Assembly (NCBI GenBank): GCA_019359235.1
Contig: JAHHHT010000012.1
Location: forward strand, 131,648-195,647
Origin: Oscillatoria princeps RMCB-10
Lineage (GTDB): Bacteria; Cyanobacteriota; Cyanobacteriia; Cyanobacteriales; Oscillatoriaceae
Reading direction: 5' to 3'
Length of the DNA stretch: 64,000 nt
Both the position numbers and the translations under genes were made by a program. Numbering within the stretch: position 1 is the stretch's first letter; every line of letters begins with the position of its first letter. This document shows, one piece after another, positions 1-64,000 of the stretch. The notes beneath the pieces were generated by a model. That model had not been told where the DNA came from, made no database searches, and was given only the letters and a program-made list of their open reading frames with translations.

Positions 1-2932
1 TATGCCCTCTGAGAGTTTGGAGTTCTGTCCCATCCAAACTCCAGAGTTTGACGGTTTTGTCCTCACTGACAGTGGCAATCATTTTACCGTCAGGGCTGAA
101 ACCCACTCCGCAGACCGCAGCTCCATGTCTTTCCAATCGATTGCGCTCTCTAATTTTATAGACAGTTTCCTGTATTAAACTATCAACTTTATTCTGGAGA
201 GCGGCTGTTTTCTCAAAGTTGTGAAACCCAGGCCGATCTATTATATTCAGTTGGGTCGAGGCTCTTAAACTTGGTATCAGCGCATCAAACTCTCGATTCG
301 ATGTCAAGAGCGCTTCTGAGGATGCACGGAGAGCTTCGATTTCCCTGATGGCGGAATTTTGCGACTGCCACCAAGCGACCCCAGCCAGAATGGAGGTGAG
401 CAGCAAACCGCCGACAAGCCCTGAGATAATAAGTTGCCACCGGCGCTTCTGTTTGTTTATCTCGCGGGAGCGAAGTTCCAAACTCAGCCCAATGAAACCT
501 CTCTCGCCATCGCTCAGTTCATCAAGGCGTTGCTTCTGCCAATATTCCGCATCTGCTAGGGGCTTTCTTCGCAACAGATCCCCTTCATCGCAGCCGCTAT
601 TCTCCCACTGGCGCACTGCGGCTCTCAGCTGCTCTTGCCACCGGCGAAAGTCACCGTCAGCTTCCATCCACTTGTGCAAACGCCCCCAACTTCTAATCAG
701 CGCCTCATGGACGATTTCCACTGTTTCAAAGCCGGCAGACTCGGTGCGGTCAGTCACCACTAAACGGGCGTCAGCCAAGCGCGTCACCAGATCCCAATTT
801 TCACTGCGCACCTCATCGCGAGTCGCCAACCGGCGAGTGGCTTCTGTCTCTTCTCCCAAACGCACCAGCTGCAGGAACACCCGCTGCGCCCGCTGTCTGT
901 CGGCTTCAGAAAGCTGGGCGTAAACCGCTTCGGCGTGGTTAGCGAGAGCTTCTTCTACGCCGCCAATTTCCTCGTAAGCTTCAAGAGTCAGCCACCCATC
1001 TTTTTGTTTTGACCACAGCTGAGTCAGGGCAAACTCCAGCAAGGGTAAATGTCCTGGATGCCCCCAGGTTGCTTCAGTGAGTTTATTGGTCAGCCCATCT
1101 TCCAGATTCACCTGCATTTGCGCCGCCGGCTTTTCTATTGCTGACTGCAATTCCTCGCGGTTCATTGGCCCGAGGTTGTGGACTGCCCCCTGCAAGGCAT
1201 CGCTAAAGGGGCGGTAAGAAAGGGCGTAGCCGTAAAAATCAGCCCGCAGAGTGAGGGCGAGAGTAAATGCCGGTGCTAATCTGACTGCAGTTAGCAATGC
1301 ATCCAAGAAAGGCTGGCGTTCTGACTCTGGATTTTGGGTGTAGAGTTCCTCAAACTGGTCGGCGATTAAGATTAGGCGAGTGCCCGGGTTTTGCCGCACG
1401 AGGCTTTCGATGATTTTGTATAAGGCTCGGGGATCTTGCTTCAGTGAGATGGCCAATTCCAGTTCAATTAACCGGCGGGCATTTTCACCGTCACCGCTTT
1501 CCCCCTGCTGCTGCAGGTGCTCCCAGCTAGGGGCGAGCGCCACCGCCAAGGCATCAAAAGGATTTTTCCCCGGACGAAAAGAGACAATCTGCCAGCGAAC
1601 AAGAGTGTCTTTTCGCAATTTGGGAACGGTGCCGGCAAACAGCACGCTAGACTTGCCACTCCCACTGGCACCGATGGCAGCCACCAGCGGCTTTGTTTTT
1701 ACCGCCGCCACCAAATCCTCGGCGAACTGCTCCCGCCCAAAGAAGAGGTGGGCGTCTTCTTCTCGGAAAGCAAATAAACCCCGATAGGGACAGGGGGGAA
1801 TCCCGCCCAACTGCAGCCAAGTTGCCGGTTCTACTGCTGGATTTTGGCAAATGACAGGCAGCCAAGAAGCGCCAGGGAAGTCATCTTCTAAACCTTGTAA
1901 CTTTCTTCGCGCTTGCTGCGCAGCGAGATATAAAGGAAGTCGCTTTTGTGCGAAGGCTTGCAGAAAATGCTTGAAAAATTCCTGCGCCACGCGATTCGGC
2001 ACCGGCTCCCGCATGACAATCACTGCGGGAAGGTTCAATTTCTCCAGAGCGAGAGCCAGTCCCAGCCCGTCGCAGGAGTTGAAAATCGCCAGCTTTAAAC
2101 CGTTTTCAATGGCTTGTGTGAGAGCTTCTTCTAACTGTCCGACGGTCAGGCTGTTGTTGGTTTTGTTTTCATTGATATAAAGTCTGCCGGTTTCGCCCTC
2201 GGTTTGGCTGTGACCGGCAAAAAAGAGGATGTCCCACCCCCGGTCGTTCCAAAGCTGGGTGTTGAGTTGCTGGCGCGAGGGCTTGACAAGAAATTCGACT
2301 TCTGCATCTGGCAAGTTTTTCAGAAACCGGCTCTCTGCCTCCAGATTGATGCCAGAGCTATTGCCGAGAACGGCCAAGATCCTGACTTTTTCGCGGGTGG
2401 CTTTTGGCTGTGAGGGTTGGGTGCGTTTGTACTCGGATCTGCTCAGAGCCATTTCTGCTTTGGGATAATCGCTAAAGAAATCCCAGCAATGCCAGGGGAA
2501 TCGCCGCAGCAATTCATCGCCGGTTTCGACAATGACCCGAATTTCTTCTGCTGTGTTGAGTTGCGCTCTCAGTTGCTGTTCAATATTGATAAAGCCTTTA
2601 GACTTGAGCCAAGCATTGAGGCTCTCTTCTAACTGTTGGCAGACCTCCTCGAAACCGAGCTGAGAGACGTTGGTTATTCCCCCTTCGTCGATTTCCAGGT
2701 CATCGTCATCTTCCTCGCGAGCCGGTGGGGAAAGCAGCTCTTTGCGAGCGCTGAGACTCATATAAACTAACTGCCAGTTCCTGTACAGTTCAGCCAGAAC
2801 CGGCGCTGGGGGCAAACTGCCGGTGAATTGCTGCGGCAGGGGGTGGCCCGCTTCTCGCAGCTGAGCGGTAACTCTGGGAAATCCGCTGTTTAAATCGCCG
2901 GCTCCCAGATTAATGACAACTGACTTGCTCAT
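1..2932 (-). CDS. CHAT-domain (caspase-like) peptidase fused to P-loop STAND-type NTPase, one predicted TM helix and WD40 repeats; C-terminal part runs off the window
   Basis: Minus-strand ATG is the complement of 2930-2932. Hand translation of the reverse complement is open to position 1. CHAT-like His at FFAGHSQTEGETG (complement of about 2190-2230) and Cys at LAIFNSCDGLG (about 2060-2090). Walker A GASGSGKSS is the complement of 1645-1680. Hydrophobic segment LIISGLVGGLLLTSILAGVAWW. WD40 unit VCGVGFSPDGKMIATVSEDKTVKLW is the complement of 1-110. Not in the ORF track because it is truncated by the window edge. Confidence 0.8.
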   Translation of the reverse strand, partial: MSKSVVINLGAGDLNSGFPRVTAQLREAGHPLPQQFTGSLPPAPVLAELYRNWQLVYMSLSARKELLSPPAREEDDDDLEIDEGGITNVSQLGFEEVCQQLEESLNAWLKSKGFINIEQQLRAQLNTAEEIRVIVETGDELLRRFPWHCWDFFSDYPKAEMALSRSEYKRTQPSQPKATREKVRILAVLGNSSGINLEAESRFLKNLPDAEVEFLVKPSRQQLNTQLWNDRGWDILFFAGHSQTEGETGRLYINENKTNNSLTVGQLEEALTQAIENGLKLAIFNSCDGLGLALALEKLNLPAVIVMREPVPNRVAQEFFKHFLQAFAQKRLPLYLAAQQARRKLQGLEDDFPGASWLPVICQNPAVEPATWLQLGGIPPCPYRGLFAFREEDAHLFFGREQFAEDLVAAVKTKPLVAAIGASGSGKSSVLFAGTVPKLRKDTLVRWQIVSFRPGKNPFDALAVALAPSWEHLQQQGESGDGENARRLIELELAISLKQDPRALYKIIESLVRQNPGTRLILIADQFEELYTQNPESERQPFLDALLTAVRLAPAFTLALTLRADFYGYALSYRPFSDALQGAVHNLGPMNREELQSAIEKPAAQMQVNLEDGLTNKLTEATWGHPGHLPLLEFALTQLWSKQKDGWLTLEAYEEIGGVEEALANHAEAVYAQLSEADRQRAQRVFLQLVRLGEETEATRRLATRDEVRSENWDLVTRLADARLVVTDRTESAGFETVEIVHEALIRSWGRLHKWMEADGDFRRWQEQLRAAVRQWENSGCDEGDLLRRKPLADAEYWQKQRLDELSDGERGFIGLSLELRSREINKQKRRWQLIISGLVGGLLLTSILAGVAWWQSQNSAIREIEALRASSEALLTSNREFDALIPSLRASTQLNIIDRPGFHNFEKTAALQNKVDSLIQETVYKIRERNRLERHGAAVCGVGFSPDGKMIATVSEDKTVKLWSLDGTELQTLRGH

Positions 2933-2933
2933 T

Positions 2934-4019
2934 TCAGAGTTCAAAATCTTCCTTAACGCTGACATCACTTAGACTGACTTCAAGACTGAAGCGGGTTACC
3001 GGTTTAGCTTTAAAGGATTTCAGCTGAATGTAGTTATCTTGACTTCGGGAAGTGACTTCCTGGAGAGTTTTCCCCCCTTTCGACAGCAAGGTCAATTTGA
3101 GATTGGCCGGCAAATACTTTTTCCCGCCCGCCGGATGCAACTGTGCCAAGACACCCAATTTATCCTCAGCCTCTTCTGTGACAGTCACCAGCAGCGCCAC
3201 GGTTTGACTGCCCAGTTGCATTCCCAGGTTAATGAGTTTACCTCGCTTCGCACCCGACTCAGCATTGCTGGATCTCAGAGCTAAATTGGCTTCTGGGCTT
3301 ATCAGTGCGTCAATCGCCTGCCAGCTTTGCTCAAAAACGCCCTGCAACCACTGGCTCAACTTGGTTCTGGTTTCTTCCAGGTATTCCTGTAAGTTTTCTG
3401 CAGCCTCTGTCACGGATGTCATGGCTTGACCCTCGGCTGCCGGGCAGAGAGGGATAGCAGCCGGTTCCAAGAAGCGACAGTAGAACAGCAGGTGATTTGG
3501 CTCCGCATCAAATTCTGATAGCGGCAGCCGGTAACAGCCATCCCGTGAGGGCTTTAAATTAGCTCTACTTAGATAATTAAGCAGCTGGTCGCAACGCTGA
3601 AAGCCTCTCACAAGAACTTGTTCCTGCTCGTCCAATACCTCAAGCAACACATAAAAATGAGCTGCCAAGTCCGGTCTGTCGATGGCATCTGCCGGCAGGC
3701 TCACCACTTCATCAAGCAGGTGTTCTGTCGCAAGCAGATAGAACTTAAATTTGCCAACCATGAGATGGCAAACAGCCTCACTGACCTCAGGATCTCGATT
3801 TAATATTTTATCCGGCATGCGGTCACTTAGCCATTCTTCAAAGCCAAGAATCGCCAGTGCGTTCAGATAGGTTTGCCACTGCTCGGCTTCTCCTGTCACC
3901 CGCTCGCTAATCTCTCTCGCCCGCTCGAAATGTTCTGGTTCAAGGTCTACGGTTTCAGGCAGCCACACCCTCAAATCCGTTGAATCTACCGGGAAACTCG
4001 CCATAACTTTACTCCTCAT
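2934..4019 (-). CDS. DUF1822-like protein (cyanobacterial unknown-function family), middle gene of the three-gene locus
   Basis: 361-aa ORF. Its stop (2934-2936) lies 1 nt from the CHAT gene start, and its start overlaps the upstream gene stop (ATGA at 4016-4019). The DUF1822 call is from memory of this gene neighbourhood and is not verified. Confidence 0.55.
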   Translation of the reverse strand: MRSKVMASFPVDSTDLRVWLPETVDLEPEHFERAREISERVTGEAEQWQTYLNALAILGFEEWLSDRMPDKILNRDPEVSEAVCHLMVGKFKFYLLATEHLLDEVVSLPADAIDRPDLAAHFYVLLEVLDEQEQVLVRGFQRCDQLLNYLSRANLKPSRDGCYRLPLSEFDAEPNHLLFYCRFLEPAAIPLCPAAEGQAMTSVTEAAENLQEYLEETRTKLSQWLQGVFEQSWQAIDALISPEANLALRSSNAESGAKRGKLINLGMQLGSQTVALLVTVTEEAEDKLGVLAQLHPAGGKKYLPANLKLTLLSKGGKTLQEVTSRSQDNYIQLKSFKAKPVTRFSLEVSLSDVSVKEDFEL

Positions 4020-5587
4020 GTTCTTTTTTCAAAATAAAGCCGAAGTTGCTGGGCGTAAAAGCTGTTGATCGACCGGCTCTTCACCGCCCGGATTTCTTCT
4101 GCAGCTTCTTGGAAGATTTCTCGATCCGCAAAAGCTTCGATTTGCTCCGCCAGGGTTTTCAGATAGTCCGGTTCAGGGGGAATCTTGGTCAGACCCATAC
4201 CTTGAGCCTTTTCTAACGTCCTGTCGAGAAATTGCTGCACAGTTCGCTCCCGCACCTTGTTGAGAAGGTCCCCCGGATTTAACACCCGCCTGGCTTGATC
4301 CCAACTTGTCATTCCCAACAGGGTAGCAATCTCCCTAAGAGACATGCCCTGACCGTAATAGAGTTGCAAACCAGGAAGGAAGTTTGCTGCTATAGTAGCA
4401 TACCTTTTGCTTTTTTGCAAGTGGGTGAGGCGAGAGACAATCTCTCGTTCTATTGCTTGGGCCAAAGCTAAATTGAGTTGTTCGTGCAAGAACTCCTGAA
4501 GTTCCCGCTGTTCGACATGTTCGACATCGAGTTTACTAAGGGAATCGTGAGGTAAATCCGGTCTGGGTGCGGAATCTCCCGTCTCTGGGTCGTATATTTC
4601 CAGAGGTTCCCTGTAGCTCCAGATGTCATACTGTCGCAGCTGGGTTGCTACCTGTTTTAGTTCTTTTAGCAACTCCACCGGCGTGCTGGTGGCGACGCCT
4701 CGTTCCTGCAATCCGGCTAGCATTTCTTTAAGCTGAGCGGCTGAAGGATCGGGACATCTCCTCGCTCCCTTTTTCTGCTGGCGTCTGTCCCTACGGTAGA
4801 CGGCGTGAAAGATTTCGGCGAGGTGGCGCTGGCGCACAGAGAGAAGTTCCAGCTGTTTGGGTCTGGCTCTATTCAGGAGCGCCCAGTCGCTCAAATGTTT
4901 AAAGCCAAAGTTCGATAAAAAATCTTTGATCTCTTGATTTTGTTTGGTTAGCAAGTAGGCCCAGTTGGCCAAGCTCATGCTGGATTTGGAGTCCTGCTTA
5001 AAGGTTCGCAAAATCTCAACGGTAAAGAATTTATAAGCCGCTGGCTTCGCTTCACCACTGTCATCCAGAATGAGTTGAGTTTTCCCCTCCCTGTCCAGGA
5101 GGATGAGACTTTGACCGTCGTCATTGAGGACAAAGGGCAGCAAATCCCGGTAGCTGAAGGATTTTCCCCCATTGAAGAAACGGGCGATGTTTTTGCAGGC
5201 TATGAGGATGGGGTAAGACACTCTGCACCGCAGGCTAAGTCCAGCTAGAGCGCGAGTTGTGGCGTCAGCAGAAGACTTCTTGGCGTGAAAATAGGAGAGC
5301 AGGGCGGCTTGAATCTCCTTATCCCGATGATGAGTGTGCTGGTTCGAGAGCGCCTGTTTTGCCTCTCTTTGCAGAAATTGTTTCTGATAGAACTCCTGTG
5401 CCGGTGGGACTGCACAGTATTCGTATCCATCCCTTTCACTGGCCAGACTGATTCGGCAGATGTTCCCGTACCTGGATGGCGCTTCCATAACCACTGCGAT
5501 GACCTCACGTTGGCTGAGCTGCTCGTCTACTTGTATCAAAGAAATAGGTGCGCGTGTTTTGAGCTTATGCAGTTCCGGAGCCGCCAC
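4016..5587 (-). CDS. sigma-70 region-4-like HTH protein (sigma-factor-like regulator), first gene of the sigma-like/DUF1822/CHAT locus
   Basis: 523-aa ORF. The C-terminal segment LYYGQGMSLREIATLLGMTSWDQARRV resembles the sigma-70 region 4 / ECF HTH. The N-terminal 400 aa are unlike canonical sigma regions 2-3. Confidence 0.6.
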   Translation of the reverse strand: MAAPELHKLKTRAPISLIQVDEQLSQREVIAVVMEAPSRYGNICRISLASERDGYEYCAVPPAQEFYQKQFLQREAKQALSNQHTHHRDKEIQAALLSYFHAKKSSADATTRALAGLSLRCRVSYPILIACKNIARFFNGGKSFSYRDLLPFVLNDDGQSLILLDREGKTQLILDDSGEAKPAAYKFFTVEILRTFKQDSKSSMSLANWAYLLTKQNQEIKDFLSNFGFKHLSDWALLNRARPKQLELLSVRQRHLAEIFHAVYRRDRRQQKKGARRCPDPSAAQLKEMLAGLQERGVATSTPVELLKELKQVATQLRQYDIWSYREPLEIYDPETGDSAPRPDLPHDSLSKLDVEHVEQRELQEFLHEQLNLALAQAIEREIVSRLTHLQKSKRYATIAANFLPGLQLYYGQGMSLREIATLLGMTSWDQARRVLNPGDLLNKVRERTVQQFLDRTLEKAQGMGLTKIPPEPDYLKTLAEQIEAFADREIFQEAAEEIRAVKSRSINSFYAQQLRLYFEKRT

Positions 5588-6164
5588 CCCAGTGCAGCGG
5601 GCAGAAATCCAAGACCGGCCTGCCAGTGTGGCCCGCCGAAGCGAAACGAATCAGCGACAAACAGCTGTGCAAATTAGGTTTAACGGTAATTGCTAGCTGG
5701 GAAATTGTCAAGGGGGGTTGGTTCAGTATCCTGGTGAGTTGCTCAAACGCGCCGGTTTTAGCTCTGTTGCCCAGATAGGTCGTGGTTCAGGGAAGTGCTG
5801 GCCCCTTTATGGCGTCAGACCAAGTTCCCCAGAGATGACAGCCCGAATAGTAGTGGAGCCGTTCAAGGATGTGGCCGCCCCACCAGCGAGGAAGCCCTGT
5901 GGTCTAGCGCGCCGGGACATCTTGGACATGGGACGGCGCAAGTTCTGCCCCCCACACTTTGCCGGCGGGCACTGGGGCCAGCCGGCGAAAATCCTTGCGG
6001 TGTAAAGCTTTTGGGCTGCTTGTCACCCCAAAAGCCGGCGATAGTTCTCCCATTTGCATCTCCAAACTGCATAAGTTGATTTCAGTTCCCCCTATTAGGA
6101 CGCAGGAGGAGGACAAACAAGCTTAACCTCCTGTTCAACAAAACCTCGCCATGCCGGAGACTGT

Positions 6165-6902
6165 ATGAAAAAACTGCTTTCTTCAATCCTGATTGTAGGC
6201 AGCCTGACCGCTAGCAGCCAGCTCTTGGCCTACCAACCAGCCTCAGCCCGCGCTGGCAACGAATTAGACAGCACTATTACGGCACTCCAATTGCTAGTTG
6301 ATGCTCCATGTTTGAAGTTCAATAAGCTGCCTATTAGCCAGGGAGGTTTCCGAGATATGCTGGAAGCCCTTGGAAAGCGTGAAACAGGACTTCCACCAGG
6401 AGATCCCAATCAGTACAAAGTAGAAAACTCGCTGGGTTTCATCGGAAAATACCAATTTGGAGAAGCTCTGCTGATTGACCTGGGCTACTACAAAGCCGAT
6501 GTTTACTATAATGGAGGCCAAAATGGCGTCGATAAGAATTACTGGCGGGGTGCGTGGACAGGAAAAAATGGGGCCTATAGCAAACAAGATTTTCTGAATA
6601 ACCCTCAAATTCAAGAAACAGCGATCCGTGAGGCTTTCCGCCTGAATGTTGAGATTATAAAACGGTCTCTTAGCCAGCAAGGAAAGTCCCTAAATAATTA
6701 TTTGGGCAGCACCAAGACATTGCAGGGCCAACAAATCCAAATTACTCTGTCAGGTATTTTAGCCGGCGCACACCTGCGCGGCCCTGATGGGGTGGCCAAT
6801 TTTCTGCTCAAAGACGAAGTATCTTCCGATGAGTTTGGCACTTCTATTCTCCAGTATATGTCTGAATTTAGCGGCTTCAATGTGACTGAAGCCGATTTTT
6901 AA
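6165..6902 (+). CDS. secreted hypothetical protein (N-terminal signal peptide)
   Basis: 245-aa ORF. MKKLLSSILIVGSLTASSQLLA is a signal-like N-terminus. No family recognised. Confidence 0.6.
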   Translation: MKKLLSSILIVGSLTASSQLLAYQPASARAGNELDSTITALQLLVDAPCLKFNKLPISQGGFRDMLEALGKRETGLPPGDPNQYKVENSLGFIGKYQFGEALLIDLGYYKADVYYNGGQNGVDKNYWRGAWTGKNGAYSKQDFLNNPQIQETAIREAFRLNVEIIKRSLSQQGKSLNNYLGSTKTLQGQQIQITLSGILAGAHLRGPDGVANFLLKDEVSSDEFGTSILQYMSEFSGFNVTEADF

Positions 6903-6949
6903 AAGTCCCGATTATAATCGATGGCCTGTACCGATTCAGCCTGGTATAG

Positions 6950-6980
6950 AAGGGGCAGTAATGCCCCTTTTCCCTTTTCC
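6950..6980 (+). terminator. rho-independent terminator-like hairpin downstream of 6165..6902
   Basis: GGGGCAGTAATGCCCC stem-loop followed by a TTTTCCCTTTTCC run. Confidence 0.5.
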
Positions 6981-7480
6981 GTTAAGGTTAAAGTAACAGG
7001 ATTTACGCAAGTCTCAATAGCGACCGCTGACAGTGTGACACTTAGAGCAGGAGGCAGTCCTTAATACGCCCGGTCAAAAAAATGGCCGCATTCGGTTTTT
7101 GCTGGATGGCACGCCAGTTCTGGATGAAGGTAAATTGACTTTCCGAACCGCTGACACCCTGAAAATCGACGGGATATTCTTCTCAACTTTTTTTGGGGGG
7201 GACGATCCCTCTTGGGCTACACCGGCACATGGTGGACTTCGCCCAGTTCTCCGTCCTAGAGGTGAGCTGAAGGCAAGTCGCTGCACTCGGTTTTTCACGC
7301 TCCGCACCAGAAGTGTTCTAAAATTAGAAGAGCCATGTTTTTAACTGCCTGACCTAGCTGAGGCGTACCGGGCAAAGCTGCCGGCTTTTTCCCCTCCCCC
7401 AGCGATGCGAAGCTGGGTGGCGTGCCGGCTGCCGGCAAAACTGATAAACTCAAAACACAGAGTTTAGGGGAATAGTTGCC

Positions 7481-8044
7481 ATGCTACCTCAGGGAATCTT
7501 TGGCGAATTGCCGGCGCTCGAAACTGACCGGCTGCTGCTGCGAAAAATGACGATGGAGGATGCGGCAGACATGTTTGAATATGCCAGCAATCCAGATGTC
7601 GCAAAATTCACCACTTGGAGGGCGCACAAGTCTGTAGAAGATAGCGAACTATTCCTGAGGGCGGTGATGGATGAGTACAGGAAACATGAGCCGTCTTCTT
7701 GGGGGATAGAGGAAAAATTTGAGCGCAAGCTGATCGGCACCTGTGGGTTTGCCAATTGGAGTCCTTCTGACTTTCGTGGGGAAATTGGCTACGCCCTCTC
7801 CAGAAAATACTGGGGGAAAGGATATATGACTGAGGCAGTCCGGGCGGCGATTGACTTTGGCTTTCGCACTTTGCAGCTGAATCGCATTGAAGCCAGATGC
7901 GAGATTAAAAATATTGCTTCCGCCCGCGTCATGGAAAAAGCCGGCATGAGATTTGAAGGCATCTTGCGACAGCACGCCTTTTACAAGGGTGCCTTTCGCG
8001 ATTTGAAAATGTACTCCATTCTCCGAAAGGAATGGGTGGAGTAA
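7481..8044 (+). CDS. GNAT family N-acetyltransferase (RimJ/RimL-like)
   Basis: 187 aa. Motifs IGTCGF...GEIGYAL...WGKGYMTEA and RIEARCEIKNIASARVMEKAGM are typical GNAT/RimL. Confidence 0.85.
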   Translation: MLPQGIFGELPALETDRLLLRKMTMEDAADMFEYASNPDVAKFTTWRAHKSVEDSELFLRAVMDEYRKHEPSSWGIEEKFERKLIGTCGFANWSPSDFRGEIGYALSRKYWGKGYMTEAVRAAIDFGFRTLQLNRIEARCEIKNIASARVMEKAGMRFEGILRQHAFYKGAFRDLKMYSILRKEWVE

Positions 8045-8056
8045 AGAAAAAGTAGA

Positions 8057-8090
8057 AACCGGGTAACTTCTGCGAAACCCGGTTTCTGGC
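8057..8090. repeat. GAAACCGGGT...ACCCGGTTTC inverted-repeat element between convergent genes (likely bidirectional terminator)
   Basis: agaaaccgggt-aacttctgcga-aacccggtttct. Sits between the GNAT stop (8044) and the fasciclin stop (8112). Member of a dispersed palindromic family seen at six or more loci. Confidence 0.55.
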
Positions 8091-8111
8091 ACCCATTCAG
8101 TATCGATTGCC

Positions 8112-8705
8112 CTACATATTGGGCGGCAGAATCACCTTATCGATGACGTGGATGACGCCGTTGCTGGCTTCGATGTCCGCCGAAGTCACATTTGCCTGAT
8201 TCACCATCACCTTGCCGGCATCAACTTTAACCATGACGGAGCTGCCCTCAACCGTCGCCACGTCTCCCGACTGCAAGCTGCCAGACTTGACCGCACCGGG
8301 AACCACATGGTAGGTCAAAATCTTGACCAGTTTGTCTTTGTTCTCCGGCTTTAACAGCTCTTCCACAGTGCCCTTTGGCAAAGCGGCAAACGCTTCATCC
8401 GTGGGCGCAAAAACAGTGAACGGGCCTTTTCCTGCCAGGGTGTCCACCAAACCGGCAGCTTGCAAAGCCGCTGTCAGGGTCTTGAACGAGTCATTCTTGC
8501 TCGCGATATCCACAATGCTGGGGCTGGTCGCGGCTGCTGCAGGACCGGCGACCTCAACCTCGACGGCGGAGGTGGGGGACGCCGGCTTGCTGGCGCTGTT
8601 ACAGGACTTCGCCGAAACTGGCATGCTGAGCAAGAAACTGGCACCGGCAACTGCCACAAGGCCAGCTAGCTTTCCGCCCCAGGTTTTAACGTTCTTTACC
8701 TTCAT
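8112..8705 (-). CDS. fasciclin (FAS1) domain secreted protein
   Basis: Signal peptide. [17 protein letters not shown]...[11 protein letters not shown]...[13 protein letters not shown] are hallmark FAS1 motifs. Confidence 0.85.
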
Positions 8706-9055
8706 AGCTTCTGGTCTTCCTTGGCCCGAATTTTACAAATTGTAAACTTATGTTTCATTGTATATCATTTCCTGCCGTTCCGCACTGCCAACCGTGCCGG
8801 GAAAATTTTTCGCTTGCCTGAGTAGGAATACTTAGGCTGCCGGAGGGAACCCTTGTGCGGTTCGGATTCGGAGGAAGTGGGGGCTGGCGCATGCGGCGGC
8901 GGCGTGCGACCGCCGGCTGCCCCCTGAGGTGTTAAGCATTTAATTGTGCAGTTTCGACTGCTGTGGGGATGGGTTTAAGGTCAGAATGTTATAAAATTGA
9001 CTGTTTTTACTAAATAGGTTAAAGAGCAAGTTAAATGTGCATATCTCACCCCTGT

Positions 9056-9141
9056 CCCCTATACCCTAACCCCTAACCCCTAACCCCCAATCCCCAATCC
9101 CCAATCCCCAATCCCCAATCCCCAATCCCCAATCCCCAAAC
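9056..9141. repeat. STRR-like tandem heptamer array (CCCTAAC x3 then CCCCAAT x8)
   Basis: Direct tandem heptamers read in sequence. CCCCAAT matches the cyanobacterial STRR1 consensus CCCCA(A/G)T. Confidence 0.8.
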
Positions 9142-9294
9142 GCTGCTACAGCGTCAGGTTCTTCCTTATGGCAGATGGAACCCTAGAGGCAAATTGATAG
9201 GGTAGCAATGGGAACCAATACACTTCACATTGAAAGTGCGAGCGCCCCATTTATGTTTTAAGGGCAAAGTTATCAAAAGCAAGGAGAGAAAGTC

Positions 9295-9567
9295 ATGTGG
9301 GACATTATTGCTTGGATTGTCTTAGGTCTGATTGCTGGCGCAATTGCTAAAGCCATCTATCCCGGGAGCCAAGGTGGCGGTATGGTTGCCACCATCATTC
9401 TGGGTATTTTGGGCGCTGTGGTTGGGGGCTGGGTGGGCAGAATGCTGATAGGGACAAGCGCCGGCGCTTCCTACGGGGCGCTGACGCTGCCCAGCATTGC
9501 TTTGGCGGTGCTGGGTGCGATGATTGTCCTTTTCTTGTGGGGTTTGTTTACTCGCCGCGCCGCCTGA
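9295..9567 (+). CDS. GlsB/YeaQ/YmgE family (transglycosylase-associated) small membrane protein
   Basis: 90 aa, Gly-rich, two to three TM segments, motif GxxGAxxG. Good SD AAGGAGAG upstream. Confidence 0.8.
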   Translation: MWDIIAWIVLGLIAGAIAKAIYPGSQGGGMVATIILGILGAVVGGWVGRMLIGTSAGASYGALTLPSIALAVLGAMIVLFLWGLFTRRAA

Positions 9568-9662
9568 TAGCGACACTGTCCGTTCTGCGGGTTCGGATTT
9601 TTCACTCTCCCCCAGGCAGAGCGCTGGGGGAGCTTTCCGCTTGAGAATATGGAGGTAGTGCA

Positions 9663-9866
9663 ATGCCCTGGAGCGAAAACGACTATCCAGCCGCGCTCGA
9701 GAACCTCACCGAAGAGGTGAGGGACAAGGCCATTGAGATAGCAAATGCTTTACTGGAAGAAAAGGATTGCGATCGAGGTAGGGCGATTCCGATCGCTATC
9801 GCTCAAGCTGAGGAATGGGCCAGCCGGCGCGGCAAGCCGGTCAAACAGCGAGACTATACCGATTGA
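9663..9866 (+). CDS. small conserved hypothetical protein
   Basis: 67-aa ORF with a helical, charged, protein-like composition. No family assigned. Confidence 0.4.
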   Translation: MPWSENDYPAALENLTEEVRDKAIEIANALLEEKDCDRGRAIPIAIAQAEEWASRRGKPVKQRDYTD

Positions 9867-9926
9867 TGCTATTTTCTAATAAGTCAGCGTTCTGCGGCAA
9901 CCTCAACAAGCTTAAGGAAATAGAAA

Positions 9927-10718
9927 ATGCTGGAGCTATATCAATCTGAACTGTCCCCGCACAGCGAGAAAGTGCGGCTGATGCTGGACTACAAAGGGCT
10001 GGCGTACCGCAAAATTGAAGTGACACCGGGCGTGGGACAGCTAGAAGTCTACCGGCTCTCCGGTCAGCCCCAGGTGCCGGTGCTCAAGGACGGTAATGTA
10101 GTTGTAGCCGATTCTACAGAAATCGCCAAATATCTAGACCGGCAGTATCCAGACCGCCCCCTGATTCCCGCCGGTGACAAACAGCGGGGGCTGTGCCTGC
10201 TCATGGAAGAATGGGCGGACGAGTCGATTGGGGCGAAAAGTCAGACGCTGCTGTTTTCCGCCCTCAGCTCTGACGGGAGCTTCCGCAGCGCCCTCTTGCC
10301 ACCGGCAACCCCGGATTTCCTCAGAACCCTCGTGGAAGCCGTTCCGGGGGATCTGCTCAAGGCGCTCGGCACCGGCATCGGCGCGGGCTCTGACGCCGTG
10401 AGCGCCGCTATGGAAGCCATCAAGCAAGACTTGGAAGCCCTCTGCTTGCTGCTGCAAGACAGCCCCTATTTGGTGGGCTCCCAGCCGACTTTAGCAGATT
10501 TTGCCGTAGCTGGGCTGTCGATGTTCCTCAAGTTCCCAGAGGGACAGTATCTGGATATTCCAGAAAAGCTCAAAGGCAAAGGCGTGCCCGGAATTGCTGA
10601 CAATTCCCTCTACGCACCGTTTTTCTCCTGGCGAGATCGCCTTTATGACCAATATCGCCAACCCCTGATGCCCACCGGCACCACCGGCTCTGTGCCAACT
10701 TCGATTCAAATAGAATAG
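9927..10718 (+). CDS. glutathione S-transferase family protein
   Basis: N-terminal thioredoxin-like GST fold: LYQSELSPHSEKVRLML...VPVLKDGNVVVADSTEIAKYLD. Confidence 0.75.
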   Translation: MLELYQSELSPHSEKVRLMLDYKGLAYRKIEVTPGVGQLEVYRLSGQPQVPVLKDGNVVVADSTEIAKYLDRQYPDRPLIPAGDKQRGLCLLMEEWADESIGAKSQTLLFSALSSDGSFRSALLPPATPDFLRTLVEAVPGDLLKALGTGIGAGSDAVSAAMEAIKQDLEALCLLLQDSPYLVGSQPTLADFAVAGLSMFLKFPEGQYLDIPEKLKGKGVPGIADNSLYAPFFSWRDRLYDQYRQPLMPTGTTGSVPTSIQIE

Positions 10719-11153
10719 TGGGATTGGGGTGCGTGACGCCGGGGAAGCAACCTATTTCTGCGGGGAGATCGGGTGAGGCGCGCGCACCCTACCAGGGAGA
10801 ATAACAGGAGTGCGGTGCCAACCGAACCACGCGAACACACCTTATTGATGGGGTGCTTTGGGTGATGCAGAAGGCACCCAACCTCCGCAAGAGATCCCAC
10901 CGGCTGCAAAAAATGCCGGTGGGTTTTGAATTTTCAACCGCCTCCCCTGAAGCACCCCACGCCCTGACAAAGGGCGTTTCCCCTCGCTCCCCCGCTCCGT
11001 CAGGGAGCCAGCGAGGGGAGGAGCTGCCTCCCATTCTACCACAAGCCGGTTCAACCCCTGCTTCCTGTTTCCAGAGGGAAAAAACCTTACCTCTGCTAGC
11101 TAGAAAATCAAAATTGATCGTAAGATCAGCCAGAAGGTTGAGAGATTAGAGCG

Positions 11154-12884
11154 ATGAATCTAGACAAACCACTGGGCTCGGTTATTCAAGGTTCTCTCAG
11201 TGAAGGGGTGGAAGTCCGGCTGCATCCTGACATCTCCGTCGAAGAAATGCGGGTGGGCAAGTTTTTGGTGGTGCAAGGGGTGCGAGCGCAGTTTTTTTGC
11301 ATGCTCACCGATGTCATCCTGGGAACCTCTAGCCCCCGCATTCTCGCCGATCCCCCCCTCGCCAGCGACACTTTGCTGCAGGAAATTCTGGCGGGAAGCA
11401 GCACCTACGGCACCCTGCAGCTCGCCCTCATGCTGATGTTCACCCCACCAAACCCGGAAAAAGCCCTCCGCAACTCCGCCCTTCAGTCAAAAGCGAGCAA
11501 AGCAGCGAAATCGGGGCTGGCGTCGTTTGAGGCGCAAACCAGCAGTGACATCGAATTGCTGCCGGTGAAGACAATTCCCAGCCACTTCTCGCAGGTTTAT
11601 GAAGCCACCGAGGAAGACTTTCGCTGCGTTTTCGGTTGGGAAGACGATCCCTACCGGCGCAACTTCGCGATCGGAAAACCCCTTGACATGGACGTGCCGG
11701 TGTGTGTCGATCTCGACCGGTTCGTCGAGCGCAGTAACGGAGTTTTCGGCAAATCCGGCACCGGCAAGTCTTTTCTCACCCGCCTGCTGCTGTCTGGCAT
11801 TATCCGCAAGCAAGCGGCGGTGAATCTTATTTTTGACATGCACTCCGAGTATGGCTGGGAAGCCGTTTCGGAAGGCAAGCAGTGCAGCACTGTCAAAGGT
11901 TTGCGCCAGCTTTTTCCCGGTCAGGTTGAAATTTACACCCTCGACCCCATTTCTACAAAAAGTCGCGGCGTGCGCGACGCCCAAGAACTGTATCTGAGCT
12001 ACGACCAAATTGAGGTCGAAGATATCGCCCTGGTGCAGCGCGAGCTAAATCTTTCCGAAGTCGCCCTGGAAAATGCTTTGATTCTCCGCAACGAGCTTGG
12101 CAACTCCTGGATTAGAGAGCTGCTGCTGATGAGCAATGAGGAGATTCAGGAATTCTGCGAGACGAAGAAAGGAAACAAGGCTTCTATTGGGGCGCTGCAG
12201 CGCAAGCTCGTGCGTCTGGAGGATCTGAAATACATGCGCGAGAAGGGGTCTAAAAATTACATCAGCCAGATTTTGAACTCCCTGGATGCCGGCAAGCATG
12301 TTGTGATTGAGTTTGGCTCCCACGCGGATATGCTATCATACATGATGGTGACTAATATGATATCCCGCCGGATTCACGCTAGCTATGTGCGCAAGTCCGA
12401 GAAGTTTTTGCGCACGAAAAATCCCAACGAGCGCCCCCGACAGCTGGTGATTACTATCGAAGAAGCCCACCGCTTTCTCGACCCCACTATCGTCCGCTCC
12501 ACGATTTTTGGCACCATCGCTCGCGAGATGCGGAAATATTTTGTTACCCTTTTGATAGTCGATCAGCGCCCTTCGGGCATTGATAATGAGATTATGTCTC
12601 AGATTGGCACCCGCATCACCGCTTTGCTCAACGATCAAAAAGACATTGACGCCATTTTCACCGGCGTCTCCGGAGCCGCCGGTTTGCGCTCTGTTTTGGC
12701 CAAGCTGGATTCCAAGCAACAAGCACTGGTTCTCGGACACGCCGTACCGATGCCGGTGGTGGTGCAAACTCGCCCCTACGACGAAACCTTCTACAGGGAA
12801 ATTGGCGAGATGGATTGGGAAAATATGCCAACCGAACTTGTGATGGAAGAAAGTGAATCCGCTATGGCGGATCTGGGTTTCTAG
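11154..12884 (+). CDS. HerA/FtsK-like P-loop ATPase (DUF87-type), no partner nuclease nearby
   Basis: 576 aa. Walker A GKSGTGKSF. Walker B LVITIEEAHRF. Motif LIVDQRPSGID. N-terminal barrel-like domain. Confidence 0.7.
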   Translation: MNLDKPLGSVIQGSLSEGVEVRLHPDISVEEMRVGKFLVVQGVRAQFFCMLTDVILGTSSPRILADPPLASDTLLQEILAGSSTYGTLQLALMLMFTPPNPEKALRNSALQSKASKAAKSGLASFEAQTSSDIELLPVKTIPSHFSQVYEATEEDFRCVFGWEDDPYRRNFAIGKPLDMDVPVCVDLDRFVERSNGVFGKSGTGKSFLTRLLLSGIIRKQAAVNLIFDMHSEYGWEAVSEGKQCSTVKGLRQLFPGQVEIYTLDPISTKSRGVRDAQELYLSYDQIEVEDIALVQRELNLSEVALENALILRNELGNSWIRELLLMSNEEIQEFCETKKGNKASIGALQRKLVRLEDLKYMREKGSKNYISQILNSLDAGKHVVIEFGSHADMLSYMMVTNMISRRIHASYVRKSEKFLRTKNPNERPRQLVITIEEAHRFLDPTIVRSTIFGTIAREMRKYFVTLLIVDQRPSGIDNEIMSQIGTRITALLNDQKDIDAIFTGVSGAAGLRSVLAKLDSKQQALVLGHAVPMPVVVQTRPYDETFYREIGEMDWENMPTELVMEESESAMADLGF

Positions 12885-12900
12885 TAGGGGCGTGGGGTGT

Positions 12901-12995
12901 GGGCATCACGCAAAAGGGCATCACGCAAAAGGGCGATTGGGCATGGGTTGAATTATCAACTTTTCTTCTAAACCCTAACCCCTAAACCCTAAACT
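12901..12995. repeat. short tandem repeats: 17-mer GGGCATCACGCAAAAGG x2, then CCCTAA(A/C) heptamers
   Basis: gggcatcacgcaaaagggcatcacgcaaaagggcg at 12901-12935. aaaccctaacccctaaaccctaaac at 12961-12990. Confidence 0.6.
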
Positions 12996-13259
12996 CTGGC
13001 GTCCCACATTCGTGGGATGATAATGTATGTAGGGGCAGGCACAGGGGCGATCGGGGTCAACTTAAGAGCCGGGCGATGGAAAGAGATGCTGTTGGCGAAT
13101 CCGTGAGGGGTTAGGGAAGGGTTGGGGGCGGGTTTTTCGGCGTTGGGGCTGTGTGGGCACAGGTTGCCGGTGAGCCCCGCCCCTACATCCCTTTCCTGAT
13201 TTCCTCGTTCCGGGCTTCAGCTGGGAATGAGACAGAGTATTTCAACCGCCCAGTTCAAC

Positions 13260-14006
13260 TTAAGTTGACACTAATGGCACAGGGGCACTTTGGGAGCATC
13301 CCATTTTTGTAAGTGCAGCAGGCCGTATCCCTGTACGAATAAAGGTGCGCACCGAGAGACCTTCCCACAGCTGACCTGCATAGAAGGGCGAACTGTAGCT
13401 AAACGACGTGATATAGGGGCTATAAGCGGTCAGCTTACGCCCCGTATCGATCGCGGCTGCGGCTGACATATCTGCCAGAGCCAAATTGAGGTCGGGACCA
13501 TAGGTGAGCATCGCCACATGTTCCGTTTGGTATGTCGGGTCGTCGCGGCGCAGCTCCTGCTCATAATTATTGAGCGGCGGAGCGTAGATATATTTTGTCT
13601 GGTAGGGATTGAAGCTGGTCAGCACAGCAGTAAAGCCACATGCCTCAGCCAGCGCACGCAGACATGCAAAGTTATGCCTCAATTCTTCGACAGCCCCTTG
13701 AATACTTGGGTGAATCGTCGTGCGAATCTCAATGCCTTTGGGGTCAAAATGGAGCGGCGCACCAGTTTCAGAGAAGCGTTCGATACCCTCAATATACCAA
13801 CGTTTCTTGCGAATTACTGCATCTCCAACATAGAGCTGCGGGTAATCGCTGGGGTAAAGCGGCAATTGTGCAATAATGTGGTCGAGATCGGCAAAGGTAG
13901 CCGTCGTCCAATCAACAAATAGACCCGCACTATCGAGAAAAGCAACTTCGTGTTCAATTCCAAAAGTGAACATCATCAAATTCCGCTCGAAGTAACATCC
14001 AGGCAA
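13260..14006 (-). CDS. hypothetical protein, possibly GCS2-family carboxylate-amine ligase-like (C-terminally short)
   Basis: The N-terminus FTFGIEHEVAFLD resembles the YbdK/GCS2 motif FTLGIELE. At 248 aa it is shorter than typical and the C-terminal tail looks non-protein-like, so a frameshift or pseudogene is possible. Confidence 0.45.
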   Translation of the reverse strand: MPGCYFERNLMMFTFGIEHEVAFLDSAGLFVDWTTATFADLDHIIAQLPLYPSDYPQLYVGDAVIRKKRWYIEGIERFSETGAPLHFDPKGIEIRTTIHPSIQGAVEELRHNFACLRALAEACGFTAVLTSFNPYQTKYIYAPPLNNYEQELRRDDPTYQTEHVAMLTYGPDLNLALADMSAAAAIDTGRKLTAYSPYITSFSYSSPFYAGQLWEGLSVRTFIRTGIRPAALTKMGCSQSAPVPLVST

Positions 14007-14050
14007 GCGAATATGCGCTCTAGCGATTCTCTATAATTTGGATAAATATC

Positions 14051-14174
14051 AGAAACCAGGTTGGTTTGATAACCCGGGTTTCTGGGGGCTGACTTATTGT
14101 CCCATTCTTTTATACCGGCTCTCATATTAGTGAGGTACTTAGAAACCCGGTTTCTTTAAGAAACCGGGTTTCCC
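14051..14174. repeat. cluster of three GAAACC(C)GGGTTTC palindromic elements
   Basis: agaaaccaggttggtttgataacccgggtttct at 14051-14083. agaaacccggtttctttaagaaaccgggtttccc at 14141-14174. Confidence 0.6.
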
Positions 14175-15250
14175 GGACGTAGTTCATCCAACTGAGAACC
14201 GCTATATGTCGGCTTGCTTAACCGTAAGCCCGCAGATCTGCGGGCGCGAATTAGCAACAAATTTTATATCAAATGTGTCTCACTAGAAAATGCGACTGGT
14301 AACAAACTTCGCCGCCCGGATAATAATATAGCGCGGTATAAATCTGAGTGAGAGTCCACCGGCTCGCTGCCGGTGGGGTGCCGCCCTCTCAGCTGCCGGT
14401 ACCTGCCCCTTGGCAGAAATTTTTGCCAAAAATAGCATGCCGGCTGCCAATTGTCAATCCCCCCGCCCTCTGACAGCAGCGCCGCTTTTGCTGGCTGGCG
14501 CAACGAAACGTCGGGGAGCAGGTTGAGCAATCTCACCGTCTGGTTATCACCCTATTTCCAGCCGCCACAGGTTCGGCAATCGCGAGCCAGTGGGACTTCC
14601 CAGTTGCCGGTGGGTAGGTCATCATAGGAATAAGGAGGATTCTACAGTGTCAGTAGTTTGTCATACAGAAAGATTTTCCTGCCAACGTGGCTACACTCTC
14701 AGCTGCTATTAAGCCAGAATTGGACAGATGTTGCGTGTCAGGTCTGTAGAAGCCCCCATGTTACCCACAGCAGACTCGCCGCAAGCGAAGTGGCTGGCTG
14801 CCTCCGATCGGGGCGGCCAAAGCGGGAGGCAGCGGCCTTCAGAGTGCCTGCATGTCAGCGTTTCCTCATTTAGGAGACTGTCTGCAAATCTACCCTGCGG
14901 GGGATTCGCCCCAGAGCCTTTTCCAATTATATGTAGAAAAGCTTAATTTTACCGGCATTTTGGGGAAAGCTTAAGAATATAAGAGTTGAGGAGCAACCCC
15001 TGACTGTTTACAGGCGTCTAAATGTGGAATACTATAGAAGAAGGCAAACTCATACCGACTTCGAGTTTTAAGCACCTGTCACCCCGTACTGTCTGTTGCC
15101 GGTGTGGCGGCCAGGGGTGGCCGCCTGAGCGCTAAACCGACGCGAGCGAGCTTCTCACAGCTTCAACCGACTGAAACGCGCTCTCCTGCCCTGAGAGTGG
15201 GGCAGGTGAATGAACCTTTAATTTCTATTTAGGGAGTTCACGACTCACTC

Positions 15251-16255
15251 ATGCCCACAGCAAAGAACCGTACCATGACTGCCAACCCCACTTACATGGG
15301 CGCACGGCCCTCTGCACCGGCTGATATCGTGCGCACCTATCTGCACGAGATCGGACGGGTGCCGCTGCTGACCCACGAGCAAGAAATTGTCTTGGGCAAG
15401 CAGGTGCAGCAAATGATGGCGCTGATTGAAGCGAAAGAAGCGCTGGCGTCCGAGCTCGATCGCGAACCCACTCCGCAAGAGTGGGCAGCTCGCTTGGAGC
15501 TTTCGGAAGCCGAGCTGAACCGGCTCGTGCACCAGGGACAGCGTGCGAAGCAAAAGATGATTGAAGCCAACTTGCGCCTGGTGGTGGCGATCGCCAAGAA
15601 ATACCAGAAGCGCAATCTGGAGTTGCTCGACCTGATCCAAGAAGGCACACTCGGTTTGGAACGAGGGGTAGAAAAATTTGACCCCACGCGGGGTTACAAG
15701 TTTTCCACCTACGCCTACTGGTGGATTCGTCAAGCGATCACCCGCGCCATCGCCCAGCAGGCTCGCACGATTCGCCTGCCGATCCACATCACCGAAAAAC
15801 TTAACAAAATCAAAAAAGTCCAGCGAGAACTCACCCAGCAGCTGGGGCGGAGCGCTACCCCGGCTGAAATTGGCCAAGCCCTCGATTTAGAGCCGTCTCA
15901 GATCCGGGAGTATCTGACGATGGCCCGCCACCCGATTTCCCTGGACATCCGCGTCGGGGACAACCACGACACGGAACTGCAAGACCTGCTCGAAGATGAA
16001 GCCGCCTCGCCGGAGAACTTCACCACCCAGGAATTGCTGCGCCAAGACCTCGACAACCTGCTTGCCGAACTGACGCAGCAGCAGCGGGAAGTGATTACCC
16101 TGCGCTTTGGCCTCAAGGACGGTCGCGAGCTGTCCCTGGCCAAAGTCGGGGAGCGACTGAGCCTGAGCCGGGAGCGGGTGCGCCAGCTGGAACATCAAGC
16201 CCTGGCTCAGCTGCGCCGCCGGCAGGCCAACGTCCGGGAATATCTCGCCAGCTAG
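15251..16255 (+). CDS. RNA polymerase sigma factor, group 2 (RpoD/SigB-E-like)
   Basis: 334 aa with full regions 1.2, 2, 3 and 4: [56 protein letters not shown]. Confidence 0.9.
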
Positions 16256-16324
16256 TCGGGCGGTCAGTTTTTGAACTAGCCGCTTGGCCTTGCGCTCCTC
16301 ACCGAGCGCCGGAAAAAAATAGGG

Positions 16325-16358
16325 CTGGGAGCAGCAACTGCTCCCAGCTCGATTTTTT
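16325..16358 (+). terminator. rho-independent terminator of the sigma-factor gene
   Basis: CTGGGAGCAG-CAA-CTGCTCCCAG stem-loop followed by CTCGATTTTTTG. Confidence 0.7.
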
Positions 16359-16634
16359 GTTAATATTTGTAAACGAATTCGGCAATCAAAGGCGACGGGC
16401 GTGAAGGCAAAGCTGAAAACAGGGCGCAAATCCGCCCGGATTCTCAACTCATACCAATTTTGGATTTTGGATGCAAGGATTTTGGATTGGACAAGGCGGC
16501 AGTAAAGCCTTTCCAGCCCCAGGGGAAAATACTATCGATCCCAACTTGGGATCAGAACGTCTCACTGGAAAACCCAGAGGGAAAAAACCAGGGTGCACAA
16601 CCGGTTTGTCCGCTTTAGCTCACCGTGGCACAAA

Positions 16635-17162
16635 ATGCTAAACTGGTTTGATTGGCCTAGCTTAGCGCTCCTCCCAGCTTTGGGGCTAGCCGCGAATGGC
16701 CTCTGCACCGCACTCACTGCTTCCGACGCCCTTGCGGCTTTTGGGCTAGACACTGCCCAGCCGCCCCCAAAGCAAACGGTTCACCCCACTGCAGGCGGAC
16801 CGGTGCGGGACCCCGCAATGCCTGCTGAGGAACAAGCTTTAGCCGATGGGGTTTACCACTACGGCGAGTCCGCCGAGCCCGAACAGATAGGCAAAGTCTA
16901 TATGGTGTTTGAGGTGCGCCGGGGCTTGGCCATTGGAGCATTTTACATGCCCAGCTCCTCCTTTGACTGTTTTTACGGCAGCGCCTGGCCGCAGCGACTC
17001 GACCTCACCATTGTCAGCAGCTACGAACAAACGACCTATTCCTACTCCGTCCCCCTCGACGAGTTTCAGCCCGTCCCCACCGTCAGCGACAACGACGAGC
17101 GGATCTTGAGGGTGTGCACGGACACCTATCAAGAGCGGGTGTGGCAGCAGGAAACTCCCTAG
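16635..17162 (+). CDS. secreted hypothetical protein
   Basis: ORF 16593..17162 in the track. Likely start at MLNWFDW (16635) with a signal peptide. No family recognised. Confidence 0.4.
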   Translation: MLNWFDWPSLALLPALGLAANGLCTALTASDALAAFGLDTAQPPPKQTVHPTAGGPVRDPAMPAEEQALADGVYHYGESAEPEQIGKVYMVFEVRRGLAIGAFYMPSSSFDCFYGSAWPQRLDLTIVSSYEQTTYSYSVPLDEFQPVPTVSDNDERILRVCTDTYQERVWQQETP

Positions 17163-17167
17163 CCCCC

Positions 17168-17947
17168 TCAATACTCAATCCCCGGTTGCGCCTTGACGCC
17201 TTGCTCCCGAAAGGGATGCTTGATCAAAGTCATCTCAGTTACCAAGTCCGCCCGCTCAATTAGGGCTGCCGGTGCCCCCCTGCCGGTGAGGATCGCGTGG
17301 GTGTCAGCCGGCTTTTCTGCCAAACCGGCAATCACTTCCTGAACGTCCAAATACCCCAGCTTCATTGCTACATTGATTTCATCGAGCAGCACCAGCTTAA
17401 ACTCCGGGTTGCTCAGAAATGCCTTCCCCGTTTGCCAAGCGAGCTGGGCTTTCTCAGTATCCCGCTCCCTGTCTTGGGTTTCCCAGGTAAAGCCCTCTCC
17501 GAGGGCCCGGAACTCTATCTGGGAGCCCCACCGCTCCAGCACCGCTTTTTCCGCCGGCTCCCACGCCCCTTTGATGAATTGCACAATCGCCACGCGGTAG
17601 CCGTGTCCCAGAGAGCGCAGCACCATGCCCAGCGCCGCTGTGGTTTTGCCCTTGCCATTGCCGGTGTGGACAATAATTAACCCTTTTTCCAGACTTCGCT
17701 CCGCCAGTCGCTTCTCCTGCACCTGCTTGCGCCGCTGCATCTTCTGCCGGTGCTGCTCCTCTGTCAGCAATGCCGGTGCCAAGGGCGCTGGGGCATCCGC
17801 TTCCAAGTTTTCACCGCCGTCCAAATCTGTCTTCGCGTTCATACCCACCTGCCGCGCTCCCTTGTTTAGCCCGCACGCCACTCCCACACCTGCCAAGCAA
17901 CTCGCTCCCAGGTTCCCTCTTCTATATCTTGCGGAAGTGCCGGTCAC
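17168..17947 (-). CDS. cobO: cob(I)yrinic acid a,c-diamide adenosyltransferase (ATP:corrinoid adenosyltransferase)
   Basis: P-loop IVHTGNGKGKTTAALG. AIVQFIKG. LVLLDEINVA. N-terminal extension, so the true start may be an internal Met. Confidence 0.85.
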   Translation of the reverse strand: MTGTSARYRRGNLGASCLAGVGVACGLNKGARQVGMNAKTDLDGGENLEADAPAPLAPALLTEEQHRQKMQRRKQVQEKRLAERSLEKGLIIVHTGNGKGKTTAALGMVLRSLGHGYRVAIVQFIKGAWEPAEKAVLERWGSQIEFRALGEGFTWETQDRERDTEKAQLAWQTGKAFLSNPEFKLVLLDEINVAMKLGYLDVQEVIAGLAEKPADTHAILTGRGAPAALIERADLVTEMTLIKHPFREQGVKAQPGIEY

Positions 17948-18155
17948 AGTTAATGATAAACCGGTTAAGCTGAGATTAAGACTGAGTTAAGAAAAACAGG
18001 GCAGATGAAATCCGTTTAACCAGCTATCAGGGCCATTCGCATCAATCCCGTGGCCATCGCCGGCCCGGTGAAGGCCACCGGCGGCAGCAACCCCGACCGG
18101 CACGCTGTTGCCGGTGACTCAGTTACAATTAAAACGCATACATAATTATTATATA

Positions 18156-18431
18156 ATGGAGAGAGCTATGGCAGACACCAGAGATTTTCTATCTCCTCGC
18201 AGTCGCTACCACGGCAAATTCACGCCGCAAAACTTGGCTTTTGATGCGAATCTGCAGGAGTTCGCTCAAAAAGTGAGCATCATCTGCGCCTTAGAAACCG
18301 GTGGCAAGCTCTCCTCAGAACAAGCCTACGAGGAAATTCGCACCCTCTGGCACCGGCTGAAAACATCGAAAAAACATCTGGGAATTGGCGAGCCACCCCC
18401 TGAGGCCAGCGAGGATAAAAGTGAAGGATGA
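18156..18431 (+). CDS. small conserved hypothetical protein
   Basis: Track ORF 18108..18431. The likely start is MERAMADTRDF. No domain recognised. Confidence 0.4.
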   Translation: MERAMADTRDFLSPRSRYHGKFTPQNLAFDANLQEFAQKVSIICALETGGKLSSEQAYEEIRTLWHRLKTSKKHLGIGEPPPEASEDKSEG

Positions 18432-18473
18432 GCGGAGAAGGGAGAAAGCAGAAAGTAGGGGCACCCACAAGGG

Positions 18474-19778
18474 GTGCCCCTGCATCCTTTAAACTGGCAA
18501 GCAGCAGGTTATGAATCTGGGAAGAAGGCCATGTTGCCGGTATTAGAAGCGGAGTCAATCATTTTCAAGTTAGTGCAGCCTCTCGATGCCGGGCGGGATG
18601 TCGAGGTGGTGGACTTGCTTTCAGCAAACGGTCGCATTTTAGCCGTGCCGGTGAGCAGCGACCTCGATTTTCCCCACTGGGACAATTCCGCGATGGACGG
18701 GTATGCGGTGCGATATGATGATGTGGCCGGCTGCAGCGCTTCGCAACCGGCAACCCTGGATATTATAGAGGAAATTCCCGCAGGTGTCAAGCCCCGCTGG
18801 GAAATTCAGCCCGGGCAAGCGGCGCGAATCCTCACCGGCTCGATGATGCCGGCGGGTGCGGATACGGTGGTGATGCAGGAGGAGACGCGGCGGGAGGGCT
18901 CTCGCGTGTTTATCTTGGCCGCACCGGCACAGCGCGGGGCTTGCGTGCGCCACCGGGGGTGTTTCTACAAGGCGGGGACACCGCTGCTGCCCGAGGGCAT
19001 CGCCCTGGGGGCACCGGAAATAGCCGTGCTGGCTCAGGGGAGGTTAGCGATTGTGCCGGTGTGGCGGCGTCCGAGGGTGGCGATTCTCTCCACCGGCAAT
19101 GAGTTGGTGACGCCCGACCAGCCCCTGCAACCGGGCCAAATTGCCGACTCCAACCAGTACGCTCTGGCTGCTGCAGTGGCTAGTGCCGGCGGAGTGCCGG
19201 TGCCCCTGGGCATTGTTGAGGACGATCCGCAGGCGCTCGCAGAGGCAATTGCGCGAGCGGTGGCGGGCGCGGATATGGTGCTGTCCACCGGCGGCGTCTC
19301 TGTGGGGGATTACGATTACGTCGAGGAAATTCTCGCTCAGCTGGGAGCGGAAATTCACATCGGGTCTGTGGCGGTCAAACCGGGCAAACCCCTGACTGTA
19401 GCTAAATTTTCGCCGTCAGGCACCCAGCCCGCAGTCTTGTACTTTGGGCTGCCGGGAAATCCGGTTTCAACCTTGGTGACGTTTTGGCGGTTTGTCGGGC
19501 CGGCGCTGAAAAAGCTGGCCGGTCTGAAAGACGGTTGGGGGCCGGTATTTGTGCGGGCGCGTTCGCGACAGGAGTTGCGCTCGGATGGCAAGCGGGAATC
19601 TTACCTGTGGGGGAAGCTGCAATTAGTCGATGGCGCTTGGGAGTTTGAGCTTGCCGGTGGGAGTCACAGTTCTGGGAATTTGATTAATTTGGCGCTGTGT
19701 TCGGGTCTGGCGGTGGTGCCGGTGGGTGAAACGCTGATTCCGGCTGGAGAGCCGGTGCTGGTTATGCAGGTGGGATGA
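18474..19778 (+). CDS. moeA: molybdopterin molybdotransferase MoeA (gephyrin E-domain-like)
   Basis: MoeA motifs NSAMDGYAV, GADTVVMQE, LSTGGVSVGDYDYV, GLPGNPVS. The start may be at MLPVLE (18531). Confidence 0.85.
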   Translation: MPLHPLNWQAAGYESGKKAMLPVLEAESIIFKLVQPLDAGRDVEVVDLLSANGRILAVPVSSDLDFPHWDNSAMDGYAVRYDDVAGCSASQPATLDIIEEIPAGVKPRWEIQPGQAARILTGSMMPAGADTVVMQEETRREGSRVFILAAPAQRGACVRHRGCFYKAGTPLLPEGIALGAPEIAVLAQGRLAIVPVWRRPRVAILSTGNELVTPDQPLQPGQIADSNQYALAAAVASAGGVPVPLGIVEDDPQALAEAIARAVAGADMVLSTGGVSVGDYDYVEEILAQLGAEIHIGSVAVKPGKPLTVAKFSPSGTQPAVLYFGLPGNPVSTLVTFWRFVGPALKKLAGLKDGWGPVFVRARSRQELRSDGKRESYLWGKLQLVDGAWEFELAGGSHSSGNLINLALCSGLAVVPVGETLIPAGEPVLVMQVG

Positions 19779-19823
19779 GCCAAACAGCCAAAGGCTAAGA
19801 AATGGTGCTATTCTTAAATCGGG

Positions 19824-21422
19824 TTAAAACAAACCTCTTTTGCCGTTCGGCTTTACAGTCAGCCAGTTGGTTTTAGCCATAGCCAGCTGCTCGTCGGTGA
19901 CGCGGGCACCGGTGAGATTGGCTCCGCACAGATTCGCCCCCCGCAGGTTGGCATAACTGAGATAAGCCTCGGTGAGGTCGGCACCTCTGAGATCGGCTCC
20001 TTCCAAGGAGGCGTAGCTCATATAAGCTTTGGTCAAATTGGCGTCTCGCAGACTCGCCTGCTTTAAATTCGCCCTGCCAAAATTGGCATTGGAGAGGTCG
20101 GAATTCTGGAAGCTGGTTTTAGCCAAGTTAGCTTGGTGGAAAATGGTTTCCGCCAGACAGGTTCTCGACAAGTCCAGCAGGCTGAGGTCGCAGATGGCAA
20201 AATCCCGTCTGCCCTTGGTGTAGGCGGTTTTCACACTTAAGGCATCCCACGAGGTGGGAATTTTCGCCTTGCCCCCGGAAGCCCCTTTGCCGTCTACCGC
20301 CGTCGCCCCCTGATTGGGAGCCACACTCCGATTCCGCGTGCCCCCACTGGGCAGGCGGGTAGCGGCGGCGCGGGCTTTGCGGGCGCGAATTTCCTCCGCC
20401 AGCTTGGAGGCGGGCGACGCCCCAGAAGAACCGCCGGAATCGATTGCGGTGCGGTCTTCTGGCTGAACCGCAGGTTTGGGTTGAGTGATCATGCCTTGGC
20501 TGAGGCTGTGCCGGTGCAGCTCCACATCCATCGCTCTGAGGACTTCGCTGGCGGACTGGAAGCGATGGCGGACGGAAACTTCCAGCATTTTTTCCAGCAG
20601 GCGCAACAAACCGGCACTGACTGTGATACACTCACGCCAGCGGATTTCGCCGGTCACCGGATCGTGGCCAAGATGATTGGGAGATTTGCCGGTCAGCAGA
20701 TAAATGCAAGTCACGCCTAGGGCGTAGATATCACTGGCATAAACAGGGCGCAGCGACATCTGTTCCGGTGGCGCAAAACCGGGGGTGCCAATCGCAAAGG
20801 AGGTGAGTGCGGTATTTTCTGAGGTGGTGAGGATTGCTGTTTGGCTCACTTGGTCTTTGACGGCTCCAAAGTCAATCAGGACGAGCTTTTGGTCTATGTC
20901 GCGGCGAATGATATTGGCCGGTTTGATGTCCCGGTGAATCACCCGACGCTCGTGGAGGTATTGCACCACCGGCAGGAGCTCCGCCAGAAATTCTGTGACG
21001 CCAAATTCACTAAAAGGGCCGGTGCGCTTGACTTCCTGCTTGAGGGTCGAGCCGCCGACATACTCCTGAACGAGGTAAAATTGCTCGCTGGCTTCAAAGT
21101 AGTCTAGCAGCCGGGGCACCTGGGGGTGATCGACAAGCTTGCCGAGGGTTTTGGCTTCTCGCTCAAACAGCTGCCGCGCCATGTCAAATACCTGCGGCGA
21201 GGTGGTTGCGGGGCGCAGCTGCTTGATCACGCAGCTGGGAGTTCCGGGCAAGGAGAGGTCTTGGGCCACAAAGGTCGCCCCAAAGCCCCCTTGCGCCAAG
21301 GCTTGAATCACGCGATAGCGAGCCCGAAGCAGGAGAGTGGCCCCGCAGGCTTGACACCGGTGAGCGTGGTCTGGGTTCTCAGGATGGGGACAGGCAGGAT
21401 TTACACAGATACTCATATTCAC
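19824..21422 (-). CDS. Ser/Thr protein kinase with N-terminal zinc-ribbon and C-terminal pentapeptide repeats
   Basis: CVNPACPHP...CQACG. Kinase motifs GGFGATF, HRDIKPANI, DFG, APE. C-terminal repeats ANLSYANLRGANLCGANLTGA. Confidence 0.85.
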   Translation of the reverse strand: MNMSICVNPACPHPENPDHAHRCQACGATLLLRARYRVIQALAQGGFGATFVAQDLSLPGTPSCVIKQLRPATTSPQVFDMARQLFEREAKTLGKLVDHPQVPRLLDYFEASEQFYLVQEYVGGSTLKQEVKRTGPFSEFGVTEFLAELLPVVQYLHERRVIHRDIKPANIIRRDIDQKLVLIDFGAVKDQVSQTAILTTSENTALTSFAIGTPGFAPPEQMSLRPVYASDIYALGVTCIYLLTGKSPNHLGHDPVTGEIRWRECITVSAGLLRLLEKMLEVSVRHRFQSASEVLRAMDVELHRHSLSQGMITQPKPAVQPEDRTAIDSGGSSGASPASKLAEEIRARKARAAATRLPSGGTRNRSVAPNQGATAVDGKGASGGKAKIPTSWDALSVKTAYTKGRRDFAICDLSLLDLSRTCLAETIFHQANLAKTSFQNSDLSNANFGRANLKQASLRDANLTKAYMSYASLEGADLRGADLTEAYLSYANLRGANLCGANLTGARVTDEQLAMAKTNWLTVKPNGKRGLF

Positions 21423-21843
21423 CCGGATGTAGCTCTGCTGTTTGATAGCTTACTGGCGTCGCACAAGTAGATGCGTTTGCCCCGTCTGGCCTCAAGCATG
21501 CTTTCCTCGCTGCCGCTCAGTTTATACCCTACCTTAAATGATTTAAGGGTATTAACGGGATGTCCTGGGGCTTCCCCCAGGTTGCTCAAGTGACTCGGCT
21601 TGTGTGGACAGGAGTTTCAGGACTGCCCGCACCGGCCACAGCACCGGCAGCCTGTCCCAGATTCTTTACTCTTACATTCAGGTATTCTTCCTATCTTTAA
21701 AGTTCCTCAAAAATGGAGGCAACCAACGGTCTGGGGAATTTCTTTACAAAATTTTTACATAATTGTGTTGATTGTGTGAAGGCGGAGCGCCGGTGGGGCC
21801 TTGTGCCGGCGGGCCAGAGGGCTGCGGCTGCGGGGGGTTATAC

Positions 21844-21877
21844 AGAAACCCGGTTTCTTAAAGAAACCGGGTTTCTA
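21844..21877. repeat. tandem pair of GAAACCCGGTTTC palindromic elements
   Basis: agaaacccggtttcttaaagaaaccgggtttct. Confidence 0.6.
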
Positions 21878-22004
21878 GAAAATCCCGCCGGCTCTAGACA
21901 AAAACAAAGCCCAATGGTAAAATACACAGGATTTCCAGGAAGACTGGCATCCAGATCGGGACGCGCCGGCAATGCCGGTGAGCCAACATCCTGAGCCCCC
22001 AGCT

Positions 22005-22110
22005 CTTGGAGGGTGCCTTCCTCCTAGGAGGAAGGCACCCTACTTCTGCTTCAGCTGCAAGTATGGCTCTTGTAGTTCCCCCAAGGGGGAACGCACCCTA
22101 CTTATGCTCC
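22005..22110. repeat. two perfect hairpins, each followed by the GCACCCTACTT motif
   Basis: GGGTGCCTTCCTCC-TA-GGAGGAAGGCACCC at 22005-22036. GTTCCCCC-AA-GGGGGAAC at 22076-22093. Both are followed by gcaccctactt(c/a)tgc. Confidence 0.6.
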
Positions 22111-22184
22111 CGGCGAGCGCCAGCGATTGAGCTATATTTTACCGCACAATTAAATTTACTCTAAAATTAAATCCTTAACCCTGT

Positions 22185-23411
22185 TTGCGGTGTGAGATGA
22201 AACTTAGCTTTTGCATGATTGTCAAAAACGAGTCAGCCACCCTGCCCAAGTGCCTGAACAGTGTCAAAGACGTGGTGGATGAAATGGTGGTGCTGGACAC
22301 CGGCTCGACCGACCGCACTCCTGAAATTGCGCGAGAATTGGGCGCGAAAGTTTATCACTACCAGTGGTGCAACGATTTCTCAGCAGCTCGCAATGAATCC
22401 CTGAAGTACATCACCGGCGACTGGATTCTGGTGCTAGATGCGGATGAAGTGCTGAAACCTGAAATTGTGCCGCAGATGAAGGAGGCGATGCTCAACGAGC
22501 GCTATATCCTGATCAATCTCGTCCGCCACGAAGTTGGGGCGGCGCAATCTCCCTACTCGCTGGTGTCGCGGCTGTTCCGCAATCACCCAGATATCTATTT
22601 CTCGCACCCCTATCACGCAATGGTGGATGATAGTGTTGCGGAACTGTTGCGCCAAAAGCGCAATCAGTGGCAGGTGGCTGACTTGTCGCCGGTGGCGATT
22701 GAACACTATGGCTACCAGCCGGGAACGATCGCCGCGCTAGACAAGTTTAGCAGAGCGCGGCTGGCTATGGAAGCGTATCTGGCTGAGCACCCGTCTGACT
22801 CCTACACTTGCAGCAAGCTGGGAGCTCTGTATGTGGAAGCGGGCGAGGTGGAAAGGGGCATCCAGCTGCTGGAATTGGGATTGGCAGCGGTGCCGGCGCG
22901 GGGCAAGTCTAAACCTGTGTCAGCGCCGGTGCTCTACGAACTCCACTACCATTTAGGCATTGCTCACACTCGCCTTTCAAAGCTGTCTAAAGCGAAGTCG
23001 CACTATAAAGCGGCAATCGAGCAGGGTATCTTGCCGCAGCTGAAACTCGGCGCTTACAATAATTTGGGCAATTTGCTGCTGGAAACCGGCGACTTTACCG
23101 GCGCAATCGCTGTCTTTCAGACTGTTTTGCAGATTGACCAGAATCTGGCTCTCGGTCATTTCAATTTGGGGATTGCTCTGAAACAGAAGGGGCGTCTGAA
23201 GGAAGCGATTGATTCCTACCGGCAAGCGATTGAACTCGACCCTCATTATGCGGAGGCTTATCAAAATTTGGGTGTGGCTCTGCTGAAAGCCGGTAACGTG
23301 CTGGATAGTTTGGATACCTTTCGGGAGGCAATTGCGATCTACGAGCAGCGCCAGTCGCCTGCAGGCAGTCATCTGCGCCAAAGTTTGAAGGAAATGGGTT
23401 TGAGAGTTTGA
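22185..23411 (+). CDS. family-2 glycosyltransferase with C-terminal TPR repeats
   Basis: N-terminal GT2 motif FCMIVKNE...LDTGSTDRT...DADE. C-terminal TPR consensus (AYNNLGNLL, AIELDPHYAEAYQNLG). The start may be at 22197. Confidence 0.85.
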   Translation: MRCEMKLSFCMIVKNESATLPKCLNSVKDVVDEMVVLDTGSTDRTPEIARELGAKVYHYQWCNDFSAARNESLKYITGDWILVLDADEVLKPEIVPQMKEAMLNERYILINLVRHEVGAAQSPYSLVSRLFRNHPDIYFSHPYHAMVDDSVAELLRQKRNQWQVADLSPVAIEHYGYQPGTIAALDKFSRARLAMEAYLAEHPSDSYTCSKLGALYVEAGEVERGIQLLELGLAAVPARGKSKPVSAPVLYELHYHLGIAHTRLSKLSKAKSHYKAAIEQGILPQLKLGAYNNLGNLLLETGDFTGAIAVFQTVLQIDQNLALGHFNLGIALKQKGRLKEAIDSYRQAIELDPHYAEAYQNLGVALLKAGNVLDSLDTFREAIAIYEQRQSPAGSHLRQSLKEMGLRV

Positions 23412-23789
23412 ATTCTGTCAGAGGAAGTTGGGTGCGTTACCGACTGCGGAACCCACCCTACAAGTCCCCGGGTGGCTCATACAAATTTTTGATTTTGGAG
23501 GCATGGATTTTGGATTGAAAAAGGCGTCAGTAACGCCTTTTGAGCCCCTGGAAAAAAAGTGGGGGTTTGTGGCGTTGATTTCAATGGCTTTATCGCAGGA
23601 GGCGATGGCTAAGATGTGCCGGTGCGTTCTTGACTCGCTCGCTGCAGACATCCAGAAGCCAGCTTAACCCAACATCCGAGAAACGGAATGCGCTTTCCCC
23701 TTGACACTTCAAGGGTGGAGAAGGCAATCTTAAATTTGCGATCTCCGGATGTTTTTCCATCTGTGCTGTATCCTGGAAAGAAAAAATAC

Positions 23790-23818
23790 TTGACAAGTAG
23801 ACTGTTGGATGTTATAAT
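23790..23818 (+). promoter_or_regulatory. consensus sigma70-type promoter (TTGACA-17bp-TATAAT)
   Basis: ttgaca at 23790-23795, a 17-bp spacer, then tataat at 23813-23818. An AGGTGG SD and ATG at 23850 follow. Confidence 0.4.
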
Positions 23819-23849
23819 GGCGAGGCTTAGTTTATGGCAGGTGGCTTGC

Positions 23850-24161
23850 ATGCTAGCCGGTGCGGTAGCCGGCAGCATTCTCAGTTGCGATTTTTCGGCA
23901 TCTTCTCCCACACCCCCAAACATCCAAGACTCACCGGCACCGGTTGGGCGGAATTTTCAACCGCAACACGATCTCACCGACAAGTTGAGTGCCGGTGGGA
24001 AAGGGGTTGAGGTTCTCGCCACAGGCATTGGCGGAGCCGTAGCGGGACAGTCACCCGCTGGAATCTGGCCCCCCCGGAAGGGTGAGAGCCGGTTGGCTGA
24101 TATCGTTTCCGGTAACGCGGGGAAAGCGGTGAGGGCGCTCACCTTTGGCCCTGCCCAGTAA
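23850..24161 (+). CDS. small hypothetical protein (possible short lipoprotein-like N-terminus)
   Basis: In-frame part of track ORF 23688..24161, starting at the first ATG after the consensus promoter and SD. Weak composition; speculative. Confidence 0.3.
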   Translation: MLAGAVAGSILSCDFSASSPTPPNIQDSPAPVGRNFQPQHDLTDKLSAGGKGVEVLATGIGGAVAGQSPAGIWPPRKGESRLADIVSGNAGKAVRALTFGPAQ

Positions 24162-24250
24162 AAAATTGCCACCGCATACAAGAGAATGCAGCCGGATTTT
24201 ATATCAGCTGTTTTAAGGCCAGAGGGGTTCCTGTGTGCCGGTGGCGCAAG

Positions 24251-24970
24251 TCAGGCGATCGTCTCGACTTTACCACTATCTAAGTCGTAACGGGCCCCAA
24301 CGATTTTCAGCCTGCCCTCTTTGAGCAACTCAGTCAGGATGGGTTGAGAGGATTTTAATTGCTCCACAACCAGTTTGACATTGGCTTTGACGGCGTTGTC
24401 GAGCGGGTCGCCGGCTTGGCCTTTCGCCTTGGCCAGGGCGGGGTTGATGGCGGCCAGCAAGCTGCCAATGTGCCCGGGGACTGGCTTGCCTTCTAAGGCG
24501 GCTTTCACGGCACCGCATCCTTCATGGCCCAGCACCACAATCAGGGGGACGCCCAAATGCTCGGCGGCATATTCAATGCTGCCGAGTACCACGTCGTCGG
24601 TGATATTCCCAGCCACCCGGATGTCAAATATATCGCCGATTCCCTGGTCAAAAAGAATTTCCGCCGGCACCCGTGAGTCAGCGCAGCCAAGAACGATCGC
24701 AAACGGATGCTGGCCTTGGGCAACTTCTGCCAGACGCACCCGGTTCTGGTCGGGATAGGTTCGTTTTTCCTCAACAAACCGTTTATTGCCATCCATCAAT
24801 TTTTGCAGGGCTAGATCGGGGCTGGTGCCTGCAGGAGAATCCTCGTTTGTGGCGACACGTTGATGCCCAACCAGCTTGACTGCAAGCGCAGCCGCCAGGG
24901 CTCCCCCACCGGCAGCCGCGAGCATTTCCCGCCGGGAAAGCCGTCTCAAATGCTTTCTGTTGTCCATCAT
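24251..24970 (-). CDS. beta-class carbonic anhydrase with twin-arginine (Tat)-like signal (EcaB-like)
   Basis: Zinc-ligand motifs CADSRV and HEGCGAV. N-terminus RRLSRREMLAAAGGGALAAALA. Confidence 0.85.
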   Translation of the reverse strand: MMDNRKHLRRLSRREMLAAAGGGALAAALAVKLVGHQRVATNEDSPAGTSPDLALQKLMDGNKRFVEEKRTYPDQNRVRLAEVAQGQHPFAIVLGCADSRVPAEILFDQGIGDIFDIRVAGNITDDVVLGSIEYAAEHLGVPLIVVLGHEGCGAVKAALEGKPVPGHIGSLLAAINPALAKAKGQAGDPLDNAVKANVKLVVEQLKSSQPILTELLKEGRLKIVGARYDLDSGKVETIA

Positions 24971-25339
24971 TTGCTACCTTGCGCAAATGTTCAGTCAATA
25001 GGAGTTTAAACCTACTAGCTGGGAGGGAGCTGATTCTTAAGGTAGTCTTTGCAATTCGCTTTTCTGGGGATCTTCGCCCCAGTAGGTGCTGGCTTTATGC
25101 AATGTAGAATAAAAAACTGAGAGTGTTAAATATTATTTAACAAGTCTTTGTAAAAGTTTACATTTGGCGGTAGTAAGGTGAAGGGGGAAGGAAAGGGGGA
25201 GAGGTTCAATACAAAATTGAAATGCTTCCATGTCAGAGCGGGTCTATCCACATCTATTTTGCAGATTAATCGCTGTGGGGGCGGGCTCGCCAGCCGGTGC
25301 CACGCCCCCATAAAGAAAAGATTGCCAGGGATTTTTATG

Positions 25340-26830
25340 TCACTCGTTCATATTCCTGTAAGTTGCCACAGCAGAAGGCGAGATGCGACTCAGATAGCGG
25401 AATATCCAATACTTAAAGATGGTATCCAAAATCACCGGGAAAGTGGCAATAAACAAAAAGTTTAAGTCCCGACTTTCTGGCAGTCCAAGATGCCTGGATA
25501 TGCCTTCCAGAATCACTTCCCAGCCATGCGGTGAGTGGAACCCCACGAAAATATCTGTCAGCAGGATAATAATAAACGCTTTAGCGCTGTCGCTGAGGCC
25601 GTAAATAATCTCGTCCAGAAAAGATTTGAGAATGGCGATATCTCGCTTACTGTTGAAAACTACTGTGGCAAAAACAGCCGCCGAAATCAGGTCAGCAAAG
25701 ATATTTTTTAGGGCGCTATTACTTTCGGATCTGTACTCTTCAGCAATCTCTTCGGCTTTGTGTTTGACCCGCTCCTCTACCTCTTCTGCGGAAAGCTGAG
25801 GTGCCGCGCCTATTAACATTTTAAACTTCAGCTGCTCTTCAAACCGCGCCAAGTCTTCAAAAGCTTCTTTTTCCAAATCTTCGTTTATAAAAATCTCAGC
25901 TGAGCTTCCTTCTCGGAAGTGGTCAACTGCCGGCCCAACAAAGAAAGTTTTTGAGAGCTGCTGCGTCAGGAGGGGAATCAGGACAAGCAAGACAATAAAT
26001 CTCAGCGAAACAACTGTCTTATTTTTGGATTTGCGGAAGTTTTTAACAACTTCCTCTTCGGCTTTGGGGTCGAGGTCTTTTTTGAGTTTTTCAACAGTTC
26101 TCAAGATCGAGCGAGGCAAGAAACTGGTTTTATCAGAAATCGTTTCAGACATTTCTACCGAATCACCGACAGAATAAGGGGCGGGATTGTTTTTGACGAG
26201 GAGGCCAGATTTGAAAGGCTGTTCGCTCTGGCTGTAAGCCACCAATAAGGAGGGGGATGAGGGTGGATAAGTCACTGGCACTTCAGAAGTGTACTTAGCC
26301 AACACCCCATCAATAAACGTCAGCTTTTCTAAAGTAATAGAAGCTTTCTCTCTCAGGACTATATTGGTTGAATACTGAAAGGAATCGGAAGAAGCAATAG
26401 AAAATTCTTTCGGCTGGCCTAACTTGGTAGTGGCCAGAACTGAGCGGCTAATCTTGAAAGCGGACAAGTTGAGTCTAGCGATATTTAGGTACTTGGTTAA
26501 CTCCCCTTCAAAATACTGCATGACACTCTCACTATAGTGAGCTGTTTCTGCAGAAATTTTTTGGCTGTTAAAATGCTGGTCTTCGATTGATTTGATGGTC
26601 AGGGCTGCATTGTAAGCTTCCTCCAGGGATCTCTCCGGTGTCGCGGAAAACCACTTGTTGGCATCGCGGAAGTATCCTTGGAGGTTTTTGAACTGGGGTT
26701 TTTTCATGTCGCGGTTTGTCCTACTTAGGAATATAAGGCGTTGCAAGGGAGCCAAAGGAGCGAAGGCAGAGGGCGAAGAGGTAAGAGAAGAAGAGAGAGT
26801 GTTAGGGGGCGGTGACGACCTGTTTAGCAC
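25340..26830 (-). CDS. pxcA: PxcA/CemA-family proton-extrusion protein
   Basis: C-terminus LSDSAKAFIIILLTDIFVGFHSPHGWE...TFPVILDTIFKYWIFRYLSRISPSAVATYRNMNE is nearly identical to chloroplast CemA / cyanobacterial PxcA. Long N-terminal extension as in PxcA. Confidence 0.9.
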   Translation of the reverse strand: MLNRSSPPPNTLSSSLTSSPSAFAPLAPLQRLIFLSRTNRDMKKPQFKNLQGYFRDANKWFSATPERSLEEAYNAALTIKSIEDQHFNSQKISAETAHYSESVMQYFEGELTKYLNIARLNLSAFKISRSVLATTKLGQPKEFSIASSDSFQYSTNIVLREKASITLEKLTFIDGVLAKYTSEVPVTYPPSSPSLLVAYSQSEQPFKSGLLVKNNPAPYSVGDSVEMSETISDKTSFLPRSILRTVEKLKKDLDPKAEEEVVKNFRKSKNKTVVSLRFIVLLVLIPLLTQQLSKTFFVGPAVDHFREGSSAEIFINEDLEKEAFEDLARFEEQLKFKMLIGAAPQLSAEEVEERVKHKAEEIAEEYRSESNSALKNIFADLISAAVFATVVFNSKRDIAILKSFLDEIIYGLSDSAKAFIIILLTDIFVGFHSPHGWEVILEGISRHLGLPESRDLNFLFIATFPVILDTIFKYWIFRYLSRISPSAVATYRNMNE

Positions 26831-26861
26831 TACGATTTTCCCTTTTCTCTTAAGCGCTGTC

Positions 26862-27572
26862 TCAAGGAATCAGCTCTACTTGGCCGGTGGCTAAGTCGTA
26901 GCGAGCGCCAACAATTTTAACCTGGCCCATTTGCACCAAATCAGCCAGGATGGGTTGGGAAGATTTCAATTGCTCAACCACCATTGTAATGTTGGCTTTG
27001 ACTGCGTTGTCAAGGGCATCACCGGCTTTGCCTCTTGCCTTGTCCACGGCTGGTTTGATGGCATCGACAAAACTGAAAATGTGGCCCGGAACTGGGTTGC
27101 CTTCTAGCGCCGCCTTCACCGCACCGCATCGTTCGTGCCCCAGCACCATAATTAAGGACACACCCAATACCGCTGTGGCATATTCGATGCTGCCGAGAAT
27201 AGCGTCGTCCAGGATATTGCCCGCCACGCGAATCACAAACAAGTCCCCCAGTCCTTGGTCAAAGAGAATTTCCGGCGGAACTCGCGAATCCGCACAGCCC
27301 AGCAAGATCGCAAAAGGATGCTGACCTTTTGCAACCTCTGCGAGACGCATGGGCGTCTGGTCGGGATAGGTGCGTTTTTGCTCAACATACCGTTGATTCC
27401 CTTCTATCAGTTTGTGCAAAGCATCGTCACCCGTGAGTGGGGCGGCTTCTTGTGGTGTTGCTATTTCAGGAAGAACGAGTTCGTCACTCAGTTGATCTAC
27501 GAACCCACTGGCACCAGCCAGAGCCTTGAAATCGGCTTTAGATTTAACCTTTAACTGCTTTCGGTTTGCCAT
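26862..27572 (-). CDS. beta-class carbonic anhydrase, no signal peptide (paralogue of 24251..24970)
   Basis: CADSRV and HERCGAV motifs. About 70% identical to the Tat-signal copy over the catalytic domain. N-terminus MANRKQLKVKSKADFKALAGASGF is not signal-like. Confidence 0.85.
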   Translation of the reverse strand: MANRKQLKVKSKADFKALAGASGFVDQLSDELVLPEIATPQEAAPLTGDDALHKLIEGNQRYVEQKRTYPDQTPMRLAEVAKGQHPFAILLGCADSRVPPEILFDQGLGDLFVIRVAGNILDDAILGSIEYATAVLGVSLIMVLGHERCGAVKAALEGNPVPGHIFSFVDAIKPAVDKARGKAGDALDNAVKANITMVVEQLKSSQPILADLVQMGQVKIVGARYDLATGQVELIP

Positions 27573-27796
27573 CCTTTGCTGCGCGTTAAAATTTTGTTTG
27601 CCCTTGCTGCGATGGAATTTTTCCCAGGGTTTTTTCAGCCGAATCGAGCGGTATTCCGCAAAGTGGAGAGAAAGGGGGAAGCTTTTACGAACCTGTCAAA
27701 ACAGCCCCCGGGCTTTTGGTGGCTGCCCAGGGGCAGCCAGAGCGTGAGTTAAGTTGACGGGATCTAAGCTGAGGTTACCCCTGAAGCGAGAGCCGG

Positions 27797-28093
27797 TTAA
27801 TTGATGATCGACTGCACGTCAGAAAGCAGACACACACCGCCAAATTTTTTCAGTAAAGGTCTGATGATTTCCACAAATTCACTGGCTTGTTCTTCCGTGC
27901 AGATACTCATCACATACCCATTGCTGAACGCGCCGCCCATTTCTAAATCATTGGACACTATCCCTCGCTCGCCCTTGCCTGTAACCTCTCGAATGATGGT
28001 ATAGCCAGAAACGCCCACCTCTTCTAACGTTGACAGCACTTTGTCCAATTCCAATGATGTGATTATGATTTCTACCTTTTTCATCCGCTCCAC
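27797..28093 (-). CDS. sbtB: PII-like signalling protein SbtB
   Basis: 98-aa PII-fold-like protein, 4 bp downstream of sbtA. Lacks the CGPxGC redox tail. Confidence 0.75.
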   Translation of the reverse strand: MERMKKVEIIITSLELDKVLSTLEEVGVSGYTIIREVTGKGERGIVSNDLEMGGAFSNGYVMSICTEEQASEFVEIIRPLLKKFGGVCLLSDVQSIIN

Positions 28094-28097
28094 AGTG

Positions 28098-29135
28098 TCA
28101 CCCTCCCAGCGTTTTAATCATTTCCAGGTACACAGGAATTCCCACTATTATATTAAAGGGGAACGTGATGGCTAGAGCCATCGAAACGTAGAGACTTGGA
28201 TTGGCTTCGGGGACTGTCATCCGCATGGCTGCGGGAACCGCTATGTAAGATGCGCTCGCAGACAATACGGCAAACAAAAGAGAATTTCCCTCGGAAAGGC
28301 CCAGTAATTTTGCGATAACGATGCCGAGAAGAGCATTCAGCACGGGGATGAATACAGCAAAGCCAATCAGGAAAGAACCTGTTTTCTGAAGGTCTTTTAT
28401 CCTTCGTGCAGCGACCATTCCCATGTCCAGCAAAAAGAAAGTCAGGACTCCGTAAAATATTCCTTGGGTGAATGGCTGCATCTTCTCCCACCCTTTCCCC
28501 CCTGTCAGTGCCCCTATTAAGACGCTTCCAACCAAGAGAAAAACCGACCCATTCAGGAAAGCTTCTTTGAAAACTTCAGACCAAGAGAATTCAGAATCTT
28601 CTGTCTTTTTGCCAAAGATCCTGACTAGGAGAATGCCCACAATGATTGCCGGCGATTCCATGAGGGCCAGAGCGGCTACCATGTAGCCGTCAAAATGAAT
28701 GCTGAGTTTGTCCAGGAAAGAACTGGCACTGATAAAGGTGACGGCGCTGATTGACCCATAGGTGGCTGCAATAGCGGCAGCATTATAAGGGTCGAGTTTT
28801 ATTTTCAGGATGAAAAATGTGTAAACAGGTACAGCACAAGCCATGAGGATGGCTGCTGTGAGAGTTATTAAAATTTCCAGACTGATTCCACTCTCGTCAA
28901 GTTCATAGCCTCCCTTGAACCCTATAGCCAGAAGAAGATAAAGAGAGAAGAGTTTGGGCAAAGGCTGAGGGATTTCCAAGTCAGACTTAAGAAAAATCGC
29001 CGCCATGCCGAGAAAGAAGAAAAGAACCGGCGGGTTCAGAAAGTTGAACAGAATAAGGCTTGAATCCATGTAAGCTCCTAAGATTTGTAGCAAGAAACAC
29101 GGAAATAAATTGGCCAGATGAACAGAAGAACTCAC
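28098..29135 (-). CDS. sbtA: sodium-dependent bicarbonate transporter SbtA family (DUF897)
   Basis: Multi-TM protein. Motifs GGYELDESG and PEANPSLYVSMALAITFPFNIIVGIPVY match SbtA. The true start is probably MDSSLILFNF (29069). Confidence 0.8.
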   Translation of the reverse strand: MSSSVHLANLFPCFLLQILGAYMDSSLILFNFLNPPVLFFFLGMAAIFLKSDLEIPQPLPKLFSLYLLLAIGFKGGYELDESGISLEILITLTAAILMACAVPVYTFFILKIKLDPYNAAAIAATYGSISAVTFISASSFLDKLSIHFDGYMVAALALMESPAIIVGILLVRIFGKKTEDSEFSWSEVFKEAFLNGSVFLLVGSVLIGALTGGKGWEKMQPFTQGIFYGVLTFFLLDMGMVAARRIKDLQKTGSFLIGFAVFIPVLNALLGIVIAKLLGLSEGNSLLFAVLSASASYIAVPAAMRMTVPEANPSLYVSMALAITFPFNIIVGIPVYLEMIKTLGG

Positions 29136-30118
29136 CCCTCACTCAGTTATTACAAATATATAAGAGTTTGGCGTGTCGGAGGTATGTCAGTAATATGAAT
29201 ATGCTGTGACACCGGCGCTGGCCCAGATTGATATCAATTTGGGCCTTCGCCATCCTGGCCAGTTGCGGTGTACCACTTCCTGCCGGCGCTCGAGCCGGTG
29301 GGGCTGGCACCGGCGCAGAATATCCGCCTGTCCCTCCGCCCCACTCACCTGTGCGCCACCGCCCCTTGCGGGCGCAACGGGAGGCGACCGGCAAGCCCCT
29401 AGAAGTGGCCCAGTATTGGCTGATCGGGTTCTCATGCAAGCTGGGCAATGGGGATTAACAGTGGCCAGTGCGAGCGTGCCTAGTGCCCCTCTGAATCCGG
29501 CAGCGAATACTTAATCGCGTTGTCCAGTACATTCAGAAAAGCTGGCAACAGCCGTTCTGGATCGCCCTGCAGCTGAACGTCGGGAACGTCCAGGTGGATG
29601 CCAACACTCTAAGGCTCGTATGCGGGACTCCATCGCTAGCACGCAACGATTGAGCAACTGTTGCAGGCTGACCGGCTGCTGTTCCAGTGGCATTTTCCAA
29701 CGCTTCCCTGATTCCAGCAACAGCCAGCCAGTCGGCGACTTGCCCGTCTGTCTGGGGGGCGGAAGTGGCCTACAGGCGACCGTCTGGCGCAAAGACGCGC
29801 CATTGAGAAACTCTCCCGCTTTCCATGAATATATGTAAACTTTATGGGATCTGACAAAGCTTAATTATTTCTTTATTATTTAGCGACTTCCCTTGTGATA
29901 TGCGGCAGTCAAGCCGGGGGCGATCTGCGGGGATCGCCCTTCCTGCAGGCGATCCCGTTGACAGCCGGCACAATGTTGAGATACTGTAATACATAAGTGA
30001 GTCTCGGCTCGCCAAAAGGATACGTTTGGGTGCAGATTGTAAAAAACTGTAAAGTGGGAGACTTTCTGTCTCATTTTGTAGAGGCTTCGAGAAACAGGTT
30101 GAACTGAGAGGTTATAAT

Positions 30119-30298
30119 ATGCACGCAAAACAGGAAATCCGCTGCCCCAACTGCGGCAGTCATGCTGAGCGCCACTATTTTGCCAGCACTGAGCTGACCC
30201 GGACTCAATGTCCCACCTGCGACTACTTGATGATTACCTGCTCCCGCACCGGCAGAGTCAGAGAAGCATACGCTCCGGGCATCTACGCCCGCAAGTAA
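30119..30298 (+). CDS. small zinc-ribbon protein (59 aa, two CxxC pairs), absent from ORF track
   Basis: ATG at 30119 with GAGAGG 9 nt upstream. MHAKQEIRCPNCGSH...CPTCDY...ARK*, stop at 30296-30298. Hand-translated. Confidence 0.5.
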   Translation: MHAKQEIRCPNCGSHAERHYFASTELTRTQCPTCDYLMITCSRTGRVREAYAPGIYARK

Positions 30299-30555
30299 GG
30301 AAGCCGGCGCAAAACACCGCCTCTGTCACAAGAAACCGTCACAGCCCTTCCGGATCGGGCTTGGGGAGTGGGGGCGGGGCGGGGGCGGGTTTGTCAAGCT
30401 CCTTCCCTGCGCCACAAATATGCTGTTAGGCTTTTAATCTGCTTGTTGGAGAAAGGAGGCAGTCGCAAAGGAACTGCGCACACCGCCACCAATGAAAACT
30501 GGCAAGGGCGGCGGACGATCCGGTAGGGCTAAAGCCCTACTACAAACCTGTTGCC

Positions 30556-31587
30556 TTAAGCCCGCGAAGCCCGCAATTGCCCGCAGGCGGCGTCAGCTTC
30601 CAAGCCGCGAGAATAGCGCACGCTCACAGCAACGCGGTGCTTCTTCAAGGCGGTGACAAAGGCTTCAATCCGCTCGCGGCTGGGGCGCTGGTAGTCAGCT
30701 TCGCTGATGGGATTGTAGGGAATCAGATTGACGTGACTCTGGAAACCCCGCACCAGAGCGGCGAGTTCTACTGCGTGTTGCGGGAGATCGCTCACACCGG
30801 CAAGCAGAATATATTCAAACGTCAGCCGGCGACCGGTTAGCTTGACATATTCCCGACATTCTGCTATTAACTCGTTTAAGGGATAAGCGCTGGCGCTGGG
30901 AATCAGCTTTTCCCGCAGCGCCTGATTGGAGGCGTGCAGGCTGACGGCTAGGGTGAATTGCAGTTTGTGTTGTGCCAGCTTGCGGATGCGATTGCGAATT
31001 CCCACCGTGGAAATGGTGATATTTCGCTGCCCAATTCCGATATCTTCGTTGATAGAGCGAACAGCTGCTAGAACACTTTCTGCATTGAGCAAAGGTTCGC
31101 CCATGCCCATGAAGACAATGTGGCTGACGCGCCGGCCAAAGTCTTCTTGAACCGTCAGCACCTGATCGACAATTTCATGGGCAGCCAGATTGCGCTTGAA
31201 GCCACCCTTGCCGGTGGCGCAGAAGTCGCACGCCATCGGGCAGCCAACCTGGGAAGACACGCACACCGTGAGGCGCTTGTCTGTGGGGATGCCGACGGTT
31301 TCCACAATCATACCATCTGCCAGCTTGAGGAGATATTTGACAGTGCCGTCTGGGGCAACTGAGCGGTAGTGTGTGGCTGACCGGCCAATAGGGACACCGG
31401 CCAGAGTTTCCCGCCACTGTTTGGGGAAAACGGTAATATCCGCCAGCGAGCGAGCGCCTTTTTCATAGATCCACTGGTACAGCTGCTGACCCCGGTAAGC
31501 CGGTTGCCCCTGCTGCTGCGCCCATTCGGTTAATTCTGCCAGAGTTGCCCCCAAGAGCGGGGTCGAAGATGTTTGAACTGCTAACAT
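30556..31587 (-). CDS. rlmN: 23S rRNA (adenine2503-C2)/tRNA methyltransferase RlmN, radical SAM
   Basis: [11 protein letters not shown] radical-SAM motif. GMGEPLLN. C-terminal catalytic Cys. Confidence 0.9.
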
Positions 31588-31658
31588 AGAAGTTTGCCGG
31601 CTAGTGCTTCATTTACATGATGGCATTTTCAGCCAAAAGCCGGTCAATTAACCCCACT

Positions 31659-34600
31659 TCAGACTTTCTTAACTGTTTGCCTAATGGGAATCTCAATCCA
31701 AAACTCCGCACCTTGTCCGGGCTCAGACACACACTTGAGCCGTCCGCCGTGCTTGTCGGCGACAATTTGATAGCTGATGGACAGTCCCAAGCCGGTGCCC
31801 TCACCCACAGGTTTAGTGGTGAAAAAGGGGTCAAATATCCGCAATCTTGCTGATTCGGGAATGCCTGGCCCATTGTCCTCGATCGCGATTGCCACCCAAT
31901 TATTCTCCACAGCCCGTTGGGTGCGAATGGTGATGGTACTGGGATTCTTTTTCAGCTCTTCTCGAGAGCGCTCCCTGTCGCGCTCCTGAAGAGCGTCAAT
32001 GGAATTGTTCAGGAGATTCATAAACACCTGATTCAGCTGGCCGGCATAGCACTCAACTTCTGGCAAATCGCCGTATTCCCTGACGATTTGAATGCCCGGC
32101 TGGTCTGGCTTAGCCTTGAGCCGGTTCTGCAAAATCAGCAGACTGCTCTCAATTCCCTCATGAATATTCACCGGCTTCATTTCCGCTTCGTCAAGCCGGG
32201 AGAAATTGCGCAGCGTCAGGACAATCTGGCGGATGCGCTCAGCCCCAACTTTCATCGAAGACAGCGTTTTGGGTAAATCCTCAACCAGGAAATCCAGTTC
32301 AATCTCTTCAATCAAGTCTTGAATTTCCGGGTCTGGGTTGGGATAGCGCTCCTGGTAGAGGTTGATTAAAGCCAGCAAGTCCTGAGCGTAGTCATCGGCG
32401 TGAGTGATGTTGCCATAGATAAAATTAACGGGGTTATTAATCTCGTGGGCGACACCGGCAACCAGCTGTCCGAGACTGGACATTTTCTCAGTCTGAATCA
32501 GTTGAGTTTGGGTTTGCTGGATCTGTTGCAGCGCTTGTTCCAGTTGCTTGGCTTGAGCCGCAGCCGCTTCAGCAGCAGACTGGCTCTGCTGGTAGAGCTC
32601 TGCTTGCTGAATGGCGATTGCAGCTTGGTTCGCTAATTGTTGCAATAGTTCAATTTCTGCCGGCTGCCAAACCCTGGGAGCAGAGCACTCGTGAGCGATC
32701 AGCAGCCCCCAGAGGAGATAATCGATGCGAACCGGCACGACAAGATTGGCTTGAATTCCCAGGTTCAGCAAAAACTTTTTGTGACAGGGATGCAAATCTG
32801 ACTCAGCGATGCTGTCAACCGCTTTCACTCGCCCGTAGCTGTAAAGGCGGGCGTACTCTGTCGGGAAGCACTCATCCGCATACACGTCTCCCTGAAGTAA
32901 TTTCCAGCGCCCATTTACCGCTTCCACCACCACTTCGCCTTGCCAGTCTCGCGTGAACTGGTAAATCACCACCCGATCAGTGTTAAGTAGGGCGAGGACT
33001 TCTCGCACGATAGTTTGCAGGATAGTCTTTAAATCTAAAGTCCTGCGGATTTGGTCTGTAATTTGTGTGAGAACCCGGTCAGATTCCACAGACTGCATCA
33101 ATTGCGCCTGAGCCTGCCGCAGTTCCTGAAGCGTTTTCTCTAATTCTAGAGCTTGCGCTGTGGCCGTAGCCGCCAGTTGCTCTTTAAGCTGCAATGCTTG
33201 CCAGAGTTCGGCTTCCGCTCGCACGCGCCCGGTGATGTCGCGCAGGATAGCAACATATTCTTGCTGCTTTCGATTCCTTCTGTGCGAGAGCGTTATTTCA
33301 ATGATGCGATCCGGGCTAAATGTCCGCTCGCTCCGCTTTGGCCATTGCTCAATATCCACCGGCAACTCAGAAAAGAAATGGTTCAGGCGACTCCCAATCA
33401 GTTGAGGGATGTCTGTGCGGAAAAGTGTTTCAGCCGCCCGGTTGGCTTGCTGGATCGCACCGCTTGCATCGAGCACGAGGACGGTATCCGGAACGGTGTC
33501 GAGGGCCGCAATAAACAGACTTTCAGCCCGCTCTCGCGCTTCGGCAATCGCCGCAACTTGGGGCAAGCTCGTCCAGCAGGCGATGGCGATGGCAACAAAG
33601 GCAATCGTTAGGAGAACAACGACCAGCAGATCGCTGCGGGGGGGTAGAGAGGATCTGTCTAATAGAGCTCTGAGAACCCAGCCTGCGGTGGCAGCGCTGC
33701 AGACCAATACAATCAGAACGACCACCTGCAGCACCAAAAAATCTTTGAACTTGCCGGTGGTTGGCGCAACTGTTCTCCGCACCCACCATGCTGGGTGGAA
33801 GGGTGGGAAGGAAATGCGGCGAATTGCGGCATCAAAAGCCAAAAAAGCGAGAGGGAAAAGCAGCCCTGCAGCTAAGTCTTGCCAGCTCCAGCCCAAGCCT
33901 ACCATGACTAGAAGTGTGGCATCGACTGCGAACAAGCCAAGGGACAGCCACCCCCACCGCACTTCTTGTGAGCGCCGGCGCAGCCAAAGTCCCAGATGAA
34001 ATGCCATCAGAGCTGCCATGTAGCCGGCACCGCTGATGGTGGCGAACCGGGTCACATCTCCCGAAACCAGAGCGAGCAGATTGATGCAAAGTCCGAGTGC
34101 GAGCGCCGGTTGCAGTGCGCCCTGTGGGGAGACAATCTGGAATAGGGGTGAAACGTATCCGTCTAGGGAGAGTTGGTACAAAATGCGCGGAGCGTTGGCA
34201 ACCGAAGTGGCGGCAATCAGCAGGCAGCTTGAGGCTAGCAGGAGGGTGACGGGCAGTGTGGCTGAGGTGCCCCAGAACGGTGCCGCAGCGGCTACTAGGT
34301 GGAAGTAGGGGTTGTCGCCCAGTCCGGGGGAGGTGGCTAGCCGCGCCAGCACCCAGGAGCTACCGAGAAACACCGGCGGAATTAGCCAGGCTACTGAGGA
34401 AAGAATTCGCAATGTTTCGCCCGGTTGCCTGCTGTCGGCGACAAAAGAAGAAGCCGTCTCGCAGGCGCAGGTGGTGTAAATCGCGAAGAAAAACCACTTC
34501 AGCCACTCACGAAAGGTTAAGGGCGGTAAACTGGTGGGGAAAAATCCGGGGCTGTCCGGAGAGAAGGCTAGCCAGCCCAAGCCTTGAATGCAAAACACCA

Positions 34601-35129
34601 GCAGGAATCCAACTGCCGGTAACATGAAAAAGGCGTGCAGGATGCCTAAGGTGCGGGTGCCGCTAAACGCTACAATATAAGCGATTGAGGCGAAGCCAAT
34701 TTTTAGAACCGTTTCGGGACAGTAGACGCCCCAGGGCTCCAGGTTGGCTTTGACGATATCTGTGAGGATGAAGGCGGTGGCTGACGGATAGGCTGCCCAG
34801 GCGAGGAAGTAGGCGATCGCTGCGTAGCGCCCCAGACTGGGATGGTCGCTCAGCAATCGGGTGATATAGTTTGGCGTTCCTCCTGACATCTCTGGCCACT
34901 GCTCCCCCAAGCGTTTCACTTGCAGGTTGAGCAGCACGCCGGCGATTACTGCCGGCAGCCACACGAAAATAGCACTTGCTCCCAGCGCCGCGTGGATTGC
35001 CGGTGCGGTGGTTACCCATCCCAGAAGGCCGGTGAGTCCGAATCCCCAGGTTTCCAGGGCGCTCAGGCTGCGGGGGAGGCGGATTGTCCCCGGCTGACTG
35101 CCCACACCCATTACAGGCTGACTAAGCAT
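31659..35129 (-). CDS. sensor histidine kinase: APC-permease-like 12-TM domain + PAS + GAF + HisKA + HATPase
   Basis: N-terminal membrane domain with TWGFGLTG and [14 protein letters not shown] (APC-like E...P..GG..Y). PAS, GAF, H-box [19 protein letters not shown]-boxes [11 protein letters not shown]. Confidence 0.8.
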
Positions 35130-35378
35130 TTTAACTTAATATGGATTAAAAGCTTGATTAGTAGCTACTTTATCTTTTTCTGCTGCAAGATATTTATAAT
35201 TTTCTAACAAAGTTGAGCGTGCCGCAGACAAAGGGCAGCGTTTTCTCCCCCGCTGCCGGCTGCGCAAATCACTGACGCGCCTGTAATGCAAGTGACAGCG
35301 CTGCGCCCCAATTTGGAGAGCGCACCTGTCCGACTCCCGCAGGCGAGTAACCCAGACCTGGATCTGCCCAACAGCCAA

Positions 35379-36743
35379 TTAACTCGCCTTCAGCGCTGCG
35401 CGATCGCTCTGCACGATGGGAATATCAATCACAAACTCTACCCCCTGTCCGGGTTCCGAGCAACACCTCAACTGCCCGCCGTGCTTTTGCACAACAATAT
35501 CATAGCTGATGAACAGTCCCAAGCCGGTGCCTTCACCCACCGGCTTAGTGGTGAAATCAGGAGGGGTAAACAGGTGTCCCATGACATCCATATCCAACCC
35601 CGGCCCATTATCTTTGATACTGATTCTCACCCAATCCAGGTTCAGAACTTGGGTGCGAACAGTAATAACACTGGGCTGGTTTTTAATCTCGTCTGGGGAG
35701 CGTTTATTATTGTGCGGGTTCAGGGCGTCAATCGCATGGCTGAGGATATTCATAAATACCTGATTCAAAGCTCCGGCATAGCATTCGACTGGCGGCAAAT
35801 CACCGTATTCTTTGACAATTTGAATAGCGGGGCGGTCTGGTTTTGCCTTGAGACGGTTTTGCAAAATCACTAGGGTGCTGTCGATGCCCTCATGAATGCT
35901 GACCTGCTTCATTTCGGCTTCGTCAACCCGCGAGAAGGTGCGCAACGTGATCACAATCTGGCGGATGCGCTCAGCTCCCACTTTCATAGAGGACAGCATT
36001 TTGGGGAGATCCTCTATGATAAAATCAAGGTCAGTGTCCTCAATTAAAGCTTGGATTTTAGGGTCAGGGTTGGGATAGCACTGCTGGTACAGGTCGATTA
36101 AATCCAGGAGCTCCTGAGTGTAGTCACCCACATAGGTGAGGTTGCCGTAGATAAAGTTAACCGGGTTGTTAATTTCGTGGGCGACACCGGCAACCAGCTG
36201 CCCTAAGCTGGACATTTTCTCGGCCTGAATCAGCTGAGCTTGGGTGCGCTGCAAATCTTGCAAAACTCGTTGCAGCTGAATCGCTTTTTCTCGCTCTCGC
36301 GCTTCCGATTGCCGCAACTCCTCCTCTTTTTCTTGCCGCAGGCGCAGGTTTTCTTTCAGCTGTCGCACGCACTGCAGGGTTTTGTTGATAGTAATTTCTA
36401 AATCCTGAAAATCGATGGGCTTAGTCAGGAAGTCAAAAGCCCCGCAGTTCATCGCCTTTCTGATATTTGCCATGTCGCTATAGGCGGAGACTACCACTGT
36501 TTTGATCAGCGGATCTATCTCATTCAGTTTAGCCAGCAAAGTCAAACCATCCATAACCGGCATATTCAGGTCGGTCAGCACCATGTCCAGGTCGGGGTTA
36601 TCTCGCACCTTTTCCAGCGCTTCTGCGCCATTCCGCGCAAAAACCAGCTCCAATTCGCCGGTGCGAATCTTTTTTCTATATTTTTGGGAAATCAGAACTT
36701 CTAAATCCGGCTCGTCATCCACAAAGAGTATTTTAGCCGCCAC
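35379..36743 (-). CDS. hybrid response-regulator/histidine kinase (N-terminal REC + HisKA + HATPase)
   Basis: REC domain [13 protein letters not shown]...[10 protein letters not shown]-box [22 protein letters not shown]. Kinase core about 75% identical to that of 31659..35129. Confidence 0.85.
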
Positions 36744-36884
36744 AGCCCGCCTCCTGTTTTCTATTTTATTAAAAAGTTAGCCGATCGGCGGGCCATTTAA
36801 ACCCGTAAAACTACCGAAGTTTTATGAATAATTCCGAACTGAACGGGACGAGCGAGGCCCGAAAAAGTCGGCGTATATTGGGGG

Positions 36885-37253
36885 CTACAAACTGAATATT
36901 TTTTGTTTCAGGCCCAAAAAGTTAACCGGCTTGGTAATATAGTCATCAGCCCCCAAAGCCATTGCTGTTTGGTAGTTTTGAGGGTCTTCGTAAGCGGTAA
37001 TCATAAAGATTTTTAAACTGGCGAACTCTTTTTTAATGATTTTGAGAAGTTCTAGCCCATTCATTCCCGGCATGTTAATGTCGGAGAGAATCAGCACAGC
37101 GGACGCTTCTCCCCGCTCGTGCAGGTAGTCTAGCGCCGCCTCCGCCGATAAGAAGAAAATAAATTCTACTTGACCGGCTTTGATTTCCTTTCTAAATCTT
37201 TGCTTGAACAGGAGTTGCATATCTTCCTCGTCGTCAACCACTATGACTTTCAT
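36885..37253 (-). CDS. single-domain CheY-like response regulator
   Basis: 122 aa. MKVIVVDDEED...DINMPGMNGLELL...ITKP. Confidence 0.85.
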   Translation of the reverse strand: MKVIVVDDEEDMQLLFKQRFRKEIKAGQVEFIFFLSAEAALDYLHERGEASAVLILSDINMPGMNGLELLKIIKKEFASLKIFMITAYEDPQNYQTAMALGADDYITKPVNFLGLKQKIFSL

Positions 37254-37355
37254 TTATTTCTCCCTCATATCGAGTTGAAATTGACAGGATTTTTACCGGA
37301 CAGCGAAAACTCCTGTCCGGAGAAAAAATCCACAATCCAAAATCCAAAATTCGGA

Positions 37356-40283
37356 TCACTCACGGGCTTGCTTTTTTGGTAAGATGATAATAAACTCTGC
37401 ATAACTGCCAGCTTCCGTTTCCACATTGAGTTCTCCTCTGTGCTGCTGCACGACAATATCGTGACTGATAGACAGACCCAAACCCGTCCCTTCTCCGGCT
37501 GGCTTTGTAGTAAAAAAGGGAGTGAAAAGTTTATCGCGCACCTCTGGCGTCATACCGGAGCCATTATCGCGAATGCGGATTTCAACGCGATCGCCCAGAT
37601 TTTTAGTCCGCACGCTCAGGAGCGGGGAAAATCCACCGCCCATTTCTTCTTTCCTTTTATGGGCTGCATAGCAAGCGTTGTTGATAATGTTCAGAAAAAC
37701 TCGGCCCATGTCTTGCGGGACGACTTCTACAGAGCCAATAGACTCGTCACAGCCGGTTTCTATGGTAATATTAAAGGAAGCCTCCTTGGCCCGCATCCCG
37801 TGATAGGCGAGATTGACATACTCCGCCAATAAACTGTTGATATCCGTCGCCTCCCACTGACCGCTTTTTCCGCGAGAGTGCAGCAGCATATTGCTGACGA
37901 TCCTGTCCGCTCTTTGACCGTGATGGTTGATTTTTTGCAGATTTTGTTTCAGGTCGTTTAAAATGTCGGCGATCAACTCACTTGTTTCGGTATCTAGCCG
38001 GTCGGCTTGATTTTCAATTTCTTCAAACAGTTCTTGGGCTAATTCAGCGGAAAGCTCGGAGAAATTGTTAACAAAGTTTAAGGGGTTCCTGATTTCGTGG
38101 GCGATGCCAGCTGTCAAACTTCCCAGAGAAGCCAGCTTTTCTTGCACGATAATCTGGTTTTGCATGGCTCGCAGATTCTCTTCGACCCGCCGGCGCTCTG
38201 TTATCTCCACCTGCAACTGCTCGACAGTCTGCCTGAGTTCAGATGTGCGCTCCTCAACTTTGATTTCTAGCTGCTCGTTAGCTTTTTGCAGCGCCTCCTG
38301 GGCTCGCACGCGCTCGGTAATGTCCCGCAGAATCACAACATATTCTTGCAGATCCCGATTGGTTTCCGAAGCGTTTTGGGAGAATCGGTCTGAGATGGCA
38401 ACTTCCAGGACAAGCGGATTTGACCCGTGCGGGTTGAGGGTTTGCTCGCACCGGCCCGGCCACTCATCGGGTTGATTTGCCAGTCCGGGCAGCAGTTGGT
38501 TCAGGTGACGCCCGGCCAGCTGGCCGGCGCTCACCCCGAAAAGGCGCTCAGCTGCAGGGTTAACCTGACGAATCATGCCATTTTCATCGAGTACGGCAAT
38601 CGCATCCAAGGCGATCTTAAATAGCTGCTCAGCCGCCTCTCGCGCTTCGTCCATCGAGACAACCTGAGGCAAGCTCGTCCAGCAGGCGATCGCCACCCCG
38701 ACAAATGCCACACCATGAATCAGCACCAGCAATAAATTATAGTTAACGCTGGGGACCGCATTGAATTTGAGGCCCAAAACCCAGCCGGCAGTAACGGCGC
38801 TGCAGACCAGCAAGATCAGAACTGTCACCTGAAGGGCCACAAAATCTTCTATCGGTTTCTTGGGCCTTTGCCGGTAGCCCTGAATCCACCAAGCTGCATG
38901 AAAGGGCGCAAAGGGAAGGCGGCGCATCGCCGCATCCGCCGCCAAAATAGCGAGGGGAAACAGGAACCCTGTGAGAAAGTTTTTCCAGCCCCAAGCAAAG
39001 CCCCCAACGAACAGGACAGCCACCTCCACCAAAAAGAAGCCCAAGGACAGCCAAGGCCACCGCACCTCTGGCCTGCCCCGGCGCAGCCACAGTCCCAAAT
39101 GGAGGGCCATGAAAGACACCAGCCAGCAAGTATTGGTTATTGCCACGATTTGCGAGACATTTCCCCAAATCAGACAGATCAGATTCAGGCACAAGGTAAA
39201 CACCAGGGCCGGTCCGAGTACGCCCCGTCGCGACACAACGGCGAACACGGATGACAGGTGTCCGTCAAGGCTGAGTTGGTACAAAATGCGGGGGCAATTG
39301 GAAACTGCGGTGGCGCAACTGAGAAGGAAACTGGCAGAGAGCAGGAATGTGACAGTTGAGGAAGCTGACTTGCCCCAGAACGGTTTAGAGGCTGCTAGCA
39401 GATTTAAGAACGTGTCCTCCCCCAGTCCAGGCTCGGTAGCTAAACGCATCAGCACCCAAGATCCGCCGAGAAACACCGGCGGAATCAGCCAAGCGGCAAC
39501 AGTCAGAAAGCGCAGGGTTTCAGCAGGGCGTTTGCTGTCGCCGACAAACGAGGAAGCGGTTTCGCCAGCGTAGGTAGCGTAGGTAACAAAGAAAAACCAC
39601 TTGGCCCACTCCACAAAGGTGAGAGGCGATGAACTGCTGGGAAAAAAGCCCGGGCTAGATGGGGAGAAAGCTAACCAGCCCAAACCTTGCAGGCAAAACA
39701 GCAGCAGGAGTCCGAACGCCGGGATGACGAAACATAAATGCAGGATGCTCAAAGCGCGGGTGCCGCTAAACGCCACAATAAAGACGACTGCCACAAAGCC
39801 AATTTTCATCAGCGTATCGGGACAGGCGACACCCAAAGGCTCCAGGTTCCTCTGAATCAGCTTGGTCAGGATGATGGCGGCCACCGGCACATTCGATATC
39901 CAGCTAATGTAATATCCCAGAGCCGCATAGCGGGCAAGCCCTGGAGAGCTCTTCAGCAACCGCGCGGCATAGTTGGGCGTTCCCCCGGCCATTTCGGGCC
40001 AATTTTCGCCCAGGCGTTTCACTTGCAGGTTTAGCAAGATGCCGACGATCGCCCCAGGCAACCAGACGAATACGGCATTAGGCCCAAGAGCGGCGTGGAT
40101 CGCTGGAGCGATACTGGGCCATATAACGTGACCGGTTAGACCAAAGCCCCAGGTTTCCAGGGGAGTGAGGGTTCGCTGCAGGCGCATCAGCGACCTCTCC
40201 TTGAGATTCCTGCCCGGGAAAGGTTGAGACTGTTGTGAGTGGGAGCCGGCTGCCGGCTCGTGTCGGGTTTCTGGCACCATCAC
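37356..40283 (-). CDS. sensor histidine kinase: APC-permease-like membrane domain + PAS + HisKA + HATPase (paralogue of 31659..35129)
   Basis: [10 protein letters not shown]...GENWPEMAGGTPNY in the N-terminal membrane domain. H-box [24 protein letters not shown]. The start is probably MRLQRTL. Confidence 0.8.
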   Translation of the reverse strand: MMVPETRHEPAAGSHSQQSQPFPGRNLKERSLMRLQRTLTPLETWGFGLTGHVIWPSIAPAIHAALGPNAVFVWLPGAIVGILLNLQVKRLGENWPEMAGGTPNYAARLLKSSPGLARYAALGYYISWISNVPVAAIILTKLIQRNLEPLGVACPDTLMKIGFVAVVFIVAFSGTRALSILHLCFVIPAFGLLLLFCLQGLGWLAFSPSSPGFFPSSSSPLTFVEWAKWFFFVTYATYAGETASSFVGDSKRPAETLRFLTVAAWLIPPVFLGGSWVLMRLATEPGLGEDTFLNLLAASKPFWGKSASSTVTFLLSASFLLSCATAVSNCPRILYQLSLDGHLSSVFAVVSRRGVLGPALVFTLCLNLICLIWGNVSQIVAITNTCWLVSFMALHLGLWLRRGRPEVRWPWLSLGFFLVEVAVLFVGGFAWGWKNFLTGFLFPLAILAADAAMRRLPFAPFHAAWWIQGYRQRPKKPIEDFVALQVTVLILLVCSAVTAGWVLGLKFNAVPSVNYNLLLVLIHGVAFVGVAIACWTSLPQVVSMDEAREAAEQLFKIALDAIAVLDENGMIRQVNPAAERLFGVSAGQLAGRHLNQLLPGLANQPDEWPGRCEQTLNPHGSNPLVLEVAISDRFSQNASETNRDLQEYVVILRDITERVRAQEALQKANEQLEIKVEERTSELRQTVEQLQVEITERRRVEENLRAMQNQIIVQEKLASLGSLTAGIAHEIRNPLNFVNNFSELSAELAQELFEEIENQADRLDTETSELIADILNDLKQNLQKINHHGQRADRIVSNMLLHSRGKSGQWEATDINSLLAEYVNLAYHGMRAKEASFNITIETGCDESIGSVEVVPQDMGRVFLNIINNACYAAHKRKEEMGGGFSPLLSVRTKNLGDRVEIRIRDNGSGMTPEVRDKLFTPFFTTKPAGEGTGLGLSISHDIVVQQHRGELNVETEAGSYAEFIIILPKKQARE

Positions 40284-40542
40284 TTTTATATCCCGTGTTC
40301 AGTGGTTCGCAGCTCGCACCCAGGCGGGGAAACAGACGGCTTCAACCTCTCAAGGGTTAAGATGCCGGTTGCTGTTAGCATCTGCTCTCTGGCACAGGCG
40401 GGACGCTTGTGCGGTTCGGTGGCAGCGTCAGGATTCATTTTTGAGGTTTAGAATTCCCTCTCGCTGTTTCCTGCGTAACAGTTCAATCCCTATTTTGGCT
40501 GCCGGCACAACTTTAAAAAAAAAATTAACATTTTTTTAGCAT

Positions 40543-40780
40543 GTCTTCTTCTCGTTTGAACAACAAACTTAATAATGGGCATTAGCCCAACTACAAACCG
40601 AGCCCCGAGAGCTGGCCATATCCCCGCTCTTTGGATTGCAAAAGGGCCGGCCTGCGGGCTTGTCTTCTTCTCGTTTGAGCAACAAACTTAATAATGGGCT
40701 AAAGCCCAACTACAAACAGCTTGTCTTCTTCTCGTTTGAGCAACAAACTTAATAATGGGCTAAAGCCCAACTACAAACGG
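40543..40780. repeat. three copies of a 58-bp direct repeat upstream of lgt (copies 2 and 3 abutting)
   Basis: tgtcttcttctcgtttga(a/g)caacaaacttaataatgggc(at/ta)agcccaactacaaac at 40543-40600, 40662-40720 and 40722-40780. Confidence 0.8.
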
Positions 40781-40891
40781 CACGACGGCAGCAGCCAGCC
40801 GGTAAACTGTGAGAAGCTAGCCGCTTTTGTTGCCCCATCCGCGATTCGCCGGGAGCGCACGCGCACCCGAAGCCGTTTAAAATCAACATTT

Positions 40892-41791
40892 ATGGATATT
40901 CCCACCCTACCGTTAGCGTTTCAATTCGCCTCCCCAGGGCCAATAATCTTCAACCTGGGGCCACTGGTCATCCGCTGGTATGGCCTCTTGATTGCCTCAG
41001 CGGTGCTGCTTGGCATCACCCTTTCCCAGTACCTGGCGTCCCGCCGGCACCTGAAGCCAGAACTGCTGGGCGACTTGGCCATCTGGCTAGTCTTGGCCGC
41101 CATTCCTTGCGCCCGAATCTACTATGTGCTGTTTCAGTGGGCCGACTACGCCAAAAACCCGGGCGACATCATTGCGATTTGGAAAGGCGGCATTGCCATT
41201 CACGGTGCCATTCTCGGCGGCACCGCCGCCACCTTAATATTTGCCCGCATCCAGAAAATTGCCTTCTGGCAATTAGCAGATTTAGTCGCCCCCTCCGTGA
41301 TTTTGGGTCAAGCCATTGGCCGGTGGGGAAATTTCTTCAATTCAGAAGCCTTTGGGGGTCCCACGAATCTGCCGTGGAAACTCTATATCCCCCCCAGCAA
41401 CCGCCCCCTTGAGTACATCAATTTCGACTACTTCCATCCCACTTTTCTCTACGAATCCCTGTGGGATTTGATGGTGTTTGGCTTGCTGCTCGCCCTATTC
41501 TTTCGCGATTTGAAGGGGAAGCTGCGCCTGAAAACCGGCACCTTGTTTCTAGTTTACATGGCGGCTTACAGCTCAGGTCGATTTTGGATTGAAGGATTGA
41601 GAACCGACAGCTTGATGCTCGGGCCGCTGCGCATGGCCCAGACGGTCAGCCTAGCCGGCATTGTTTTGGGGTTAGCCGGTTTGGTGTGGCTTTACCTCCT
41701 CCACCGGCCTCTGCCAGATGTTGTCCCAGCCGACCGGCAGCAGCAGGATTATCGCTCCGAGTCTGCCGGTCCGCCCAACAATTCTCCGTAA
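40892..41791 (+). CDS. lgt: prolipoprotein diacylglyceryl transferase
   Basis: Lgt motifs [27 protein letters not shown]. Track ORF start 40721 only translates the upstream repeat; the in-frame ATG at 40892 ([10 protein letters not shown]) fits the Lgt N-terminus. Confidence 0.85.
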
Positions 41792-41869
41792 AGGCATTTT
41801 AGATTTTAGAGTTTAGATTTTAGATTTTAGATTAAATTTACTTTTTAGGCTCTGAAATCTAAAATCTGA

Positions 41870-42640
41870 CTAGGCTACTTGTGGGCGCAACAGCGAAACC
41901 AATTGCTCAATCCCCTTTTGAATCCGCCGCGTCACCGTCATCGGGCTGACGCCAATCCTCTCAGCTACTTCCTTGCGGGAGATATCATTCAAAAACACAA
42001 ACTCAATCACTTCTCGGGTTTTTTCTTCCAGCTGGCCCAAAGCCCCTTGCAGTTGCTGGCGTTCCTCTTCAGCGTTTTGCAGCGCTTGGTAGTGCGCGTC
42101 GAGCAAAGTATCTCCCAGCGTCACCGGCATGTCCACTTGCAGGCCAATCGTGGCATCCAGACTCAGGGGGGTAGAATTTTGGGTGGCCAACTGGCTTTCC
42201 CGCCACTCTTCCACAGATACCCCCAGCTTCCGGGCGATTTCAGCCTCGCTGGGAGAGTAACCGAGAGACGCTGTTAATCGCTCTCGAACTTTCTGGCCTT
42301 CTTTTTGCAACTCTTGCCAGCGGCGCGGAATTCTCACCGGATTGCCCTTATCGCGCAAGAAGTGCAGCATCTCGCCGCGAATGTAAGGAACGGCAAAGGA
42401 GCTAAAGGCGCATCCCTGGCTGGGGTCGAAGCGCTCAATGGCGCGTATCAAGCCGAGATAGCCGATTTGTTCCAGGTCTTCGTAAGGTTCAGCGCACTGG
42501 TGGCTGACTCTGTGAGCAATCTTGCGCACCAAGCCTGCATTCAAGCGCACGAGCTGATTGCGAACTTCGACAGAGCGGTTGTGGTGATAGGAAACCAGCA
42601 GCTCCATACCACGGGAGCGGACAGAGGATTGAATTGCCAT
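41870..42640 (-). CDS. group-3 sigma factor (SigF/SigB-type)
   Basis: 256 aa. Region 2 YLGLIRAIERFDP...FSSFAVPYIRGEM. Region 4 LNDISRKEVAERIGVSPMTVTR. Confidence 0.85.
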   Translation of the reverse strand: MAIQSSVRSRGMELLVSYHHNRSVEVRNQLVRLNAGLVRKIAHRVSHQCAEPYEDLEQIGYLGLIRAIERFDPSQGCAFSSFAVPYIRGEMLHFLRDKGNPVRIPRRWQELQKEGQKVRERLTASLGYSPSEAEIARKLGVSVEEWRESQLATQNSTPLSLDATIGLQVDMPVTLGDTLLDAHYQALQNAEEERQQLQGALGQLEEKTREVIEFVFLNDISRKEVAERIGVSPMTVTRRIQKGIEQLVSLLRPQVA

Positions 42641-42892
42641 CCTTAAAAAGTCCTCAACGGTAGAAACCCCTTTGCTTCAGGGAGTTGGGCTCGTTAACTA
42701 ATCAGACCGGACGCACCCGACGCTGACTTGCAGCTGTACCTATTGTCTGTGCCTCCCCCAAGCGGCAACTATGGTTGTTATACGGAATTGACTGGGGTGT
42801 TCCTGCCGCGTCTCCGCACAAACACGCAAATTTTTACCCGAAACCGCGACTCGCTTTTAGCTTTTCTTAAGGATTAAAGGCTGGCACCGGCG

Positions 42893-42990
42893 GGCCGCCC
42901 ACGCAGGGCCGGCGAAACATAGGTGAAAATAAGCAGCCCCCAGCAATGTCTTGCCTTGCCAATCCGAGGAAAAAGGTAGGGTGCGCTACC
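42893..42990. repeat. copy A of an about-70-bp duplicated upstream module (CGAAAYATAGGTGAAAATAAGCA...TTGCCTTGCCAATC)
   Basis: Aligns with 43445-43515, directly upstream of the BI-1 ATG. Confidence 0.6.
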
Positions 42991-43012
42991 GAAATGTCTG
43001 GGCAGTCTCCGC

Positions 43013-43155
43013 CGGTGGCCGGTGAGGGTGGCCACGGGGGGCCGGTGAGCCACTCTTTGCCGGTGAGGGCGGCCACTCTTTGCCGGTGAGGGCGGCCACT
43101 CTTTGCCGGTGAGGGCGGCCACTCTTTGCCGGTGAGGGCGGCCACGGGGGGCCGC
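43013..43155. repeat. tandem array of about six 23-bp units (CCGGTGAGGGCGGCCACTCTTTG)
   Basis: Four perfect units at 43060-43150 plus variants. ORFs 42867..43145 and 42874..43122 only translate this array. Confidence 0.8.
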
Positions 43156-43444
43156 CCCTACAGCTTCTGGCTCTGGTTGCGAGACCGCCGGCGAAAGATT
43201 ACGTTGGATTAATTGCTTAAATTTAAAACCGCCAAGACGCGCCTGTTCGCCAATGAGGAAAAAGAAAGAGGGAGAGGGACATAAAAATTAATAGGGGCAA
43301 TTGACCGGAATAGATAGTTTGAGAGGCTGGCGAGGGGAGAAGCGTGCCGGCTGTCACCCAAGAGGATTGACCGGCACCCCCGGACTGAATCAGCCGGTCG
43401 CACCTGGGTCACGCACCCTTTGACTGCGGGCTGTCCCCTGCGGG

Positions 43445-43515
43445 CCGCCGAAATATAGGTGAAAATAAGCATAGCCAGCAATCTTTTGCCTTGCCAATCG
43501 GATGAAACAATATGA
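43445..43515. repeat. copy B of the about-70-bp duplicated upstream module
   Basis: ccgaaatataggtgaaaataagcatagccagcaatcttttgccttgccaatcggatgaaacaat, immediately before the ATG at 43512. Confidence 0.6.
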
Positions 43516-44240
43516 GCAATACGAGTAATTTCCGCCAAGCCATGCGGGAGGCCAAATACCAGCCGCTGGTCGGCCCGAATGTGATTGCCAACGCCCTGCC
43601 CTACCTGGGGGGCGGACTTGTCCTAACCGCTGCCGGCACCTACGGCGGGCTGAGGGTTTTAAGTGCCAACCCGGCACTGTTCATGCCCACTTTCTGGGTG
43701 GCCCTCGTTTTAAACTTAGTCCTGTTCTTTGTGGCCCAGAGGGTGGCCGCACAGGCCAGCAACAGCGCCGCTCTGCCCCTGCTGGCCACTTACAGCCTGC
43801 TGACCGGCTACACCCTCACCGGCTTGGTGTTCCTGGCCTTGCGGACAGCGGGAGTTGGCCTGCCTGGAGTGGGGTTTGCCGCCTTGGGGTGCGGCGTCAC
43901 CTTTATCGCCGCCCGCCAAATTGGCTCCAACCTGTCGGAAGAAGACGGCATGGCTGTCACCCGAACGGTACAGCTCGGCATCATTGCCCTGCTGGTCGTG
44001 CTACTTGGTCAATTATTGCTTTCCGTGTTTGGGGTTTACACGCCCACCTGGCTGGAAGTTGCCATCTCCGGCGTGGGGGTGTTTCTGTTTGCCGGTGCGG
44101 CGGTGGTTGACTTTTTTGTCCTTCCTCGCACCTATGGCAACGATCAGTATCTGAGCGCCGCCCTGTCGATGTATCTGACATACATCAACCTGTTTATTTT
44201 CATCTTGCGGTTGCTGATCGCCCTCAATAGCAGGGATTAA
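43512..44240 (+). CDS. Bax inhibitor-1/YccA family membrane protein
   Basis: 242 aa, 7-TM. N-terminal motif and overall hydrophobic pattern typical of BI-1/YccA. Confidence 0.65.
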   Translation: MSNTSNFRQAMREAKYQPLVGPNVIANALPYLGGGLVLTAAGTYGGLRVLSANPALFMPTFWVALVLNLVLFFVAQRVAAQASNSAALPLLATYSLLTGYTLTGLVFLALRTAGVGLPGVGFAALGCGVTFIAARQIGSNLSEEDGMAVTRTVQLGIIALLVVLLGQLLLSVFGVYTPTWLEVAISGVGVFLFAGAAVVDFFVLPRTYGNDQYLSAALSMYLTYINLFIFILRLLIALNSRD

Positions 44241-44308
44241 TCCCACAGGGGCGGGGCAGGCAGCAGATTCGGGCCGAATCTTGCACAACGCCTGCGATCC
44301 CCCCCTTA

Positions 44309-44372
44309 CCCCCCCCTTAAAAAGGGGGGGAATAAGAAAATAGCCCCCCTTTTTAAGGGGGGTTGGGGGGAT
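44309..44372 (+). terminator. two G/C-homopolymer hairpins downstream of the BI-1 gene
   Basis: CCCCCCCCTTAAAAAGGGGGGG at 44309-44330. CCCCCCTTTTTTAAGGGGGG-TTGGGGGGAT at 44345-44372, the same family as the element inside copA. Confidence 0.55.
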
Positions 44373-44493
44373 AGAAAGCAAGTAGTGCCGGTTGCGCGGT
44401 TGAGCTCAACCCACCAAAATATCCAGGAAATGTGCTATAATGCTGATTGCGGTCAGGTCCTTAGTGTGACTCCCTATCAGGGATTGAAAGGCA

Positions 44494-45616
44494 ATGGAAG
44501 TCCTAGACATCAAACGCGAAATCGAAACGCTGTCGTATCGCCTGGGGAAAACCCAGGACTATCTTTGACATCCCCGCACTGACAGCCCAAATTCAAGACC
44601 TGGAGCAGCTGGCGGCTCAACCGGCCTTTTGGGACGAGCAAGCCGCCGCCCAACAGACGCTGCAAAAACTTGACGAACTGAAATCCCACTTGCAGCAATA
44701 CGACCGCTGGCGAACCAGTCTGGAAGACGCAATGGCTGTTTTGGAACTGCTGGAGGTCGAACCCGATCAGGCGCTGCTGCTTGAGGCGGAAACTAATATA
44801 ACCCAGCTCAACCGCGAACTCGACCAGTGGGAGCTGCAACAGCTGCTGTCCGGGACATACGACGAAAAAGGTGCGCTGCTGACCGTAAATGCCGGTGCCG
44901 GCGGCACAGACGCTCAAGACTGGGCAGAGATGCTGGTGCGGATGTACACCCGCTGGGGGGAAAGTCGCGGTTACAAGGTGCACCTGACCGAAATTTCGGA
45001 GGGGGATGAAGCGGGAATTAAGTCCGCTACCCTGGAAATCGCCGGTCGGTACGCCTACGGCTACCTGAAGGCAGAGAAAGGAACCCACCGGCTGGTGCGG
45101 ATTTCCCCGTTTAATGCCAACGGCAAGCGGCAAACCAGTTTTGCCGGCGTGGAAGTGATGCCGGCAATCGACACCTCGGTGCATCTGGACATTCCAGAGA
45201 AGGATTTGGAAATTACCACCTCCCGCGCCGGCGGTAAGGGCGGGCAGAATGTCAACAAGGTGGAAACCGCTGTGCGGATTGTTCACATCCCCACCGGCAT
45301 TGCGGTGCGCTGTACCGAGGAGCGCAGCCAGCTGCAAAATAAAGAAAAAGCCCTGGCTATCCTGAAAGCCAAATTGCTGATTATCGCTGTTGAGCAGCGG
45401 GCCAAGGAAATTGCCCAGATCCGCGGGGACATAGTGGAAGCGGCTTGGGGCAACCAGATCCGCAACTATGTGTTCCATCCTTACCAATTGGTTAAGGATC
45501 TGCGCACCGGCGTGGAAACCACCGCAGTCACCGACGTGATGAACGGCGAACTCGACCCGTTTATCGAAGCTTATCTGCGCCAGGAAAACCAGATTGCCCA
45601 AAGCCAGCCGGCATAA
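44494..45616 (+). CDS. prfB: peptide chain release factor 2, with programmed +1 ribosomal frameshift
   Basis: ORF0 [24 protein letters not shown] ends at CTT TGA C (44563-44569), the classic RF2 shift site. The +1 frame continues into track ORF 44690..45616. SPF and GGQ motifs are present. Confidence 0.9.
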
Positions 45617-45861
45617 TACCCTCGTTTGAGCTAAATACCCTAAATGCTGCAACCCTCTTGACAAAGAGGGTTGCTCTGTTATATAAATAGCGCAAAATTT
45701 AATGATTCTTTAGCGGTGGCAGAGCAGATACAGCAAGGGTTGTCAAGACTTTTTACAGTATCGCTCACACTGCAAATGGGTATCAGATTTAACCGAAGTT
45801 ACCGGGATCGCTCCCGGGAGCTAGGTTTGGAAGCTTCGCTTTTGGAACAAGGTGTTTTGCC

Positions 45862-46842
45862 GTGACTCATCCTCGTGTTATCTGCCTCGGTGAAATTTTG
45901 TTTGATTATCTGGCTGACCAGCCCGGGCACTCCCTAAAGCAGGTTGAGTCTTGGACACCCTATCCGGGAGGCGCACCGGCCAATGTGGCCTGCGCTCTAG
46001 CCAAGTTGGGGACGGCGGCGGGATTTATCGGCTGTGTGGGCCAAGATGACCCCGGGGACTCCCTGGTGCGGGTGCTGTCTCAAGCCGGTGTGGATGTCAC
46101 CGGCATCCAGCGCCACAAAACAGCACCCACAAGGGCAATTTACGTCGTGCGCTCACACACCGGCGAGCGGGAGTTTGCCGGTTTTGGCGAGCGGGACACC
46201 GGAGAATTTGCCGATACCTATCTCCAGAGCGACCAGTTGCCAGAGGAACTGTTTGAAAATGCTGAATTTCTGGTTTTGGGCACTCTGGAACTGGCTTATC
46301 CCCACAGCCGCAAGGCGATCTACCACGCCCTGCATCTAGCCGAGCAGCACTACGTCAAAATTGTGCTAGATGTTAATTGGCGACCGGTGTTTTGGCCCGA
46401 CCCCGCCGATGCTCCCCAGCTGATTCTGGATCTGCTGCCTCACGTCGATTTCCTCAAGCTTTCCGAAGACGAAGCTGAATGGCTCTTGGGCGCGACAGAT
46501 GCCAGTTCCATCTCCCACAAGCTCGACTCAGTGGAGGGTGTGCTGATCACCGCCGGCGAGCACGGTTGCTCCTACTGTCTGGGAGACACCTGCTCGCAGG
46601 TGCCGGCTTTCCCTGTTAAGGTGGCAGACACCACCGGCGCAGGGGATGGCTTTGTTGCCGGTTTTATCCACATGCTGTGCCAGCATGGGATTGGGATTCT
46701 GGAAGACGAGCAGATGGCGAAAAAGGTCGTCACCTATGCCAGTGCGGTGGGGGCGCTGACGGCGACTAAACCGGGTGCCATCGCCGGTGCACCTGATGCC
46801 GGTGAGGTGGAAGCTTTCTTGCACAGCAGCGCAGTTCACTAG
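45862..46842 (+). CDS. PfkB-family carbohydrate kinase (fructokinase-like)
   Basis: N-terminal ICLGEILFDY...GGAPANVA. C-terminal TTGAGDGFVAGF motif. Confidence 0.8.
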   Translation: MTHPRVICLGEILFDYLADQPGHSLKQVESWTPYPGGAPANVACALAKLGTAAGFIGCVGQDDPGDSLVRVLSQAGVDVTGIQRHKTAPTRAIYVVRSHTGEREFAGFGERDTGEFADTYLQSDQLPEELFENAEFLVLGTLELAYPHSRKAIYHALHLAEQHYVKIVLDVNWRPVFWPDPADAPQLILDLLPHVDFLKLSEDEAEWLLGATDASSISHKLDSVEGVLITAGEHGCSYCLGDTCSQVPAFPVKVADTTGAGDGFVAGFIHMLCQHGIGILEDEQMAKKVVTYASAVGALTATKPGAIAGAPDAGEVEAFLHSSAVH

Positions 46843-46853
46843 CTGAAGCGGTA

Positions 46854-46889
46854 AGAAACCGGGTTTCTTTGGGAAAAACCCGGTTTCTA
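46854..46889. repeat. tandem pair of GAAACCGGGTTTC palindromic elements after the fructokinase gene
   Basis: agaaaccgggtttctttgggaaaaacccggtttct. Confidence 0.6.
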
Positions 46890-46963
46890 GTATGACTGCG
46901 ATCCGCCACCGCCTTTGAGCGGTTTTAAATTTTGTTAAATCGTTCAGTGAGAAAAATAGGAGA

Positions 46964-47045
46964 CTGATGGCGACTCAACCGGGTGCTATCGCCGCCGCAA
47001 CTAATGCCGGTGATTTGCAAGCTTTCCCGCAGCGCGATTCACTAG
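46964..47045 (+). pseudogene. duplicated fragment of the fructokinase 3' end (about 82 bp, about 80% identical to 46758-46842)
   Basis: ctgatggcgactcaaccgggtgctatcgccgc...cactag aligns with ctgacggcgactaaaccgggtgccatcgccgg...cactag. Followed at 47066-47080 by another agaaaccgggtttct element. Confidence 0.55.
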
Positions 47046-47423
47046 AGCGCCAGTCTTGAAATCTCAGAAACCGGGTTTCTTTTGGCAATTACGACGTAAA
47101 ATCGGTCTTGAAAGGGAGAGAAACCCGTTTTCTTAACCCCAGACAAAATCGATGCAACCGGCTTGATATAACCGGCTCCCTGAAATGCCAAACTCGGGTA
47201 TTTTTATCGCCAATCGACTCTTATATAGCAGTTCTAAATGATTTGTGAAATCCTCTCTCTTTTCTTGACTTGGCGCTCTACCCTGCGGGAAGCCGCTTGC
47301 GCGTCTATGGCGTCTTGGCGGTAAAAAAATTCACAAATCAATTCTAACCGCTACAGCTCAAAATTACAAATTCCAATGGGCTCCCGCCGGCCAGTGGGGT
47401 GCGCCGCAGCGCACCCTGCTGTA

Positions 47424-48743
47424 TCACAGGAATTCGCGGGGGTCGGTGACGAAGCCGGTGAGCGCCGAAGCTGCTGCAGTATACGGCGAGGCGAGATAAA
47501 TTTGCGCTTCCTTATTTCCCATCCGCCCTGGGAAATTGCGGTTGGTGGTGGAAACACAAACCTCTGGCTCATTCAGACGCCCAAAAGTATCCTTGGGTCC
47601 GCCCAAACAAGCGGCGCAAGAAGGTGCAGCCGGCTCAATGCACCCAGCAGCTAGGAAAATTTCCGACAGAGTTTGCCCCTCGTATTTCTGTGCGAACAAA
47701 TCTTCGTAGACTTTTTGGGTTGCCGGCACCAGATAAGTGGGCACCTTCACCTGACGCCCCTTCAGAATGCGGGCGGCGTTAATAAAGTCAGAAGTTTTGC
47801 CGCCGGTGCAAGAACCGATATACACTCGGTTTATCTTGACATCGCGGCATTCTCGTGCTAAGGCGCGATTGTCCGGAGAGTGGGGCTTGGCGACCACCGG
47901 CTCCAATGTGGAGACATCGCAGTGCCACGAACTGTAGAACTTGGCGTCCGCATCGGTGTACACCGGCTCAAACGGCTTGTCAGTGCGGGCGCGGACATAT
48001 TCAAAAGTCGTTTCATCCGGGGCGATGGTGCCATTTTTGCCGCCGGCTTCTATAACCATATTGCACAGCGTCATCCGCTCTTCCATCGACATGCGCCGCA
48101 CAGCTTCGCCGGCAAACTCTATCGTCCGGTAGTTGGCACCGGACACCGTAATATCCCCGATAATTTGCAAAATCAGGTCTTTCGCCAGCAGGTAAGGAGG
48201 CATTTCGCCGTCGAGGACAAAGCGCATCGTCGCCGGCACCTTAATCAGCAGCTTGCCGGTGCCGAGGATAAAGGCGGCGTCGGTATTGCCGATGCCGGTG
48301 GCGAACTCGCCGAACGCACCGGCATTGCAAGTGTGCGAATCGGTGCCAAACAGCACTTCTCCCGGACGGGTGTGACCCTCTTGTGCCAGGGCGATGTGAC
48401 AGACGCCCTTATAATCCGGGTTAGCCTTAAAGTTCGACCGGTCTGTGATGTCGTAGAAATATTTGATCCCCTGCTCTCGGGCAAAATCGCGCAGAATATC
48501 GACATTGCGGTTAGCCCGCTCGTCGGCGGTGAAGATATAGTGGTCGGGAATCAGAACAATCTTCTCCGGGTCCCAGACTTTGGCGTCCGAGCCAAATTCC
48601 CGCTTGAACACCCCGATCGTGCCCGGACCGCAGACATCGTGGGTCATCAGAAGATCCACGTTCACCCAGATATTCTCACCCGGTTCCACAGCAGACCGGC
48701 CCGCAGCTCTGGCCAATATTTTTTCGGTGAGGGTCATCCCCAT
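47424..48743 (-). CDS. leuC: aconitase-family dehydratase large subunit (LeuC/HacA-like, short archaeal-type)
   Basis: 439 aa. MTLTEKIL...MTHDV N-terminus. Fe-S Cys motifs SCTGG and TTNRNFPGRMG. Confidence 0.75.
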   Translation of the reverse strand: MGMTLTEKILARAAGRSAVEPGENIWVNVDLLMTHDVCGPGTIGVFKREFGSDAKVWDPEKIVLIPDHYIFTADERANRNVDILRDFAREQGIKYFYDITDRSNFKANPDYKGVCHIALAQEGHTRPGEVLFGTDSHTCNAGAFGEFATGIGNTDAAFILGTGKLLIKVPATMRFVLDGEMPPYLLAKDLILQIIGDITVSGANYRTIEFAGEAVRRMSMEERMTLCNMVIEAGGKNGTIAPDETTFEYVRARTDKPFEPVYTDADAKFYSSWHCDVSTLEPVVAKPHSPDNRALARECRDVKINRVYIGSCTGGKTSDFINAARILKGRQVKVPTYLVPATQKVYEDLFAQKYEGQTLSEIFLAAGCIEPAAPSCAACLGGPKDTFGRLNEPEVCVSTTNRNFPGRMGNKEAQIYLASPYTAAASALTGFVTDPREFL

Positions 48744-49062
48744 AGCACAACTCCAGCGCAGACGCTCCGCGCATTCCTTTAATGAAACAGCACACTATCT
48801 ATAGTAGTGGTGGCGTCGAGCCTCTGCTTGAAGCCCGGGATTGCCGGTGAAAATCAGCGCCCCTACGCCGGCGGGCAGGAAATTGCACGACTTGCGCACG
48901 ACTTGCACACGACTTGCGCATTTTAACCATCCCCCGGTCGGGGAGTTCTGGAGCCGGCGATCTTAGCGAGATCAGGAGCGGGGGGACAGCATTTCTTCCT
49001 TGTTGTTTGTTCCAAGCTGTTTGTTGCTTGTTCCTTCTGAGAGGGACGCCCAACCCGGGATT

Positions 49063-50724
49063 TTAAGGAGCAATGGTGAGTTGACCGGCAGCGAGATTGC
49101 TGACAGCGCGTTGCATGGCAGCCAGAGCCCGATTGTAGCCCAGAATCGCCTGCACCCGGTTGCCTTCGGAGCGGCTCAGCTCGTTTTCTGCAGAGATCAC
49201 GTCGCTCTGGGTGCCCACACCGGCCTGAAATCGCAACCGCGCCAAACGCAGGGCTTCCGTAGACTGCCGCACCTCCACAGAAGCGGTTTGAATATTTTCA
49301 AAATTAGCTCGCAAGTTGTAATAGGCTTGTTCCACGTCGAAGCGAACCTGGTTGCGCTGGGAAGCAAACTGAGTTTCCGCGATGTCCTTGTTTCTTTCCT
49401 CCTGGGTAGCTCTGGCTCTGGCAGCTCCGCCATCGAACAAATTCCACCTCAACCGGGCTCCCACTGCGTAGCCACCGGCAAAGCCCACGCTATCGTCCAA
49501 GTTATTGACCAGATCGTATCGGCCAAAGACACTGACTTGCGGGCCGGTATTGGCCAGAGCCGCCTGTCGCTGGGCGTCGCTAACTTCCCGCTGAACCAAC
49601 TGCTGTTCCAGCTCGGAGCGGTTCTTAAACGCCTGCACGATGCTGTCTTCCAGGGAGAGGTTCCAAAAACCGGCGACTTCCACGGGGTCTGCGGCTGAGA
49701 GATCCACCGACTGGGACAAACTGAGCAGCTGAGCCAGCCGGCGGCGTCTGATTCGCTGATCGCCCCGGCCTTGAGTGAGATTTTGCAGCTCGTTGGCCAG
49801 CTGAACCTGGGAGCGCAGCACGTCAAATCGGGTTCCCACACCGGCTCGTTCCAGGGATTCGGCATCCTTCAAGCTCTGCTGGGCGTTTCTCACAGAAGAC
49901 TCGCTGATGCGGACTTGCTCGTCGGCTTCCTGCAGGTCGTAGTAAGCGTTGGAGACATCCAGCCGCAACTGCTCGTCGATGCGCTCGAGTTCTAGCTGGT
50001 TGAGCCGCACCTGTTTTTCTGCAGCCCGGATGGTAGCAGACCTGCGTCCGGAGGTGTAGACGTCGTAACTCAGTTCCAGCTGGCCATTAAGGCTTCTGCT
50101 GACGGTATCTCCTTGCGGCACCCCTTCTGGCGCATTCAGATTTTGCAGCCGCCCTTGGGCGGAATCCGTGCGGGTGAGGTCGCTGGCCAGATTCAGGGAG
50201 GGATATTCAGCGGCGACGGCTTCTCGCAGGGCGGCGCGAGACCGCTCCACTTGCAGGTAGGCCACCTGGAAGTCTCGATTGTTGCGCCGCGCCAGTTCGA
50301 GCGCCTGTTTCAAGGTGATTGGCTGGGTGCCCTGGATCTGGACTTCCTGCGGTTGGGTGGGAAACTGGAGGGGATTGGGGCTGGGGTTGAGGTAGCCCGG
50401 AGCCGGTGTTTCCTGAAGCTTGTCTGCAGGCTTGGGTGAGGGAGTCTGCGGGGGGGCTGGAGGCACCGCTTCACGCTGAGTTTGGCTGCCACTGCCGCCG
50501 GCGGGTTGCTTGTCAATGCTTGGCAAGGTGTCGGCTGCAGCCGGTGAGGGTGGGGCGGATGGGGCGGACCCGGCGGGTTGGAAATCTTTGCCCGCTGGGG
50601 GTGGGGCTCCTGCAGGTGAACCGGCTGGGGAGGTGGGTGCTGTCTGGGAAGCACCGGGCTGCATATTGCTTAGGGCGATTATTACTCCGGTGCCGGCAGC
50701 TATCAGGTGACGAAAGGTTAGCAT
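49063..50724 (-). CDS. TolC-family outer-membrane efflux protein with Pro-rich N-terminal linker
   Basis: Two TolC-like repeat halves (LTLKQALELA..., LSLEDSIVQAFKNRSELEQ...). Track ORF to 50772; the probable start is MLTFRHL (50724). Confidence 0.8.
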   Translation of the reverse strand: MLTFRHLIAAGTGVIIALSNMQPGASQTAPTSPAGSPAGAPPPAGKDFQPAGSAPSAPPSPAAADTLPSIDKQPAGGSGSQTQREAVPPAPPQTPSPKPADKLQETPAPGYLNPSPNPLQFPTQPQEVQIQGTQPITLKQALELARRNNRDFQVAYLQVERSRAALREAVAAEYPSLNLASDLTRTDSAQGRLQNLNAPEGVPQGDTVSRSLNGQLELSYDVYTSGRRSATIRAAEKQVRLNQLELERIDEQLRLDVSNAYYDLQEADEQVRISESSVRNAQQSLKDAESLERAGVGTRFDVLRSQVQLANELQNLTQGRGDQRIRRRRLAQLLSLSQSVDLSAADPVEVAGFWNLSLEDSIVQAFKNRSELEQQLVQREVSDAQRQAALANTGPQVSVFGRYDLVNNLDDSVGFAGGYAVGARLRWNLFDGGAARARATQEERNKDIAETQFASQRNQVRFDVEQAYYNLRANFENIQTASVEVRQSTEALRLARLRFQAGVGTQSDVISAENELSRSEGNRVQAILGYNRALAAMQRAVSNLAAGQLTIAP

Positions 50725-50842
50725 AGGTTTTTGATTCGCTCTGCAGTGTAAGACACATCCAGGTTCGGGCAAACCACCTTAAGCAGAATAGCAGTTCCTA
50801 CCTAGCCACTGGCTTACTGGGGCTACCGGCTCAATCCGGGAC

Positions 50843-51055
50843 AGAAACCAGATTTCTTTGAGAAACTTGGTTTCTAGTGGCCACTCAGGCGCGGAGTTGG
50901 CCACAGGGCGTCTCCAGGCGGAGGCGGGAGAGAAATCAGATTTCTTTGAGAAACTTGGTTTCTAGTGGCCACCCAGGCGCGGAGTTTCCCACAGGGCGTC
51001 TCCAGGCGGAGGCGGGACAGAAACCAGGTTTCTTTGAGAAACCCGGTTTCTTGTT
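50843..51055. repeat. 2.4 tandem copies of an 88-bp unit built from GAAACCnGnTTTC palindromes
   Basis: Units at 50843-50930, 50931-51018 and partial 51019-51055. Confidence 0.8.
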
Positions 51056-51206
51056 ACCCAGTGGCTGTCCCATCTTAAGTGAATAGCCCTTACTGGCAAG
51101 TAGGGAGTAAGGATTAAGGGTCAATGGTCTTGGTTCCTGGTTTGATAGCCCCTGACAGTAACGATCCTACACAGAATTTTTTGAGACTTGTGACTTGCCC
51201 CAGGTG

Positions 51207-52544
51207 CTAGTGGGATGGCAATTGAATTGTAAATAGGCTGCCTTTGCCCTTTTCGCTAGCAACTGCGATGCTGCCGCCGTGGGCAGTGGCAATGGCTTGG
51301 GCGATGGGCAGTCCCAGTCCGGCTCCGCCGGTGTGCCGGGAGCGATCGCTGCTGACTCGGTAGAAGCGGTCAAAAATTCGCGCTTGTTCGGAGGGGTCAA
51401 TGCCGGTGCCGGTGTCTTGGACTTGAATGAGGGCGTGACCGGCTGCGCTGTCCAGGATAACCGCAACTCGCCCACCGGCTCTTGTGTGCTGGATGGCGTT
51501 GACGACGATATTCAAAACCAGGCGATATAGCTGCTCAAAGTCACCGCTCACGCACAGGGGTTTTGGCGCTCGGATGTCTGGGATTAGCTCAACGCCGGCG
51601 GCTAGCGCCAAAGACGCCAATTCTTCAGTAAGATCGCTGACGAGATCGTTGAGGCAGCAGGGCCGGTATTTTATGGGGGATGACAGCTGGTCGATGCGGG
51701 AGAGGAGCAATAAATCCTGAACCAGCACTGAGAGCCGGTGATTTTGGCGCTCGATCACTCTCAGGGTGTCTCGCGCTTCGGCTAGCTCGAGCTGATTCAC
51801 CCGCAGTGCCGATTCCAGTGTGGCTCGGATGGCGGCTAGGGGTGTGCGCAATTCGTGGGCGGCGTCTGAGGTGAATTGCTGGATTTGCCGGTATGAGCGG
51901 TACACCGGCTGCATCGCCAGCCCCGCCAGCCACCAGCCGGCACCGGCAACTAGCAGCATGGCCACCGGCAGCCCCAGCAGGAGTATCCACCTCACTGCTG
52001 CGAGATAGTCGTCAAAGTCTTTCAGCGAGCGCCCGACTTGCATGTACCCCCAAAGGCGGCTGTCCCGGGTGTGCAGGACTCGGGAAATTTGGTCGTACCG
52101 GCTGCCGGTGGCGTCAGTCAGGGTTTGCCACGCTTGCTGTGGGGGGGTTGCGGGCAATCCTTGCGGCTGAATGCCGGCAGCTGCGATCGGGCGTCCCGCA
52201 ACGTCGAGCAACCGCAGGTAGTAGGCTCCTTGGTGAAGGGCACCGGCGGTGTGTCGCTGGGAATTGACCGGCTGTGTCGAGCATGGTTTGCCATTATAGC
52301 ACAGTTCTGGTAAAATGTCAAATGATGCTTTTTCCAGGCGTCCGGGCTGCTTGAGGGTGGGTTCTATGCTGTCGTGCAGGGTGCCGGCAACGGATTCTAG
52401 CTCTCGGGCTGCAGTGACCCAGTGGGCGTGGGAGATCGCTTCGTAGACGCCAAACCCGCACAGGCTGAGAATTAGGCCCATGACGCCGGCATACCAGCTT
52501 GCCAGTCGCCAGCGGGTCTGCTGGAAGAGTGTGTTTTGGTTCAT
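51207..52544 (-). CDS. sensor histidine kinase, CopS/RppB-like, partner of the OmpR-type regulator
   Basis: H-box AAHELRTPLAAI. G-boxes. Two TM segments. Track ORF to 52667; the likely start is MNQNTLFQQ (52544). Confidence 0.8.
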   Translation of the reverse strand: MNQNTLFQQTRWRLASWYAGVMGLILSLCGFGVYEAISHAHWVTAARELESVAGTLHDSIEPTLKQPGRLEKASFDILPELCYNGKPCSTQPVNSQRHTAGALHQGAYYLRLLDVAGRPIAAAGIQPQGLPATPPQQAWQTLTDATGSRYDQISRVLHTRDSRLWGYMQVGRSLKDFDDYLAAVRWILLLGLPVAMLLVAGAGWWLAGLAMQPVYRSYRQIQQFTSDAAHELRTPLAAIRATLESALRVNQLELAEARDTLRVIERQNHRLSVLVQDLLLLSRIDQLSSPIKYRPCCLNDLVSDLTEELASLALAAGVELIPDIRAPKPLCVSGDFEQLYRLVLNIVVNAIQHTRAGGRVAVILDSAAGHALIQVQDTGTGIDPSEQARIFDRFYRVSSDRSRHTGGAGLGLPIAQAIATAHGGSIAVASEKGKGSLFTIQLPSH

Positions 52545-52602
52545 GGGGGGTGGGGATTGGAACCGCCAAGACGCGCCTGTTCGCCAAGAAAGAAAAAGGA
52601 GA

Positions 52603-53304
52603 TTATTTAGGCGGATTTGGGAGGAGGCGATATCCAAGTCCGTAGACTGTTTCAATGATATCCTCACGCCCTATTTCGGCAAGTTTGCGCCGCAGCAGGC
52701 GCATCTGTGCCGCTACGACGTTGCTGGCGGGTTCTGCGCCCAACTCCCAGAGTTGGTTGAGCAGTTGGTCGCGGGTGACAATTTGGTTGGGGTGCCGCAT
52801 GAAATATTCGAGAAGCTGGTATTCTTTGTTGGTGAGGGAAATCAGTTGTTGGTTGCCGGTGGGGTGTTGAAAAGAAAGGGTGCGGGTGCTGTAATCCAGG
52901 GTGAGGTTGCCGGCGTGCAGTTGCTGGGGTTGAATTTGGGGCGACCGGCGCTGCAGTGCTCGCAATCGGGCTAGCAATTCTGCCATGCCAAAGGGTTTGA
53001 CGAGATAGTCATCGGCACCGGCATCTAAGCCTGCAACTTTATCTTGCATGCTGTCTTTTGCGGTGAGCATCAGCACCGGCAGCGGGTTGCGCTTTGCTCG
53101 CAGGCGCTTGCACAGTTCCAGTCCGGACAGTTTGGGCAGCAGCCAGTCGAAGATGGCCAGGGTGTATTCCGTCCACTGGCTGTCTAAATAGTACCAGGCT
53201 TCCAGACCATCTTGCGCCCAGTCTACTATGTAGGCTTCTTGAGTTAGGGTGCGCTTGATGGCGGCACCCAAATCTGGCTCGTCTTCAACTAGCAGGACTC
53301 TCAT
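52603..53304 (-). CDS. OmpR-family response regulator (CopR/RppA-like)
   Basis: REC MRVLLVEDEPDL...FDWLLPKLSGLEL. Winged-helix C-terminus VYGLGYRL. Confidence 0.85.
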   Translation of the reverse strand: MRVLLVEDEPDLGAAIKRTLTQEAYIVDWAQDGLEAWYYLDSQWTEYTLAIFDWLLPKLSGLELCKRLRAKRNPLPVLMLTAKDSMQDKVAGLDAGADDYLVKPFGMAELLARLRALQRRSPQIQPQQLHAGNLTLDYSTRTLSFQHPTGNQQLISLTNKEYQLLEYFMRHPNQIVTRDQLLNQLWELGAEPASNVVAAQMRLLRRKLAEIGREDIIETVYGLGYRLLPNPPK

Positions 53305-53326
53305 GGGAAATCAGCTGTAACTGCGA

Positions 53327-53668
53327 TTACTGCCCTGTGGTGGGGTTGGGGGTGCCTTGCTGGTGCTGCTGGTGGTTGGTGCCGGCGGGCATGTCGCTGC
53401 TGCCGGCTGCGCCGTGACCCATCATGGTCTTGCACTTTTCCTTCATCTGGCTCATCTGGGCGTTCATCTGCTCCATCTGGGCCTTCATTTGGCCCATCTG
53501 TTCCATCATTTGTTGGTGGTGTTCGGGCGTCATCGCCGGGTAGGGGGAAGGTGCGGTGGGGGCGGAGGGTGGGTTCTGGGCGAAAAGTGGCGCAGCGGCG
53601 AGCGTCAGGGCTGCTAGACCGGCGGCGGCGGCGGTGGTCAGGGAAGGGCTGCGCAGATCATGGTTCAT
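53327..53668 (-). CDS. Met/His-rich periplasmic metal-binding protein (PcoE/SilE-like composition)
   Basis: Signal peptide, then MxxQM repeats: MTPEHHQQMMEQMGQMKAQMEQMNAQMSQM. Confidence 0.6.
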   Translation of the reverse strand: MNHDLRSPSLTTAAAAGLAALTLAAAPLFAQNPPSAPTAPSPYPAMTPEHHQQMMEQMGQMKAQMEQMNAQMSQMKEKCKTMMGHGAAGSSDMPAGTNHQQHQQGTPNPTTGQ

Positions 53669-53856
53669 AGTATCCTCGTTCGGTCGAAACTCTTTAAGCT
53701 TTCTTACTTATTAGCTTGGCAGGGGATTGTGAAATCAGGATGAAATACTTACTGCTTCCAGAACACTGACGGAGAACTGCTCGCCCATGCAGCGCAGGAG
53801 CGAATTATACCGTGAAAAGGTTCGCACTGTCTAGAGGTTGTAACAAAAATTGAGAT

Positions 53857-54333
53857 TCAGTTGTAAGTTTGAATCCTGCCGGTGCCGAAGGGAATATCAG
53901 CTCTCATGCCAACCAGGCGACCGGAGATTGGATAGAGCCAAGTGCGACCCAGGTAGTCGGAAGTCTTAATGCCGTTGAGGGAAATGGACAGAACGGTTCC
54001 CGAAGGCACAGGTCGAGAGAAAGAGATGGTGTGTTTTCTGCCAGTGACAGAAACAGTGGCATCAATTGTTTGCCCCGACCGGTCGTCTGCGACAGCAATA
54101 CCCTCGCGCAGGCTCAAACCCTCTGGGAACTCAATCGAGAGTTGAGAGAGAGCACCCCCCGCAATTTGTAGCTCAAAATGATGGACGGGCGTGAGAGCGC
54201 CGGTGGGATGTCCCGAGCTGTGGATGAGGTGGGGAGTTTTGATATCACCTGCGAGTTCTTCCGCACCGGCAGCTGGGATGCAGGAAGCGAGCGCACTCAG
54301 TAGCGCAGCAAAGTAAATGAGCTTTTTCATCAT
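53857..54333 (-). CDS. secreted hypothetical protein
   Basis: 158 aa with a signal peptide. No family assigned. Confidence 0.5.
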   Translation of the reverse strand: MMKKLIYFAALLSALASCIPAAGAEELAGDIKTPHLIHSSGHPTGALTPVHHFELQIAGGALSQLSIEFPEGLSLREGIAVADDRSGQTIDATVSVTGRKHTISFSRPVPSGTVLSISLNGIKTSDYLGRTWLYPISGRLVGMRADIPFGTGRIQTYN

Positions 54334-54521
54334 AGAAATCCTAAAGGTGAAATCAATTCGCTAGTTAATAGCTTTACACCCCTTTGTGAAATCAAGATGA
54401 AATCGCAGCCGGATAAGGATGAGATGGCTGGGACTCCTGCCAAAGGAATGAGTGTCAAGCAACTGGAAACGTCCGGGCGGTTTCCATTGAGTGGCATTCT
54501 TCTCAATCCGAAAGTCTGAGA

Positions 54522-55319
54522 TCACGCCTGATGGACTAACTTCCAGCCTACCATCACTAAGATTGTGTAAATGACTAGCCGGAGGGCGGATTGAGGAGTC
54601 CTCTTGCAGAGCTTAGCGCCCACCAGCACTCCGGGCACCGTGCCCAGCCATATCGGCAGTACCAAACTCCAGTTGACTGTGCCGAGACTGAGATGTCCGA
54701 GGGAGGTAAAAATAAGCAAAATCGCTGCCTGTGCGATATTTGTGCCCACCAACTTGCGAGAGTCAAGGCGGAAAAAGGCAATCAGCACGAGTGCGAACAT
54801 GGAACCGGAAGACACGCTCGTCAGTGCCACCACACAGCCTAAAATCGATCCCACACTGACAGTTCGGAGGCGACCAAACTTAGTTTTTAAGTCAAACTCG
54901 GGCGGCGAGGGTAACTTCAACTTTGGCAGAAAAGTCTTGAGAAACAATTGTGCGAGCGCCGACAAGGTGACAAGCAGTGTCACGGCTCCAATGGAGCGGA
55001 TCAGGAGGGAATCTAAGTTAACAGCGCCAGTATACTTGATGAGGTGCAAAATGCCGACTCCAGTCAGGGAGCCGGGAACACTCCCCAAGGCCAGCCATTT
55101 GACAATTTGCGGGTCAAGGGTTTGCTGCTGCCAGTGCTTGATGCCGCCGATAACCTTCATCAATGTAGCAGCAACCACGTCAGAGCTAACAGCAACCGCC
55201 GGCGGGACTTGGAACATAAAAATCAACATCGGGGTGATGAGAGAGGCTCCGCCAATTGCCGTTAAACCCACGATGATGCCTGCGAAGAAGCTGAGGGGCG
55301 CTAGTAATAAATAGTTCAT
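54522..55319 (-). CDS. TauE/SafE (TSUP) family membrane transporter
   Basis: Eight TM, Gly-rich. LTAIGGASLITPMLIFMF motif. Track ORF to 55490; the likely start is MNYLLLAP (55319). Confidence 0.7.
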   Translation of the reverse strand: MNYLLLAPLSFFAGIIVGLTAIGGASLITPMLIFMFQVPPAVAVSSDVVAATLMKVIGGIKHWQQQTLDPQIVKWLALGSVPGSLTGVGILHLIKYTGAVNLDSLLIRSIGAVTLLVTLSALAQLFLKTFLPKLKLPSPPEFDLKTKFGRLRTVSVGSILGCVVALTSVSSGSMFALVLIAFFRLDSRKLVGTNIAQAAILLIFTSLGHLSLGTVNWSLVLPIWLGTVPGVLVGAKLCKRTPQSALRLVIYTILVMVGWKLVHQA

Positions 55320-55793
55320 AAGACTGTTCTGATAGAGGGGGTTGCGGTCGGGGCTGCCGGTGGGTTGCGAAGGCTCGCTGGCGTGTGCTGCTACACCGGC
55401 GGCTCGCCATGCGGTACGCGCACCCTCCTGCTGAACTGCTGGATAAGCTTTATTACTTATCAGTTTGGCAGGTGTTTGTGAAATCAGCATGAAAAAATAC
55501 CTACTCGTTGCGGGAAGTTGGGTTATTGCGTAATTAAGCTTTTTGCATTACGCATAAGCGGGGCGGGCGTAAAAAAAATAGGGTGCGACGAGCTCCCCTA
55601 TTTCAGCAATCAGCAAGGAGTGGGGTGCGTTAAGCTGTTACGCTTTTAATATGCTTATGGGAAAAAGGAGACAGAGCCTCCAGAGGCGCGTTCCCAGGCT
55701 CCGCCTGGGAACGAGGGATAGAGATGAATAGCACAAATTAAATGCGCAATAGCTTAGTAAGGCACCCTAAAGTGTCTTGGAGTTTGAGCCTGC

Positions 55794-56717
55794 CTAAAGA
55801 ACATTTACCCAAAAATCAGCGGTGACAATCTGACCGTTGCGGTTAAATTGCCCCCAGAGTTTATATTTCCCCGGTTGGGGGAAGTGAGTCATAAAATGCA
55901 CCTCGCCGGCGGGAGTGCCTCCGTGGGGGTGGGCGTGAATGTAGTCGGATGCTTTCAAATCTGCTGACTGGCGGATAATGACTAAATGGCCGGTTTCGCC
56001 CAGGTAGGTCTGCAAATCAGTTACCTTTTGACCGGTGGCGGTGTCCCGCACGTTAAAGACGAGCATGACTTCTTTGCCGGCTTTGACGGTTGCCTCCGGT
56101 AACGCAAGCTGTACTTTTGTATTGCCAAAGGTCTGGGTGAGATTAATATCAGCAGCGGGTGCCGGTGAGGCGGTGCCGGTTACAGCTGTTTTCAGCACAG
56201 AAACTCGCTCGATCTGTCCGGCTGGTTTGTAGTCGCTGAAAAGCGTGTAACCGCCTGATTTGGGAAAGCTCGCCTCGACTTCAAACCGGCCATTTCCCTT
56301 GTAGGTGGGGTGAATGTGGCTGAAAAACTCGAGGTCATCGCTGACGGCAATCAGGTGCATCAGCTTTTCCTGAAAGGTGTCAAAATTGGTGATGGCTTTG
56401 CCTGCTGAGTCGCGAATGTCAATGACCAGAGAAACGGGTTTGTTTGGGGCAATATTTGATGAAACTGTGAGTTTGGCTAGGCTGGTTGCCGGTGTTCCGG
56501 AATTGCCGTGGGAGGGATCGTTATGTTCGCCTCCGGAAGAACCCCCATGATTCATGGGCTGCGGGGGTTCCATGTGGCCATCCATTTGAGCCATCGATGG
56601 CTGTCCGGGAGTTTCTTGTGTTTGAGCCGGCGCTTCCCCAGATTTCACGGGGAATGAACACCCCTGAGCCGATAATAAGGTGGACAGGACTGCAAACGCA
56701 CTGACAAAGCGATTCAT
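55794..56717 (-). CDS. lipoprotein with His/Met-rich N-terminal region, possible metal-binding
   Basis: Lipobox LLSAQGC. MAQMDGHMEPPQPMNHGGSSGGEHNDPSHGNSG. The likely start is MNRFVSAF (56717). Confidence 0.5.
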   Translation of the reverse strand: MNRFVSAFAVLSTLLSAQGCSFPVKSGEAPAQTQETPGQPSMAQMDGHMEPPQPMNHGGSSGGEHNDPSHGNSGTPATSLAKLTVSSNIAPNKPVSLVIDIRDSAGKAITNFDTFQEKLMHLIAVSDDLEFFSHIHPTYKGNGRFEVEASFPKSGGYTLFSDYKPAGQIERVSVLKTAVTGTASPAPAADINLTQTFGNTKVQLALPEATVKAGKEVMLVFNVRDTATGQKVTDLQTYLGETGHLVIIRQSADLKASDYIHAHPHGGTPAGEVHFMTHFPQPGKYKLWGQFNRNGQIVTADFWVNVL

Positions 56718-56897
56718 TGAGTGTTCTCCCAGGTAGTCGGTTTTATATTTCAGGTAAAAAATAGAGAAGGCGGGCAGTAATCTGCCGGCATTCCGCCGCA
56801 GAGCGCTTTGTTTAAACAATAAAACACGAAAATGAAATCAGGATGAAATCGCCTGGGCGGTTAGGCCCACTTACATACGGCCCGGCTGATTGCAGCA

Positions 56898-57272
56898 CTA
56901 TTTCATCATTCCGCCACACATGGCAGACATTCCGTCCGAGACAAAACCGTCGATCTCGTGAGCGTGTTCGCGAATAACAGCTACCATATCGGGAGCCTGG
57001 GAAGTTTCAGTGACAGCGACTCCCTTGGGCGTTTTTTCCAATTTGCGCTGATAGCGGTTTGCGTTGCGAAACATAACCGGCAGGGTGCGGCTCATCATCG
57101 ACAGCTCTCGCCCTTCGTCAATGCGCTTGTACATACTGGGAACGTGCTGTTGAATCAGGGCAGCAATTTCAGGGCTGTCCGATTCTGTCGTTGAGCGAAT
57201 ACCGCCCGGAATTTCCTCAACGGTGCGCCGAATTTGGTTGTGATTGGCAAACAGCTGATGAATGGTACGCAT
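56898..57272 (-). CDS. hypothetical protein (C-terminal MCGGMM motif)
   Basis: 124-aa ORF inside the metal island. Confidence 0.35.
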   Translation of the reverse strand: MRTIHQLFANHNQIRRTVEEIPGGIRSTTESDSPEIAALIQQHVPSMYKRIDEGRELSMMSRTLPVMFRNANRYQRKLEKTPKGVAVTETSQAPDMVAVIREHAHEIDGFVSDGMSAMCGGMMK

Positions 57273-57428
57273 ATCACAATAAAGCTGATGGCTGTTAGGG
57301 CAGGCGTCTCGCCTGCCCTACGCATATACCTCGTAGGACAGGCATCTTGCCTGTCCCTGTCCCTAAGAGCAAGCGTTCCGGCCTTGTCCTAAACTGACTG
57401 TCCATTGCTATATCAGGCAAGATGCAAC

Positions 57429-58172
57429 CTATCGATACCAAGCCTGATACCATTGCCGCATCCGCTCGATTTCATCACTTTGAGTCTGGAGAATGGATTT
57501 CGCCAGAGTGCGCATTTCTGGGCGGTCGCTGTCCACCACCATCCCCGCCATCATCACTGCCATTTTGTGATGCGGAATCATCTGCTGAATGAACGCTTTG
57601 TCAAAGTCAGGAGCATTTTTCAGGGCTTCTAGATCCCCAGTCATCATGTTCATCATGCCCCCGCCCATCATTCCCATACCGGAATTCATGGACATTCTCT
57701 GGTTTCCTGTCTGACTGGTGCCGGTGCCAGAAGGCGCGGACATCCCCATCCCGCGAGCCGGTGCTGCCGGCACCGCAGTGGCGTACCACTGTTTGTACCA
57801 GGCTTTCATCTGACCGATTTCTCGGTTTTGGTCTTTTATGATGGATTCAGCAAGCTTTTTGATTTCAGGATGCTTGGCCCGGGTGAGGCCAAGCTTTGCC
57901 ATGTCCACCGCTCCCTGATGGTGAGGAATCATCATCTCGATAAAGTGCCGGTCTGGTTGTTGGGAATTCATCATCCCCATGCAGCCAGTCCCCGCGGGGG
58001 AGCCGGTGGGATTGTTGGGAGCTTGTCCTTGCGGCTGAGCTTGTGTCTGGGTGGGGGGATTTTGTGCGGTGACGGACCGCTGAGCTTGCGTCTGGTTGAG
58101 CGTCAGCCACCCCAGAAAGGCGGTACTGCCTCCCAGTAAAGCGAGCCCGTAAATCAAAGATTTTTTGTCCAT
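57429..58172 (-). CDS. DUF305-domain periplasmic protein (CopM-like)
   Basis: Signal peptide. Two DUF305 half-motifs MMIPHHQGAVDMA and QMIPHHKMAVMMA. Confidence 0.7.
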   Translation of the reverse strand: MDKKSLIYGLALLGGSTAFLGWLTLNQTQAQRSVTAQNPPTQTQAQPQGQAPNNPTGSPAGTGCMGMMNSQQPDRHFIEMMIPHHQGAVDMAKLGLTRAKHPEIKKLAESIIKDQNREIGQMKAWYKQWYATAVPAAPARGMGMSAPSGTGTSQTGNQRMSMNSGMGMMGGGMMNMMTGDLEALKNAPDFDKAFIQQMIPHHKMAVMMAGMVVDSDRPEMRTLAKSILQTQSDEIERMRQWYQAWYR

Positions 58173-58187
58173 AGGTCTACCTCATTC

Positions 58188-58709
58188 CTATTCGAGCGCA
58201 GGAACTGACGGTGCCACTTCTATTATACCGCGAAACATTCTCATGCCGCAAGTGAAATGGTATTCTCCCGGCTTGTCAGGGGTAAATTCCACCGGCACTG
58301 TTTTGTTCACCGGCAAGTGGGCGTCGATGCCAAAATCTGGCAGCAGGACTTCTTCTAAGCAGCTACTGTCGTCTTTTCGCAAAAAGTTGAGCCGCACCGG
58401 CTCCCCGGCTCGCACCACAATATAATCGGGCTGGTAGCCGCCATCGACAGTGATCTCGATTTCCTGAACACCCTGCTGGGTTTCGGCTTGCTGCGCTTTG
58501 GGCTTTTTGTATAAAAACCACCAAAGTTCCGCTCCTATCAGCGCCAAGCCGCCCAAAGTTACGCCCACCTTTAGACCTAAAGGTTGCTCGATGCGGCGAA
58601 ATTGATTGGTGTGGCTCGCCGGCATTTCTGCGGCTGTTGCGCCGGCGGGTATTGCCGCCAGCAGCCCCAGACTGATTATACCGCTCCAAAGTTTCCTTTT
58701 CGTTTTCAT
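58188..58709 (-). CDS. cupredoxin-like copper-binding periplasmic protein
   Basis: Signal peptide after MKTKRKL (58709). C-terminal GEYHFTCGMRMFRG is cupredoxin-like. Confidence 0.6.
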   Translation of the reverse strand: MKTKRKLWSGIISLGLLAAIPAGATAAEMPASHTNQFRRIEQPLGLKVGVTLGGLALIGAELWWFLYKKPKAQQAETQQGVQEIEITVDGGYQPDYIVVRAGEPVRLNFLRKDDSSCLEEVLLPDFGIDAHLPVNKTVPVEFTPDKPGEYHFTCGMRMFRGIIEVAPSVPALE

Positions 58710-58798
58710 TTTTGAGGTAAGAATCTGTAATGAACCGCCAAGACGCCAAGGACGCCAAGAGAATTTAAGAGGAGAGAGAGGGAGTGAGGTGGGGGTAT

Positions 58799-61117
58799 TC
58801 ATGGCTGGAACCGGCGCAAGCGCAAGGCGTTGGTGACGACTGAGACGGAGCTAAATGCCATTGCGGCACCGGCAATAATCGGATTGAGCAGCCAGCCAAA
58901 CAGGGGAAATAAAATCCCGGCGGCTACTGGAATGCCGGCAGCGTTGTAACCGAAGGCGAACAAGAGATTTTGGCGAATATTCCGCAGGGTGGCGCGGCTG
59001 AGGCGGATGGCGGTGACGATGGCTTGCAAGTCTCCAGAAATTAAGGTGATGTCGCTGGCGGCGATTGCCACATCTGTGCCGGTGCCGATGGCTATGCCAA
59101 CATCTGCCTGAGCTAAAGCGGGGGCGTCGTTGATGCCATCTCCCACCATCGCCACAATTCGATTTTGGATGTGGTATTTGGGATTTTGGATTGAAGGGTT
59201 TACCCCGGTTTGGAGAGATTGAATAACGGCTGCTTTTTGGTCGGGGCGGACTTCGGCAAAGACTCGCTCAATCCCGACTTGCTGCGCGATTGCTTCCGCT
59301 GTGCGCCGGTTGTCTCCGGTGAGCATTACGACTTCTAAGCCCATTCTTTGCAGGGCTCTCACAGCTTCAGCGGAAGAAGGTTTGAGGGTGTCTGCAATTG
59401 CGATAATTCCCTCTAATTCTCCGTCAACGGCTAGGAAGACAACTGTTTTGCCTGAATCTTCCCAGGCTACTTTGTGCCCGTGCAGTTGCAGGGTGTCAAT
59501 CCCCAATTCGTCCATCCAGCGCTGCGTTCCGATTTGCACGAGTCTGTCTGAAACAATTCCCCGGACGCCACTGCCGGCAATTGCCTGAAATTTTTCGCAT
59601 TCTGGTAGCGCTACCTCTTTGCCCCCCTTATTAAGGGGGGTTGGGGGGATCTGTTGTTCCTCGGTGTACTTGACGACTGCTTCTGCTAGAGGGTGTTCTG
59701 AGTGGCGCTCAACGGCTGCTGCTAGCCGCAATAGTTTTAGCTCATTCTGATGGGCGGTTCCCCCAAGGGTTACAAAGTCTGTAACGCCGGGTTTGCCTTG
59801 GGTGAGTGTGCCGGTTTTATCGAGGACAACGGTCTGAATTCTATGGGCGAGTTCCAGACTGCCGGCTCCTTTTATAAGAATGCCGTTTTCTGCGCCTTTA
59901 CCGATGCCAACTGTGACGGAGGTGGGGGTGGCTAATCCGAGGGCGCAGGGACAAGCGATAATCAGAACGCTGACGGTGGCAATGGTGGCTAGGCTGAGGT
60001 TGCCGGTGAAGTTAAACCAAAGGATAAAGGTGGCGGTGGCGATCGCGATTACTGCCGGCACGAACCATGCGGTCACCCGATCGGCGAGTCGCTGAATCGG
60101 GGCTTTGGAACCTTGAGCTTGCTGCACCAATTTGACAATCTGAGCTAGGGCTGTGTCTTTCCCCACTCGCATCGCCCGGAACCGGAAGCTGCCGGTTTTG
60201 TTGATAGTGGCTCCAATCACTTCATCCCCCGGCTGCTTGCTGGCGGGAATACTTTCGCCGGTAATCATTGATTCATCTACTGTTGAGGTGCCGGCAATCA
60301 CTTCGCCATCTACGGGGATTTTTTCGCCGGGGCGCACCTGCACGATATCTCCGACGGCGACTTCTGCTATGGGGATATCCAGCTCTCTCCCATTTCTAAT
60401 AATGCGAGCGGTTTTCGGCTGCAAGCCCATCAATTTGCGGATGGCTTCTGAGGTTTGACCTCGCGCCCGGTTTTCCAAAAAGCGACCGAGCATTGTCAGG
60501 GTTATAATTACGGCTGAGGCTTCATAGTAAACCTCTGGCATGAGCCCTTGGGACAGGAAAAAACCGGGGCTGACGGTCGCCCAAAGGGAGTAGAAGTAAG
60601 CCGCACTGGTTCCTAAGGTGATTAGGGTGTTCATGTCTGCGGTGCGGTGCCGAAATGCTTTCCAGGCTCCCCGGTAAAAGGGCAAGCCGGCCCAAAATTG
60701 AACCGGGGATGCGAGTAATAGCTGCACCCAGGAATTGTGCAGCCAATTCAGAATTGGGTGCGAACTCAATCCTGTCATGGCGGGGATAGCGCCGGCAACC
60801 AGAAGCAGGCTCAGCGCGCTGCTGACTGCGAGCTTGCGCAAAAGCTGTTGCTCTTCTGCTTTCCGACCGGCTTTTTCGGCATCGTCTTCTTCCTCCCCCG
60901 CTTCCTGAATGGGATGGGCGGAATATCCCGCATCACTCACTGCGCGGGCTATGTCGCTAGAATTTGTTTGCTTGGCATTGTAGTTGACGGTGGCTTGCTC
61001 TGCGCCGAAGTTGACGCTGCACTCAACCACGCCGGGAACGGATTGGATGGCTCGCTCGATTTTGCCGGCGCAAGACGCGCAACCCATGCCTTTCACGCGC
61101 AGATGGACTGTTTCCAT
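58799..61117 (-). CDS. copA: copper-translocating P-type ATPase (CopA/PacS/CtaA-type)
   Basis: N-terminal [33 protein letters not shown]. Contains two in-frame repeat-element insertions. Confidence 0.9.
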
Positions 61118-61328
61118 AATGGACTCCTGCTCGCTGTACCTCTACGCTTACGCTAAACCCTCCAGTCAACTGGAGAGTCAAGGGGGAGTTTGTAAAGTTT
61201 TGTTGCGCCGGCTGGCGGGCTTGGATCTAACGTCCTAAGCAATTTGGCATTGATGAGGATGATTTGGATTAATTTTGAGTGAGAAGTAGGGTGCGTTACG
61301 CAGTAACGCACCCACTCCTTTATCGCTT

Positions 61329-61817
61329 TTATCGCTTAAAGCTAAACCGACCGTTTACTTTTTCACCCTTAATATCGGTAAGGATGACAACTTTATACTC
61401 ACCGGCAGCCTTTTCAGGCAGGAAAGTGGCGTAGTGTTTGCCGGCGGCGTCATAGGCGAGGTCGAGCGTTTTTTGCTCGCCGGCTGGCGACTGAACTTGC
61501 GCCGTCACCTTGGCGTCCGGAATGGCTTCGTGACTGTCCCCTTTTTGCAGGAAAAAATCGATGTGAGTGCCATCATTTTCCGGCACCGGCACCAACTCCA
61601 AATGATAGGGGCCAGATTCGATAACTTGACCGCCTTGAGATGTTTTGGGATGGTCAGTTTTCGCTGCCGGTTGTGCGCTAGAGGCAGGAGTCGCCGCACT
61701 GGTTGCCGGTGAGCCGCCTTTATCTGCATTCGTCGCCGGCGTCTCACTACCACAAGCCGCCAAAAACACCAGCCCCACACTCCCCAAAACAATTAAACTT
61801 ACCTTCACTAACTTCAT
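61329..61817 (-). CDS. lipoprotein of unknown function, adjacent to the RND pump
   Basis: The likely start is MKLVKVSLIVLGSVGLVFLAACGS (lipobox). C-terminal beta-rich domain. Confidence 0.5.
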   Translation of the reverse strand: MKLVKVSLIVLGSVGLVFLAACGSETPATNADKGGSPATSAATPASSAQPAAKTDHPKTSQGGQVIESGPYHLELVPVPENDGTHIDFFLQKGDSHEAIPDAKVTAQVQSPAGEQKTLDLAYDAAGKHYATFLPEKAAGEYKVVILTDIKGEKVNGRFSFKR

Positions 61818-61917
61818 GTCATTTCCTCCTATTCTCATATTTTCACCGGCACTGGAGGCGGAGCCTCCTGAGCTGCGCTCCCAGGCGGAGCCTGGGAACG
61901 AGATATACGAGATATAT

Positions 61918-64000
61918 TCACCCTTCTCCCACCCCCAGCTTGGGAAACAAAATCTTGCCAAACTGAGCGTACAAAGCTGGCAGCACCAGCAGCGTTAAAG
62001 CGGTCGAAGTAAACAGTCCGCCGAGCACCACCACCGCTAGCGGTTGCAGGATTTCCTTGCCGGCACCGCCCCCAACCACCAGAGGGCCCAACCCCAAAGC
62101 AGAAGTAAAAGCTGTCATCAGGATAGCATTGAGCCGCTCCATTGAACCTTCAACGATTACTTCCCGCAAAGGCATCCCGCTGGCAAACTTAGCATTGTAA
62201 TTGTCAACCAGTAACAGCCCGTTGCGAGTGGCAACCCCGAATAGGGTGATGAACCCAACTAGGGAGGCGACGGAAAGAATGCCGCCGGCAAGTGCTACGG
62301 ATATCACTCCCCCCACCAGTGACAGGGGCAGATTAATCACAATCATTGCAGTTGAGGGGATGGACTTGACAGACAAGTACATCAACACTGCAATCATAGC
62401 AAAGGATATAATACTGAATACCAGCATGTTCTGGGTGGCTCGCTGTTCCGACTCGAACTGACCGCCGTACTGGATAAAGTAGCCGGCGGGCAATTGCACC
62501 TGCTGCTTGACTTTGGCGCGAATTTCATCGACGACGGATCGCAAGTCTCGCCCGGTGGCATTGGAGGAGACAACTATCAGGCGAGAGACATTCTCGCGGT
62601 TGATGGTATTGGGACCAGTTCCGTAGTCGATTTTGGCAACTTGAGCGAGGGGAATTTTTTGCCCAGCTGGGGTATCGACTAACAGGTTGCGGAGGGTGTC
62701 GGGGTTGCGGCGGGCGTCTTCTTTTAACCACACAAGGAGGTCAAAGGTTTGCTGCTGTTCCAAGACTTGAGAGACAACTCGCCCGTTGAGCGCGGTTTGA
62801 ATAATATCTGATAGGGACTGCACGGTTAAGCCATAACGAGCGGCTTGCTGCCGGTCGAAGTGGATTTGAATCTGTTTCACCGGCACTTGGGGTTCGAGTT
62901 GCAAGTCTACCACACCTTCAACCGTTTTCGCAATCTCCTCGACTTGCTTGCCGAGGGCGCGGAGTTGCTCCAAGTCCGGGCCAAATATTTTGACAGCAAT
63001 CGCGCTCCTCACGCCTGAGAGTACCTCATCCATGCGGTGGGAGATGAAGCCGCCAATATTAGGCGCGACTCCCGGCAATTTGGCAAATTCCTCCCGCAGT
63101 TTTTCAATACTCCCCTGCCGGTCTTTTATGCCTGACTCACTCAATTCTACATCCAAGTGCGCTAAGTTGACACCGGCAGCATCGGCATCTCCGGGTGCCC
63201 TTCCCGACCGCAACTGGATAAAATCAAAGCGGGGGTCATCTTTGAGGGCTTCTTCTAGGGCGTAGCCGGCGCGATTTGTAGCCTCCAGGGAGACGCCGGG
63301 ATAGAGCGTCAGGGTGTTGACGAGGGAGCGCTCTTGGAACTCCGGTAAAAACACCCGCCCCAAGGAGGGAACGATCGTAATTGCCGCGACGAGACTGGCA
63401 CCGGCTAGCAGCAAAATTAGCTTAGAATTGCGCATGGCAAAGATTAAGAGGGGGCGGTAAAGCCCTTTAAAAAATCTCGCCACCCAGGTTTCTTCTTCTG
63501 GCAAGGAACCGCTTGGCAGTAAGATGGCGCAGAGAGCCGGTGTGACGGTTAGGGCGGTAATGCCGGAAGCCACAACGACGACTAAATAGGCGACGCCCAT
63601 CGGTGTGAAGATGCGACCTTCGACGCCGGCTAAGGCAAAAACTGGGGAAAAAACAACCCCGGTAATTAAGCTAGCGCCAAACAGGGAGTCGCGCACTTCC
63701 TGGCAGCCTTCAAAGACGACCTCTAGCGGAGGCTTTGGGCTGCCGGCGAGTTTGTTTTCTCGCAGGCAGCGGTAGACATTTTCTGCGTCTACAATAGCAT
63801 CATCGACCGCATTGCCAATGGCAACAGCCAGCCCTCCCAAGGTCATCGTGTTGAGTCCCTGTCCCAGCCAATTTAGCCCCAGCACGCTTAACAGCAAAGA
63901 GAGGGGGAGTGCGGTGAGGCTGACAGCCAGCGCCCGCCAGTTCATCAAAAAGGGGATGAGGATTATAGCAACGATCGCGCCGCCTTCAACGAGCGCTTCC
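61918..64000 (-). CDS. CusA/CzcA-family heavy-metal efflux RND transporter, N-terminal part outside the window
   Basis: VDDAIVDAENVYR and the TM pattern of HME-RND. The frame stays open upstream of track start 63948 to the window end. Confidence 0.85.
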   Translation of the reverse strand, partial: EALVEGGAIVAIILIPFLMNWRALAVSLTALPLSLLLSVLGLNWLGQGLNTMTLGGLAVAIGNAVDDAIVDAENVYRCLRENKLAGSPKPPLEVVFEGCQEVRDSLFGASLITGVVFSPVFALAGVEGRIFTPMGVAYLVVVVASGITALTVTPALCAILLPSGSLPEEETWVARFFKGLYRPLLIFAMRNSKLILLLAGASLVAAITIVPSLGRVFLPEFQERSLVNTLTLYPGVSLEATNRAGYALEEALKDDPRFDFIQLRSGRAPGDADAAGVNLAHLDVELSESGIKDRQGSIEKLREEFAKLPGVAPNIGGFISHRMDEVLSGVRSAIAVKIFGPDLEQLRALGKQVEEIAKTVEGVVDLQLEPQVPVKQIQIHFDRQQAARYGLTVQSLSDIIQTALNGRVVSQVLEQQQTFDLLVWLKEDARRNPDTLRNLLVDTPAGQKIPLAQVAKIDYGTGPNTINRENVSRLIVVSSNATGRDLRSVVDEIRAKVKQQVQLPAGYFIQYGGQFESEQRATQNMLVFSIISFAMIAVLMYLSVKSIPSTAMIVINLPLSLVGGVISVALAGGILSVASLVGFITLFGVATRNGLLLVDNYNAKFASGMPLREVIVEGSMERLNAILMTAFTSALGLGPLVVGGGAGKEILQPLAVVVLGGLFTSTALTLLVLPALYAQFGKILFPKLGVGEG

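Follow-up and report, generated by a model that had tools for sequence, protein, structure and literature searches.

A conserved sigma-like/DUF1822 gene pair and its CHAT-nSTAND1-WD40 neighbour in cyanobacteria: a candidate protease-gated transcription switch

Three tightly packed minus-strand genes at the start of the window (the whole 64-kb stretch of DNA that was analysed) encode a sigma-like protein, a DUF1822 protein and a CHAT protease with an NTPase module, a transmembrane (TM) helix and WD40 repeats. The trio is an ortholog of a system that had been predicted before, and no new kind of system. Its obligatory unit is the sigma-like/DUF1822 pair, while the protease is frequent but replaceable. 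The most likely mechanism, to which we give about an even chance, is a protease-gated transcription switch, in which sensor-driven CHAT cleavage would free the sigma-like protein. What the present analysis adds is the invariant pair, a fuller sigma likeness of gene 1, a non-TPR fold for DUF1822 and a conserved TM helix that suggests a WD40 sensor outside the cytoplasm.

The three ORFs (5587/5488–4016, 4019/4004–2934 and 2932–<1, minus strand) follow each other with no real intergenic space. All of them were found where the first-pass annotation had placed them, together with the 1-nt gap: gene 3 starts at 2932, 1 nt past the gene 2 stop. The ATGA overlap of genes 1 and 2 that it had pointed out is present at 4016–4019, but gene 2 probably does not begin at this ATG. 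Because 31 gene 2 orthologs begin at the residue equivalent to M6 and GAGGAG lies 8–13 nt upstream of ATG 4004, overlapping the gene 1 stop, the junction is probably an 11-nt spacer bearing a ribosome-binding site, with the start at ATG 4004 (356 aa). The start of gene 1 is probably ATG 5488 (490 aa), because its orthologs (470–490 aa) begin at the residue equivalent to M34. Judged by sequence, genes 1 and 2 are tightly coupled whichever gene 2 start is taken. The geometry supports co-transcription and translational coupling of the trio. It had been read earlier as 'co-translation'; the tight geometry stands, but that term is too strong, and translational coupling fits.

A 577-nt intergenic region (5588..6164) separates gene 1 from a divergently transcribed gene for a secreted protein and is presumed to be the promoter region of the operon. 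No Rfam family was found in it, and a promoter scan of the region gave a single weak sigma70-like match on the opposite strand, with matches not above shuffles. Overall, the promoter and terminator scans gave nothing above chance level.

The pairing of genes 1 and 2 was invariant in the neighbourhood survey. In every one of the 79 evaluable loci, which come from different species, the gene 1 ortholog was directly followed by a DUF1822 gene, at a distance of ≤100 nt in 69 of them. The order was also kept in plasmid paralogs that are only 25–30% identical (N. punctiforme pNPUN01 and Tolypothrix PCC 7712). At least 176 species of cyanobacteria have the sigma-like gene, and the 80 examined loci carried the pair.

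Of the 63 loci with a flank of at least 3 kb, 32 had a caspase-superfamily protease gene as the next one downstream, in the same orientation (20 EACC2-CHAT, 11 TPR-CHAT and 1 C14). With flanks of at least 8 kb, such a protease was found somewhere in the flanks in 38 of 50 loci, and there was none nearby in 12, about a quarter. The type, distance and orientation of the neighbouring protease varied among loci. Separately, TPR-CHAT proteins were found in the slot after DUF1822 at the plasmid paralogs too. Homologs of the N-terminal+CHAT module carried C-terminal nSTAND1-TM-WD40, CHASE2, AAA_35 or nothing. AAA_35, found here at the C-terminus of CHAT proteins, was fused to the sigma-like protein in family member P0374. 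The earlier claim of a trio conserved in cyanobacteria is thus right in that the three genes co-occur in many other genomes, but it is the pair that is constant, and the protease can be replaced.

Gene 1 (4016..5587, minus strand; maximal ORF of 523 aa from GTG 5587) encodes a divergent sigma-70-family-like protein. The first-pass annotation had recognised only a helix-turn-helix (HTH) in a 523-aa protein. At the level of sequence this holds: the sigma4-type HTH (aa 395–445, 4253..4405, minus strand) is the sole statistically supported part, and its Pfam Sigma70_r4 match is weak (E 0.014, 15.3 bits, under the cut-off of 24.1). Searched against the PDB, the family profile found sigma4-type HTHs at E 3.4e-5 and SigF at E 0.02, and the top sequence matches were HTHs of DeoR/SorC/LsrR-type regulators. 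Sigma70_r2 of Pfam did not match the gene 1 protein or any of 78 family members; on a consensus with the insertion deleted it reached E 0.016 and 15.5 bits (cut-off 24). The protein is below every Pfam sigma cut-off, and hhalign against real group-2 sigma factors gave a probability of <2%.

The structural model goes further than the HTH. In fold searches it matched whole sigma factors with modest scores. Weak sigma2, sigma3 and sigma4 signals were collinear in the correct order, and the overall fold, as modelled, is sigma2, then sigma3, then sigma4. The sigma2-like region (aa 109–270, 4778..5263, minus strand) contains a beta-hairpin insertion of ~30 aa. Before the HTH lies an acidic, conserved linker of low model confidence (aa 322–357, 4517..4624, minus strand), with pLDDT <50 at aa 322–330 and 345–357 and the invariant residues W323, S324, R326, G337, R342 and D344. 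It is a candidate sigma3.2-like linker or cleavage site. The best local hhalign match to a group-2 sigma factor (region 3.1/3.2, E 0.03) ends just upstream of it. The AF2 models were made from alignments of 28 and 32 sequences, with mean pLDDT of 76 and 67.

Gene 2 (2934..4019, minus strand; ORF of 361 aa from ATG 4019) was matched by PF08852 (DUF1822) over the full length of the profile (E 5e-73, 246.7 bits, positions 1–370 of 370), which bears out the earlier assignment. Its orthologs are 55–69% identical. The model divides the protein into an N-terminal domain (aa 22–185, 3465..3956), a linker (aa 193–266, 3222..3443) and a C-terminal Ig-like beta-sandwich (aa 267–360, 2940..3221), all on the minus strand. 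The predicted fold of the N-terminal domain is of the PD-(D/E)XK type, with a restriction-endonuclease-like alpha-beta-beta-beta-alpha-beta core. The catalytic D...(D/E)-x-K signature is absent from this domain, where the motif reads E127-V-L. D103/E104 and E127/E131 are conserved, but K never occurs at the third position after E127, where L, D, S or N is found. The only conserved basic residue is K92, on a neighbouring strand. The linker (..KLSQWLQGVF..PEANLA..GAKRGKLINLG) has pLDDT <50 throughout, and L221, W224, L225, W233, A247, K261 and L262 are invariant among orthologs; the W-L pair is retained even in deep paralogs. It may serve for partner binding or as the site of cleavage. DUF1822 has been labelled a TPR protein (PMC8195603), which we reject: the model is alpha/beta plus all-beta, not all-alpha repeat hairpins. 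Sequence and fold searches showed no resemblance of DUF1822 to any known anti-sigma factor and no anti-sigma domain, and PDB sequence and fold searches showed no similarity to Csx30.

Gene 3 (1..2932, minus strand) runs beyond the window at its 3' end. The first 2.9 kb are one open frame of 977 codons up to the window edge, so that a frameshift, which would have spoken against a single gene, is absent. Full-length orthologs have ~1,500–1,600 aa and about 12–14 WD40 units, and their WD40 part holds repeats for two propellers. The protein begins with a conserved domain without a Pfam match (aa 1–120, 2573..2932, minus strand), which has a median identity of 55% and always precedes CHAT in 49 homologs with differing C-termini. 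By position, context and published description, we infer that it corresponds to the 'EACC2' of Kaur et al. 2021.

The remaining domains of gene 3 agree with what the first-pass annotation had read from the letters. The CHAT (caspase-like) peptidase domain (aa 121–349, 1886..2572, minus strand) was matched by PF12770 above the cut-off (E 1e-13, 51.8 bits vs 24). Its His and Cys lie in FFAGHSQ at aa 237 and FNSCDG at aa 284 (His241 codon at 2210–2212 and Cys287 codon at 2072–2074, minus strand), and both were 100% conserved in the 49 homologs. The STAND NTPase (nSTAND1, PF20703; aa 382–783, 584..1789, minus strand) was matched at E 5e-120 (402 bits, profile positions 1–378 of 379), with Walker A GASGSGKS at aa 421 (1649–1672) and a Walker B-like LILIADQFEE at ~aa 519–529. 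A single predicted TM helix (aa 832–855, 368..439, minus strand; Kyte-Doolittle maximum 2.24) is preceded by the basic run KQKRR. An equivalent helix with an upstream K/R run was found in 11 of 12 full-length nSTAND1-WD40 orthologs, and the positive-inside rule applied to this conserved helix suggests that the WD40 sensor is outside the cytoplasm. The first WD40 repeat (aa 932–977, 1..139, minus strand) matched PF00400 at E 6.4e-8. The close relative PCC 10802 has intact genes 1 and 2 but a gene 3 that is disrupted beyond aa 561; the pair can therefore persist without the gene 3 protease.

Neighbourhoods of this kind, "EACC2-caspase-variable C-terminus + ECF sigma + DUF1822", were predicted computationally by Kaur, Iyer, Burroughs and Aravind (eLife 2021, PMC8195603), who proposed that a stimulus activates the peptidase and leads to a sigma-driven transcriptional response. 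The first-pass annotation had called the trio one with no assigned function; this paper already describes it, by computation. Common to both are a constant N-terminal domain (here probably EACC2) ahead of a caspase/CHAT domain, a C-terminus of high variability that includes the STAND NTPase and CHASE2 which the paper names, sigma-like and DUF1822 genes as neighbours in the window and in other genomes, and the proposed logic. The regulated module seen in the first-pass annotation (WD40 sensor, NTPase switch, protease effector and DNA-binding partner) agrees with this paper and with studied protease-sigma systems. The differences are that in the paper DUF1822 is classed as a TPR protein, whereas our model has a nuclease-like fold and an Ig-like sandwich; that its sigma factor is of the ECF type, whereas gene 1 has ~480 aa, sigma3-like signs and large insertions; and that our survey centres on the sigma-like/DUF1822 pair, with TPR-CHAT and C14 as alternatives to EACC2-CHAT. 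A literature search found this one comparative paper and no experimental work on these genes.

What is observed is the gene order with its conservation, the domains, the intact motifs of protease and NTPase, the fold assignments and the TM helix. For the switch, the contacts between the proteins, RNA polymerase binding, the cleavage step with its site, the membrane topology and a role in defence, cell death or stress/developmental signalling are all postulated. Gene 1 would be a very divergent sigma-70-family protein with sigma2-sigma3-sigma4 order, made in fixed proportion to DUF1822 through translational coupling. DUF1822, as an anti-sigma factor or adaptor, would keep it in an inactive complex. 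Gene 3 would be the input device, with CHAT and nSTAND1 in the cytoplasm and the WD40 propellers probably across the membrane. Ligand binding by the WD40 sensor would trigger NTP-dependent oligomerisation of the STAND module, and oligomerisation would activate the CHAT domains by proximity. CHAT would then cut DUF1822, or else the sigma-like protein itself, within a flexible and conserved segment, and the freed sigma-like protein would redirect RNA polymerase. CHASE2-, AAA_35- or TPR-linked caspase-like sensor proteases of the same genomes may feed the same sigma/DUF1822 hub.

In favour of the switch are the constant pairing, distant plasmid paralogs included, and the association with caspase-superfamily proteases across loci. 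The invariant H241/C287 together with Walker A and B point to a competent protease, and the conserved low-confidence stretches of both partners offer candidate cleavage or binding segments. The conserved TM helix of the WD40 orthologs and the CHASE2 variants as extracytoplasmic sensors are consistent with transmembrane input, and protease-released sigma systems provide a precedent by analogy. The P0374 fusion is a hint of a Rosetta-stone link. Against the switch, DUF1822 is unlike known anti-sigma factors or Csx30, and its modelled nuclease-like fold suggests that it may have another activity. About a quarter of the long-flank loci have no protease, the PCC 10802 pair is intact next to a broken gene 3, and the AF2 models rest on shallow alignments.

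Four other readings were weighed. Gene 1 could encode a large DNA-binding regulator of the HTH type, working on its own and not as a sigma subunit, in a module still controlled by the protease. The HTH as the only part with statistical sequence support, the best sequence matches to HTHs of DeoR/SorC/LsrR-type regulators, the low hhalign probability and the modest fold scores all favour this; we rate it as rather unlikely. Processing of a pro-sigma factor, for which pro-sigmaK and pro-sigmaE are the model, would have CHAT cut the sigma-like protein in its N-terminal extension or in the 322–357 linker, with DUF1822 as scaffold or adaptor and not as inhibitor. A cut in a sigma3.2-like linker is, however, expected to inactivate a sigma factor and not to activate it, and the conserved DUF1822 linker is an equally good candidate substrate; we rate this route as improbable.

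The trio could also be a cell-death or abortive-infection module, with the DUF1822 N-domain as a latent DNase effector unleashed by a CHAT cut in the linker and the sigma-like HTH protein as its inhibitor, antitoxin or transcriptional regulator. DUF1822 lacks a Lys at the (D/E)xK position, though, and PADLOC-DB 2.0 gave no significant defence-system match for any of the three proteins (best E-values 0.013–0.014). The surroundings of the locus in the window are ordinary chromosomal genes, the pair is conserved at 55–70% identity across orders, unusually high for a conflict system, and an antitoxin role leaves the sigma-like fold of gene 1 unexplained. We consider this unlikely. Finally, the CHAT-nSTAND1-WD40 gene might be independent of the pair and lie beside it only because both belong to a genomic island with many caspase-like genes. 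The 12 long-flank loci without a nearby protease, the variable type, distance and orientation of the protease and the PCC 10802 locus fit such independence. On the other side, the CHAT association is kept across orthologs and the distant paralogs, plasmids included, the spacing in the window is 1 nt, and 32 of 63 is by estimate far above chance for a few dozen CHAT genes per 6–9 Mb genome; we rate independence as very improbable.

The protease-gated switch can be set beside several known systems. [quoted passage not shown] Like the type III-E CRISPR Craspase (Cas7-11, TPR-CHAT/Csx29, Csx30, Csx31, CASP-sigma/RpoE), the trio shows genetic linkage of a CHAT protease with a sigma factor, here a putative one, and with a non-enzymatic partner, and TPR-CHAT occupies the slot after DUF1822 in 11 surveyed loci. 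Unlike Craspase, the locus has no Cas genes or CRISPR-repeat families nearby: no CRISPR-repeat Rfam family was found across the whole window and none of the ten ORFs (≥150 aa) that were scanned from 6165 to 19778 showed a Cas domain. Activation here would come from a STAND/WD40 or CHASE2 sensor and not from target RNA, DUF1822 does not resemble Csx30, and the sigma-like protein has diverged much further than RpoE. CalpL-CalpT-CalpS (type III-B Lon-SAVED protease, anti-sigma, sigma) and SAVED-CHAT/PCaspase/PCc-sigma share a signal-activated oligomerising protease that cuts an anti-sigma or sigma factor with presumed transcription as output; they differ in cyclic-oligoadenylate input, other protease and sensor domains, ordinary ECF-like sigma factors and experimental testing.

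Two further groups offer partial parallels. In classical ECF sigma/transmembrane anti-sigma systems such as RseA-sigmaE, extracytoplasmic sensing leads to proteolysis and release of a co-transcribed sigma factor. The proposed switch would share this logic, and also the translational coupling of sigma and partner genes, but in the trio it is the protease and not the sigma partner that carries the TM helix, and the protease is caspase-like and NTPase-gated, not site-1/site-2. Bacterial STAND/NLR-like sensors (Avs, bNACHT) and the protease-NTPase-repeat gasdermin activators combine an effector, a STAND NTPase and a repeat sensor and oligomerise on ligand binding. The tripartite layout is the same and oligomerisation is expected in both; here, by contrast, PADLOC found no match, the presumed output is transcription and not direct killing, and the orthologs show strong conservation, not rapid diversification.

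A broader reading, which we put forward tentatively as possible, is that the pair is an unrecognised sigma/partner hub on which interchangeable caspase-like sensor proteases converge, largely in filamentous and colonial cyanobacteria. It would be a chromosomal, vertically inherited caspase-to-transcription pathway and a free-living counterpart of Craspase-Csx30-RpoE, possibly even the evolutionary source of the Craspase axis. In it, a strongly diverged sigma factor of full length would be under the control of a partner in which a foldable linker joins a nuclease-like to an Ig-like domain, and we know of no anti-sigma factor with this architecture. WD40 behind a TM helix and CHASE2 would sense signals outside the cytoplasm. 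A possible use is in multicellular stress or developmental decisions, not phage defence.

Release of sigma factors by proteases is a recent finding from type III CRISPR systems (Craspase, CalpL), and the trio looks like a CRISPR-independent chromosomal version. If the switch is real, it would add a subfamily to the sigma factors and a new type to their partners, DUF1822 being a domain of unknown function mislabelled as TPR, and would show how caspase-like proteases, abundant in multicellular cyanobacteria, connect to gene expression. It would also be a tractable system for work on bacterial caspase-like sensors in immunity, cell death or development; in N. punctiforme, NPUN_RS34160-34170 is a plasmid paralog.

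The first-pass annotation described three minus-strand ORFs at the start of the window, and all three were present. Gene 1, encoding the sigma-like protein, is open from GTG 5587 to TGA 4016–4018, gene 2 (DUF1822) from ATG 4019 to TGA 2934–2936, and gene 3 (the CHAT protease) from ATG 2932 to the window edge. Gene 3 is incomplete here, as the window ends inside it; full-length orthologs have ~1,500–1,600 residues. The first 2.9 kb were checked for a frameshift and form one open frame. For the copy of gene 3 in this window, a frameshift or pseudogene status was ruled out, as its 977 codons stay open.

The true start of gene 1 is likely ATG 5488, because orthologs are 470–490 aa long and their alignment begins at the equivalent of M34. 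For gene 2, 31 orthologs start at the equivalent of M6, and a GAGGAG motif, overlapping the gene 1 stop codon, lies upstream of the corresponding ATG 4004. The ATGA overlap between genes 1 and 2, previously read as a coupling junction, exists in the sequence, but the functional junction is probably not there. Whichever gene 2 start holds, the three genes appear packed as an operon with predicted translational coupling. A pattern scan for promoters and terminators was uninformative, with matches no more frequent than in shuffled sequences. No Rfam family was matched in the whole window, which argues against a riboswitch or leader upstream and against CRISPR repeats. Divergent from gene 1, after a 577-nt intergenic gap with no Rfam family, lies a gene for a 245-aa protein (6165–6902, plus strand) with a hydrophobic signal-like N-terminus and no Pfam match.

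The reading of gene 3 as a CHAT peptidase fused to a STAND NTPase, a TM helix and WD40 repeats was borne out. Pfam matches were found for CHAT (aa 121–349, E 1e-13, above the cut-off), nSTAND1 (aa 382–783, E 5e-120) and a first WD40 repeat (aa 932–965, E 6.4e-8). The NTPase has a Walker A motif at aa 421 (GASGSGKS), and its LILIADQFEE resembles a Walker B motif. The His of FFAGHSQ and the Cys of FNSCDG, noted earlier as conserved, are the predicted catalytic residues His241 and Cys287 and did not vary across 49 homologs that share the N-terminal+CHAT module. The first 120 residues have no Pfam match, yet they are conserved and precede CHAT in every one of these homologs (n=49). An NCBIfam scan produced noise apart from a HetF-like match to the CHAT core, itself weak. 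One strongly hydrophobic helix (aa 832–855) follows a KQKRR run, and of 12 full-length nSTAND1-WD40 orthologs, 11 have both features. When the positive-inside rule is applied to the helix and the basic run, CHAT and NTPase would be cytoplasmic and the WD40 propellers would lie across the membrane.

The assignment of gene 2 as DUF1822-like was confirmed by a full-length Pfam match (E 5e-73). Its AF2 model had a mean pLDDT of 67, with block values mostly of 62–92 in both folded domains, and ruled out a TPR protein. The N-terminal domain (aa 22–185) has a PD-(D/E)XK / restriction-endonuclease-like fold, and aa 267–360 form an Ig-like beta-sandwich. D103, E104, E127 and E131 in the N-terminal domain are invariant even in paralogs of 29–31% identity, and the canonical (D/E)xK Lys is missing. 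The domain could be a nuclease fold that lacks activity and serves in binding; alternatively, it could be an enzyme of an atypical kind. The linker (aa 193–266) had very low model confidence, yet holds some of the family's best conserved positions (KLSQWL, PEANLA, AKRGKLINLG). A PDB sequence-profile search with DUF1822 returned nothing meaningful.

In gene 1, sequence searches detected a sigma4-type HTH alone. The annotated sigma-70 region-4-like HTH holds insofar as a diverse family profile found sigma4-type HTHs in the PDB (E 3.4e-5; SigF, E 0.02), but the Sigma70_r4 score itself was under the cut-off. The AF2 model (mean pLDDT 76) was compared with the PDB by Foldseek, and each of the top 15 matches was the full-length chain of a sigmaA or sigmaS in an RNA polymerase holoenzyme (380–480 aligned columns, E 0.02–0.4). 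When insertions were removed from a consensus for the N-terminal half, Sigma70_r2 was the sole match among 24,736 Pfam models (E 0.016), and hhalign of the family against group-2 sigma factors matched region 3.1/3.2 best (E 0.03). These weak sigma2 and sigma3 signals are in the expected order. None of the model, r2 and 3.1/3.2 matches is significant alone; jointly, they point to a strongly diverged sigma-70-family protein. We consider it probable that gene 1 comprises sigma2, sigma3-like and sigma4 domains, with a beta-hairpin of ~30 aa inserted in sigma2 and, at aa 322–357, a flexible linker of acidic character. A PDB search with the close-ortholog alignment gave a spurious RbfA match alone. 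An ECF-type label is not supported by these data. An approximate E. coli RpoE query across 80 loci found no genuine ECF sigma, and its weak top matches were mostly gene 1 orthologs, which is no more than a hint. The window also encodes an ordinary sigma factor of group 2 (RpoD/SigA family; 15251–16255, plus strand), which has regions 1.2, 2, 3 and 4 and is 100% identical to a protein of Oscillatoria princeps RMCB-10. When the gene 1 family was aligned to it by hhalign, as a single sequence and as a 16-sequence profile, the probability was <2%, and the local 3.1/3.2 alignment was the one suggestive outcome; the sigma alignment had little diversity (Neff 1.7), which makes this a weak test.

The gene 1 family comprises 653 clusters at 90% identity, all labelled hypothetical and none with Pfam domains; an exhaustive profile search gave 568 clusters at 50% identity. 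Orthologs of 55–70% identity occur in Nostocales, Oscillatoriales, Pleurocapsales, Chroococcidiopsidales and Leptolyngbya-like lineages. Relatives were encoded by 176 species in a data set with one genome per species. The best 80 were all cyanobacterial, the closest among them being from an uncultured Oscillatoria MAG and Oscillatoria sp. PCC 10802.

Neighbourhoods were counted in these best 80 loci of the 176 species. The trio had been presented as conserved in cyanobacteria, which holds for the first two genes: DUF1822 followed gene 1 directly on the same strand in 79 of 79 evaluable loci (≤100 nt in 69). The protease is variable. Where the downstream sequence reached at least 3 kb (63 loci), a caspase-superfamily protease directly followed DUF1822 in 32 (20 EACC2-like+CHAT, 11 TPR-CHAT and one Peptidase_C14 with a separate nSTAND1-WD40 gene behind it). 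Where it reached at least 8 kb (50 loci), 38 had at least one such protease in the flanks. The C-terminus of the EACC2-like+CHAT module was nSTAND1-TM-WD40, CHASE2, AAA_35 or no added domain, and Scytonema-type loci carried three proteases beside one sigma-like/DUF1822 pair. As DUF1822 is constant and the protease less so, the pair appears to be the stable core and the proteases act as putative exchangeable inputs. Plasmid paralogs of 25–30% identity kept the same gene order. Chance adjacency was rejected, as the association is kept across orthologs and deep paralogs.

Individual loci showed further arrangements. In N. punctiforme pNPUN01 the order is hypothetical – DUF1822 – TPR-CHAT – IS4 – CHASE2 – DUF928, and a Tolypothrix PCC 7712 plasmid is identical in arrangement. 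In the plasmid paralogs (L081:15445–18602 and L082:16742–19395), a separate CHASE2 protein comes after sigma-like – DUF1822 – TPR-CHAT. This protein (with DUF928 in N. punctiforme) may be a further conserved component. Oscillatoria sp. PCC 10802 (L002:12656–17241, NZ_KB235948.1) is 97% identical in nucleotides to the window over genes 1 and 2. Its gene 3 match stops at aa 561, followed by ~1.6 kb of unrelated stop-rich sequence and a separate WD40 ORF; judged from this sequence, the protease gene is disrupted or rearranged and the sigma-like and DUF1822 genes are intact. Two neighbouring sigma-like copies were found at both L079:9971–19292 and L080:5371–13107. In the former (Calothrix sp. PCC 7716), two sigma-like/DUF1822 units face each other with one CHAT-WD40 gene between them, and one DUF1822 copy is a 61-aa remnant. 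In Calothrix sp. NIES-4105 (L072:12689–19268), a Peptidase_C14 caspase gene follows DUF1822, and then a separate nSTAND1-WD40 gene; the parts list resembles gene 3 of the window but is split in two genes, with another caspase-family domain.

In the representative search, a protein was found (P0374, 951 aa) in which an AAA_35 NTPase at the N-terminus is naturally fused to a full-length sigma-like protein, and at locus L042 AAA_35 is fused behind the EACC2-like+CHAT module. The presence of AAA_35 on both kinds of protein ties the sigma-like protein to a sensor module.

The trio is a published computational prediction and not new. Kaur, Iyer, Burroughs and Aravind (eLife 2021, PMC8195603) described proteins in which EACC2, an alpha+beta domain that is constant at the N-terminus, leads into a caspase domain; the C-terminus behind it varies strongly, with CHASE2 and STAND NTPase among its forms. 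They reported such proteins in neighbourhoods with an ECF sigma and DUF1822, which they labelled a TPR protein, and proposed that a stimulus activates the peptidase, leading to a sigma-mediated transcriptional response. Literature searches on the trio's domains and their combinations found no experimental study of it. The window locus is a further case of this predicted, uncharacterised type of system; what remains of value is the refinement of start codons, folds and neighbourhoods, and a mechanism open to direct testing.

The best-supported reading, to which we give about an even chance, is a sigma switch under protease control. In it, the sigma-like protein would be in a complex with DUF1822. 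The membrane-anchored CHAT-nSTAND1-WD40 protein, or other sensor proteases elsewhere, would sense a signal, the STAND module would oligomerise, and the CHAT domain would cleave a flexible conserved segment and set the sigma-like protein free. Every contact, the cleavage and the output are our inference. This mechanism matches the EACC2-caspase proposal, and its logic is that of analogues studied by experiment, TPR-CHAT/Csx30/CASP-sigma, CalpL/CalpT/CalpS and PCaspase/PCc-sigma (as summarised in bioRxiv 10.1101/2023.06.23.546230). The earlier notion of a sensor, NTPase switch and protease with a DNA-binding partner is supported as far as sequence analysis can go and agrees with PMC8195603.

Four rival explanations were weighed. 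Gene 1 could encode an HTH regulator instead of a sigma factor, as the one part detectable by sequence searches might suggest; this is unlikely. Somewhat less probable still is that DUF1822 is a latent nuclease effector, a reading that starts from the nuclease-like fold and has the missing Lys against it. Processing of the sigma-like protein itself, in pro-sigma style, is given the same low probability. That the protease acts independently of the sigma-like/DUF1822 pair would fit its variable presence, is at odds with an association kept across orthologs and deep paralogs, and seems very improbable.

The architecture is typical of conflict systems. A PADLOC scan of all three proteins gave nothing significant; together with high conservation and an ordinary chromosomal context (GNAT, fasciclin, GST, HerA-like, group-2 sigma, cobalamin and molybdopterin genes), this hints at an "institutionalised" signalling role. 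An ORF with no Pfam match (13260–14006, minus strand) lies near the gene for the HerA-like ATPase, which has HAS-barrel and DUF87 domains (11154–12884, plus strand).

Follow-up and report, generated by a model that had tools for sequence, protein, structure and literature searches.

The 64,000 nt of Oscillatoria princeps RMCB-10 DNA analyzed here (contig JAHHHT010000012.1, positions 131,648 to 195,647; hereafter the window) carry copies of a short palindromic repeat in six locations. The first-pass annotation had placed near-identical palindromes there, and all six loci do contain the repeat: AGAAACCGGGTTTCT, with up to two mismatches, gives 31 strand-hits in the window, compared with 0.05 expected from shuffles. 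Two further matches, at 2322 and 19455, are due to chance. The unit is the 15-mer AGAAACC-N-GGTTTCT (7 + N + 7), a module that can also be expressed as a 13–15-bp palindrome, (A)GAAACC-N-GGTTTC(T). It is not the 16-mer containing CCCGGG that had been proposed, as AGAAACCCGGGTTTCT has no match in the window even when two mismatches are allowed. Nearly every copy of the unit is a member of an inverted doublet, which is usually 33 nt long with a perfect 15-bp hairpin stem and a variable 3-nt loop, and which we call the core. The window contains nine doublets, or about one copy per 5–7 kb, a density that extrapolates to ~1,000 copies in the 8.6-Mb genome. The features are:

8054–8087: decayed doublet (units 8054–8068 and 8073–8087) that folds with a 12-bp stem
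14051–14083: decayed doublet, AGAAACCAGGTTGGT-ttg-ATAACCCGGGTTTCT
14111–14206: 96-nt MITE with terminal inverted repeats TATACCGGCTCTCA ... TGAGAACCGCTATA and an intact core at its apex
14141–14173: intact 33-nt core of the C..G type with loop TTA, at the center of the MITE
21844–21876: perfect 33-nt core between divergent Ser/Thr kinase and GT2-TPR genes (−31.8 kcal/mol, z −7.5)
46854–46888: doublet, loop of 5 nt, a single mismatch in the stem, 12 nt past the PfkB stop codon
47066–47133: split doublet, an inverted repeat whose units (47066–47080 and 47119–47133) pair over a 38-nt loop
50837–51051: 88-bp tandem array, 2.4 copies with 92% identity by TRF, with cores at 50843–50875, 50931–50963 and 51019–51051

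The doublet at 8054–8087, previously read as one palindrome with an 11-nt loop at 8057–8090, lies between convergent genes, 10 nt past a GNAT stop codon and 25 nt past a fasciclin stop codon, and is less well preserved than the orthologous copy in locus L116 (3909–3941). The three copies assigned to 14051–14174 resolve into two doublets, one decayed and one intact within the MITE; the decayed one is part of a 1.4-kb segment (12891–14274) that is missing from L116. An ORF beside three of the units (13260–14006) was considered as a "REPtron" gene and proved to be only the remnant of a YbdK-like ligase. The perfect core at 21844–21876, with a conserved promoter-like site ~20 nt downstream, has orthologues in L112 and L116, and the L112 copy carries a compensatory change, G..C in place of the window's C..G.

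The doublet at 46854–46888 has an orthologue in PCC 10802 (L110, 10993–11027) that shares its imperfections. The split doublet lies 19 nt past the stop codon of a remnant second pfkB-like gene; the repeat is there as described, but what had been taken for one copy plus a degenerate one are the arms of a single doublet. What looks like a second copy of the pfkB 3′ end, at 46941–47047, is not part of the element but what is left of this second pfkB-like gene, which is intact in PCC 10802. The 88-bp array, which TRF confirmed as reported, lies between a histidine kinase stop codon and the start of an OEP (TolC-like) gene, with a 55-nt spacer, also hairpin-forming, after each core. We considered a CRISPR array, but its two 55-nt spacers share 94% identity rather than being unique, and the array is therefore a plain tandem duplication. 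As PCC 10802 has a single core (L110, 18958–18990) at the site where the window has three, the array has expanded or contracted between the two genomes. The window also contains ordinary GTAG REPs (GTAG hairpins), a family separate from the core.

Anatomy of the core

Although the pairs of units had been described as tandem, they are inverted, and the central N, which is the sole asymmetric base of the unit, is complementary between doublet partners (C..G, G..C or A..T), making the pair one 33-nt hairpin. Among the loci listed from other genomes, the central bases are complementary in 114 of 124 doublets, with T opposite all 15 A-centered units and C opposite 13 of 19 G-centered units. The spacer within a doublet is 3 nt, rarely 5–7 nt, or about 38–41 nt when the doublet is split. 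Window copies have predicted folding energies of −18 to −32 kcal/mol, and the 33-nt core would be transcribed into an identical strong hairpin from either strand. This nested-palindrome anatomy, like the spread across phyla, was beyond the view of the first-pass annotation.

The edges of the core are sharp, since in 114 of 127 flank pairs the stem does not continue into the flanks. Comparison of the flanks revealed no conserved bases beyond the unit's own outer A and T, no GT[AG]G, CGTC or CnGA foot at the hairpin base and, at three boundary definitions, no 2–8-nt direct repeats of the kind that a target-site duplication would leave. Insertion of the core into the apex of pre-existing hairpins was considered and rejected because the flanks do not extend the palindrome. 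An Rfam covariance-model search returned nothing at gathering score, only chance matches to miRNA hairpins (E > 1), and the viral contigs and plasmids that were searched contained no match to the core. Palindrome extension beyond the core averages 0.2 nt, compared with 0.44 nt in shuffles.

Position relative to genes

The positional statistics rest on crude longest-ORF gene calls. All true copies in the window are intergenic, consistent with the earlier statement that the palindromes always lie between genes; a few in-frame genic copies occur in other genomes. At the loci listed from other genomes, 99 of 124 copies (~80%) are intergenic, where ~20% of the DNA is intergenic. Convergent, tandem and divergent spacers hold 48, 53 and 14 cores, against 24, 62 and 28 expected from spacer length (p = 1e-7). 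Convergent spacers thus have twice and divergent spacers half the expected number, a fourfold difference in density, and the nearest stop codon in convergent spacers is a median of 25 nt from the core. Cores bracket both housekeeping genes and tRNA genes.

The genic copies, a small minority, include in-frame cores within an nSTAND1 NTPase, an XDH-like oxidoreductase and a DUF1015 gene. The 33 nt of a core make 11 codons, and it is open in two of its three frames; these copies are translated, giving ETRFLxETGFL or KPGF... The XDH copy occupies a linker that homologues fill differently or keep short.

Carriage by MITEs

The first-pass annotation had listed a MITE among its candidates, and this holds for 14111–14206 and for the carriers of many copies elsewhere, though not for the core. 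The window element has 14-nt terminal repeats, TA at both ends and no coding capacity, and related species differ in whether their orthologous sites carry this same MITE, flanked by TA; some sites are filled in PCC 10802 and L116 and empty in the window, and at others the reverse is true. Only MITE-borne copies show such differences between species. This element and its relatives are true MITEs, resembling the bacterial MITEs Nezha, Correia/NEMIS, ERIC and RUP in their terminal inverted repeats, their TA or 9–10-bp target duplications and their presence or absence between genomes. The 33-nt core differs from these in having no target-site duplication and is for this reason not itself a MITE.

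The core sits at the exact center of at least four unrelated MITE families, which differ in both terminal repeats and target duplications. Since identical MITE ends are also found with other inner sequences, the core is a shared central module of these families rather than a derivative of one of them. In a looser folding test, 46% of copies had at least 20 flank-flank pairs, compared with 25% of shuffled controls, an excess that is due to MITE-borne copies.

Spread among genomes and the search for a mobilizing gene

The matches listed include more than 108 core loci from Cyanobacteria, Chloroflexota and Planctomycetota, representing at least about 30 cyanobacterial species (among them Oscillatoriales and Nostocales other than Nostocaceae), at least 16 Chloroflexota and at least 4 Planctomycetota. 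Across these genomes, which range from 41 to 68% GC, the 26–30 specified bases are unchanged. Mis-binned cyanobacterial contigs were ruled out as the source of the cross-phylum signal by GC content and lineage-specific variants: the non-cyanobacterial loci are 60–68% GC and have variants of their own (an A..T center, a 7-nt loop). The high-GC copies of Chloroflexota and Planctomycetota are mostly solo.

Among relatives, the distribution is patchy, and some close relatives have no core; 21 kb each of the relatives L119 and L120 hold no unit. Species that are ~10% diverged still share orthologous solo cores. Individual copies decay at the rate of their flanks or faster, as illustrated by 8054 and its L116 orthologue, and any selection on single copies is therefore weak. 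As the intergenic DNA of the more distant relatives L119–L121 and the linkers of the XDH homologues were too diverged to align and no clean filled-versus-empty site for a solo core was found, we infer solo-core mobility only from copy number and unrelated contexts.

No gene recurs beside the core, and no candidate for a mobilizing gene emerged near the copies: when the ORFs of 108 loci were clustered all against all, the only groups were large generic families (ABC, WD40/TPR, response regulators, histidine kinases and pentapeptide), and the genes between two cores are housekeeping genes (purL, purF, purT and adenosine deaminase). A search for an associated transposase, for example a RAYT-like protein, had been suggested; in a weak test with approximate IS608 TnpA and E. 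coli RayT probes, the six-frame ORFs of ~1 Mb of core-bearing loci included no Y1-like ORF. One Uma2 (DUF820) gene, in L058, is flanked by two cores. Cyanobacterial genomes contain, as a rough figure, ~50 Uma2 genes each, and the four Uma2 ORFs in the ~1 Mb are close to the number that this figure predicts; we therefore set this nuclease aside as a lead.

Discussion

On balance, we favor the interpretation that these loci are copies of one tiny non-coding repeat family, REP/REPIN-like in kind, that has spread without target duplication and supplies hairpins to gene 3′ ends. The 33-nt core is probably an untagged small repeat of this type, mobile or once mobile. Of the three candidates that had been offered (a REP-like terminator, a protein-binding element or a MITE), REP-like is the best fit because the copies are numerous, extragenic and hairpin-forming, occur as inverted doublets and are biased toward gene 3′ ends. 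As a rule, a REP-type repeat is restricted to one species and linked to a RAYT transposase by its GTAG tag. Compared with the GTAG- and CGTC-tagged REP/BIME/REPIN and RAYT systems of E. coli, Pseudomonas and Stenotrophomonas, the core is alike in being a short (20–40 nt) hairpin that lies outside genes and numbers in the hundreds, often as inverted doublets that make a single longer hairpin, and in its 3′-end bias, its clusters or arrays, and its associations with insertion sequences and MITEs. It differs in having no 5′ GT[AG]G or CGTC tag, in units that are only 3 nt apart and each themselves palindromic, in a sequence that is the same in three phyla, and in that the approximate probes found no RAYT for it in the ~1 Mb of loci.

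A literature search for the core sequence returned nothing relevant, and we could not find a repeat of this kind described, the SDR families having been compared by description rather than by sequence. SDR1–8 are small dispersed repeats of Nostocaceae (Elhai et al., 2008, Genome Res 18:1484, cited in PMC3733652 and PMC5861425), described in PMC5861425 as 21–27 nt long and confined to that family. Like the core, they are dispersed repeats well under 100 nt that occur in filamentous cyanobacteria and have no known mobilizing enzyme; by description, the core differs in its 33-nt length and in its occurrence in Oscillatoriales, in Nostocales other than Nostocaceae, in Chloroflexota and in Planctomycetota. 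SDRs are reportedly also nested inside larger repeats. Sequence-conserved, terminator-like hairpins are formed by the inverted DUS/USS pairs of Neisseria and Haemophilus and by the mycobacterial TRIT motif. These resemble the core in reusing one conserved hairpin sequence 3′ of genes, frequently between convergent genes, but none extends beyond one family or genus; for DUS and USS there is also a known uptake role and non-palindromic units, and nothing ties the core to competence. Rickettsia palindromic elements (RPE) are 100–150 nt and mostly genic. Some cores are likewise part of the reading frame of a real gene and are translated, but the core is shorter and rarely genic.

If the core is a repeat of this type, how might it have spread, and what might it do? 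It would have spread, or may still spread, as tiny non-autonomous DNA that leaves no target-site duplication, traveling both alone and as apex cargo of several unrelated MITE families, and it could have crossed phyla along with a protein that recognizes its two-fold symmetric duplex. Once settled, the core may act as a 3′-end structure, such as a weak bidirectional terminator, an mRNA stabilizer or an insulator. The complementarity of its arms might be kept by selection for the hairpin or arise because doublets form via inverted copying of one unit. A terminator role is plausible from position. However, a terminator scan did not flag the cores and listed only partial mini-stems; no T-run follows the core, whose sole U-rich stretch, UUUCU, lies inside the outer stem. 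The same scan revealed ordinary terminators in the genome, and 14 of the 115 spacer-assigned cores lie between divergent genes, where termination makes little sense.

Could the sites instead be selected by the host as binding sites for a sequence-specific homodimeric protein, whether an architectural or nucleoid protein, a BIME-like gyrase-type partner or a ParB/KorB-like loader, without being mobile? A 15-bp palindrome with a free central base looks like a classic dimer site, the sequence does not vary over genomes of widely differing GC, three species have kept a copy that lies between two divergent promoters, and the enrichment in convergent spacers would suit a part in relieving supercoiling. 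Yet two independent sites need no complementary centers, which 114 of 124 doublets have, copies occur within MITEs, tandem arrays and coding regions, the core is absent from close relatives, copies decay and no candidate protein was found; we consider this explanation unlikely. The narrower idea of a transcription-factor operator is disfavored because cores are depleted between divergent genes. It is more doubtful still that solo cores are residues of their carrier MITEs, or copies derived from MITEs by recombination. The central position of the core in several MITE families, the restriction of presence/absence differences to MITE-borne copies and the excess of paired flanks would all fit such an origin, but the edges of solo cores are sharp and retain nothing of terminal repeats or linkers, MITEs whose ends are unrelated carry one and the same core while the same ends also enclose other sequences, and the high-GC copies of Chloroflexota and Planctomycetota are mostly solo.

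A canonical REP/REPIN family moved by a RAYT (TnpA-REP, an HUH Y1 transposase) would share the extragenic location, palindromes, inverted doublets and high copy number, and Cyanobacteria and Planctomycetes have RAYTs of subclasses 2.4, 2.7 and 2.8 and of class 3, in a patchy pattern consistent with horizontal transfer (PMC6006769). However, the cyanobacterial RAYT-linked REPs listed in PMC6006769 are GTAGGG-type, whereas the core has no GT[AG]G, CGTC or CnGA foot, the GTAG hairpins of the window are a separate family, and the approximate probes found no Y1-like ORF in the ~1 Mb of core-bearing loci, though that test is weak; such a system is improbable. Ordinary intrinsic terminators that arose in place, with a shared sequence that is incidental or convergent, are close to refuted. 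Although cores lie just past stop codons and between convergent genes, and their GC core with A-rich and U-rich arms is that of bidirectional terminators, identity at the specified bases in three phyla has a chance expectation of ~0.001 (our own estimate for the collection size), there is no U-tract, and copies reside in MITEs, arrays and genes. The uptake sequences of Neisseria and Pasteurellaceae are often inverted pairs that double as terminators, and the core, as a short, invariant, dense sequence found in inverted pairs just 3′ of genes, recalls them. Its unit is itself palindromic, unlike known uptake sequences, it occurs about once per 6 kb where they occur about once per kb, it is common to several phyla yet missing from close relatives, and it is carried in MITEs, making an uptake role the least probable of these explanations.

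Returning to the REP/REPIN-like repeat, we tentatively suggest, as a possibility that may well prove wrong, that its 13–15-bp two-fold symmetric duplex is the recognition site of a horizontally transferred, non-RAYT protein that copies or moves 33-nt hairpins without target duplication, the hairpins then seeding MITEs and colonizing gene 3′ ends and protein linkers in three phyla. That the core is untagged, invariant in three phyla, missing from close relatives and present in unrelated MITEs points to a sequence-specific partner moving between phyla. The recognition duplex could be presented as double-stranded DNA by one unit or as an extruded-hairpin stem by one doublet, and core hairpins might seed new MITEs by providing a central fold-back for any pair of transposon ends. 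If this proposal is correct, the core would represent a REP-like system of a new class, separate from the super-families tagged with GTAG and CGTC. Its features also suggest that small hairpins help to create or stabilize MITEs. If the core is instead a mere decaying selfish repeat, its description is a useful annotation and little more.

Finally, the core has practical consequences for annotation and assembly. It can be mis-annotated as ETRFL..ETGFL peptides in ORFs, and it breaks short-read assemblies; Logan contigs that carry window genes stop near a core.

A 33-nt hairpin built from two inverted palindromes

Allowing at most two mismatches, a search of the window for AGAAACCGGGTTTCT gave 31 strand-hits (0.05 expected from shuffles), and the 16-mer with a CCCGGG centre proposed in the first-pass annotation had no match; we therefore take the unit to be the 15-nt palindrome AGAAACC-N-GGTTTCT. 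Its copies are arranged as pairs.

Unit pairs in the window (spacing 18–20 nt)
8054/8073
14051/14069
14141/14159
21844/21862
46854/46874
50843/50861
50931/50949
51019/51037

The units at 47066 and 47119, which look single, are one pair across a 38-nt loop, and TRF confirmed the 88-bp array seen earlier (50837–51051). Matches at 2322 and 19455, the latter within the MoeA gene, were rejected as chance.

The central base is the only asymmetric position of the unit, and the paired central bases of window doublets are C..G, G..C or A..T. A scan for GAAACCNGGTTTC-N(3–9)-GAAACCNGGTTTC, with each species represented by one genome, gave at least 108 loci containing 124 doublets. Among the matches listed, 114 of the 124 have complementary central bases (C..G in 84, A..T in 15, G..C in 13 and T..A in 2), and T stands opposite in all 15 A-centred doublets. 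Given this complementarity, the pairs must be inverted rather than tandem, as they had first been described. The element, or core, is a perfect 33-nt hairpin: a stem of 15 bp closed by a loop of 3 nt, the middle one of which is unconstrained. Folding energies are −23 to −32 kcal/mol for intact window copies (z −3.8 to −7.5) and weaker, −17 to −24 kcal/mol, for decayed and split copies (z −1.9 to −2.9). The edges are sharp; aligned core flanks revealed no base conservation beyond the flanking A and T, and stem extension, which is zero in 114 of 127 flank pairs, is rarer than in shuffles.

Carriage by MITEs

Several cores are carried by miniature elements.

MITEs containing the core or its units
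Window 14111–14206: 96 nt, ends TATAGCGGTTYTCA...TGARAACCGCTATA, TA-flanked, core at the apex
Other genomes: ends TATAGCAATCCTAAAT, core at the centre
Other genomes: ends CAATACGGTTCAGTTAAG, 9–10-bp duplications, core at the centre
Other genomes: ends AGAGCCTATCCCAAAACC, core at the centre
Fifth family: ATCTTGCACC, two units separated by 39 nt

Elements of the 14111–14206 type are filled in Oscillatoria sp. PCC 10802 and at L116, a locus of a third species, at sites that are empty in the window, and at other sites the pattern is reversed. In other genomes, at least three further MITE families, with unrelated ends and target duplications, have the core exactly at their centre, and identical MITE ends also enclose different inner sequences (L065, L007 and L042). 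The core is therefore a module common to MITE families and not derived from one MITE. Thus, the suggestion that the repeats are MITEs holds for 14111–14206, where the core is MITE-borne, but not for the 33-nt core, around which no target-site duplication was found. At another locus (L101 759–871), a GTAGGG-type hairpin replaces half a core within a MITE.

Conservation and turnover

Syntenic loci were compared in PCC 10802 (L110 and L112; ~91% nucleotide identity) and the third species (L116–118). Window copies are flanked by ordinary chromosomal genes, with no transposase among them. Solo cores, those outside MITEs, are kept at orthologous sites of species ~10% diverged, and none of the orthologous loci compared gave a clean filled-versus-empty contrast for a solo core. 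Some copies are decaying: the 8054 copy differs from that of L116 by ~5 changes with unchanged flanks, and the 21844 site, G..C in PCC 10802 and C..G in the other two species, has undergone a double compensatory change. At the 88-bp array, the window has three cores and PCC 10802 one.

Larger differences were also seen. A second pfkB-like gene survives at window 46941–47047 only as its last ~80 nt and is intact in PCC 10802 (L110 11300–12322). PCC 10802 also has ~3 kb extra (L110 12349–15344) ahead of an aconitase-family gene; one gene in this extra stretch has shikimate-kinase (SKI) and AAA-type kinase Pfam domains. A 3.3-kb block (window 51172–54528) whose left edge is ~120 nt away from the core array, and which encodes a histidine kinase, an OmpR-type response regulator and small ORFs, is missing from the syntenic PCC 10802 locus. 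A 1.4-kb segment (12891–14274) with a remnant YbdK/GCS2-like ligase ORF (13260–14006) and two core-bearing elements is missing from L116.

Taxonomic spread

The matches listed cover at least ~30 cyanobacterial species (Oscillatoriales and Nostocales), at least 16 Chloroflexota and at least 4 Planctomycetota. Mis-binning is excluded as the source of this cross-phylum signal, since non-cyanobacterial loci among the matches listed have 60–68% GC, versus 41–55% for cyanobacterial ones, and show lineage-specific variants (Anaerolineae have A..T centres, Gemmataceae a 7-nt loop and direct 20-nt arrays), and one lies on a 1.9-Mb contig. The distribution is patchy: each of two related 21-kb Oscillatoriales loci contains zero units, with ~4 expected. 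Viral contigs, plasmids and Rfam gave no matches. In Gemmataceae (L027 6086–6165 / L098 5959–6051), two cores sit directly 3′ of a tRNA gene and, separately, a direct tandem array of the 13-mer with 20-nt period reaches the contig end.

Position relative to genes

By crude longest-ORF calls, 99 of the 124 doublets among the matches listed are intergenic, though only ~20% of the DNA is. The earlier observation that the repeats always lie between genes applies within the window; in other genomes, a few cores are in frame within real genes.

In-frame copies
L006: two adjacent copies, nSTAND1 NTPase domain of a caspase-STAND-WD40 protein
L026 1303–1335: one copy, between two Mo-cofactor domains of an Anaerolineae XDH-like oxidoreductase
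L103: one copy, DUF1015 protein
L088: whole MITE plus duplication, 39 codons, NRPS adenylation domain

The element spans 11 codons and is open in two frames of three, and genic copies translate as ETRFLxETGFL or KPGF... Thirty homologues of the XDH-like protein fill the core's spot differently or have a shorter linker there. This Mo-cofactor linker is hypervariable (L026 and homologues P0242–P0270) and seems to be a hot spot for in-frame insertion of repeats; its fillers differ between homologues and include SPCLPVSLSTRLP, TNLPIYQS and other short peptides derived from repeats.

The same crude calls place 115 cores among the matches listed in spacers: 48 convergent, 53 tandem and 14 divergent, against 24, 62 and 28 expected from spacer length (chi-square p = 1e-7). 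The nearest stop codon is a median 25 nt away in convergent spacers; in tandem spacers the median is 64 nt to the upstream stop versus 170 nt to the downstream start, a difference that is not significant. Three window loci lie 10–19 nt past a stop codon, and cores bracket purL, purF, purT and tRNA genes in other genomes. In Oscillatoria sp. Prado101, purL (L084 1452–5246) contains an intein with a LAGLIDADG domain. A short-read contig with the window's pfkB gene (L109; Logan SRR11678154, 2746 nt) ends ~250 nt past the gene in the core-bearing spacer, which suggests that core repeats fragment assemblies.

Relation to known repeats

The 3′-end bias is what a terminator, one of the functions first proposed, would show. 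However, the only U-rich stretch is the UUUCU of the element's own outer stem, with no further U-tract, and a terminator scan did not report the element, although it detected classical terminators of this genome. The proposed likeness to REPs fares better: the core resembles REPs and REPINs in copy number, hairpin form, inverted doublets, 3′-end bias, arrays and association with transposable elements, but lacks the defining RAYT-REP tag. No mobilising gene was found at core-bearing loci by neighbour-gene clustering or in a weak test with Y1 probes (IS608 TnpA and E. coli RayT). Cyanobacterial REPs for RAYT subclass 2.4 are of GTAGGG type in PMC6006769, like this genome's GTAG-footed hairpins. 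The core instead belongs among the "untagged" palindromic repeats, a separate group in Di Nocera et al. (PMC3733652). Elhai's SDR families, compared with the core by reported length and host range, are 21–27 nt and restricted to Nostocaceae (PMC5861425).

Most likely, the core is a small hairpin that is mobile or once was. At gene 3′ ends it would be tolerated and might be useful, and a putative protein that moved between phyla would recognise it. For solo cores, we infer both function and mobility.

Other repeats in the genome

A second, separate palindromic family consists of canonical REP-type hairpins with a GTAGGG foot, e.g., GTAGGGTGCCTTCCTCCTAGGAGGAAGGCACCCT.

GTAGGG-foot hairpins in the window
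22010–22046, minus strand
18450–18488
about 22085–22115

Short, locally tandem GGCATCACGCA(A/T) repeats (window 12900–12935; L112 about 14700–14900 and 18830–18860) are far commoner in PCC 10802 intergenic DNA. Heptamer runs at 12968–12996 and 41796–41867 (CCCTAAA/CCCCTAA and TTTTAGA-type), the latter an inverted repeat, resemble the STRR repeats of filamentous cyanobacteria. Finally, window 44311–44362 has perfectly complementary 19-nt arms, CCCCCCTTAAAAAGGGGGG and CCCCCCTTTTTAAGGGGGG, with 14 nt between them; each arm is nearly a palindrome in its own right, making this another nested palindrome.

Follow-up and report, generated by a model that had tools for sequence, protein, structure and literature searches.

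The window, a 64,000-nucleotide stretch of the Oscillatoria princeps RMCB-10 genome, encodes two β-carbonic anhydrases (CAs), CA1 and CA2, that are separated by pcxA. CA2 and pcxA belong to an accessory block that also contains genes for a P-II-like protein and an Sbt_1-family permease and the remnant of a histidine-kinase gene (Table 1).

Table 1. Features of the CA1/CA2 region (positions are those of the window).
Feature	Position	Strand	Basis
CA1, EcaB-type β-CA with intact twin-arginine signal, 239 aa	24251..24970	-	ORF, PF00484
Tat signal peptide of CA1, about residues 1-30	24881..24970	-	sequence, family-wide RR motif
Accessory block, ~4.8 kb (kinase remnant, Sbt_1, P-II, CA2, PcxA)	24991..29802	.	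blastn, tblastn, gene tables
pcxA/cemA, proton extrusion protein PcxA, 455 aa from called start	25340..26707	-	PF03040, NF002703
CA2, EcaB-type β-CA without twin arginine or uncharged hydrophobic core, 236 aa	26862..27572	-	
Vestigial Tat signal of CA2, residues 1-35	27468..27572	-	BLASTP and codon alignment
Spacer between P-II-like gene and CA2, 224 nt	27573..27796	-	conserved in four lineages
P-II-like protein, 98 aa	27797..28093	-	PF00543 at 60.8 bits
Sbt_1-family permease, about 324 aa by called start	28098..29072	-	PF05982 at 420.6 bits
Histidine-kinase remnant, frameshifted, stop-containing	29489..29720	-	tblastn with PCC 10802 protein

CA1 and CA2 are EcaB-type β-carbonic anhydrases, that is, paralogues within one β-CA subfamily. 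The original prediction had recognized them as paralogous, and this is borne out: both ORFs occupy the minus-strand positions in Table 1, all of the motifs quoted earlier are present, and BLASTP of one protein against the other gives 151 identities in 237 positions (64%; E 4e-106). Both match the Pfam Pro_CA family (PF00484; 144.7 bits for CA1 and 145.9 bits for CA2, with a curated cut-off of 25.7 bits), and the zinc ligands and Asp-Arg dyad (C93, D95, R97, H146, and C149, numbered as in CA2) do not vary across an alignment of 55 members, CA1 and CA2 among them. EcaB from Synechocystis (Slr0051) shares 45–47% identity with the two proteins over ~190 residues (E 1e-50 to 1e-53), using a query from the machine-read supplement of PMC9865033 that may contain a few errors. 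The closest solved structure to CA2 is Rv3588c from Mycobacterium tuberculosis (CanB, PDB 1YM3/2A5V; E 1.5e-39, residues 53–232); it has the same CxDxR and HxxC motifs, and its Cys-His-Cys zinc ligands and Asp-Arg dyad align with those of both CA1 and CA2, although it comes from another phylum and biological context and is uninformative on targeting. The catalytic domains had been estimated to be ~70% identical, close to the 73% measured for the mature domain; the further claim that the proteins differ only in their N-terminal targeting regions is too strong, since ~27% of the mature-domain residues differ as well. A protein search for additional CA2-type genes recovered only two 90%-identity clusters, and a scan of metagenome contigs recovered none above 66% identity.

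CA1 has the Tat-like leader that had been described for one copy. Its n-region contains LSRREML and is followed by an uncharged Ala/Gly/Leu h-region, with ALA as a possible signal-peptidase site; the RR motif is found in nearly all full-length relatives. The match of CA1 to the PF10518 TAT_signal profile is weak (E 0.039, below the cut-off); a close relative (P0003) passes TIGR01409. By position, CA1 is also orthologous to the single-copy gene adjoining a convergent GT2-TPR gene in relatives, with synteny in Microcoleus vaginatus, L094, and L096 (L numbers designate related loci).

The leader of CA2 (MANRKQLKVKSKADFKALAGASGFVDQLSDELVLP) is a decayed version of the same signal. Its N-terminus, KSKADFK followed by GFVDQLSDELVLP, lines up with the signals of CA1 and its relatives at each position, both in BLASTP and in a codon alignment of four lineages; the RR pair is replaced by K-A, and the hydrophobic core contains D26, D30, and E31. 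Where Tat substrates have the motif S/T-R-R-x-F-L-K and an uncharged h-region, CA2 has S-K-A-D-F-K, and neither TAT signal profile (PF10518 or TIGR01409) matches CA2; Tat transport requires the twin arginine (PMC6708511). Among the best 120 homologues, every full-length member has the RR motif except CA2 and its orthologue in PCC 10802, and the 12-residue hydrophobicity maximum of CA2 (0.95) is the lowest (1.3–2.8 in the others). The earlier description of the other copy as lacking a hydrophobic core thus stands for CA2, which has neither the twin arginine nor an uncharged core. A leader cysteine (putative lipoprotein site) is present in neither CA1 nor CA2; a close relative (P0019) has LAAGC.

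The twin arginine is gone from CA2 in all four lineages with a readable N-terminus, and the three acidic residues are present in three of these in the codon alignment. In PCC 10802, CA2 still has the uncharged stretch LPALTGASGLVAIAMA with an A-x-A site. The N-terminus of this protein shares states with that of L014, as would fit a regained core; however, PCC 10802 is the most divergent lineage by flank-gene distances. These distances, together with the outgroup residues L24, A26, and A30 that match CA2 of PCC 10802, favor a history in which the core was probably retained in PCC 10802 and acidified in the O. princeps branch. The original prediction spoke of re-targeting; what we observe instead is loss or decay of a signal, with no new targeting feature. 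AlphaFold2 predicts that the leader is disordered (pLDDT <50 over residues 1–40), and the hydrophobic moment of the segment FVDQLSDELVL (0.44–0.53) is not above that of shuffled controls; for both reasons we dropped the idea that the leader is an amphipathic helix or an encapsulation peptide.

The apparent lack of a signal could be an annotation artefact, that is, the true start of CA2 could be located further upstream or in another frame and be followed by a normal signal peptide. This would have undone the original prediction, so the region upstream of CA2 was searched. The CA2 ATG is preceded by an in-frame stop 42 codons away, with no ATG, GTG, or TTG between, and no frame of the 224-nt spacer encodes a signal-like peptide, either hydrophobic or RR-containing. 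In addition, the ATG and first codons of CA2 are conserved across four lineages, and the leader matches true Tat signals residue for residue. We regard an artefact as extremely improbable, and the absence of a signal from the second copy holds. The spacer does contain a GC hairpin and a short T-run (at about 27697–27738); covariation does not support a structured RNA between the P-II-like and CA2 genes, and no Rfam match was found anywhere in the window.

The mature domain of CA2 is under strong purifying selection while its leader evolves nearly neutrally: dN/dS is 0.115–0.18 for the mature domain (186 codons, dS 0.15–0.23) and about 1.1–1.3 for codons 1–50 (O. princeps or L008 compared with PCC 10802). 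The mature domain of CA1 is less constrained (0.24–0.31). The duplication had been proposed to be recent, and this is not supported: dS between CA1 and CA2 is 1.05–1.18, near saturation, compared with 0.15–0.40 for orthologues within the clade, and the RR-less CA2 is common to at least four lineages. Neither is a simple local duplication supported, because pcxA lies between the copies, CA2 is located in an accessory block, the flanks share no homology, and CA2 is not resolved as the sister of CA1. A tandem duplication with duplicated flanks was rejected, since blastn homology is confined to the coding region, apart from 28 nt around the start codon that match weakly. In the neighbor-joining gene tree, CA2 groups with the Oscillatoriales EcaB-like clade and not with the operonic clade of Nostocales, so we also rejected CA2 as an orthologue of the Nostocales operonic CA, to which it is 56–59% identical. 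Because the deep nodes have 35% bootstrap support, we leave the origin of CA2 between a copy of CA1 and an older lineage.

The genome neighborhood of CA2 provides context. The accessory block is present in the window, L008, L014, and PCC 10802; L009 covers its 3′ part (the end of the P-II gene, a CA2 remnant, and pcxA), and the block is absent from L096, a very close relative with flanks that are 92–96% identical to those of the window (blastn, tblastn). The product of pcxA, which has a maximal ORF to 26830 and a gene call in L001, matches PF03040 (349 bits) and the NCBIfam PcxA model (NF002703; 603 bits, cut-off 526). The P-II-like protein is nearer to the carboxysome-associated CPII (5D4N, E 4e-7) than to SbtB (E 2e-3) in the PDB. 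The permease (maximal ORF to 29135) is only distantly homologous to the bicarbonate transporter SbtA, its match to 7CYE being partial (E 8e-25). The upstream part of the block is marked by the kinase remnant, which has internal stops and is 62–71% identical to the protein of PCC 10802; in PCC 10802 the kinase gene (215 aa) is intact and upstream of the permease. Scans of the cluster for promoters and terminators gave counts not above those for shuffled sequence.

The position of CA2 directly downstream of the P-II-like gene, after the Sbt_1 permease, is the order of a trio that is widespread in cyanobacteria. Outside the Oscillatoria clade, Sbt_1 and a P-II-like gene are paired in 76 of 78 related loci (two Acaryochloris loci have no P-II match), and a β-CA completes the trio in 41 of the 78, in Nostocales, Stenomitos, Coleofasciculaceae, and others. 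These loci have the same gene order as the window, and their permeases are 73–77% identical to that in the window; in all 41 the CA has an RR signal (of the type ERRDFLKLG) and is encoded 20–50 nt after the P-II gene. In contrast, CA2 has no RR, is located 224 nt downstream of the P-II gene, and is followed by pcxA. The trio of permease, CPII-like P-II protein, and Tat-CA, of which a limited literature search found no description, points to a periplasmic CA that feeds a bicarbonate-type transporter. CA2 itself may be functionally linked to the neighboring Sbt_1, P-II, and PcxA proteins.

CA2 is dispensable in relatives, and this raises the alternative that non-functionalization began when the export signal was lost, leaving an O. 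princeps copy without a role. CA2 is independently truncated in two lineages that keep CA1, L014, where 87 codons remain, and L009, where about 53 C-terminal codons remain and the N-terminus is deleted; the entire block is missing in L096; in the window, the kinase gene that heads the block has already decayed to a pseudogene; and the leader of CA2 is drifting. However, the CA2 ORF is intact in three lineages and more tightly constrained than CA1, the catalytic residues are all invariant, and the mature domain of O. princeps CA2 shares 94% identity with that in PCC 10802, compared with 88% for the neighboring PcxA. We consider that a CA2 without function is improbable. The losses are also reciprocal: PCC 10802 keeps CA2 and is the sole lineage in which CA1 is dead, and the lineages in which the core of CA2 is acidic (the window, L008, and L014) all keep CA1. 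This pattern, drawn from five or six lineages of which several are low-coverage metagenome contigs, fits an acid-core CA2 that would be no substitute for the exported enzyme; the core of CA2 in PCC 10802 is still hydrophobic.

From these observations, we somewhat favor the explanation that CA2 is an active CA that is no longer exported by Tat and stays in the cytoplasm. Both genes encode EcaB-type β-CAs of the cyanobacterial kind and are paralogues of long standing. CA1 would be the resident copy, which Tat would deliver to the periplasm, the thylakoid system, or both, in line with accounts of EcaB. CA2 occupies the slot after the Sbt_1 and P-II-like genes that in many other cyanobacteria is filled by a CA with a Tat signal. 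In the ancestor of the O. princeps/PCC 10802 clade, RR in CA2 would have been changed to K/Q-A, followed in the O. princeps branch by the gain of three acidic residues in the hydrophobic core. The leader is now a nearly neutral vestige attached to a constrained catalytic domain with intact zinc ligands, a combination that makes it most likely that CA2 is active, not recognized by Tat, and cytoplasmic, perhaps on the cytoplasmic side of membranes, with CA1 providing the exported activity. Given the Tat-type signal of CA1 and a CA2 with no RR, core, or hidden signal, different compartments are most likely for the two proteins in this genome, and CA activity may be present in two compartments, as originally proposed.

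An absent signal need not mean an absent route. β-CAs are obligate oligomers (e.g., Rv3588c), so CA2 could still exit the cytoplasm bound to CA1, as a Tat hitchhiker; in PCC 10802 the leader would instead be a Sec-type signal or anchor, and both CAs would be in one compartment, near Sbt_1 and PcxA. Tat exports folded hetero-oligomers with a signal on only one partner (PMC4273604, PMC10924467), as in PaoABC and the small and large subunits of hydrogenases, where a protein without a signal is encoded close to a Tat-signal partner, as it is here; CA1 and CA2 differ from these pairs in being paralogous forms of one enzyme, and their complex is hypothetical. The identity of the mature domains would be compatible with such a complex, the CAs in the orthologous slot of other genomes are all exported, the lineage without CA1 is the one in which CA2 keeps the uncharged stretch and A-x-A site, and the reciprocal losses suggest partial redundancy. 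However, PCC 10802 has kept CA2 after losing CA1, which means that hitchhiking is not obligatory; a leader that is not needed would as likely be deleted as kept at full length; and the constraint on the mature domain of CA2, tighter than that on CA1 (0.12 versus 0.27–0.31), is unlike that expected for a redundant passenger. We therefore judge continued export to be unlikely, although it is the alternative to which we give the most weight.

The preferred reading, a cytoplasmic CA2, has a cost. The cyanobacterial carbon-concentrating mechanism is thought to need a cytosol that is kept free of CA, and a cytoplasmic CA2 would be unusual for cyanobacteria. According to the account in PMC4027813 of Price and Badger (1989), the carbon-concentrating mechanism of Synechococcus PCC 7942 is lost when an active CA is present in the cytosol; a constitutive cytoplasmic CA2 should thus do harm if neither its expression nor its activity were kept in check. 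The dispensability of CA2 in relatives also weighs against this reading. A cyanobacterial β-class CA without a signal peptide is known in CcaA (carboxysomal, PDB 5SWC), but we rejected CA2 as a CcaA because it is much more distant from CcaA (E 2e-16 versus 1.5e-39 for Rv3588c) and has no C-terminal extension past the catalytic domain, ending with that domain at residue 236 exactly as CA1 does.

To our knowledge, the roles of the 'external' CAs EcaA and EcaB are still debated after 25 years. EcaB (Slr0051 in Synechocystis sp. PCC 6803) is a non-carboxysomal β-CA of the same subfamily as CA1 and CA2 that has been reported to be periplasmic and mostly at thylakoid membranes and has been linked to the NDH-1 CO2-uptake complexes (CupA/B) (PMC10096703, PMC11360081, PMC9283085). 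It has a twin-arginine leader, as does CA1, whereas CA2 has lost the twin arginine as well as the hydrophobic core; the locus described here also differs in having two copies, one of them inside the Sbt_1/P-II/PcxA block. A rather speculative proposal, to which we assign a low probability, is that CA2 is a cytoplasmic, active, non-carboxysomal CA maintained by selection, contrary to the rule of a CA-free cytosol. The two reported locations of EcaB may have been divided, CA1 having the exported role and CA2 hydrating CO2 beside the thylakoid NDH-1 complexes; alternatively, CA2 may form a CO2 trap with the adjacent PcxA, which would extrude the proton from CO2 hydration in a logic analogous to that of DabAB or CupA.

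The Oscillatoria clade is a natural experiment in which an EcaB-type enzyme with and without an export signal is encoded in one locus, with relatives that have lost either copy and with PCC 10802 available in culture. If CA2 is inactive or still exported, the locus would record ordinary signal-peptide decay in a duplicate gene and no more. Should CA2 prove active in the cytoplasm, it would reveal the conditions in which a cytosolic CA is tolerated or useful and would offer a way into the dispute over whether EcaB functions in the periplasm or at the thylakoid.

The window encodes two β-carbonic anhydrases (β-CAs), CA1 (239 aa) and CA2 (236 aa), that share 64% identity over 237 residues (E 4e-106), rising to 73% within the mature domain; both match Pro_CA, with no variation in the Cys/His/Cys zinc ligands or the Asp-Arg dyad. 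The N-terminus is MMDNRKHLRRLSRREMLAAAGGGALAAALA in CA1 and MANRKQLKVKSKADFKALAGASGFVDQLSDELVLP in CA2. These leaders can be aligned residue by residue, so CA2 carries a degenerate Tat-signal homologue instead of an unrelated extension. Among the 120 best homologues (5.8 billion proteins searched), the RR motif is missing from only two full-length members: CA2 and its 87%-identical orthologue from Oscillatoria sp. PCC 10802 (Kamptonema formosum in NCBI protein records). The hydrophobicity maximum of CA2 is the lowest in this set. CA1 matches the TAT-signal profiles weakly and one close relative passes; CA2 matches none of these profiles. The alignments, the RR survey, and the profiles thus agree with the original prediction from sequence of paralogous β-CAs with a Tat-type leader in CA1 but not in CA2. 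That prediction had singled out an unannotated CA2 signal, upstream or in another frame, as evidence that would count against it; however, the CA2 ATG is preceded by an in-frame stop, and no alternative start or signal-like peptide was found upstream in any frame, so the observation stands and a mis-called CA2 start is hardly credible.

The CA2 N-terminus is readable in four lineages: the window, L008 (a Logan assembly), a remnant in L014 (an uncultured Oscillatoria MAG), and PCC 10802 (locus L003). In all four, K/Q-A-D replaces the R-R-x of the relatives; three share the acidic core F[VA]D[QR]L[SR]DELVLP, the sole exception being PCC 10802 (LVAIAMAEIVIP). PCC 10802 is the lineage that diverges most by flank-gene distance, and its core residues are those of the outgroups; this favors an order in which the RR would have been lost first and acidification of the core would have come later, in the O. 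princeps branch, although the opposite polarity is possible. For CA2 codons 1-50, comparisons of O. princeps or L008 with PCC 10802 give a dN/dS of 1.1-1.3, and those with the L014 remnant 0.4-0.7; the mature domain gives 0.115-0.18 in CA2 and 0.24-0.31 in CA1. AlphaFold2 models the catalytic core of CA2 (pTM 0.71), with pLDDT <50 for residues 1-40, and the amphipathic moment of the acidic segment is not significant. The leader looks vestigial; the enzyme is clearly maintained. The alternative that CA2 is a gene in decay is contradicted by how tightly the mature domain is constrained and is very unlikely.

The genes are transcribed from the minus strand in the order kinase remnant, Sbt_1 permease, P-II-like gene, CA2, pcxA/cemA, and CA1 (see table). 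The permease and characterized SbtA are no more than distant relatives (E 8e-25), and the P-II-like protein is nearer to the carboxysome-associated CPII (5D4N) than to SbtB. In PCC 10802, the kinase gene is intact (215 aa) and lies directly upstream of the permease (L003:7518-8165).

Features of the carbonic anhydrase locus, in order of minus-strand transcription
Feature	Position in window	Orientation
Histidine-kinase remnant, frameshifted, stop-containing (HisKA/HATPase sensor kinase)	~29489-29720	minus
Sbt_1-family permease	28098-29072 or 29135	minus
P-II-like gene	27797-28093	minus
CA2	26862-27572	minus
pcxA/cemA	25340-26707	minus
CA1	24251-24970	minus
GT2-TPR gene	next after CA1	convergent

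The spacer between the P-II-like gene and CA2 (27573-27796, minus strand, 224 nt) is conserved across four lineages about as well as coding sequence. It contains GC-rich hairpins (~27697-27738) with GTTTTG after them, which may form an attenuator or terminator; the spacer yielded neither covariation nor an Rfam match, and no tRNA, tmRNA, or Rfam family at the gathering threshold was found in window 1-64000. Elsewhere in the window, GC skew reaches +0.10 to +0.17 across ~6 kb (50001-56000) vs roughly 0 in the remainder; AT skew is negative at 50-54 kb, within this region.

A permease scan with one genome per species gave 80 loci, only two of them close (L014 and PCC 10802). The other 78 permeases are 73-77% identical and are found in Nostocales, Pseudanabaena, Stenomitos, Acaryochloris, and others. 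A P-II-like gene comes next in 76 of these 78 (the two loci without a P-II match are both from Acaryochloris), and a β-CA lies 20-50 nt further on in 41. Every one of the 41 CAs has a twin-arginine leader (ERRDFLKLG type); an exported CA is thus the normal state of the trio, and CA2, which occupies this slot, is the exception. Among the permease loci scanned, pcxA and a second CA are located downstream only in the Oscillatoria clade. The trio of Sbt_1 permease, CPII-like P-II, and Tat-signal β-CA (found in Nostocales, Stenomitos, Coleofasciculaceae, Pantanalinema, and Allocoleopsis) is widespread in cyanobacteria and apparently undescribed; a limited literature search found no paper describing it.

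The original prediction also interpreted the pair as a recent duplication followed by re-targeting. The genes are indeed paralogues, but dS between the two, at 1.05-1.18, approaches saturation, vs 0.15-0.23 among CA2 orthologues and 0.06-0.40 among CA1 orthologues. CA1/CA2 homology is limited to the coding region, and a neighbor-joining tree of the mature domains separates a CA2 clade (100%) from a CA1 clade (96%) and does not recover the relation between them; CA2 shares 73-76% identity with CA1 and 70-73% with the single-copy genes found in other Oscillatoriales. The near-saturated dS, the coding-only homology, and the tree indicate that the duplication is old and lend no support to a recent one. 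The interpretation is thus only partly correct, the change being a signal loss and not a re-targeting. In Microcoleus vaginatus and two closer relatives, L094 and L096, a single Tat-signal CA adjoins this GT2-TPR gene, and sbt, P-II, and pcxA are all absent from the vicinity; this synteny identifies CA1 as the resident gene.

The segment from the kinase remnant through Sbt_1, P-II, and CA2 to PcxA (window 24991-29802) is missing from L096, a metagenome relative (L096:6640-8000), despite flanks that are 92-96% identical to those of the window; CA2 is thus part of an accessory block of ~4.8 kb. The L096 CA1 shows only 78% identity and includes a lipobox (LAAGC). The absent block and divergent CA1 suggest recombination or rapid change at the locus.

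Both CA copies are kept in the window and in L008. In L008 (2674-5968), the permease is in two ORFs, PcxA lacks residues ~48-189, and CA2 has a G-to-E change adjoining the catalytic Cys; these anomalies may reflect true decay or faulty assembly. CA1 and pcxA are intact in both L014, where CA2 is reduced to its first 87 codons (11498-11758), and the related locus L009, where ~53 C-terminal CA2 codons are left (201-473); the two truncations are independent. In PCC 10802, CA2 is intact and CA1 is a pseudogene (L003:12861-13186) in which the signal and first 76 codons are intact and the final 44 codons remain; a deletion accompanied by a frameshift has removed ~120 codons of the catalytic core. 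Hence, CA1 is kept in every lineage in which the CA2 core is acidic, and the only lineage that lost CA1 has a CA2 with a hydrophobic leader. This pattern, from a small sample with several low-coverage assemblies (including the L014 and L009 metagenomes), is compatible with, though no proof of, an O. princeps-type CA2 that is unable to supply exported activity. Export of CA2, either by hitchhiking through Tat in a complex with CA1 or, in PCC 10802, by a residual Sec-like leader (PMC4273604, PMC10924467), is an explanation we consider unlikely.

EcaB of Synechocystis, 45-47% identical to CA1 and CA2, has a twin-arginine leader, has been localized to the periplasm and, for the most part, to thylakoid membranes, and is a proposed partner of the NDH-1 CO2-uptake complexes (PMC10096703, PMC11360081, PMC9283085). 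Tat transport needs the twin arginine (PMC6708511). On balance, we think it probable that CA1 would be exported and that CA2 would be an active enzyme kept in the cytoplasm. The chief objection to this reading is that, as described in PMC4027813, cytosolic CA collapses the carbon-concentrating mechanism of Synechococcus PCC 7942 (Price & Badger 1989), so the expression or activity of CA2 would have to be controlled, or its role would have to be local; its position adjoining PcxA, which is required for light-induced proton extrusion (PMC8671777), suggests one candidate for such a role. CA2 is an EcaB-type enzyme without an export signal, restricted to a small Oscillatoria clade; it would gain interest only if it is active in the cytoplasm, and its interest would otherwise be moderate.

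Follow-up and report, generated by a model that had tools for sequence, protein, structure and literature searches.

An APC-type, transporter-like membrane module fused to two histidine kinases in the lgt-rlmN interval of Oscillatoria princeps RMCB-10

Gene content of the lgt-rlmN interval

The window analysed here is a 64,000 bp stretch of contig JAHHHT010000012.1 from Oscillatoria princeps RMCB-10, in which the cluster of interest has as neighbors lgt, rlmN, a group-3 sigma factor gene and an inorganic-carbon cluster. An ORF check of the interval between lgt and rlmN bore out the initial annotation of this DNA in finding four ORFs on one strand, all of them minus. HK2 (37356–40283, 943–975 aa) is an APC-type sensor histidine kinase with Pfam AA_permease, PAS, HisKA, and HATPase domains, and it is accompanied by a CheY-like single-domain receiver of 122 aa (36885–37253; PF00072, E = 5.7e-23) and by a 454-aa, LvrB-like REC-HK hybrid without a sensor domain (35379–36743). 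The Pfam domains of these two are REC-HisKA-HATPase for the hybrid and REC only for the CheY-like protein. The fourth ORF, HK1 (31659–35129, 1156 aa), has the predicted architecture APC(14 TM)-PAS-DXCF cyanobacteriochrome GAF-HK by ORF and Pfam analysis.

Two start codons are candidates for HK2, GTG at 40283 and ATG at 40187; the latter is preceded by an AAGGAG-like Shine-Dalgarno sequence and is the probable start. The NCBI record likewise gives the 943-aa form starting at 40187, under the name "amino acid permease," and calls HK1 a "GAF domain-containing protein."

The gene neighbors of the cluster gave no metabolic or ligand clue, and no gene of the cluster itself codes for a DNA-binding protein or another output regulator. 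A riboswitch search with all of Rfam across 30400–41000 returned a single sub-threshold chance match, and promoter and terminator scans found sites no more numerous than in shuffled sequence. An NRPS-like gene adjoins the PCC 7509-type members of the family (1 of 79 scanned loci, plus two loci from look-up).

The membrane module of HK1 and HK2

By profile comparison and structural modeling, the N-terminal domains of HK1 and HK2 are confirmed as APC-family, LeuT-fold, transporter-like domains, in agreement with the APC-like character first proposed for them. The 12-TM core of HK2 (38913–40175) matches the AA_permease model PF00324 with E = 1.3e-6 and 27.8 bits, above the 24.6-bit cutoff. The Pfam assignment thus holds for HK2 but not for HK1, whose membrane domain alone matches no Pfam model; it does match the NCBIfam TMAO-permease model (E = 7e-6), and its APC core, TM13-14, and junction were placed at 33510–35072 by homology to HK2. 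Pfam searches of the two proteins found no match to a MASE or 7TMR-DISM sensor at E values up to 10, none to SSF (SSS/SLC5), and none to the STAC domain, the interval where STAC might lie being filled by TM13-14 and a junction helix.

A single-sequence phmmer search of PDB sequences with the HK2 membrane domain as query gave no match, so profiles and fold comparison were needed to place it. With hhalign, the family profile matches AdiC and stand-alone permeases with 100% probability (E = 7.8e-48), and profile searches also matched ApcT and LysP. The AlphaFold model of HK2 (pLDDT 86.5, pTM 0.86) contains a complete 5+5 LeuT fold. Its top Foldseek matches are LAT1, y+LAT1, AdiC, KimA, LysP, and ApcT, with probability 1.0; the matches to LAT1, AdiC, LysP, ApcT, and BasC have this probability and TM-scores of 0.6–0.76. 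All of the 50 fold matches listed are APC-type or cation-chloride carriers, with no SLC5/SSS protein among them.

The previously quoted TWGFG and GGTPNY motifs were located in both kinases. The TM1 motif ETWGFG lies at 40140–40157 in HK2 (aa 43–48) and at 35037–35054 in HK1 (aa 26–31), GGTPNY at 39969–39986 (HK2 aa 100–105) and 34866–34883 (HK1 aa 83–88), and the TM6 motif reads AGETASS in HK2 (39549–39569) and ACETASS in HK1 (34446–34466). TM1 residues G14-F15-G16 align with AdiC G25-S26-G27, the invariant Y92 with AdiC Y93, Y203 with AdiC W202, and E209 with AdiC E208, and GGTPNY aligns with SGSFCTY of LysP. The IL1 motif P..GG..Y, the unwound TM1 G-x-G, and the TM6 (aromatic)-x-x-x-x-G/C-E are thus all present, and the intracellular-loop motif after TM8 is kept (PRILYQL..DG in the family). 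Two changes in the substrate site are specific to the clade: the Ser of the G-S-G loop has become Phe, and TM1a has gained a Glu (E11).

The membrane domain had been described as about 440 aa with 12 TM helices. There is indeed a 12-TM APC core, about 425 aa long, but the whole membrane region has 14 TM helices and about 510–540 aa, since the core is followed by a TM13-TM14 hairpin and a conserved juxtamembrane junction, both overlooked in the earlier description. In HK2 the hairpin and junction occupy 38619–38861 (hydropathy and model) and are specific to the fused family. The junction motif, "[11 protein letters not shown]" at 38664–38687, belongs to a near-invariant juxtamembrane helix, and its HK1 counterpart is ACWTSLPQ (33558–33581). 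The HK2 model has helices at residues 447–475, 479–504, and 506–522, modeled with low confidence (pLDDT 52–67). Every fused member, even a divergent one, has E11 in TM1a, TM13-14, and the junction motif, and the nearest stand-alone permeases (23–30% identical) lack them. In every cyanobacterial member examined the junction is followed by a PAS domain. The sensor module is made up of a 12-TM APC core, a TM13-14 hairpin, the junction helix, and a PAS domain.

The fusion had been called rare, and globally it is restricted, with 238 clusters at 50% identity among 1.84 billion representatives. It is nonetheless common in filamentous cyanobacteria, and we count 479 sites with the fused module in species-representative genomes; the 79 loci retained for inspection lie on cyanobacterial or unclassified MAG contigs. 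The APC domains of the aligned cyanobacterial members are 53–65% identical to that of HK2, and the module is joined to PAS-HK, hybrid HK-REC-Hpt, GGDEF-EAL, GGDEF, or SpoIIE outputs or to PAS alone. Among matches above about 30% identity there is no stand-alone 12-TM member; the full-length matches in that range are longer than the module, save for a few that consist of the module only and keep TM13-14 (e.g., P0152 and P0169). In full-text literature searches of incomplete coverage, which give absence of evidence only, we found no paper on an APC-family domain fused to a histidine kinase or a cyanobacteriochrome.

Cytoplasmic domains, partners, and history of the kinases

HK1 and HK2 are paralogs, as first suggested, with 52% identity over 729 aa. 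The APC domain is the part best preserved between them, with 58% identity; PAS reaches 43% and the kinase core 32%. The cytoplasmic part of HK2 (37371–38630; Pfam and NCBIfam) comprises PAS, DHp, and CA domains with an AtoS/NtrB-like core and has its DHp His in AHEIRNP (38082–38102). HK1 has a core of the same type as the hybrid; its Pfam domains are PAS (aa 541–632), GAF (aa 699–840), HisKA, and HATPase, with the DHp and CA domains at 31680–32492 and the DHp His in AHEINNP (32430–32450). The HisKA-type boxes (H-box His, N, G1, F, and G2) are complete in both proteins.

The GAF domain of HK1 (32604–33035) is of the phytochrome class, and its cyanobacteriochrome nature had gone unnoticed. In phmmer searches against the PDB it matches PPHK (6oap, E = 2.9e-41) and TePixJ (3vv4, E = 6.4e-30), and AnPixJ and RcaE were also matched. 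The HK1 sequence DECF (32865–32876, aa 752–755) aligns column for column with DPCF of TePixJ, and HPCH (32781–32792, aa 780–783), with the canonical Cys-His, aligns with TECH of TePixJ and PPHK. D-x-C-F/I occupies the DXCF position in 97 of the 120 closest GAF-HK homologs of HK1. By these alignments the GAF is of the DXCF cyanobacteriochrome type and has both defining cysteines, and for it bilin binding and photoconversion are predicted, and HK1 is thus a predicted dual chemical and light sensor. A syntenic HK1 ortholog lacks the entire 12-TM core and still has TM13-14-PAS-GAF-HK, so an HK1-type cytoplasmic part can exist without an APC input. More generally, orthologs occur with and without the APC core and with and without the photoreceptor GAF, and the paralogs differ in their kinase cores.

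The kinase cores of HK1 and the hybrid, previously put at about 75% identity and attributed to intralocus duplication, show 70% identity in a 272-aa alignment, 69.6% when the 315-aa core is compared, and 64% across 328 aa. In a neighbor-joining tree of kinase cores, HK1 groups with a Coleofasciculus APC-HK (72%) in the same lgt-rlmN position and the hybrid with its ortholog in Oscillatoria PCC 10802 (84%). The 70% similarity is, by this tree, an old paralogy that predates these genera. That the HK1 core is a recent duplicate of the adjacent, 70% identical hybrid core is contradicted by this tree, by HK1 being as similar to the hybrids of other genera (66–72%) as to its own neighbor, and by PCC 10802 having the hybrid but not HK1, and we reject it as very unlikely.

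A CheY ortholog is present in 16 of 20 HK2-type loci and a REC-HK hybrid in 17 of 20, and each occurs in none of the 59 other loci. HK2, the CheY-like protein, and the hybrid are a conserved and probably functional unit, which the earlier description had not recognized, and HK1 is a variable add-on; the lgt-rlmN interval is a variable signaling island around the transporter-derived sensor module. The CheY-like protein has the receiver motifs VDDE, SDINMP (with the phospho-acceptor Asp), ITAY, and ITKP, and the hybrid REC has VDDE, TDLNMP, VSAY, and LTKP as its acidic pocket, Asp, Thr/Ser, and Lys motifs. The His-box of the hybrid is intact. Comparison with orthologs shows His336 in place of the conserved Mg-ATP-binding Asn of its N-box (LSHAIDA, 35724–35750) and an altered F-box (FTPPDFTTK, 35544–35570). 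Where the motif search matched, hybrids of related loci have LSNAIDA or LSNAIYA (20 of 27) and F[DNES]PFFTTK (25 of 27). Given these two changes, the hybrid in the window may be inactive as a kinase in this organism.

Signaling role and relationship to known systems

We favor, with a probability of roughly 0.7, an overall reading in which a transporter-derived sensor module feeds an HK2-CheY-hybrid circuit and HK1 receives two inputs. The APC domains are most reasonably read as transceptors or receptors, one and the same module being found in fusions with several output domains that are unrelated to each other. Domain assignments, conserved motifs, the distribution of the family, and synteny are observed, as described above; to these we add an inferred ligand class, signaling direction, set of phosphotransfer partners, and photochemistry. 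A small solute would bind at the canonical central site, formed by the unwound TM1 (ETWGFG) and by TM6 (Y..Y.(C/G)ETASS). Our best guess is that this solute is not a standard alpha-amino acid but a cationic amine or organocation; for the nearest stand-alone relatives and the APC domain itself the best model is TMAO-permease, followed by ethanolamine permease and basic amino acid/polyamine antiporter. Occupancy of the site, or a transport cycle, would move the core between conformations, and this shift, carried by TM12-14 and the junction helix into PAS and DHp, would set the kinase/phosphatase balance. Phosphorylated HK2 would then phosphorylate the CheY-like protein, the hybrid REC, or both, and from the hybrid the signal would be relayed or branched to a further regulator. 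HK1, the older second paralog, would combine two inputs in one polypeptide, a membrane signal and blue/green light.

Whether such a sensor would also transport divides the first alternative from the reading we favor. The APC domains could be active permeases whose flux, or whose substrate on arrival in the cytoplasm (e.g., by binding to PAS), is reported by the kinase. The retained TM1 G-x-G, TM6 Glu, IL1 GG..Y, and post-TM8 loop motif and the complete 5+5 fold of the model are what such a transceptor would have, and the SLC5 domain of CbrA transports histidine (PMC7918813; PMC13022988). We nevertheless think it a possible rather than a probable account, given that the closer matches include no stand-alone 12-TM protein, that the Phe in the G-S-G loop and the Glu in TM1a alter the substrate site, and that transport cannot be read from sequence alone. 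We lean slightly toward a receptor whose net transport is small or nil, and this lean is weak because CbrA, the best-studied analog, transports its ligand (PMC7918813).

It is unlikely that the APC domain is only an anchor or dimerization platform, the real inputs being PAS and, in HK1, the cyanobacteriochrome GAF. The syntenic HK1 ortholog that lost the 12-TM core and the constant position of PAS after the junction would fit such a scaffold, but between the paralogs no region is as conserved as the APC domain, which also retains 53–65% identity to that of HK2 across the aligned members. Its invariant residues align with ligand-binding and gating positions of AdiC in TM1, TM3, and TM6, and a mere anchor would need neither a conserved 12-TM fold nor a buried Glu. 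Less likely still is coupling in the reverse direction, with PAS, GAF, and kinase regulating the permease (e.g., light- or phosphorylation-gated uptake): C-terminal cytoplasmic domains do regulate other APC-superfamily carriers, and the fold matches include cation-chloride cotransporters and KimA with c-di-AMP bound, but the module is also joined to GGDEF/EAL and SpoIIE, which are classical signal outputs, and the conserved partners of HK2 are receivers.

The closest parallels to the sensor reading that we favor are the SLC5/STAC kinases CbrA, CrbS/MxtR, and RpuS (PMC7918813, PMC9100948, PMC13022988), which likewise have an N-terminal LeuT-fold transporter followed by PAS-DHp-CA and for which the same logic is proposed, with the kinase controlled by a ligand that the membrane domain binds or transports. 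The module described here differs in being APC (TC 2.A.3-like) rather than SSS/SLC5, in having the TM13-14 hairpin and conserved junction helix in place of STAC, and in being mainly cyanobacterial and feeding GGDEF/EAL and SpoIIE outputs as well. [quoted passage not shown] In Ssy1 and Gap1, as proposed here, the ligand occupancy of an APC-fold protein is read as a signal, but there separate partner proteins do the signaling, whereas here the output domain is in the same polypeptide. E. coli LysP with CadC and Bacillus GerAB are also APC-family sensors that act through separate partners without covalent fusion.

Like HK1, Synechocystis Etr1/UirS/PixA (slr1212) joins an N-terminal membrane chemosensor and a cyanobacteriochrome/phytochrome-like GAF in one kinase (PMC6508509), although its membrane part is a small ethylene-binding domain and that of HK1 a 14-TM transporter-like domain with PAS. 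PPHK, a "dual sensor histidine kinase" with REC-CBCR GAF-HK architecture (PDB 6oap; PMC11480761), is the closest solved relative of the HK1 GAF and also has a second input and a cyanobacteriochrome GAF upstream of its kinase; this second input is a receiver rather than an APC module, and PPHK has no Cys at the DXCF position. The closest solved relative of the hybrid is LvrB of the Leptospira LvrA/LvrB pair (PDB 8vc9; NF047466), similarly a sensor-less REC-DHp-CA protein beside a potential phosphorylating sensor kinase, but the hybrid scores 130 bits against a family cutoff of 500 and the partner kinases are unrelated.

Transporter-kinase transceptors are regarded as rare, CbrA being termed "a rare transceptor" in a 2026 preprint (PMC13022988), and mechanistic work has centered on CbrA and CrbS. 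In the APC module a LeuT-fold lineage has been recruited as a signaling input a second time and independently, with a coupling element of its own, the TM13-14 hairpin and junction helix, instead of STAC. Hundreds of cyanobacterial genomes carry it, connected to kinases, to c-di-GMP enzymes, and to partner-switching phosphatases, and the variants among orthologs and paralogs in APC core, GAF, and kinase core are natural experiments. A bolder version, which we offer only tentatively, is that the 14-TM unit, junction, and PAS together may be an undescribed, portable, non-transporting cyanobacterial receptor for an extracellular or membrane-permeant amine or organocation, which HK1 would combine with a blue/green switch; if true, HK1 would be the first dual sensor to join a transporter fold and a bilin photoreceptor. 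HK1 offers a compact candidate in which to study the integration of light with a chemical signal from the membrane, and it could be a scaffold for engineered two-input sensors.

Organization of the lgt-rlmN gene cluster

The four ORFs proposed in the initial annotation occupy 31659..40283, all on the minus strand; rlmN (30556..31587) bounds them at one end and divergently transcribed lgt lies at the other. By Pfam and NCBIfam, the large kinase HK1 (31659..35129; 1156 aa) carries a membrane region, PAS (aa 541-632), GAF (aa 699-840), HisKA and HATPase domains, the hybrid (35379..36743; 454 aa) has REC, HisKA and HATPase domains, and the CheY-like protein (36885..37253; 122 aa) is REC only. The second large kinase, HK2 (37356..40283), has a membrane region followed by PAS, HisKA and HATPase, and measures 975 aa from a GTG or 943 aa from the ATG at 40187, which has a Shine-Dalgarno-like AAGGAG upstream; the 943-aa version is recorded at NCBI. 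In automatic annotation HK2 goes by "amino acid permease", HK1 by "GAF domain-containing protein" and the hybrid by "response regulator", and the cluster itself encodes no DNA-binding regulator.

The divergent lgt/HK2 intergenic region contains a perfect 61-bp tandem duplication (40658..40778), with a third, diverged copy near 40543..40600. The TTG taken as Lgt start by mechanical ORF calling (40721) falls inside this duplication, so lgt probably begins further downstream. Next to lgt is a gene for a group-3 (SigF-like) sigma factor (41870..42640, minus strand), and the order sigma factor-lgt-HK2 recurs in Oscillatoria PCC 10802 and Prado101. Elsewhere in the window, an inorganic-carbon-related cluster (24251..29135, minus strand) has a CemA/PxcA-family gene between two paralogous beta-carbonic anhydrases, then an Sbt_1 bicarbonate-transporter-family gene, immediately upstream of which is a 101-aa ORF with no Pfam match. 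More histidine-kinase and receiver homologs, with weak tblastn matches to the cluster's domains, lie at about 51216..53304 (minus strand).

APC-type membrane domains and their junction with the kinase

The membrane domains of HK1 and HK2 (58% identical across about 540 aa) are predicted to be APC-family transporter folds, as the initial annotation had suggested. Pfam AA_permease matches the HK2 N-terminus at 27.8 bits, only slightly over the gathering score of 24.6 (profile positions 10-362 of 470), but the HK1 membrane domain by itself has no Pfam match; no MASE or 7TMR-DISM model in Pfam matches either N-terminal domain. The APC-type NCBIfam TMAO permease model gives E=7.5e-11 for HK2 and 7e-6 for HK1, both with scores far under the model cutoff. 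An AlphaFold model of HK2 residues 33-555, built with 57 homologs in the alignment (pLDDT 86.5, pTM 0.86), has LAT1, y+LAT1, AdiC, KimA, LysP, ApcT, GkApcT and BasC as its top PDB matches in Foldseek (probability 1.0, TM-scores 0.6-0.76, identity 14-18%). Family profiles match ApcT (E=3.6e-4) and LysP (E=0.006), and when the family is compared by hhalign with AdiC and its closest stand-alone permeases together, the probability is 100% (E=7.8e-48).

The 12 transmembrane helices originally counted make up only the core, as model and hydropathy together indicate 14: the 12-TM core, modeled with high confidence, is followed by an amphipathic helix, a TM13-14 hairpin (pLDDT 52-67) and a helix into PAS. 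In the alignment, G14-F15-G16 of the unwound TM1 correspond to AdiC G25-S26-G27, invariant Y92 of TM3 to Y93, and Y203, Y206 and E209 of TM6 to W202, I205 and E208, and the loop "GGTPNY" is indeed the APC "P..GG..Y" motif. Fused members, even divergent ones at 26-40% identity, share a TM1a Glu (E11, in "ETWGFG"), the TM13-14 hairpin and a junction, "(A/S/C/G)W(T/I)(S/T)(L/I)PQ..A..EAR"; all three are missing from the nearest stand-alone permeases in the alignment. PAS directly follows the junction in every aligned cyanobacterial member, regardless of the final output.

Distribution of the family and variation at the locus

Hundreds of cyanobacterial homologs (52-65% identity) turned up among 5.8 billion proteins searched, most of them with an APC-(PAS)-HK architecture and a length of about 820-890 aa, others with SpoIIE, GGDEF or PAS only; GGDEF-EAL and HK-REC-REC-Hpt architectures also occur. 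An exhaustive search of 1.84 billion cluster representatives returned only 238 clusters with E<=0.001, whose full-length proteins are mostly 640-1589 aa, and stand-alone permeases (437-490 aa) appear only at 23-30% identity, aligned to the 12-TM core alone. Some divergent members lie outside the cyanobacteria, for example in Oligoflexus. By these sequence comparisons, the APC module constitutes a family and a portable putative input that is joined to unrelated outputs. In Limnofasciculus baicalensis (L082, 6001..9884) an APC-SpoIIE member precedes a DUF6272 protein and a 114-aa ORF, an arrangement that looks like a partner-switching module. An NRPS-like gene (1485 aa; adenylation, methyltransferase, carrier, reductase) stops 10 bp upstream of a PCC 7509-type APC-PAS-HK in two loci (L081, 1534..5991; L086, 525..4991), and a third has a partial match to it (L052, about 6183..7712); this link is not family-wide.

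When each species is represented by a single genome, relatives are encoded at 479 sites. Of these, the best 79 are in cyanobacterial or unclassified MAG contigs, the closest in Oscillatoria sp. PCC 10802 (92%), and 20 of the 79 have an HK2-type C-terminus. A CheY ortholog is present in 16 of these 20 and one or two REC-HK hybrids in 17, vs none of either in the 59 loci with other C-termini; thus, HK2-CheY-hybrid is a conserved unit. Partner-less HK2-type loci include two with short flanks (L003, L015) and a tandem array (L005, Microcoleus sp. N3A4, 10001..21568). The array has four HK2-type APC-kinase genes, the fourth cut by the locus end; apart from a short fragment of a kinase core behind the third gene, neither a CheY gene nor an intact REC-HK hybrid was detected there.

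The content of the lgt-rlmN interval differs between genomes: HK2-CheY-hybrid-HK1 in the window, HK2-CheY-hybrid without HK1 in Oscillatoria sp. PCC 10802, and HK2-hybrid in Oscillatoria sp. Prado101. Coleofasciculus sp. H7-2 (L009) has there an HK1 ortholog without GAF, aligning to HK1 aa 11-680 and 881-1154, and the photoreceptor domain is therefore an insertion/deletion polymorphism at this locus. On MAG contig JBLNEP010000110.1 (L083, 5001..7256) the ortholog begins at HK1 residue ~426 and comprises TM13-14, junction, PAS, DXCF GAF and HK (62% identity over HK1 aa 426-1154). There is neither space for nor a remnant of the 12-TM core; the ortholog is a natural variant in which the APC core is deleted.

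The likeness of HK1 to its neighboring hybrid had been attributed to intralocus duplication, which a neighbor-joining kinase-core tree does not support. HK1 clusters with a Coleofasciculus protein (72%) and the hybrid with its PCC 10802 ortholog (84%), while the two neighbors are 69.6-70% identical in the kinase core; the likeness is thus old paralogy in a common cyanobacterial core type. The hybrid's N-box (35724..35750, minus strand) has His336 in place of the Mg-ATP-binding Asn, and its F-box (35544..35570, minus strand) is altered to "FTPPDFTTK"; in REC-HK hybrids of related loci matched by motif search, the two boxes read "LSNAIDA/LSNAIYA" and "F[DNES]PFFTTK". The window hybrid's sequence is found again in a second assembly, and this hybrid may be kinase-dead, working only as a phosphatase or phospho-sink.

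Predicted light input, candidate ligand and proposed mechanism

HK1 is predicted to be a photoreceptor as well. Its GAF matches PPHK "dual sensor histidine kinase" (6oap, E=2.9e-41), TePixJ (3vv4, E=6.4e-30), AnPixJ, RcaE and other cyanobacteriochrome/phytochrome GAFs of solved structure; "DECF" (aa 752-755) aligns with the TePixJ DXCF motif and "HPCH" (aa 780-783) with the canonical Cys-His. D-x-C-F/I stands at the DXCF position in 97 of the best 120 GAF-HK relatives, and the full-length proteins nearest to this half (72-73% identity) have a PAS-GAF-HK architecture, measure about 740-750 aa and start at the TM13-14 hairpin. By motif search of 289 family proteins, the APC module is joined to a phytochrome-class GAF only in HK1 and one other protein (P0146). 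Among described kinases with two inputs, the nearest analog is Synechocystis Etr1/UirS, with an ethylene-binding and a phytochrome-like domain (PMC6508509).

The one hint to the ligand comes from model matches of the stand-alone relatives, which rank TMAO permease first, ahead of the models for ethanolamine permease and for basic amino acid/polyamine antiporters. Considering also the new acidic residue and a site rich in aromatics, our guess is a cationic amine or organocation.

Transporter-fused sensor kinases are known as a kind, as is the "amino acid permease" label for these proteins: the SLC5/STAC kinases CbrA, CrbS and RpuS have been described (PMC7918813, PMC9100948, PMC13022988), and TCDB lists a "sensor kinase-MFS fusion" family (PMC3924187). 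In the full texts searched, no account was found of APC-family-kinase fusions, their TM13-14/junction element or APC-cyanobacteriochrome pairing.

The existence of a natural variant without the APC core indicates that the cytoplasmic half can exist alone, as it might if the APC domain were only a scaffold, but we give this a low probability. The retained site, the clade-specific coupling element, the recurrence of the module in front of unrelated output domains and the synteny statistics favor a relay of APC-site occupancy to the kinase as the best-supported mechanism. Occupancy of the central site would be relayed to PAS and DHp by way of TM12-14 and the junction helix, HK2 would signal to the CheY-like protein and/or the REC of the hybrid, and HK1 would contribute an additional light input.
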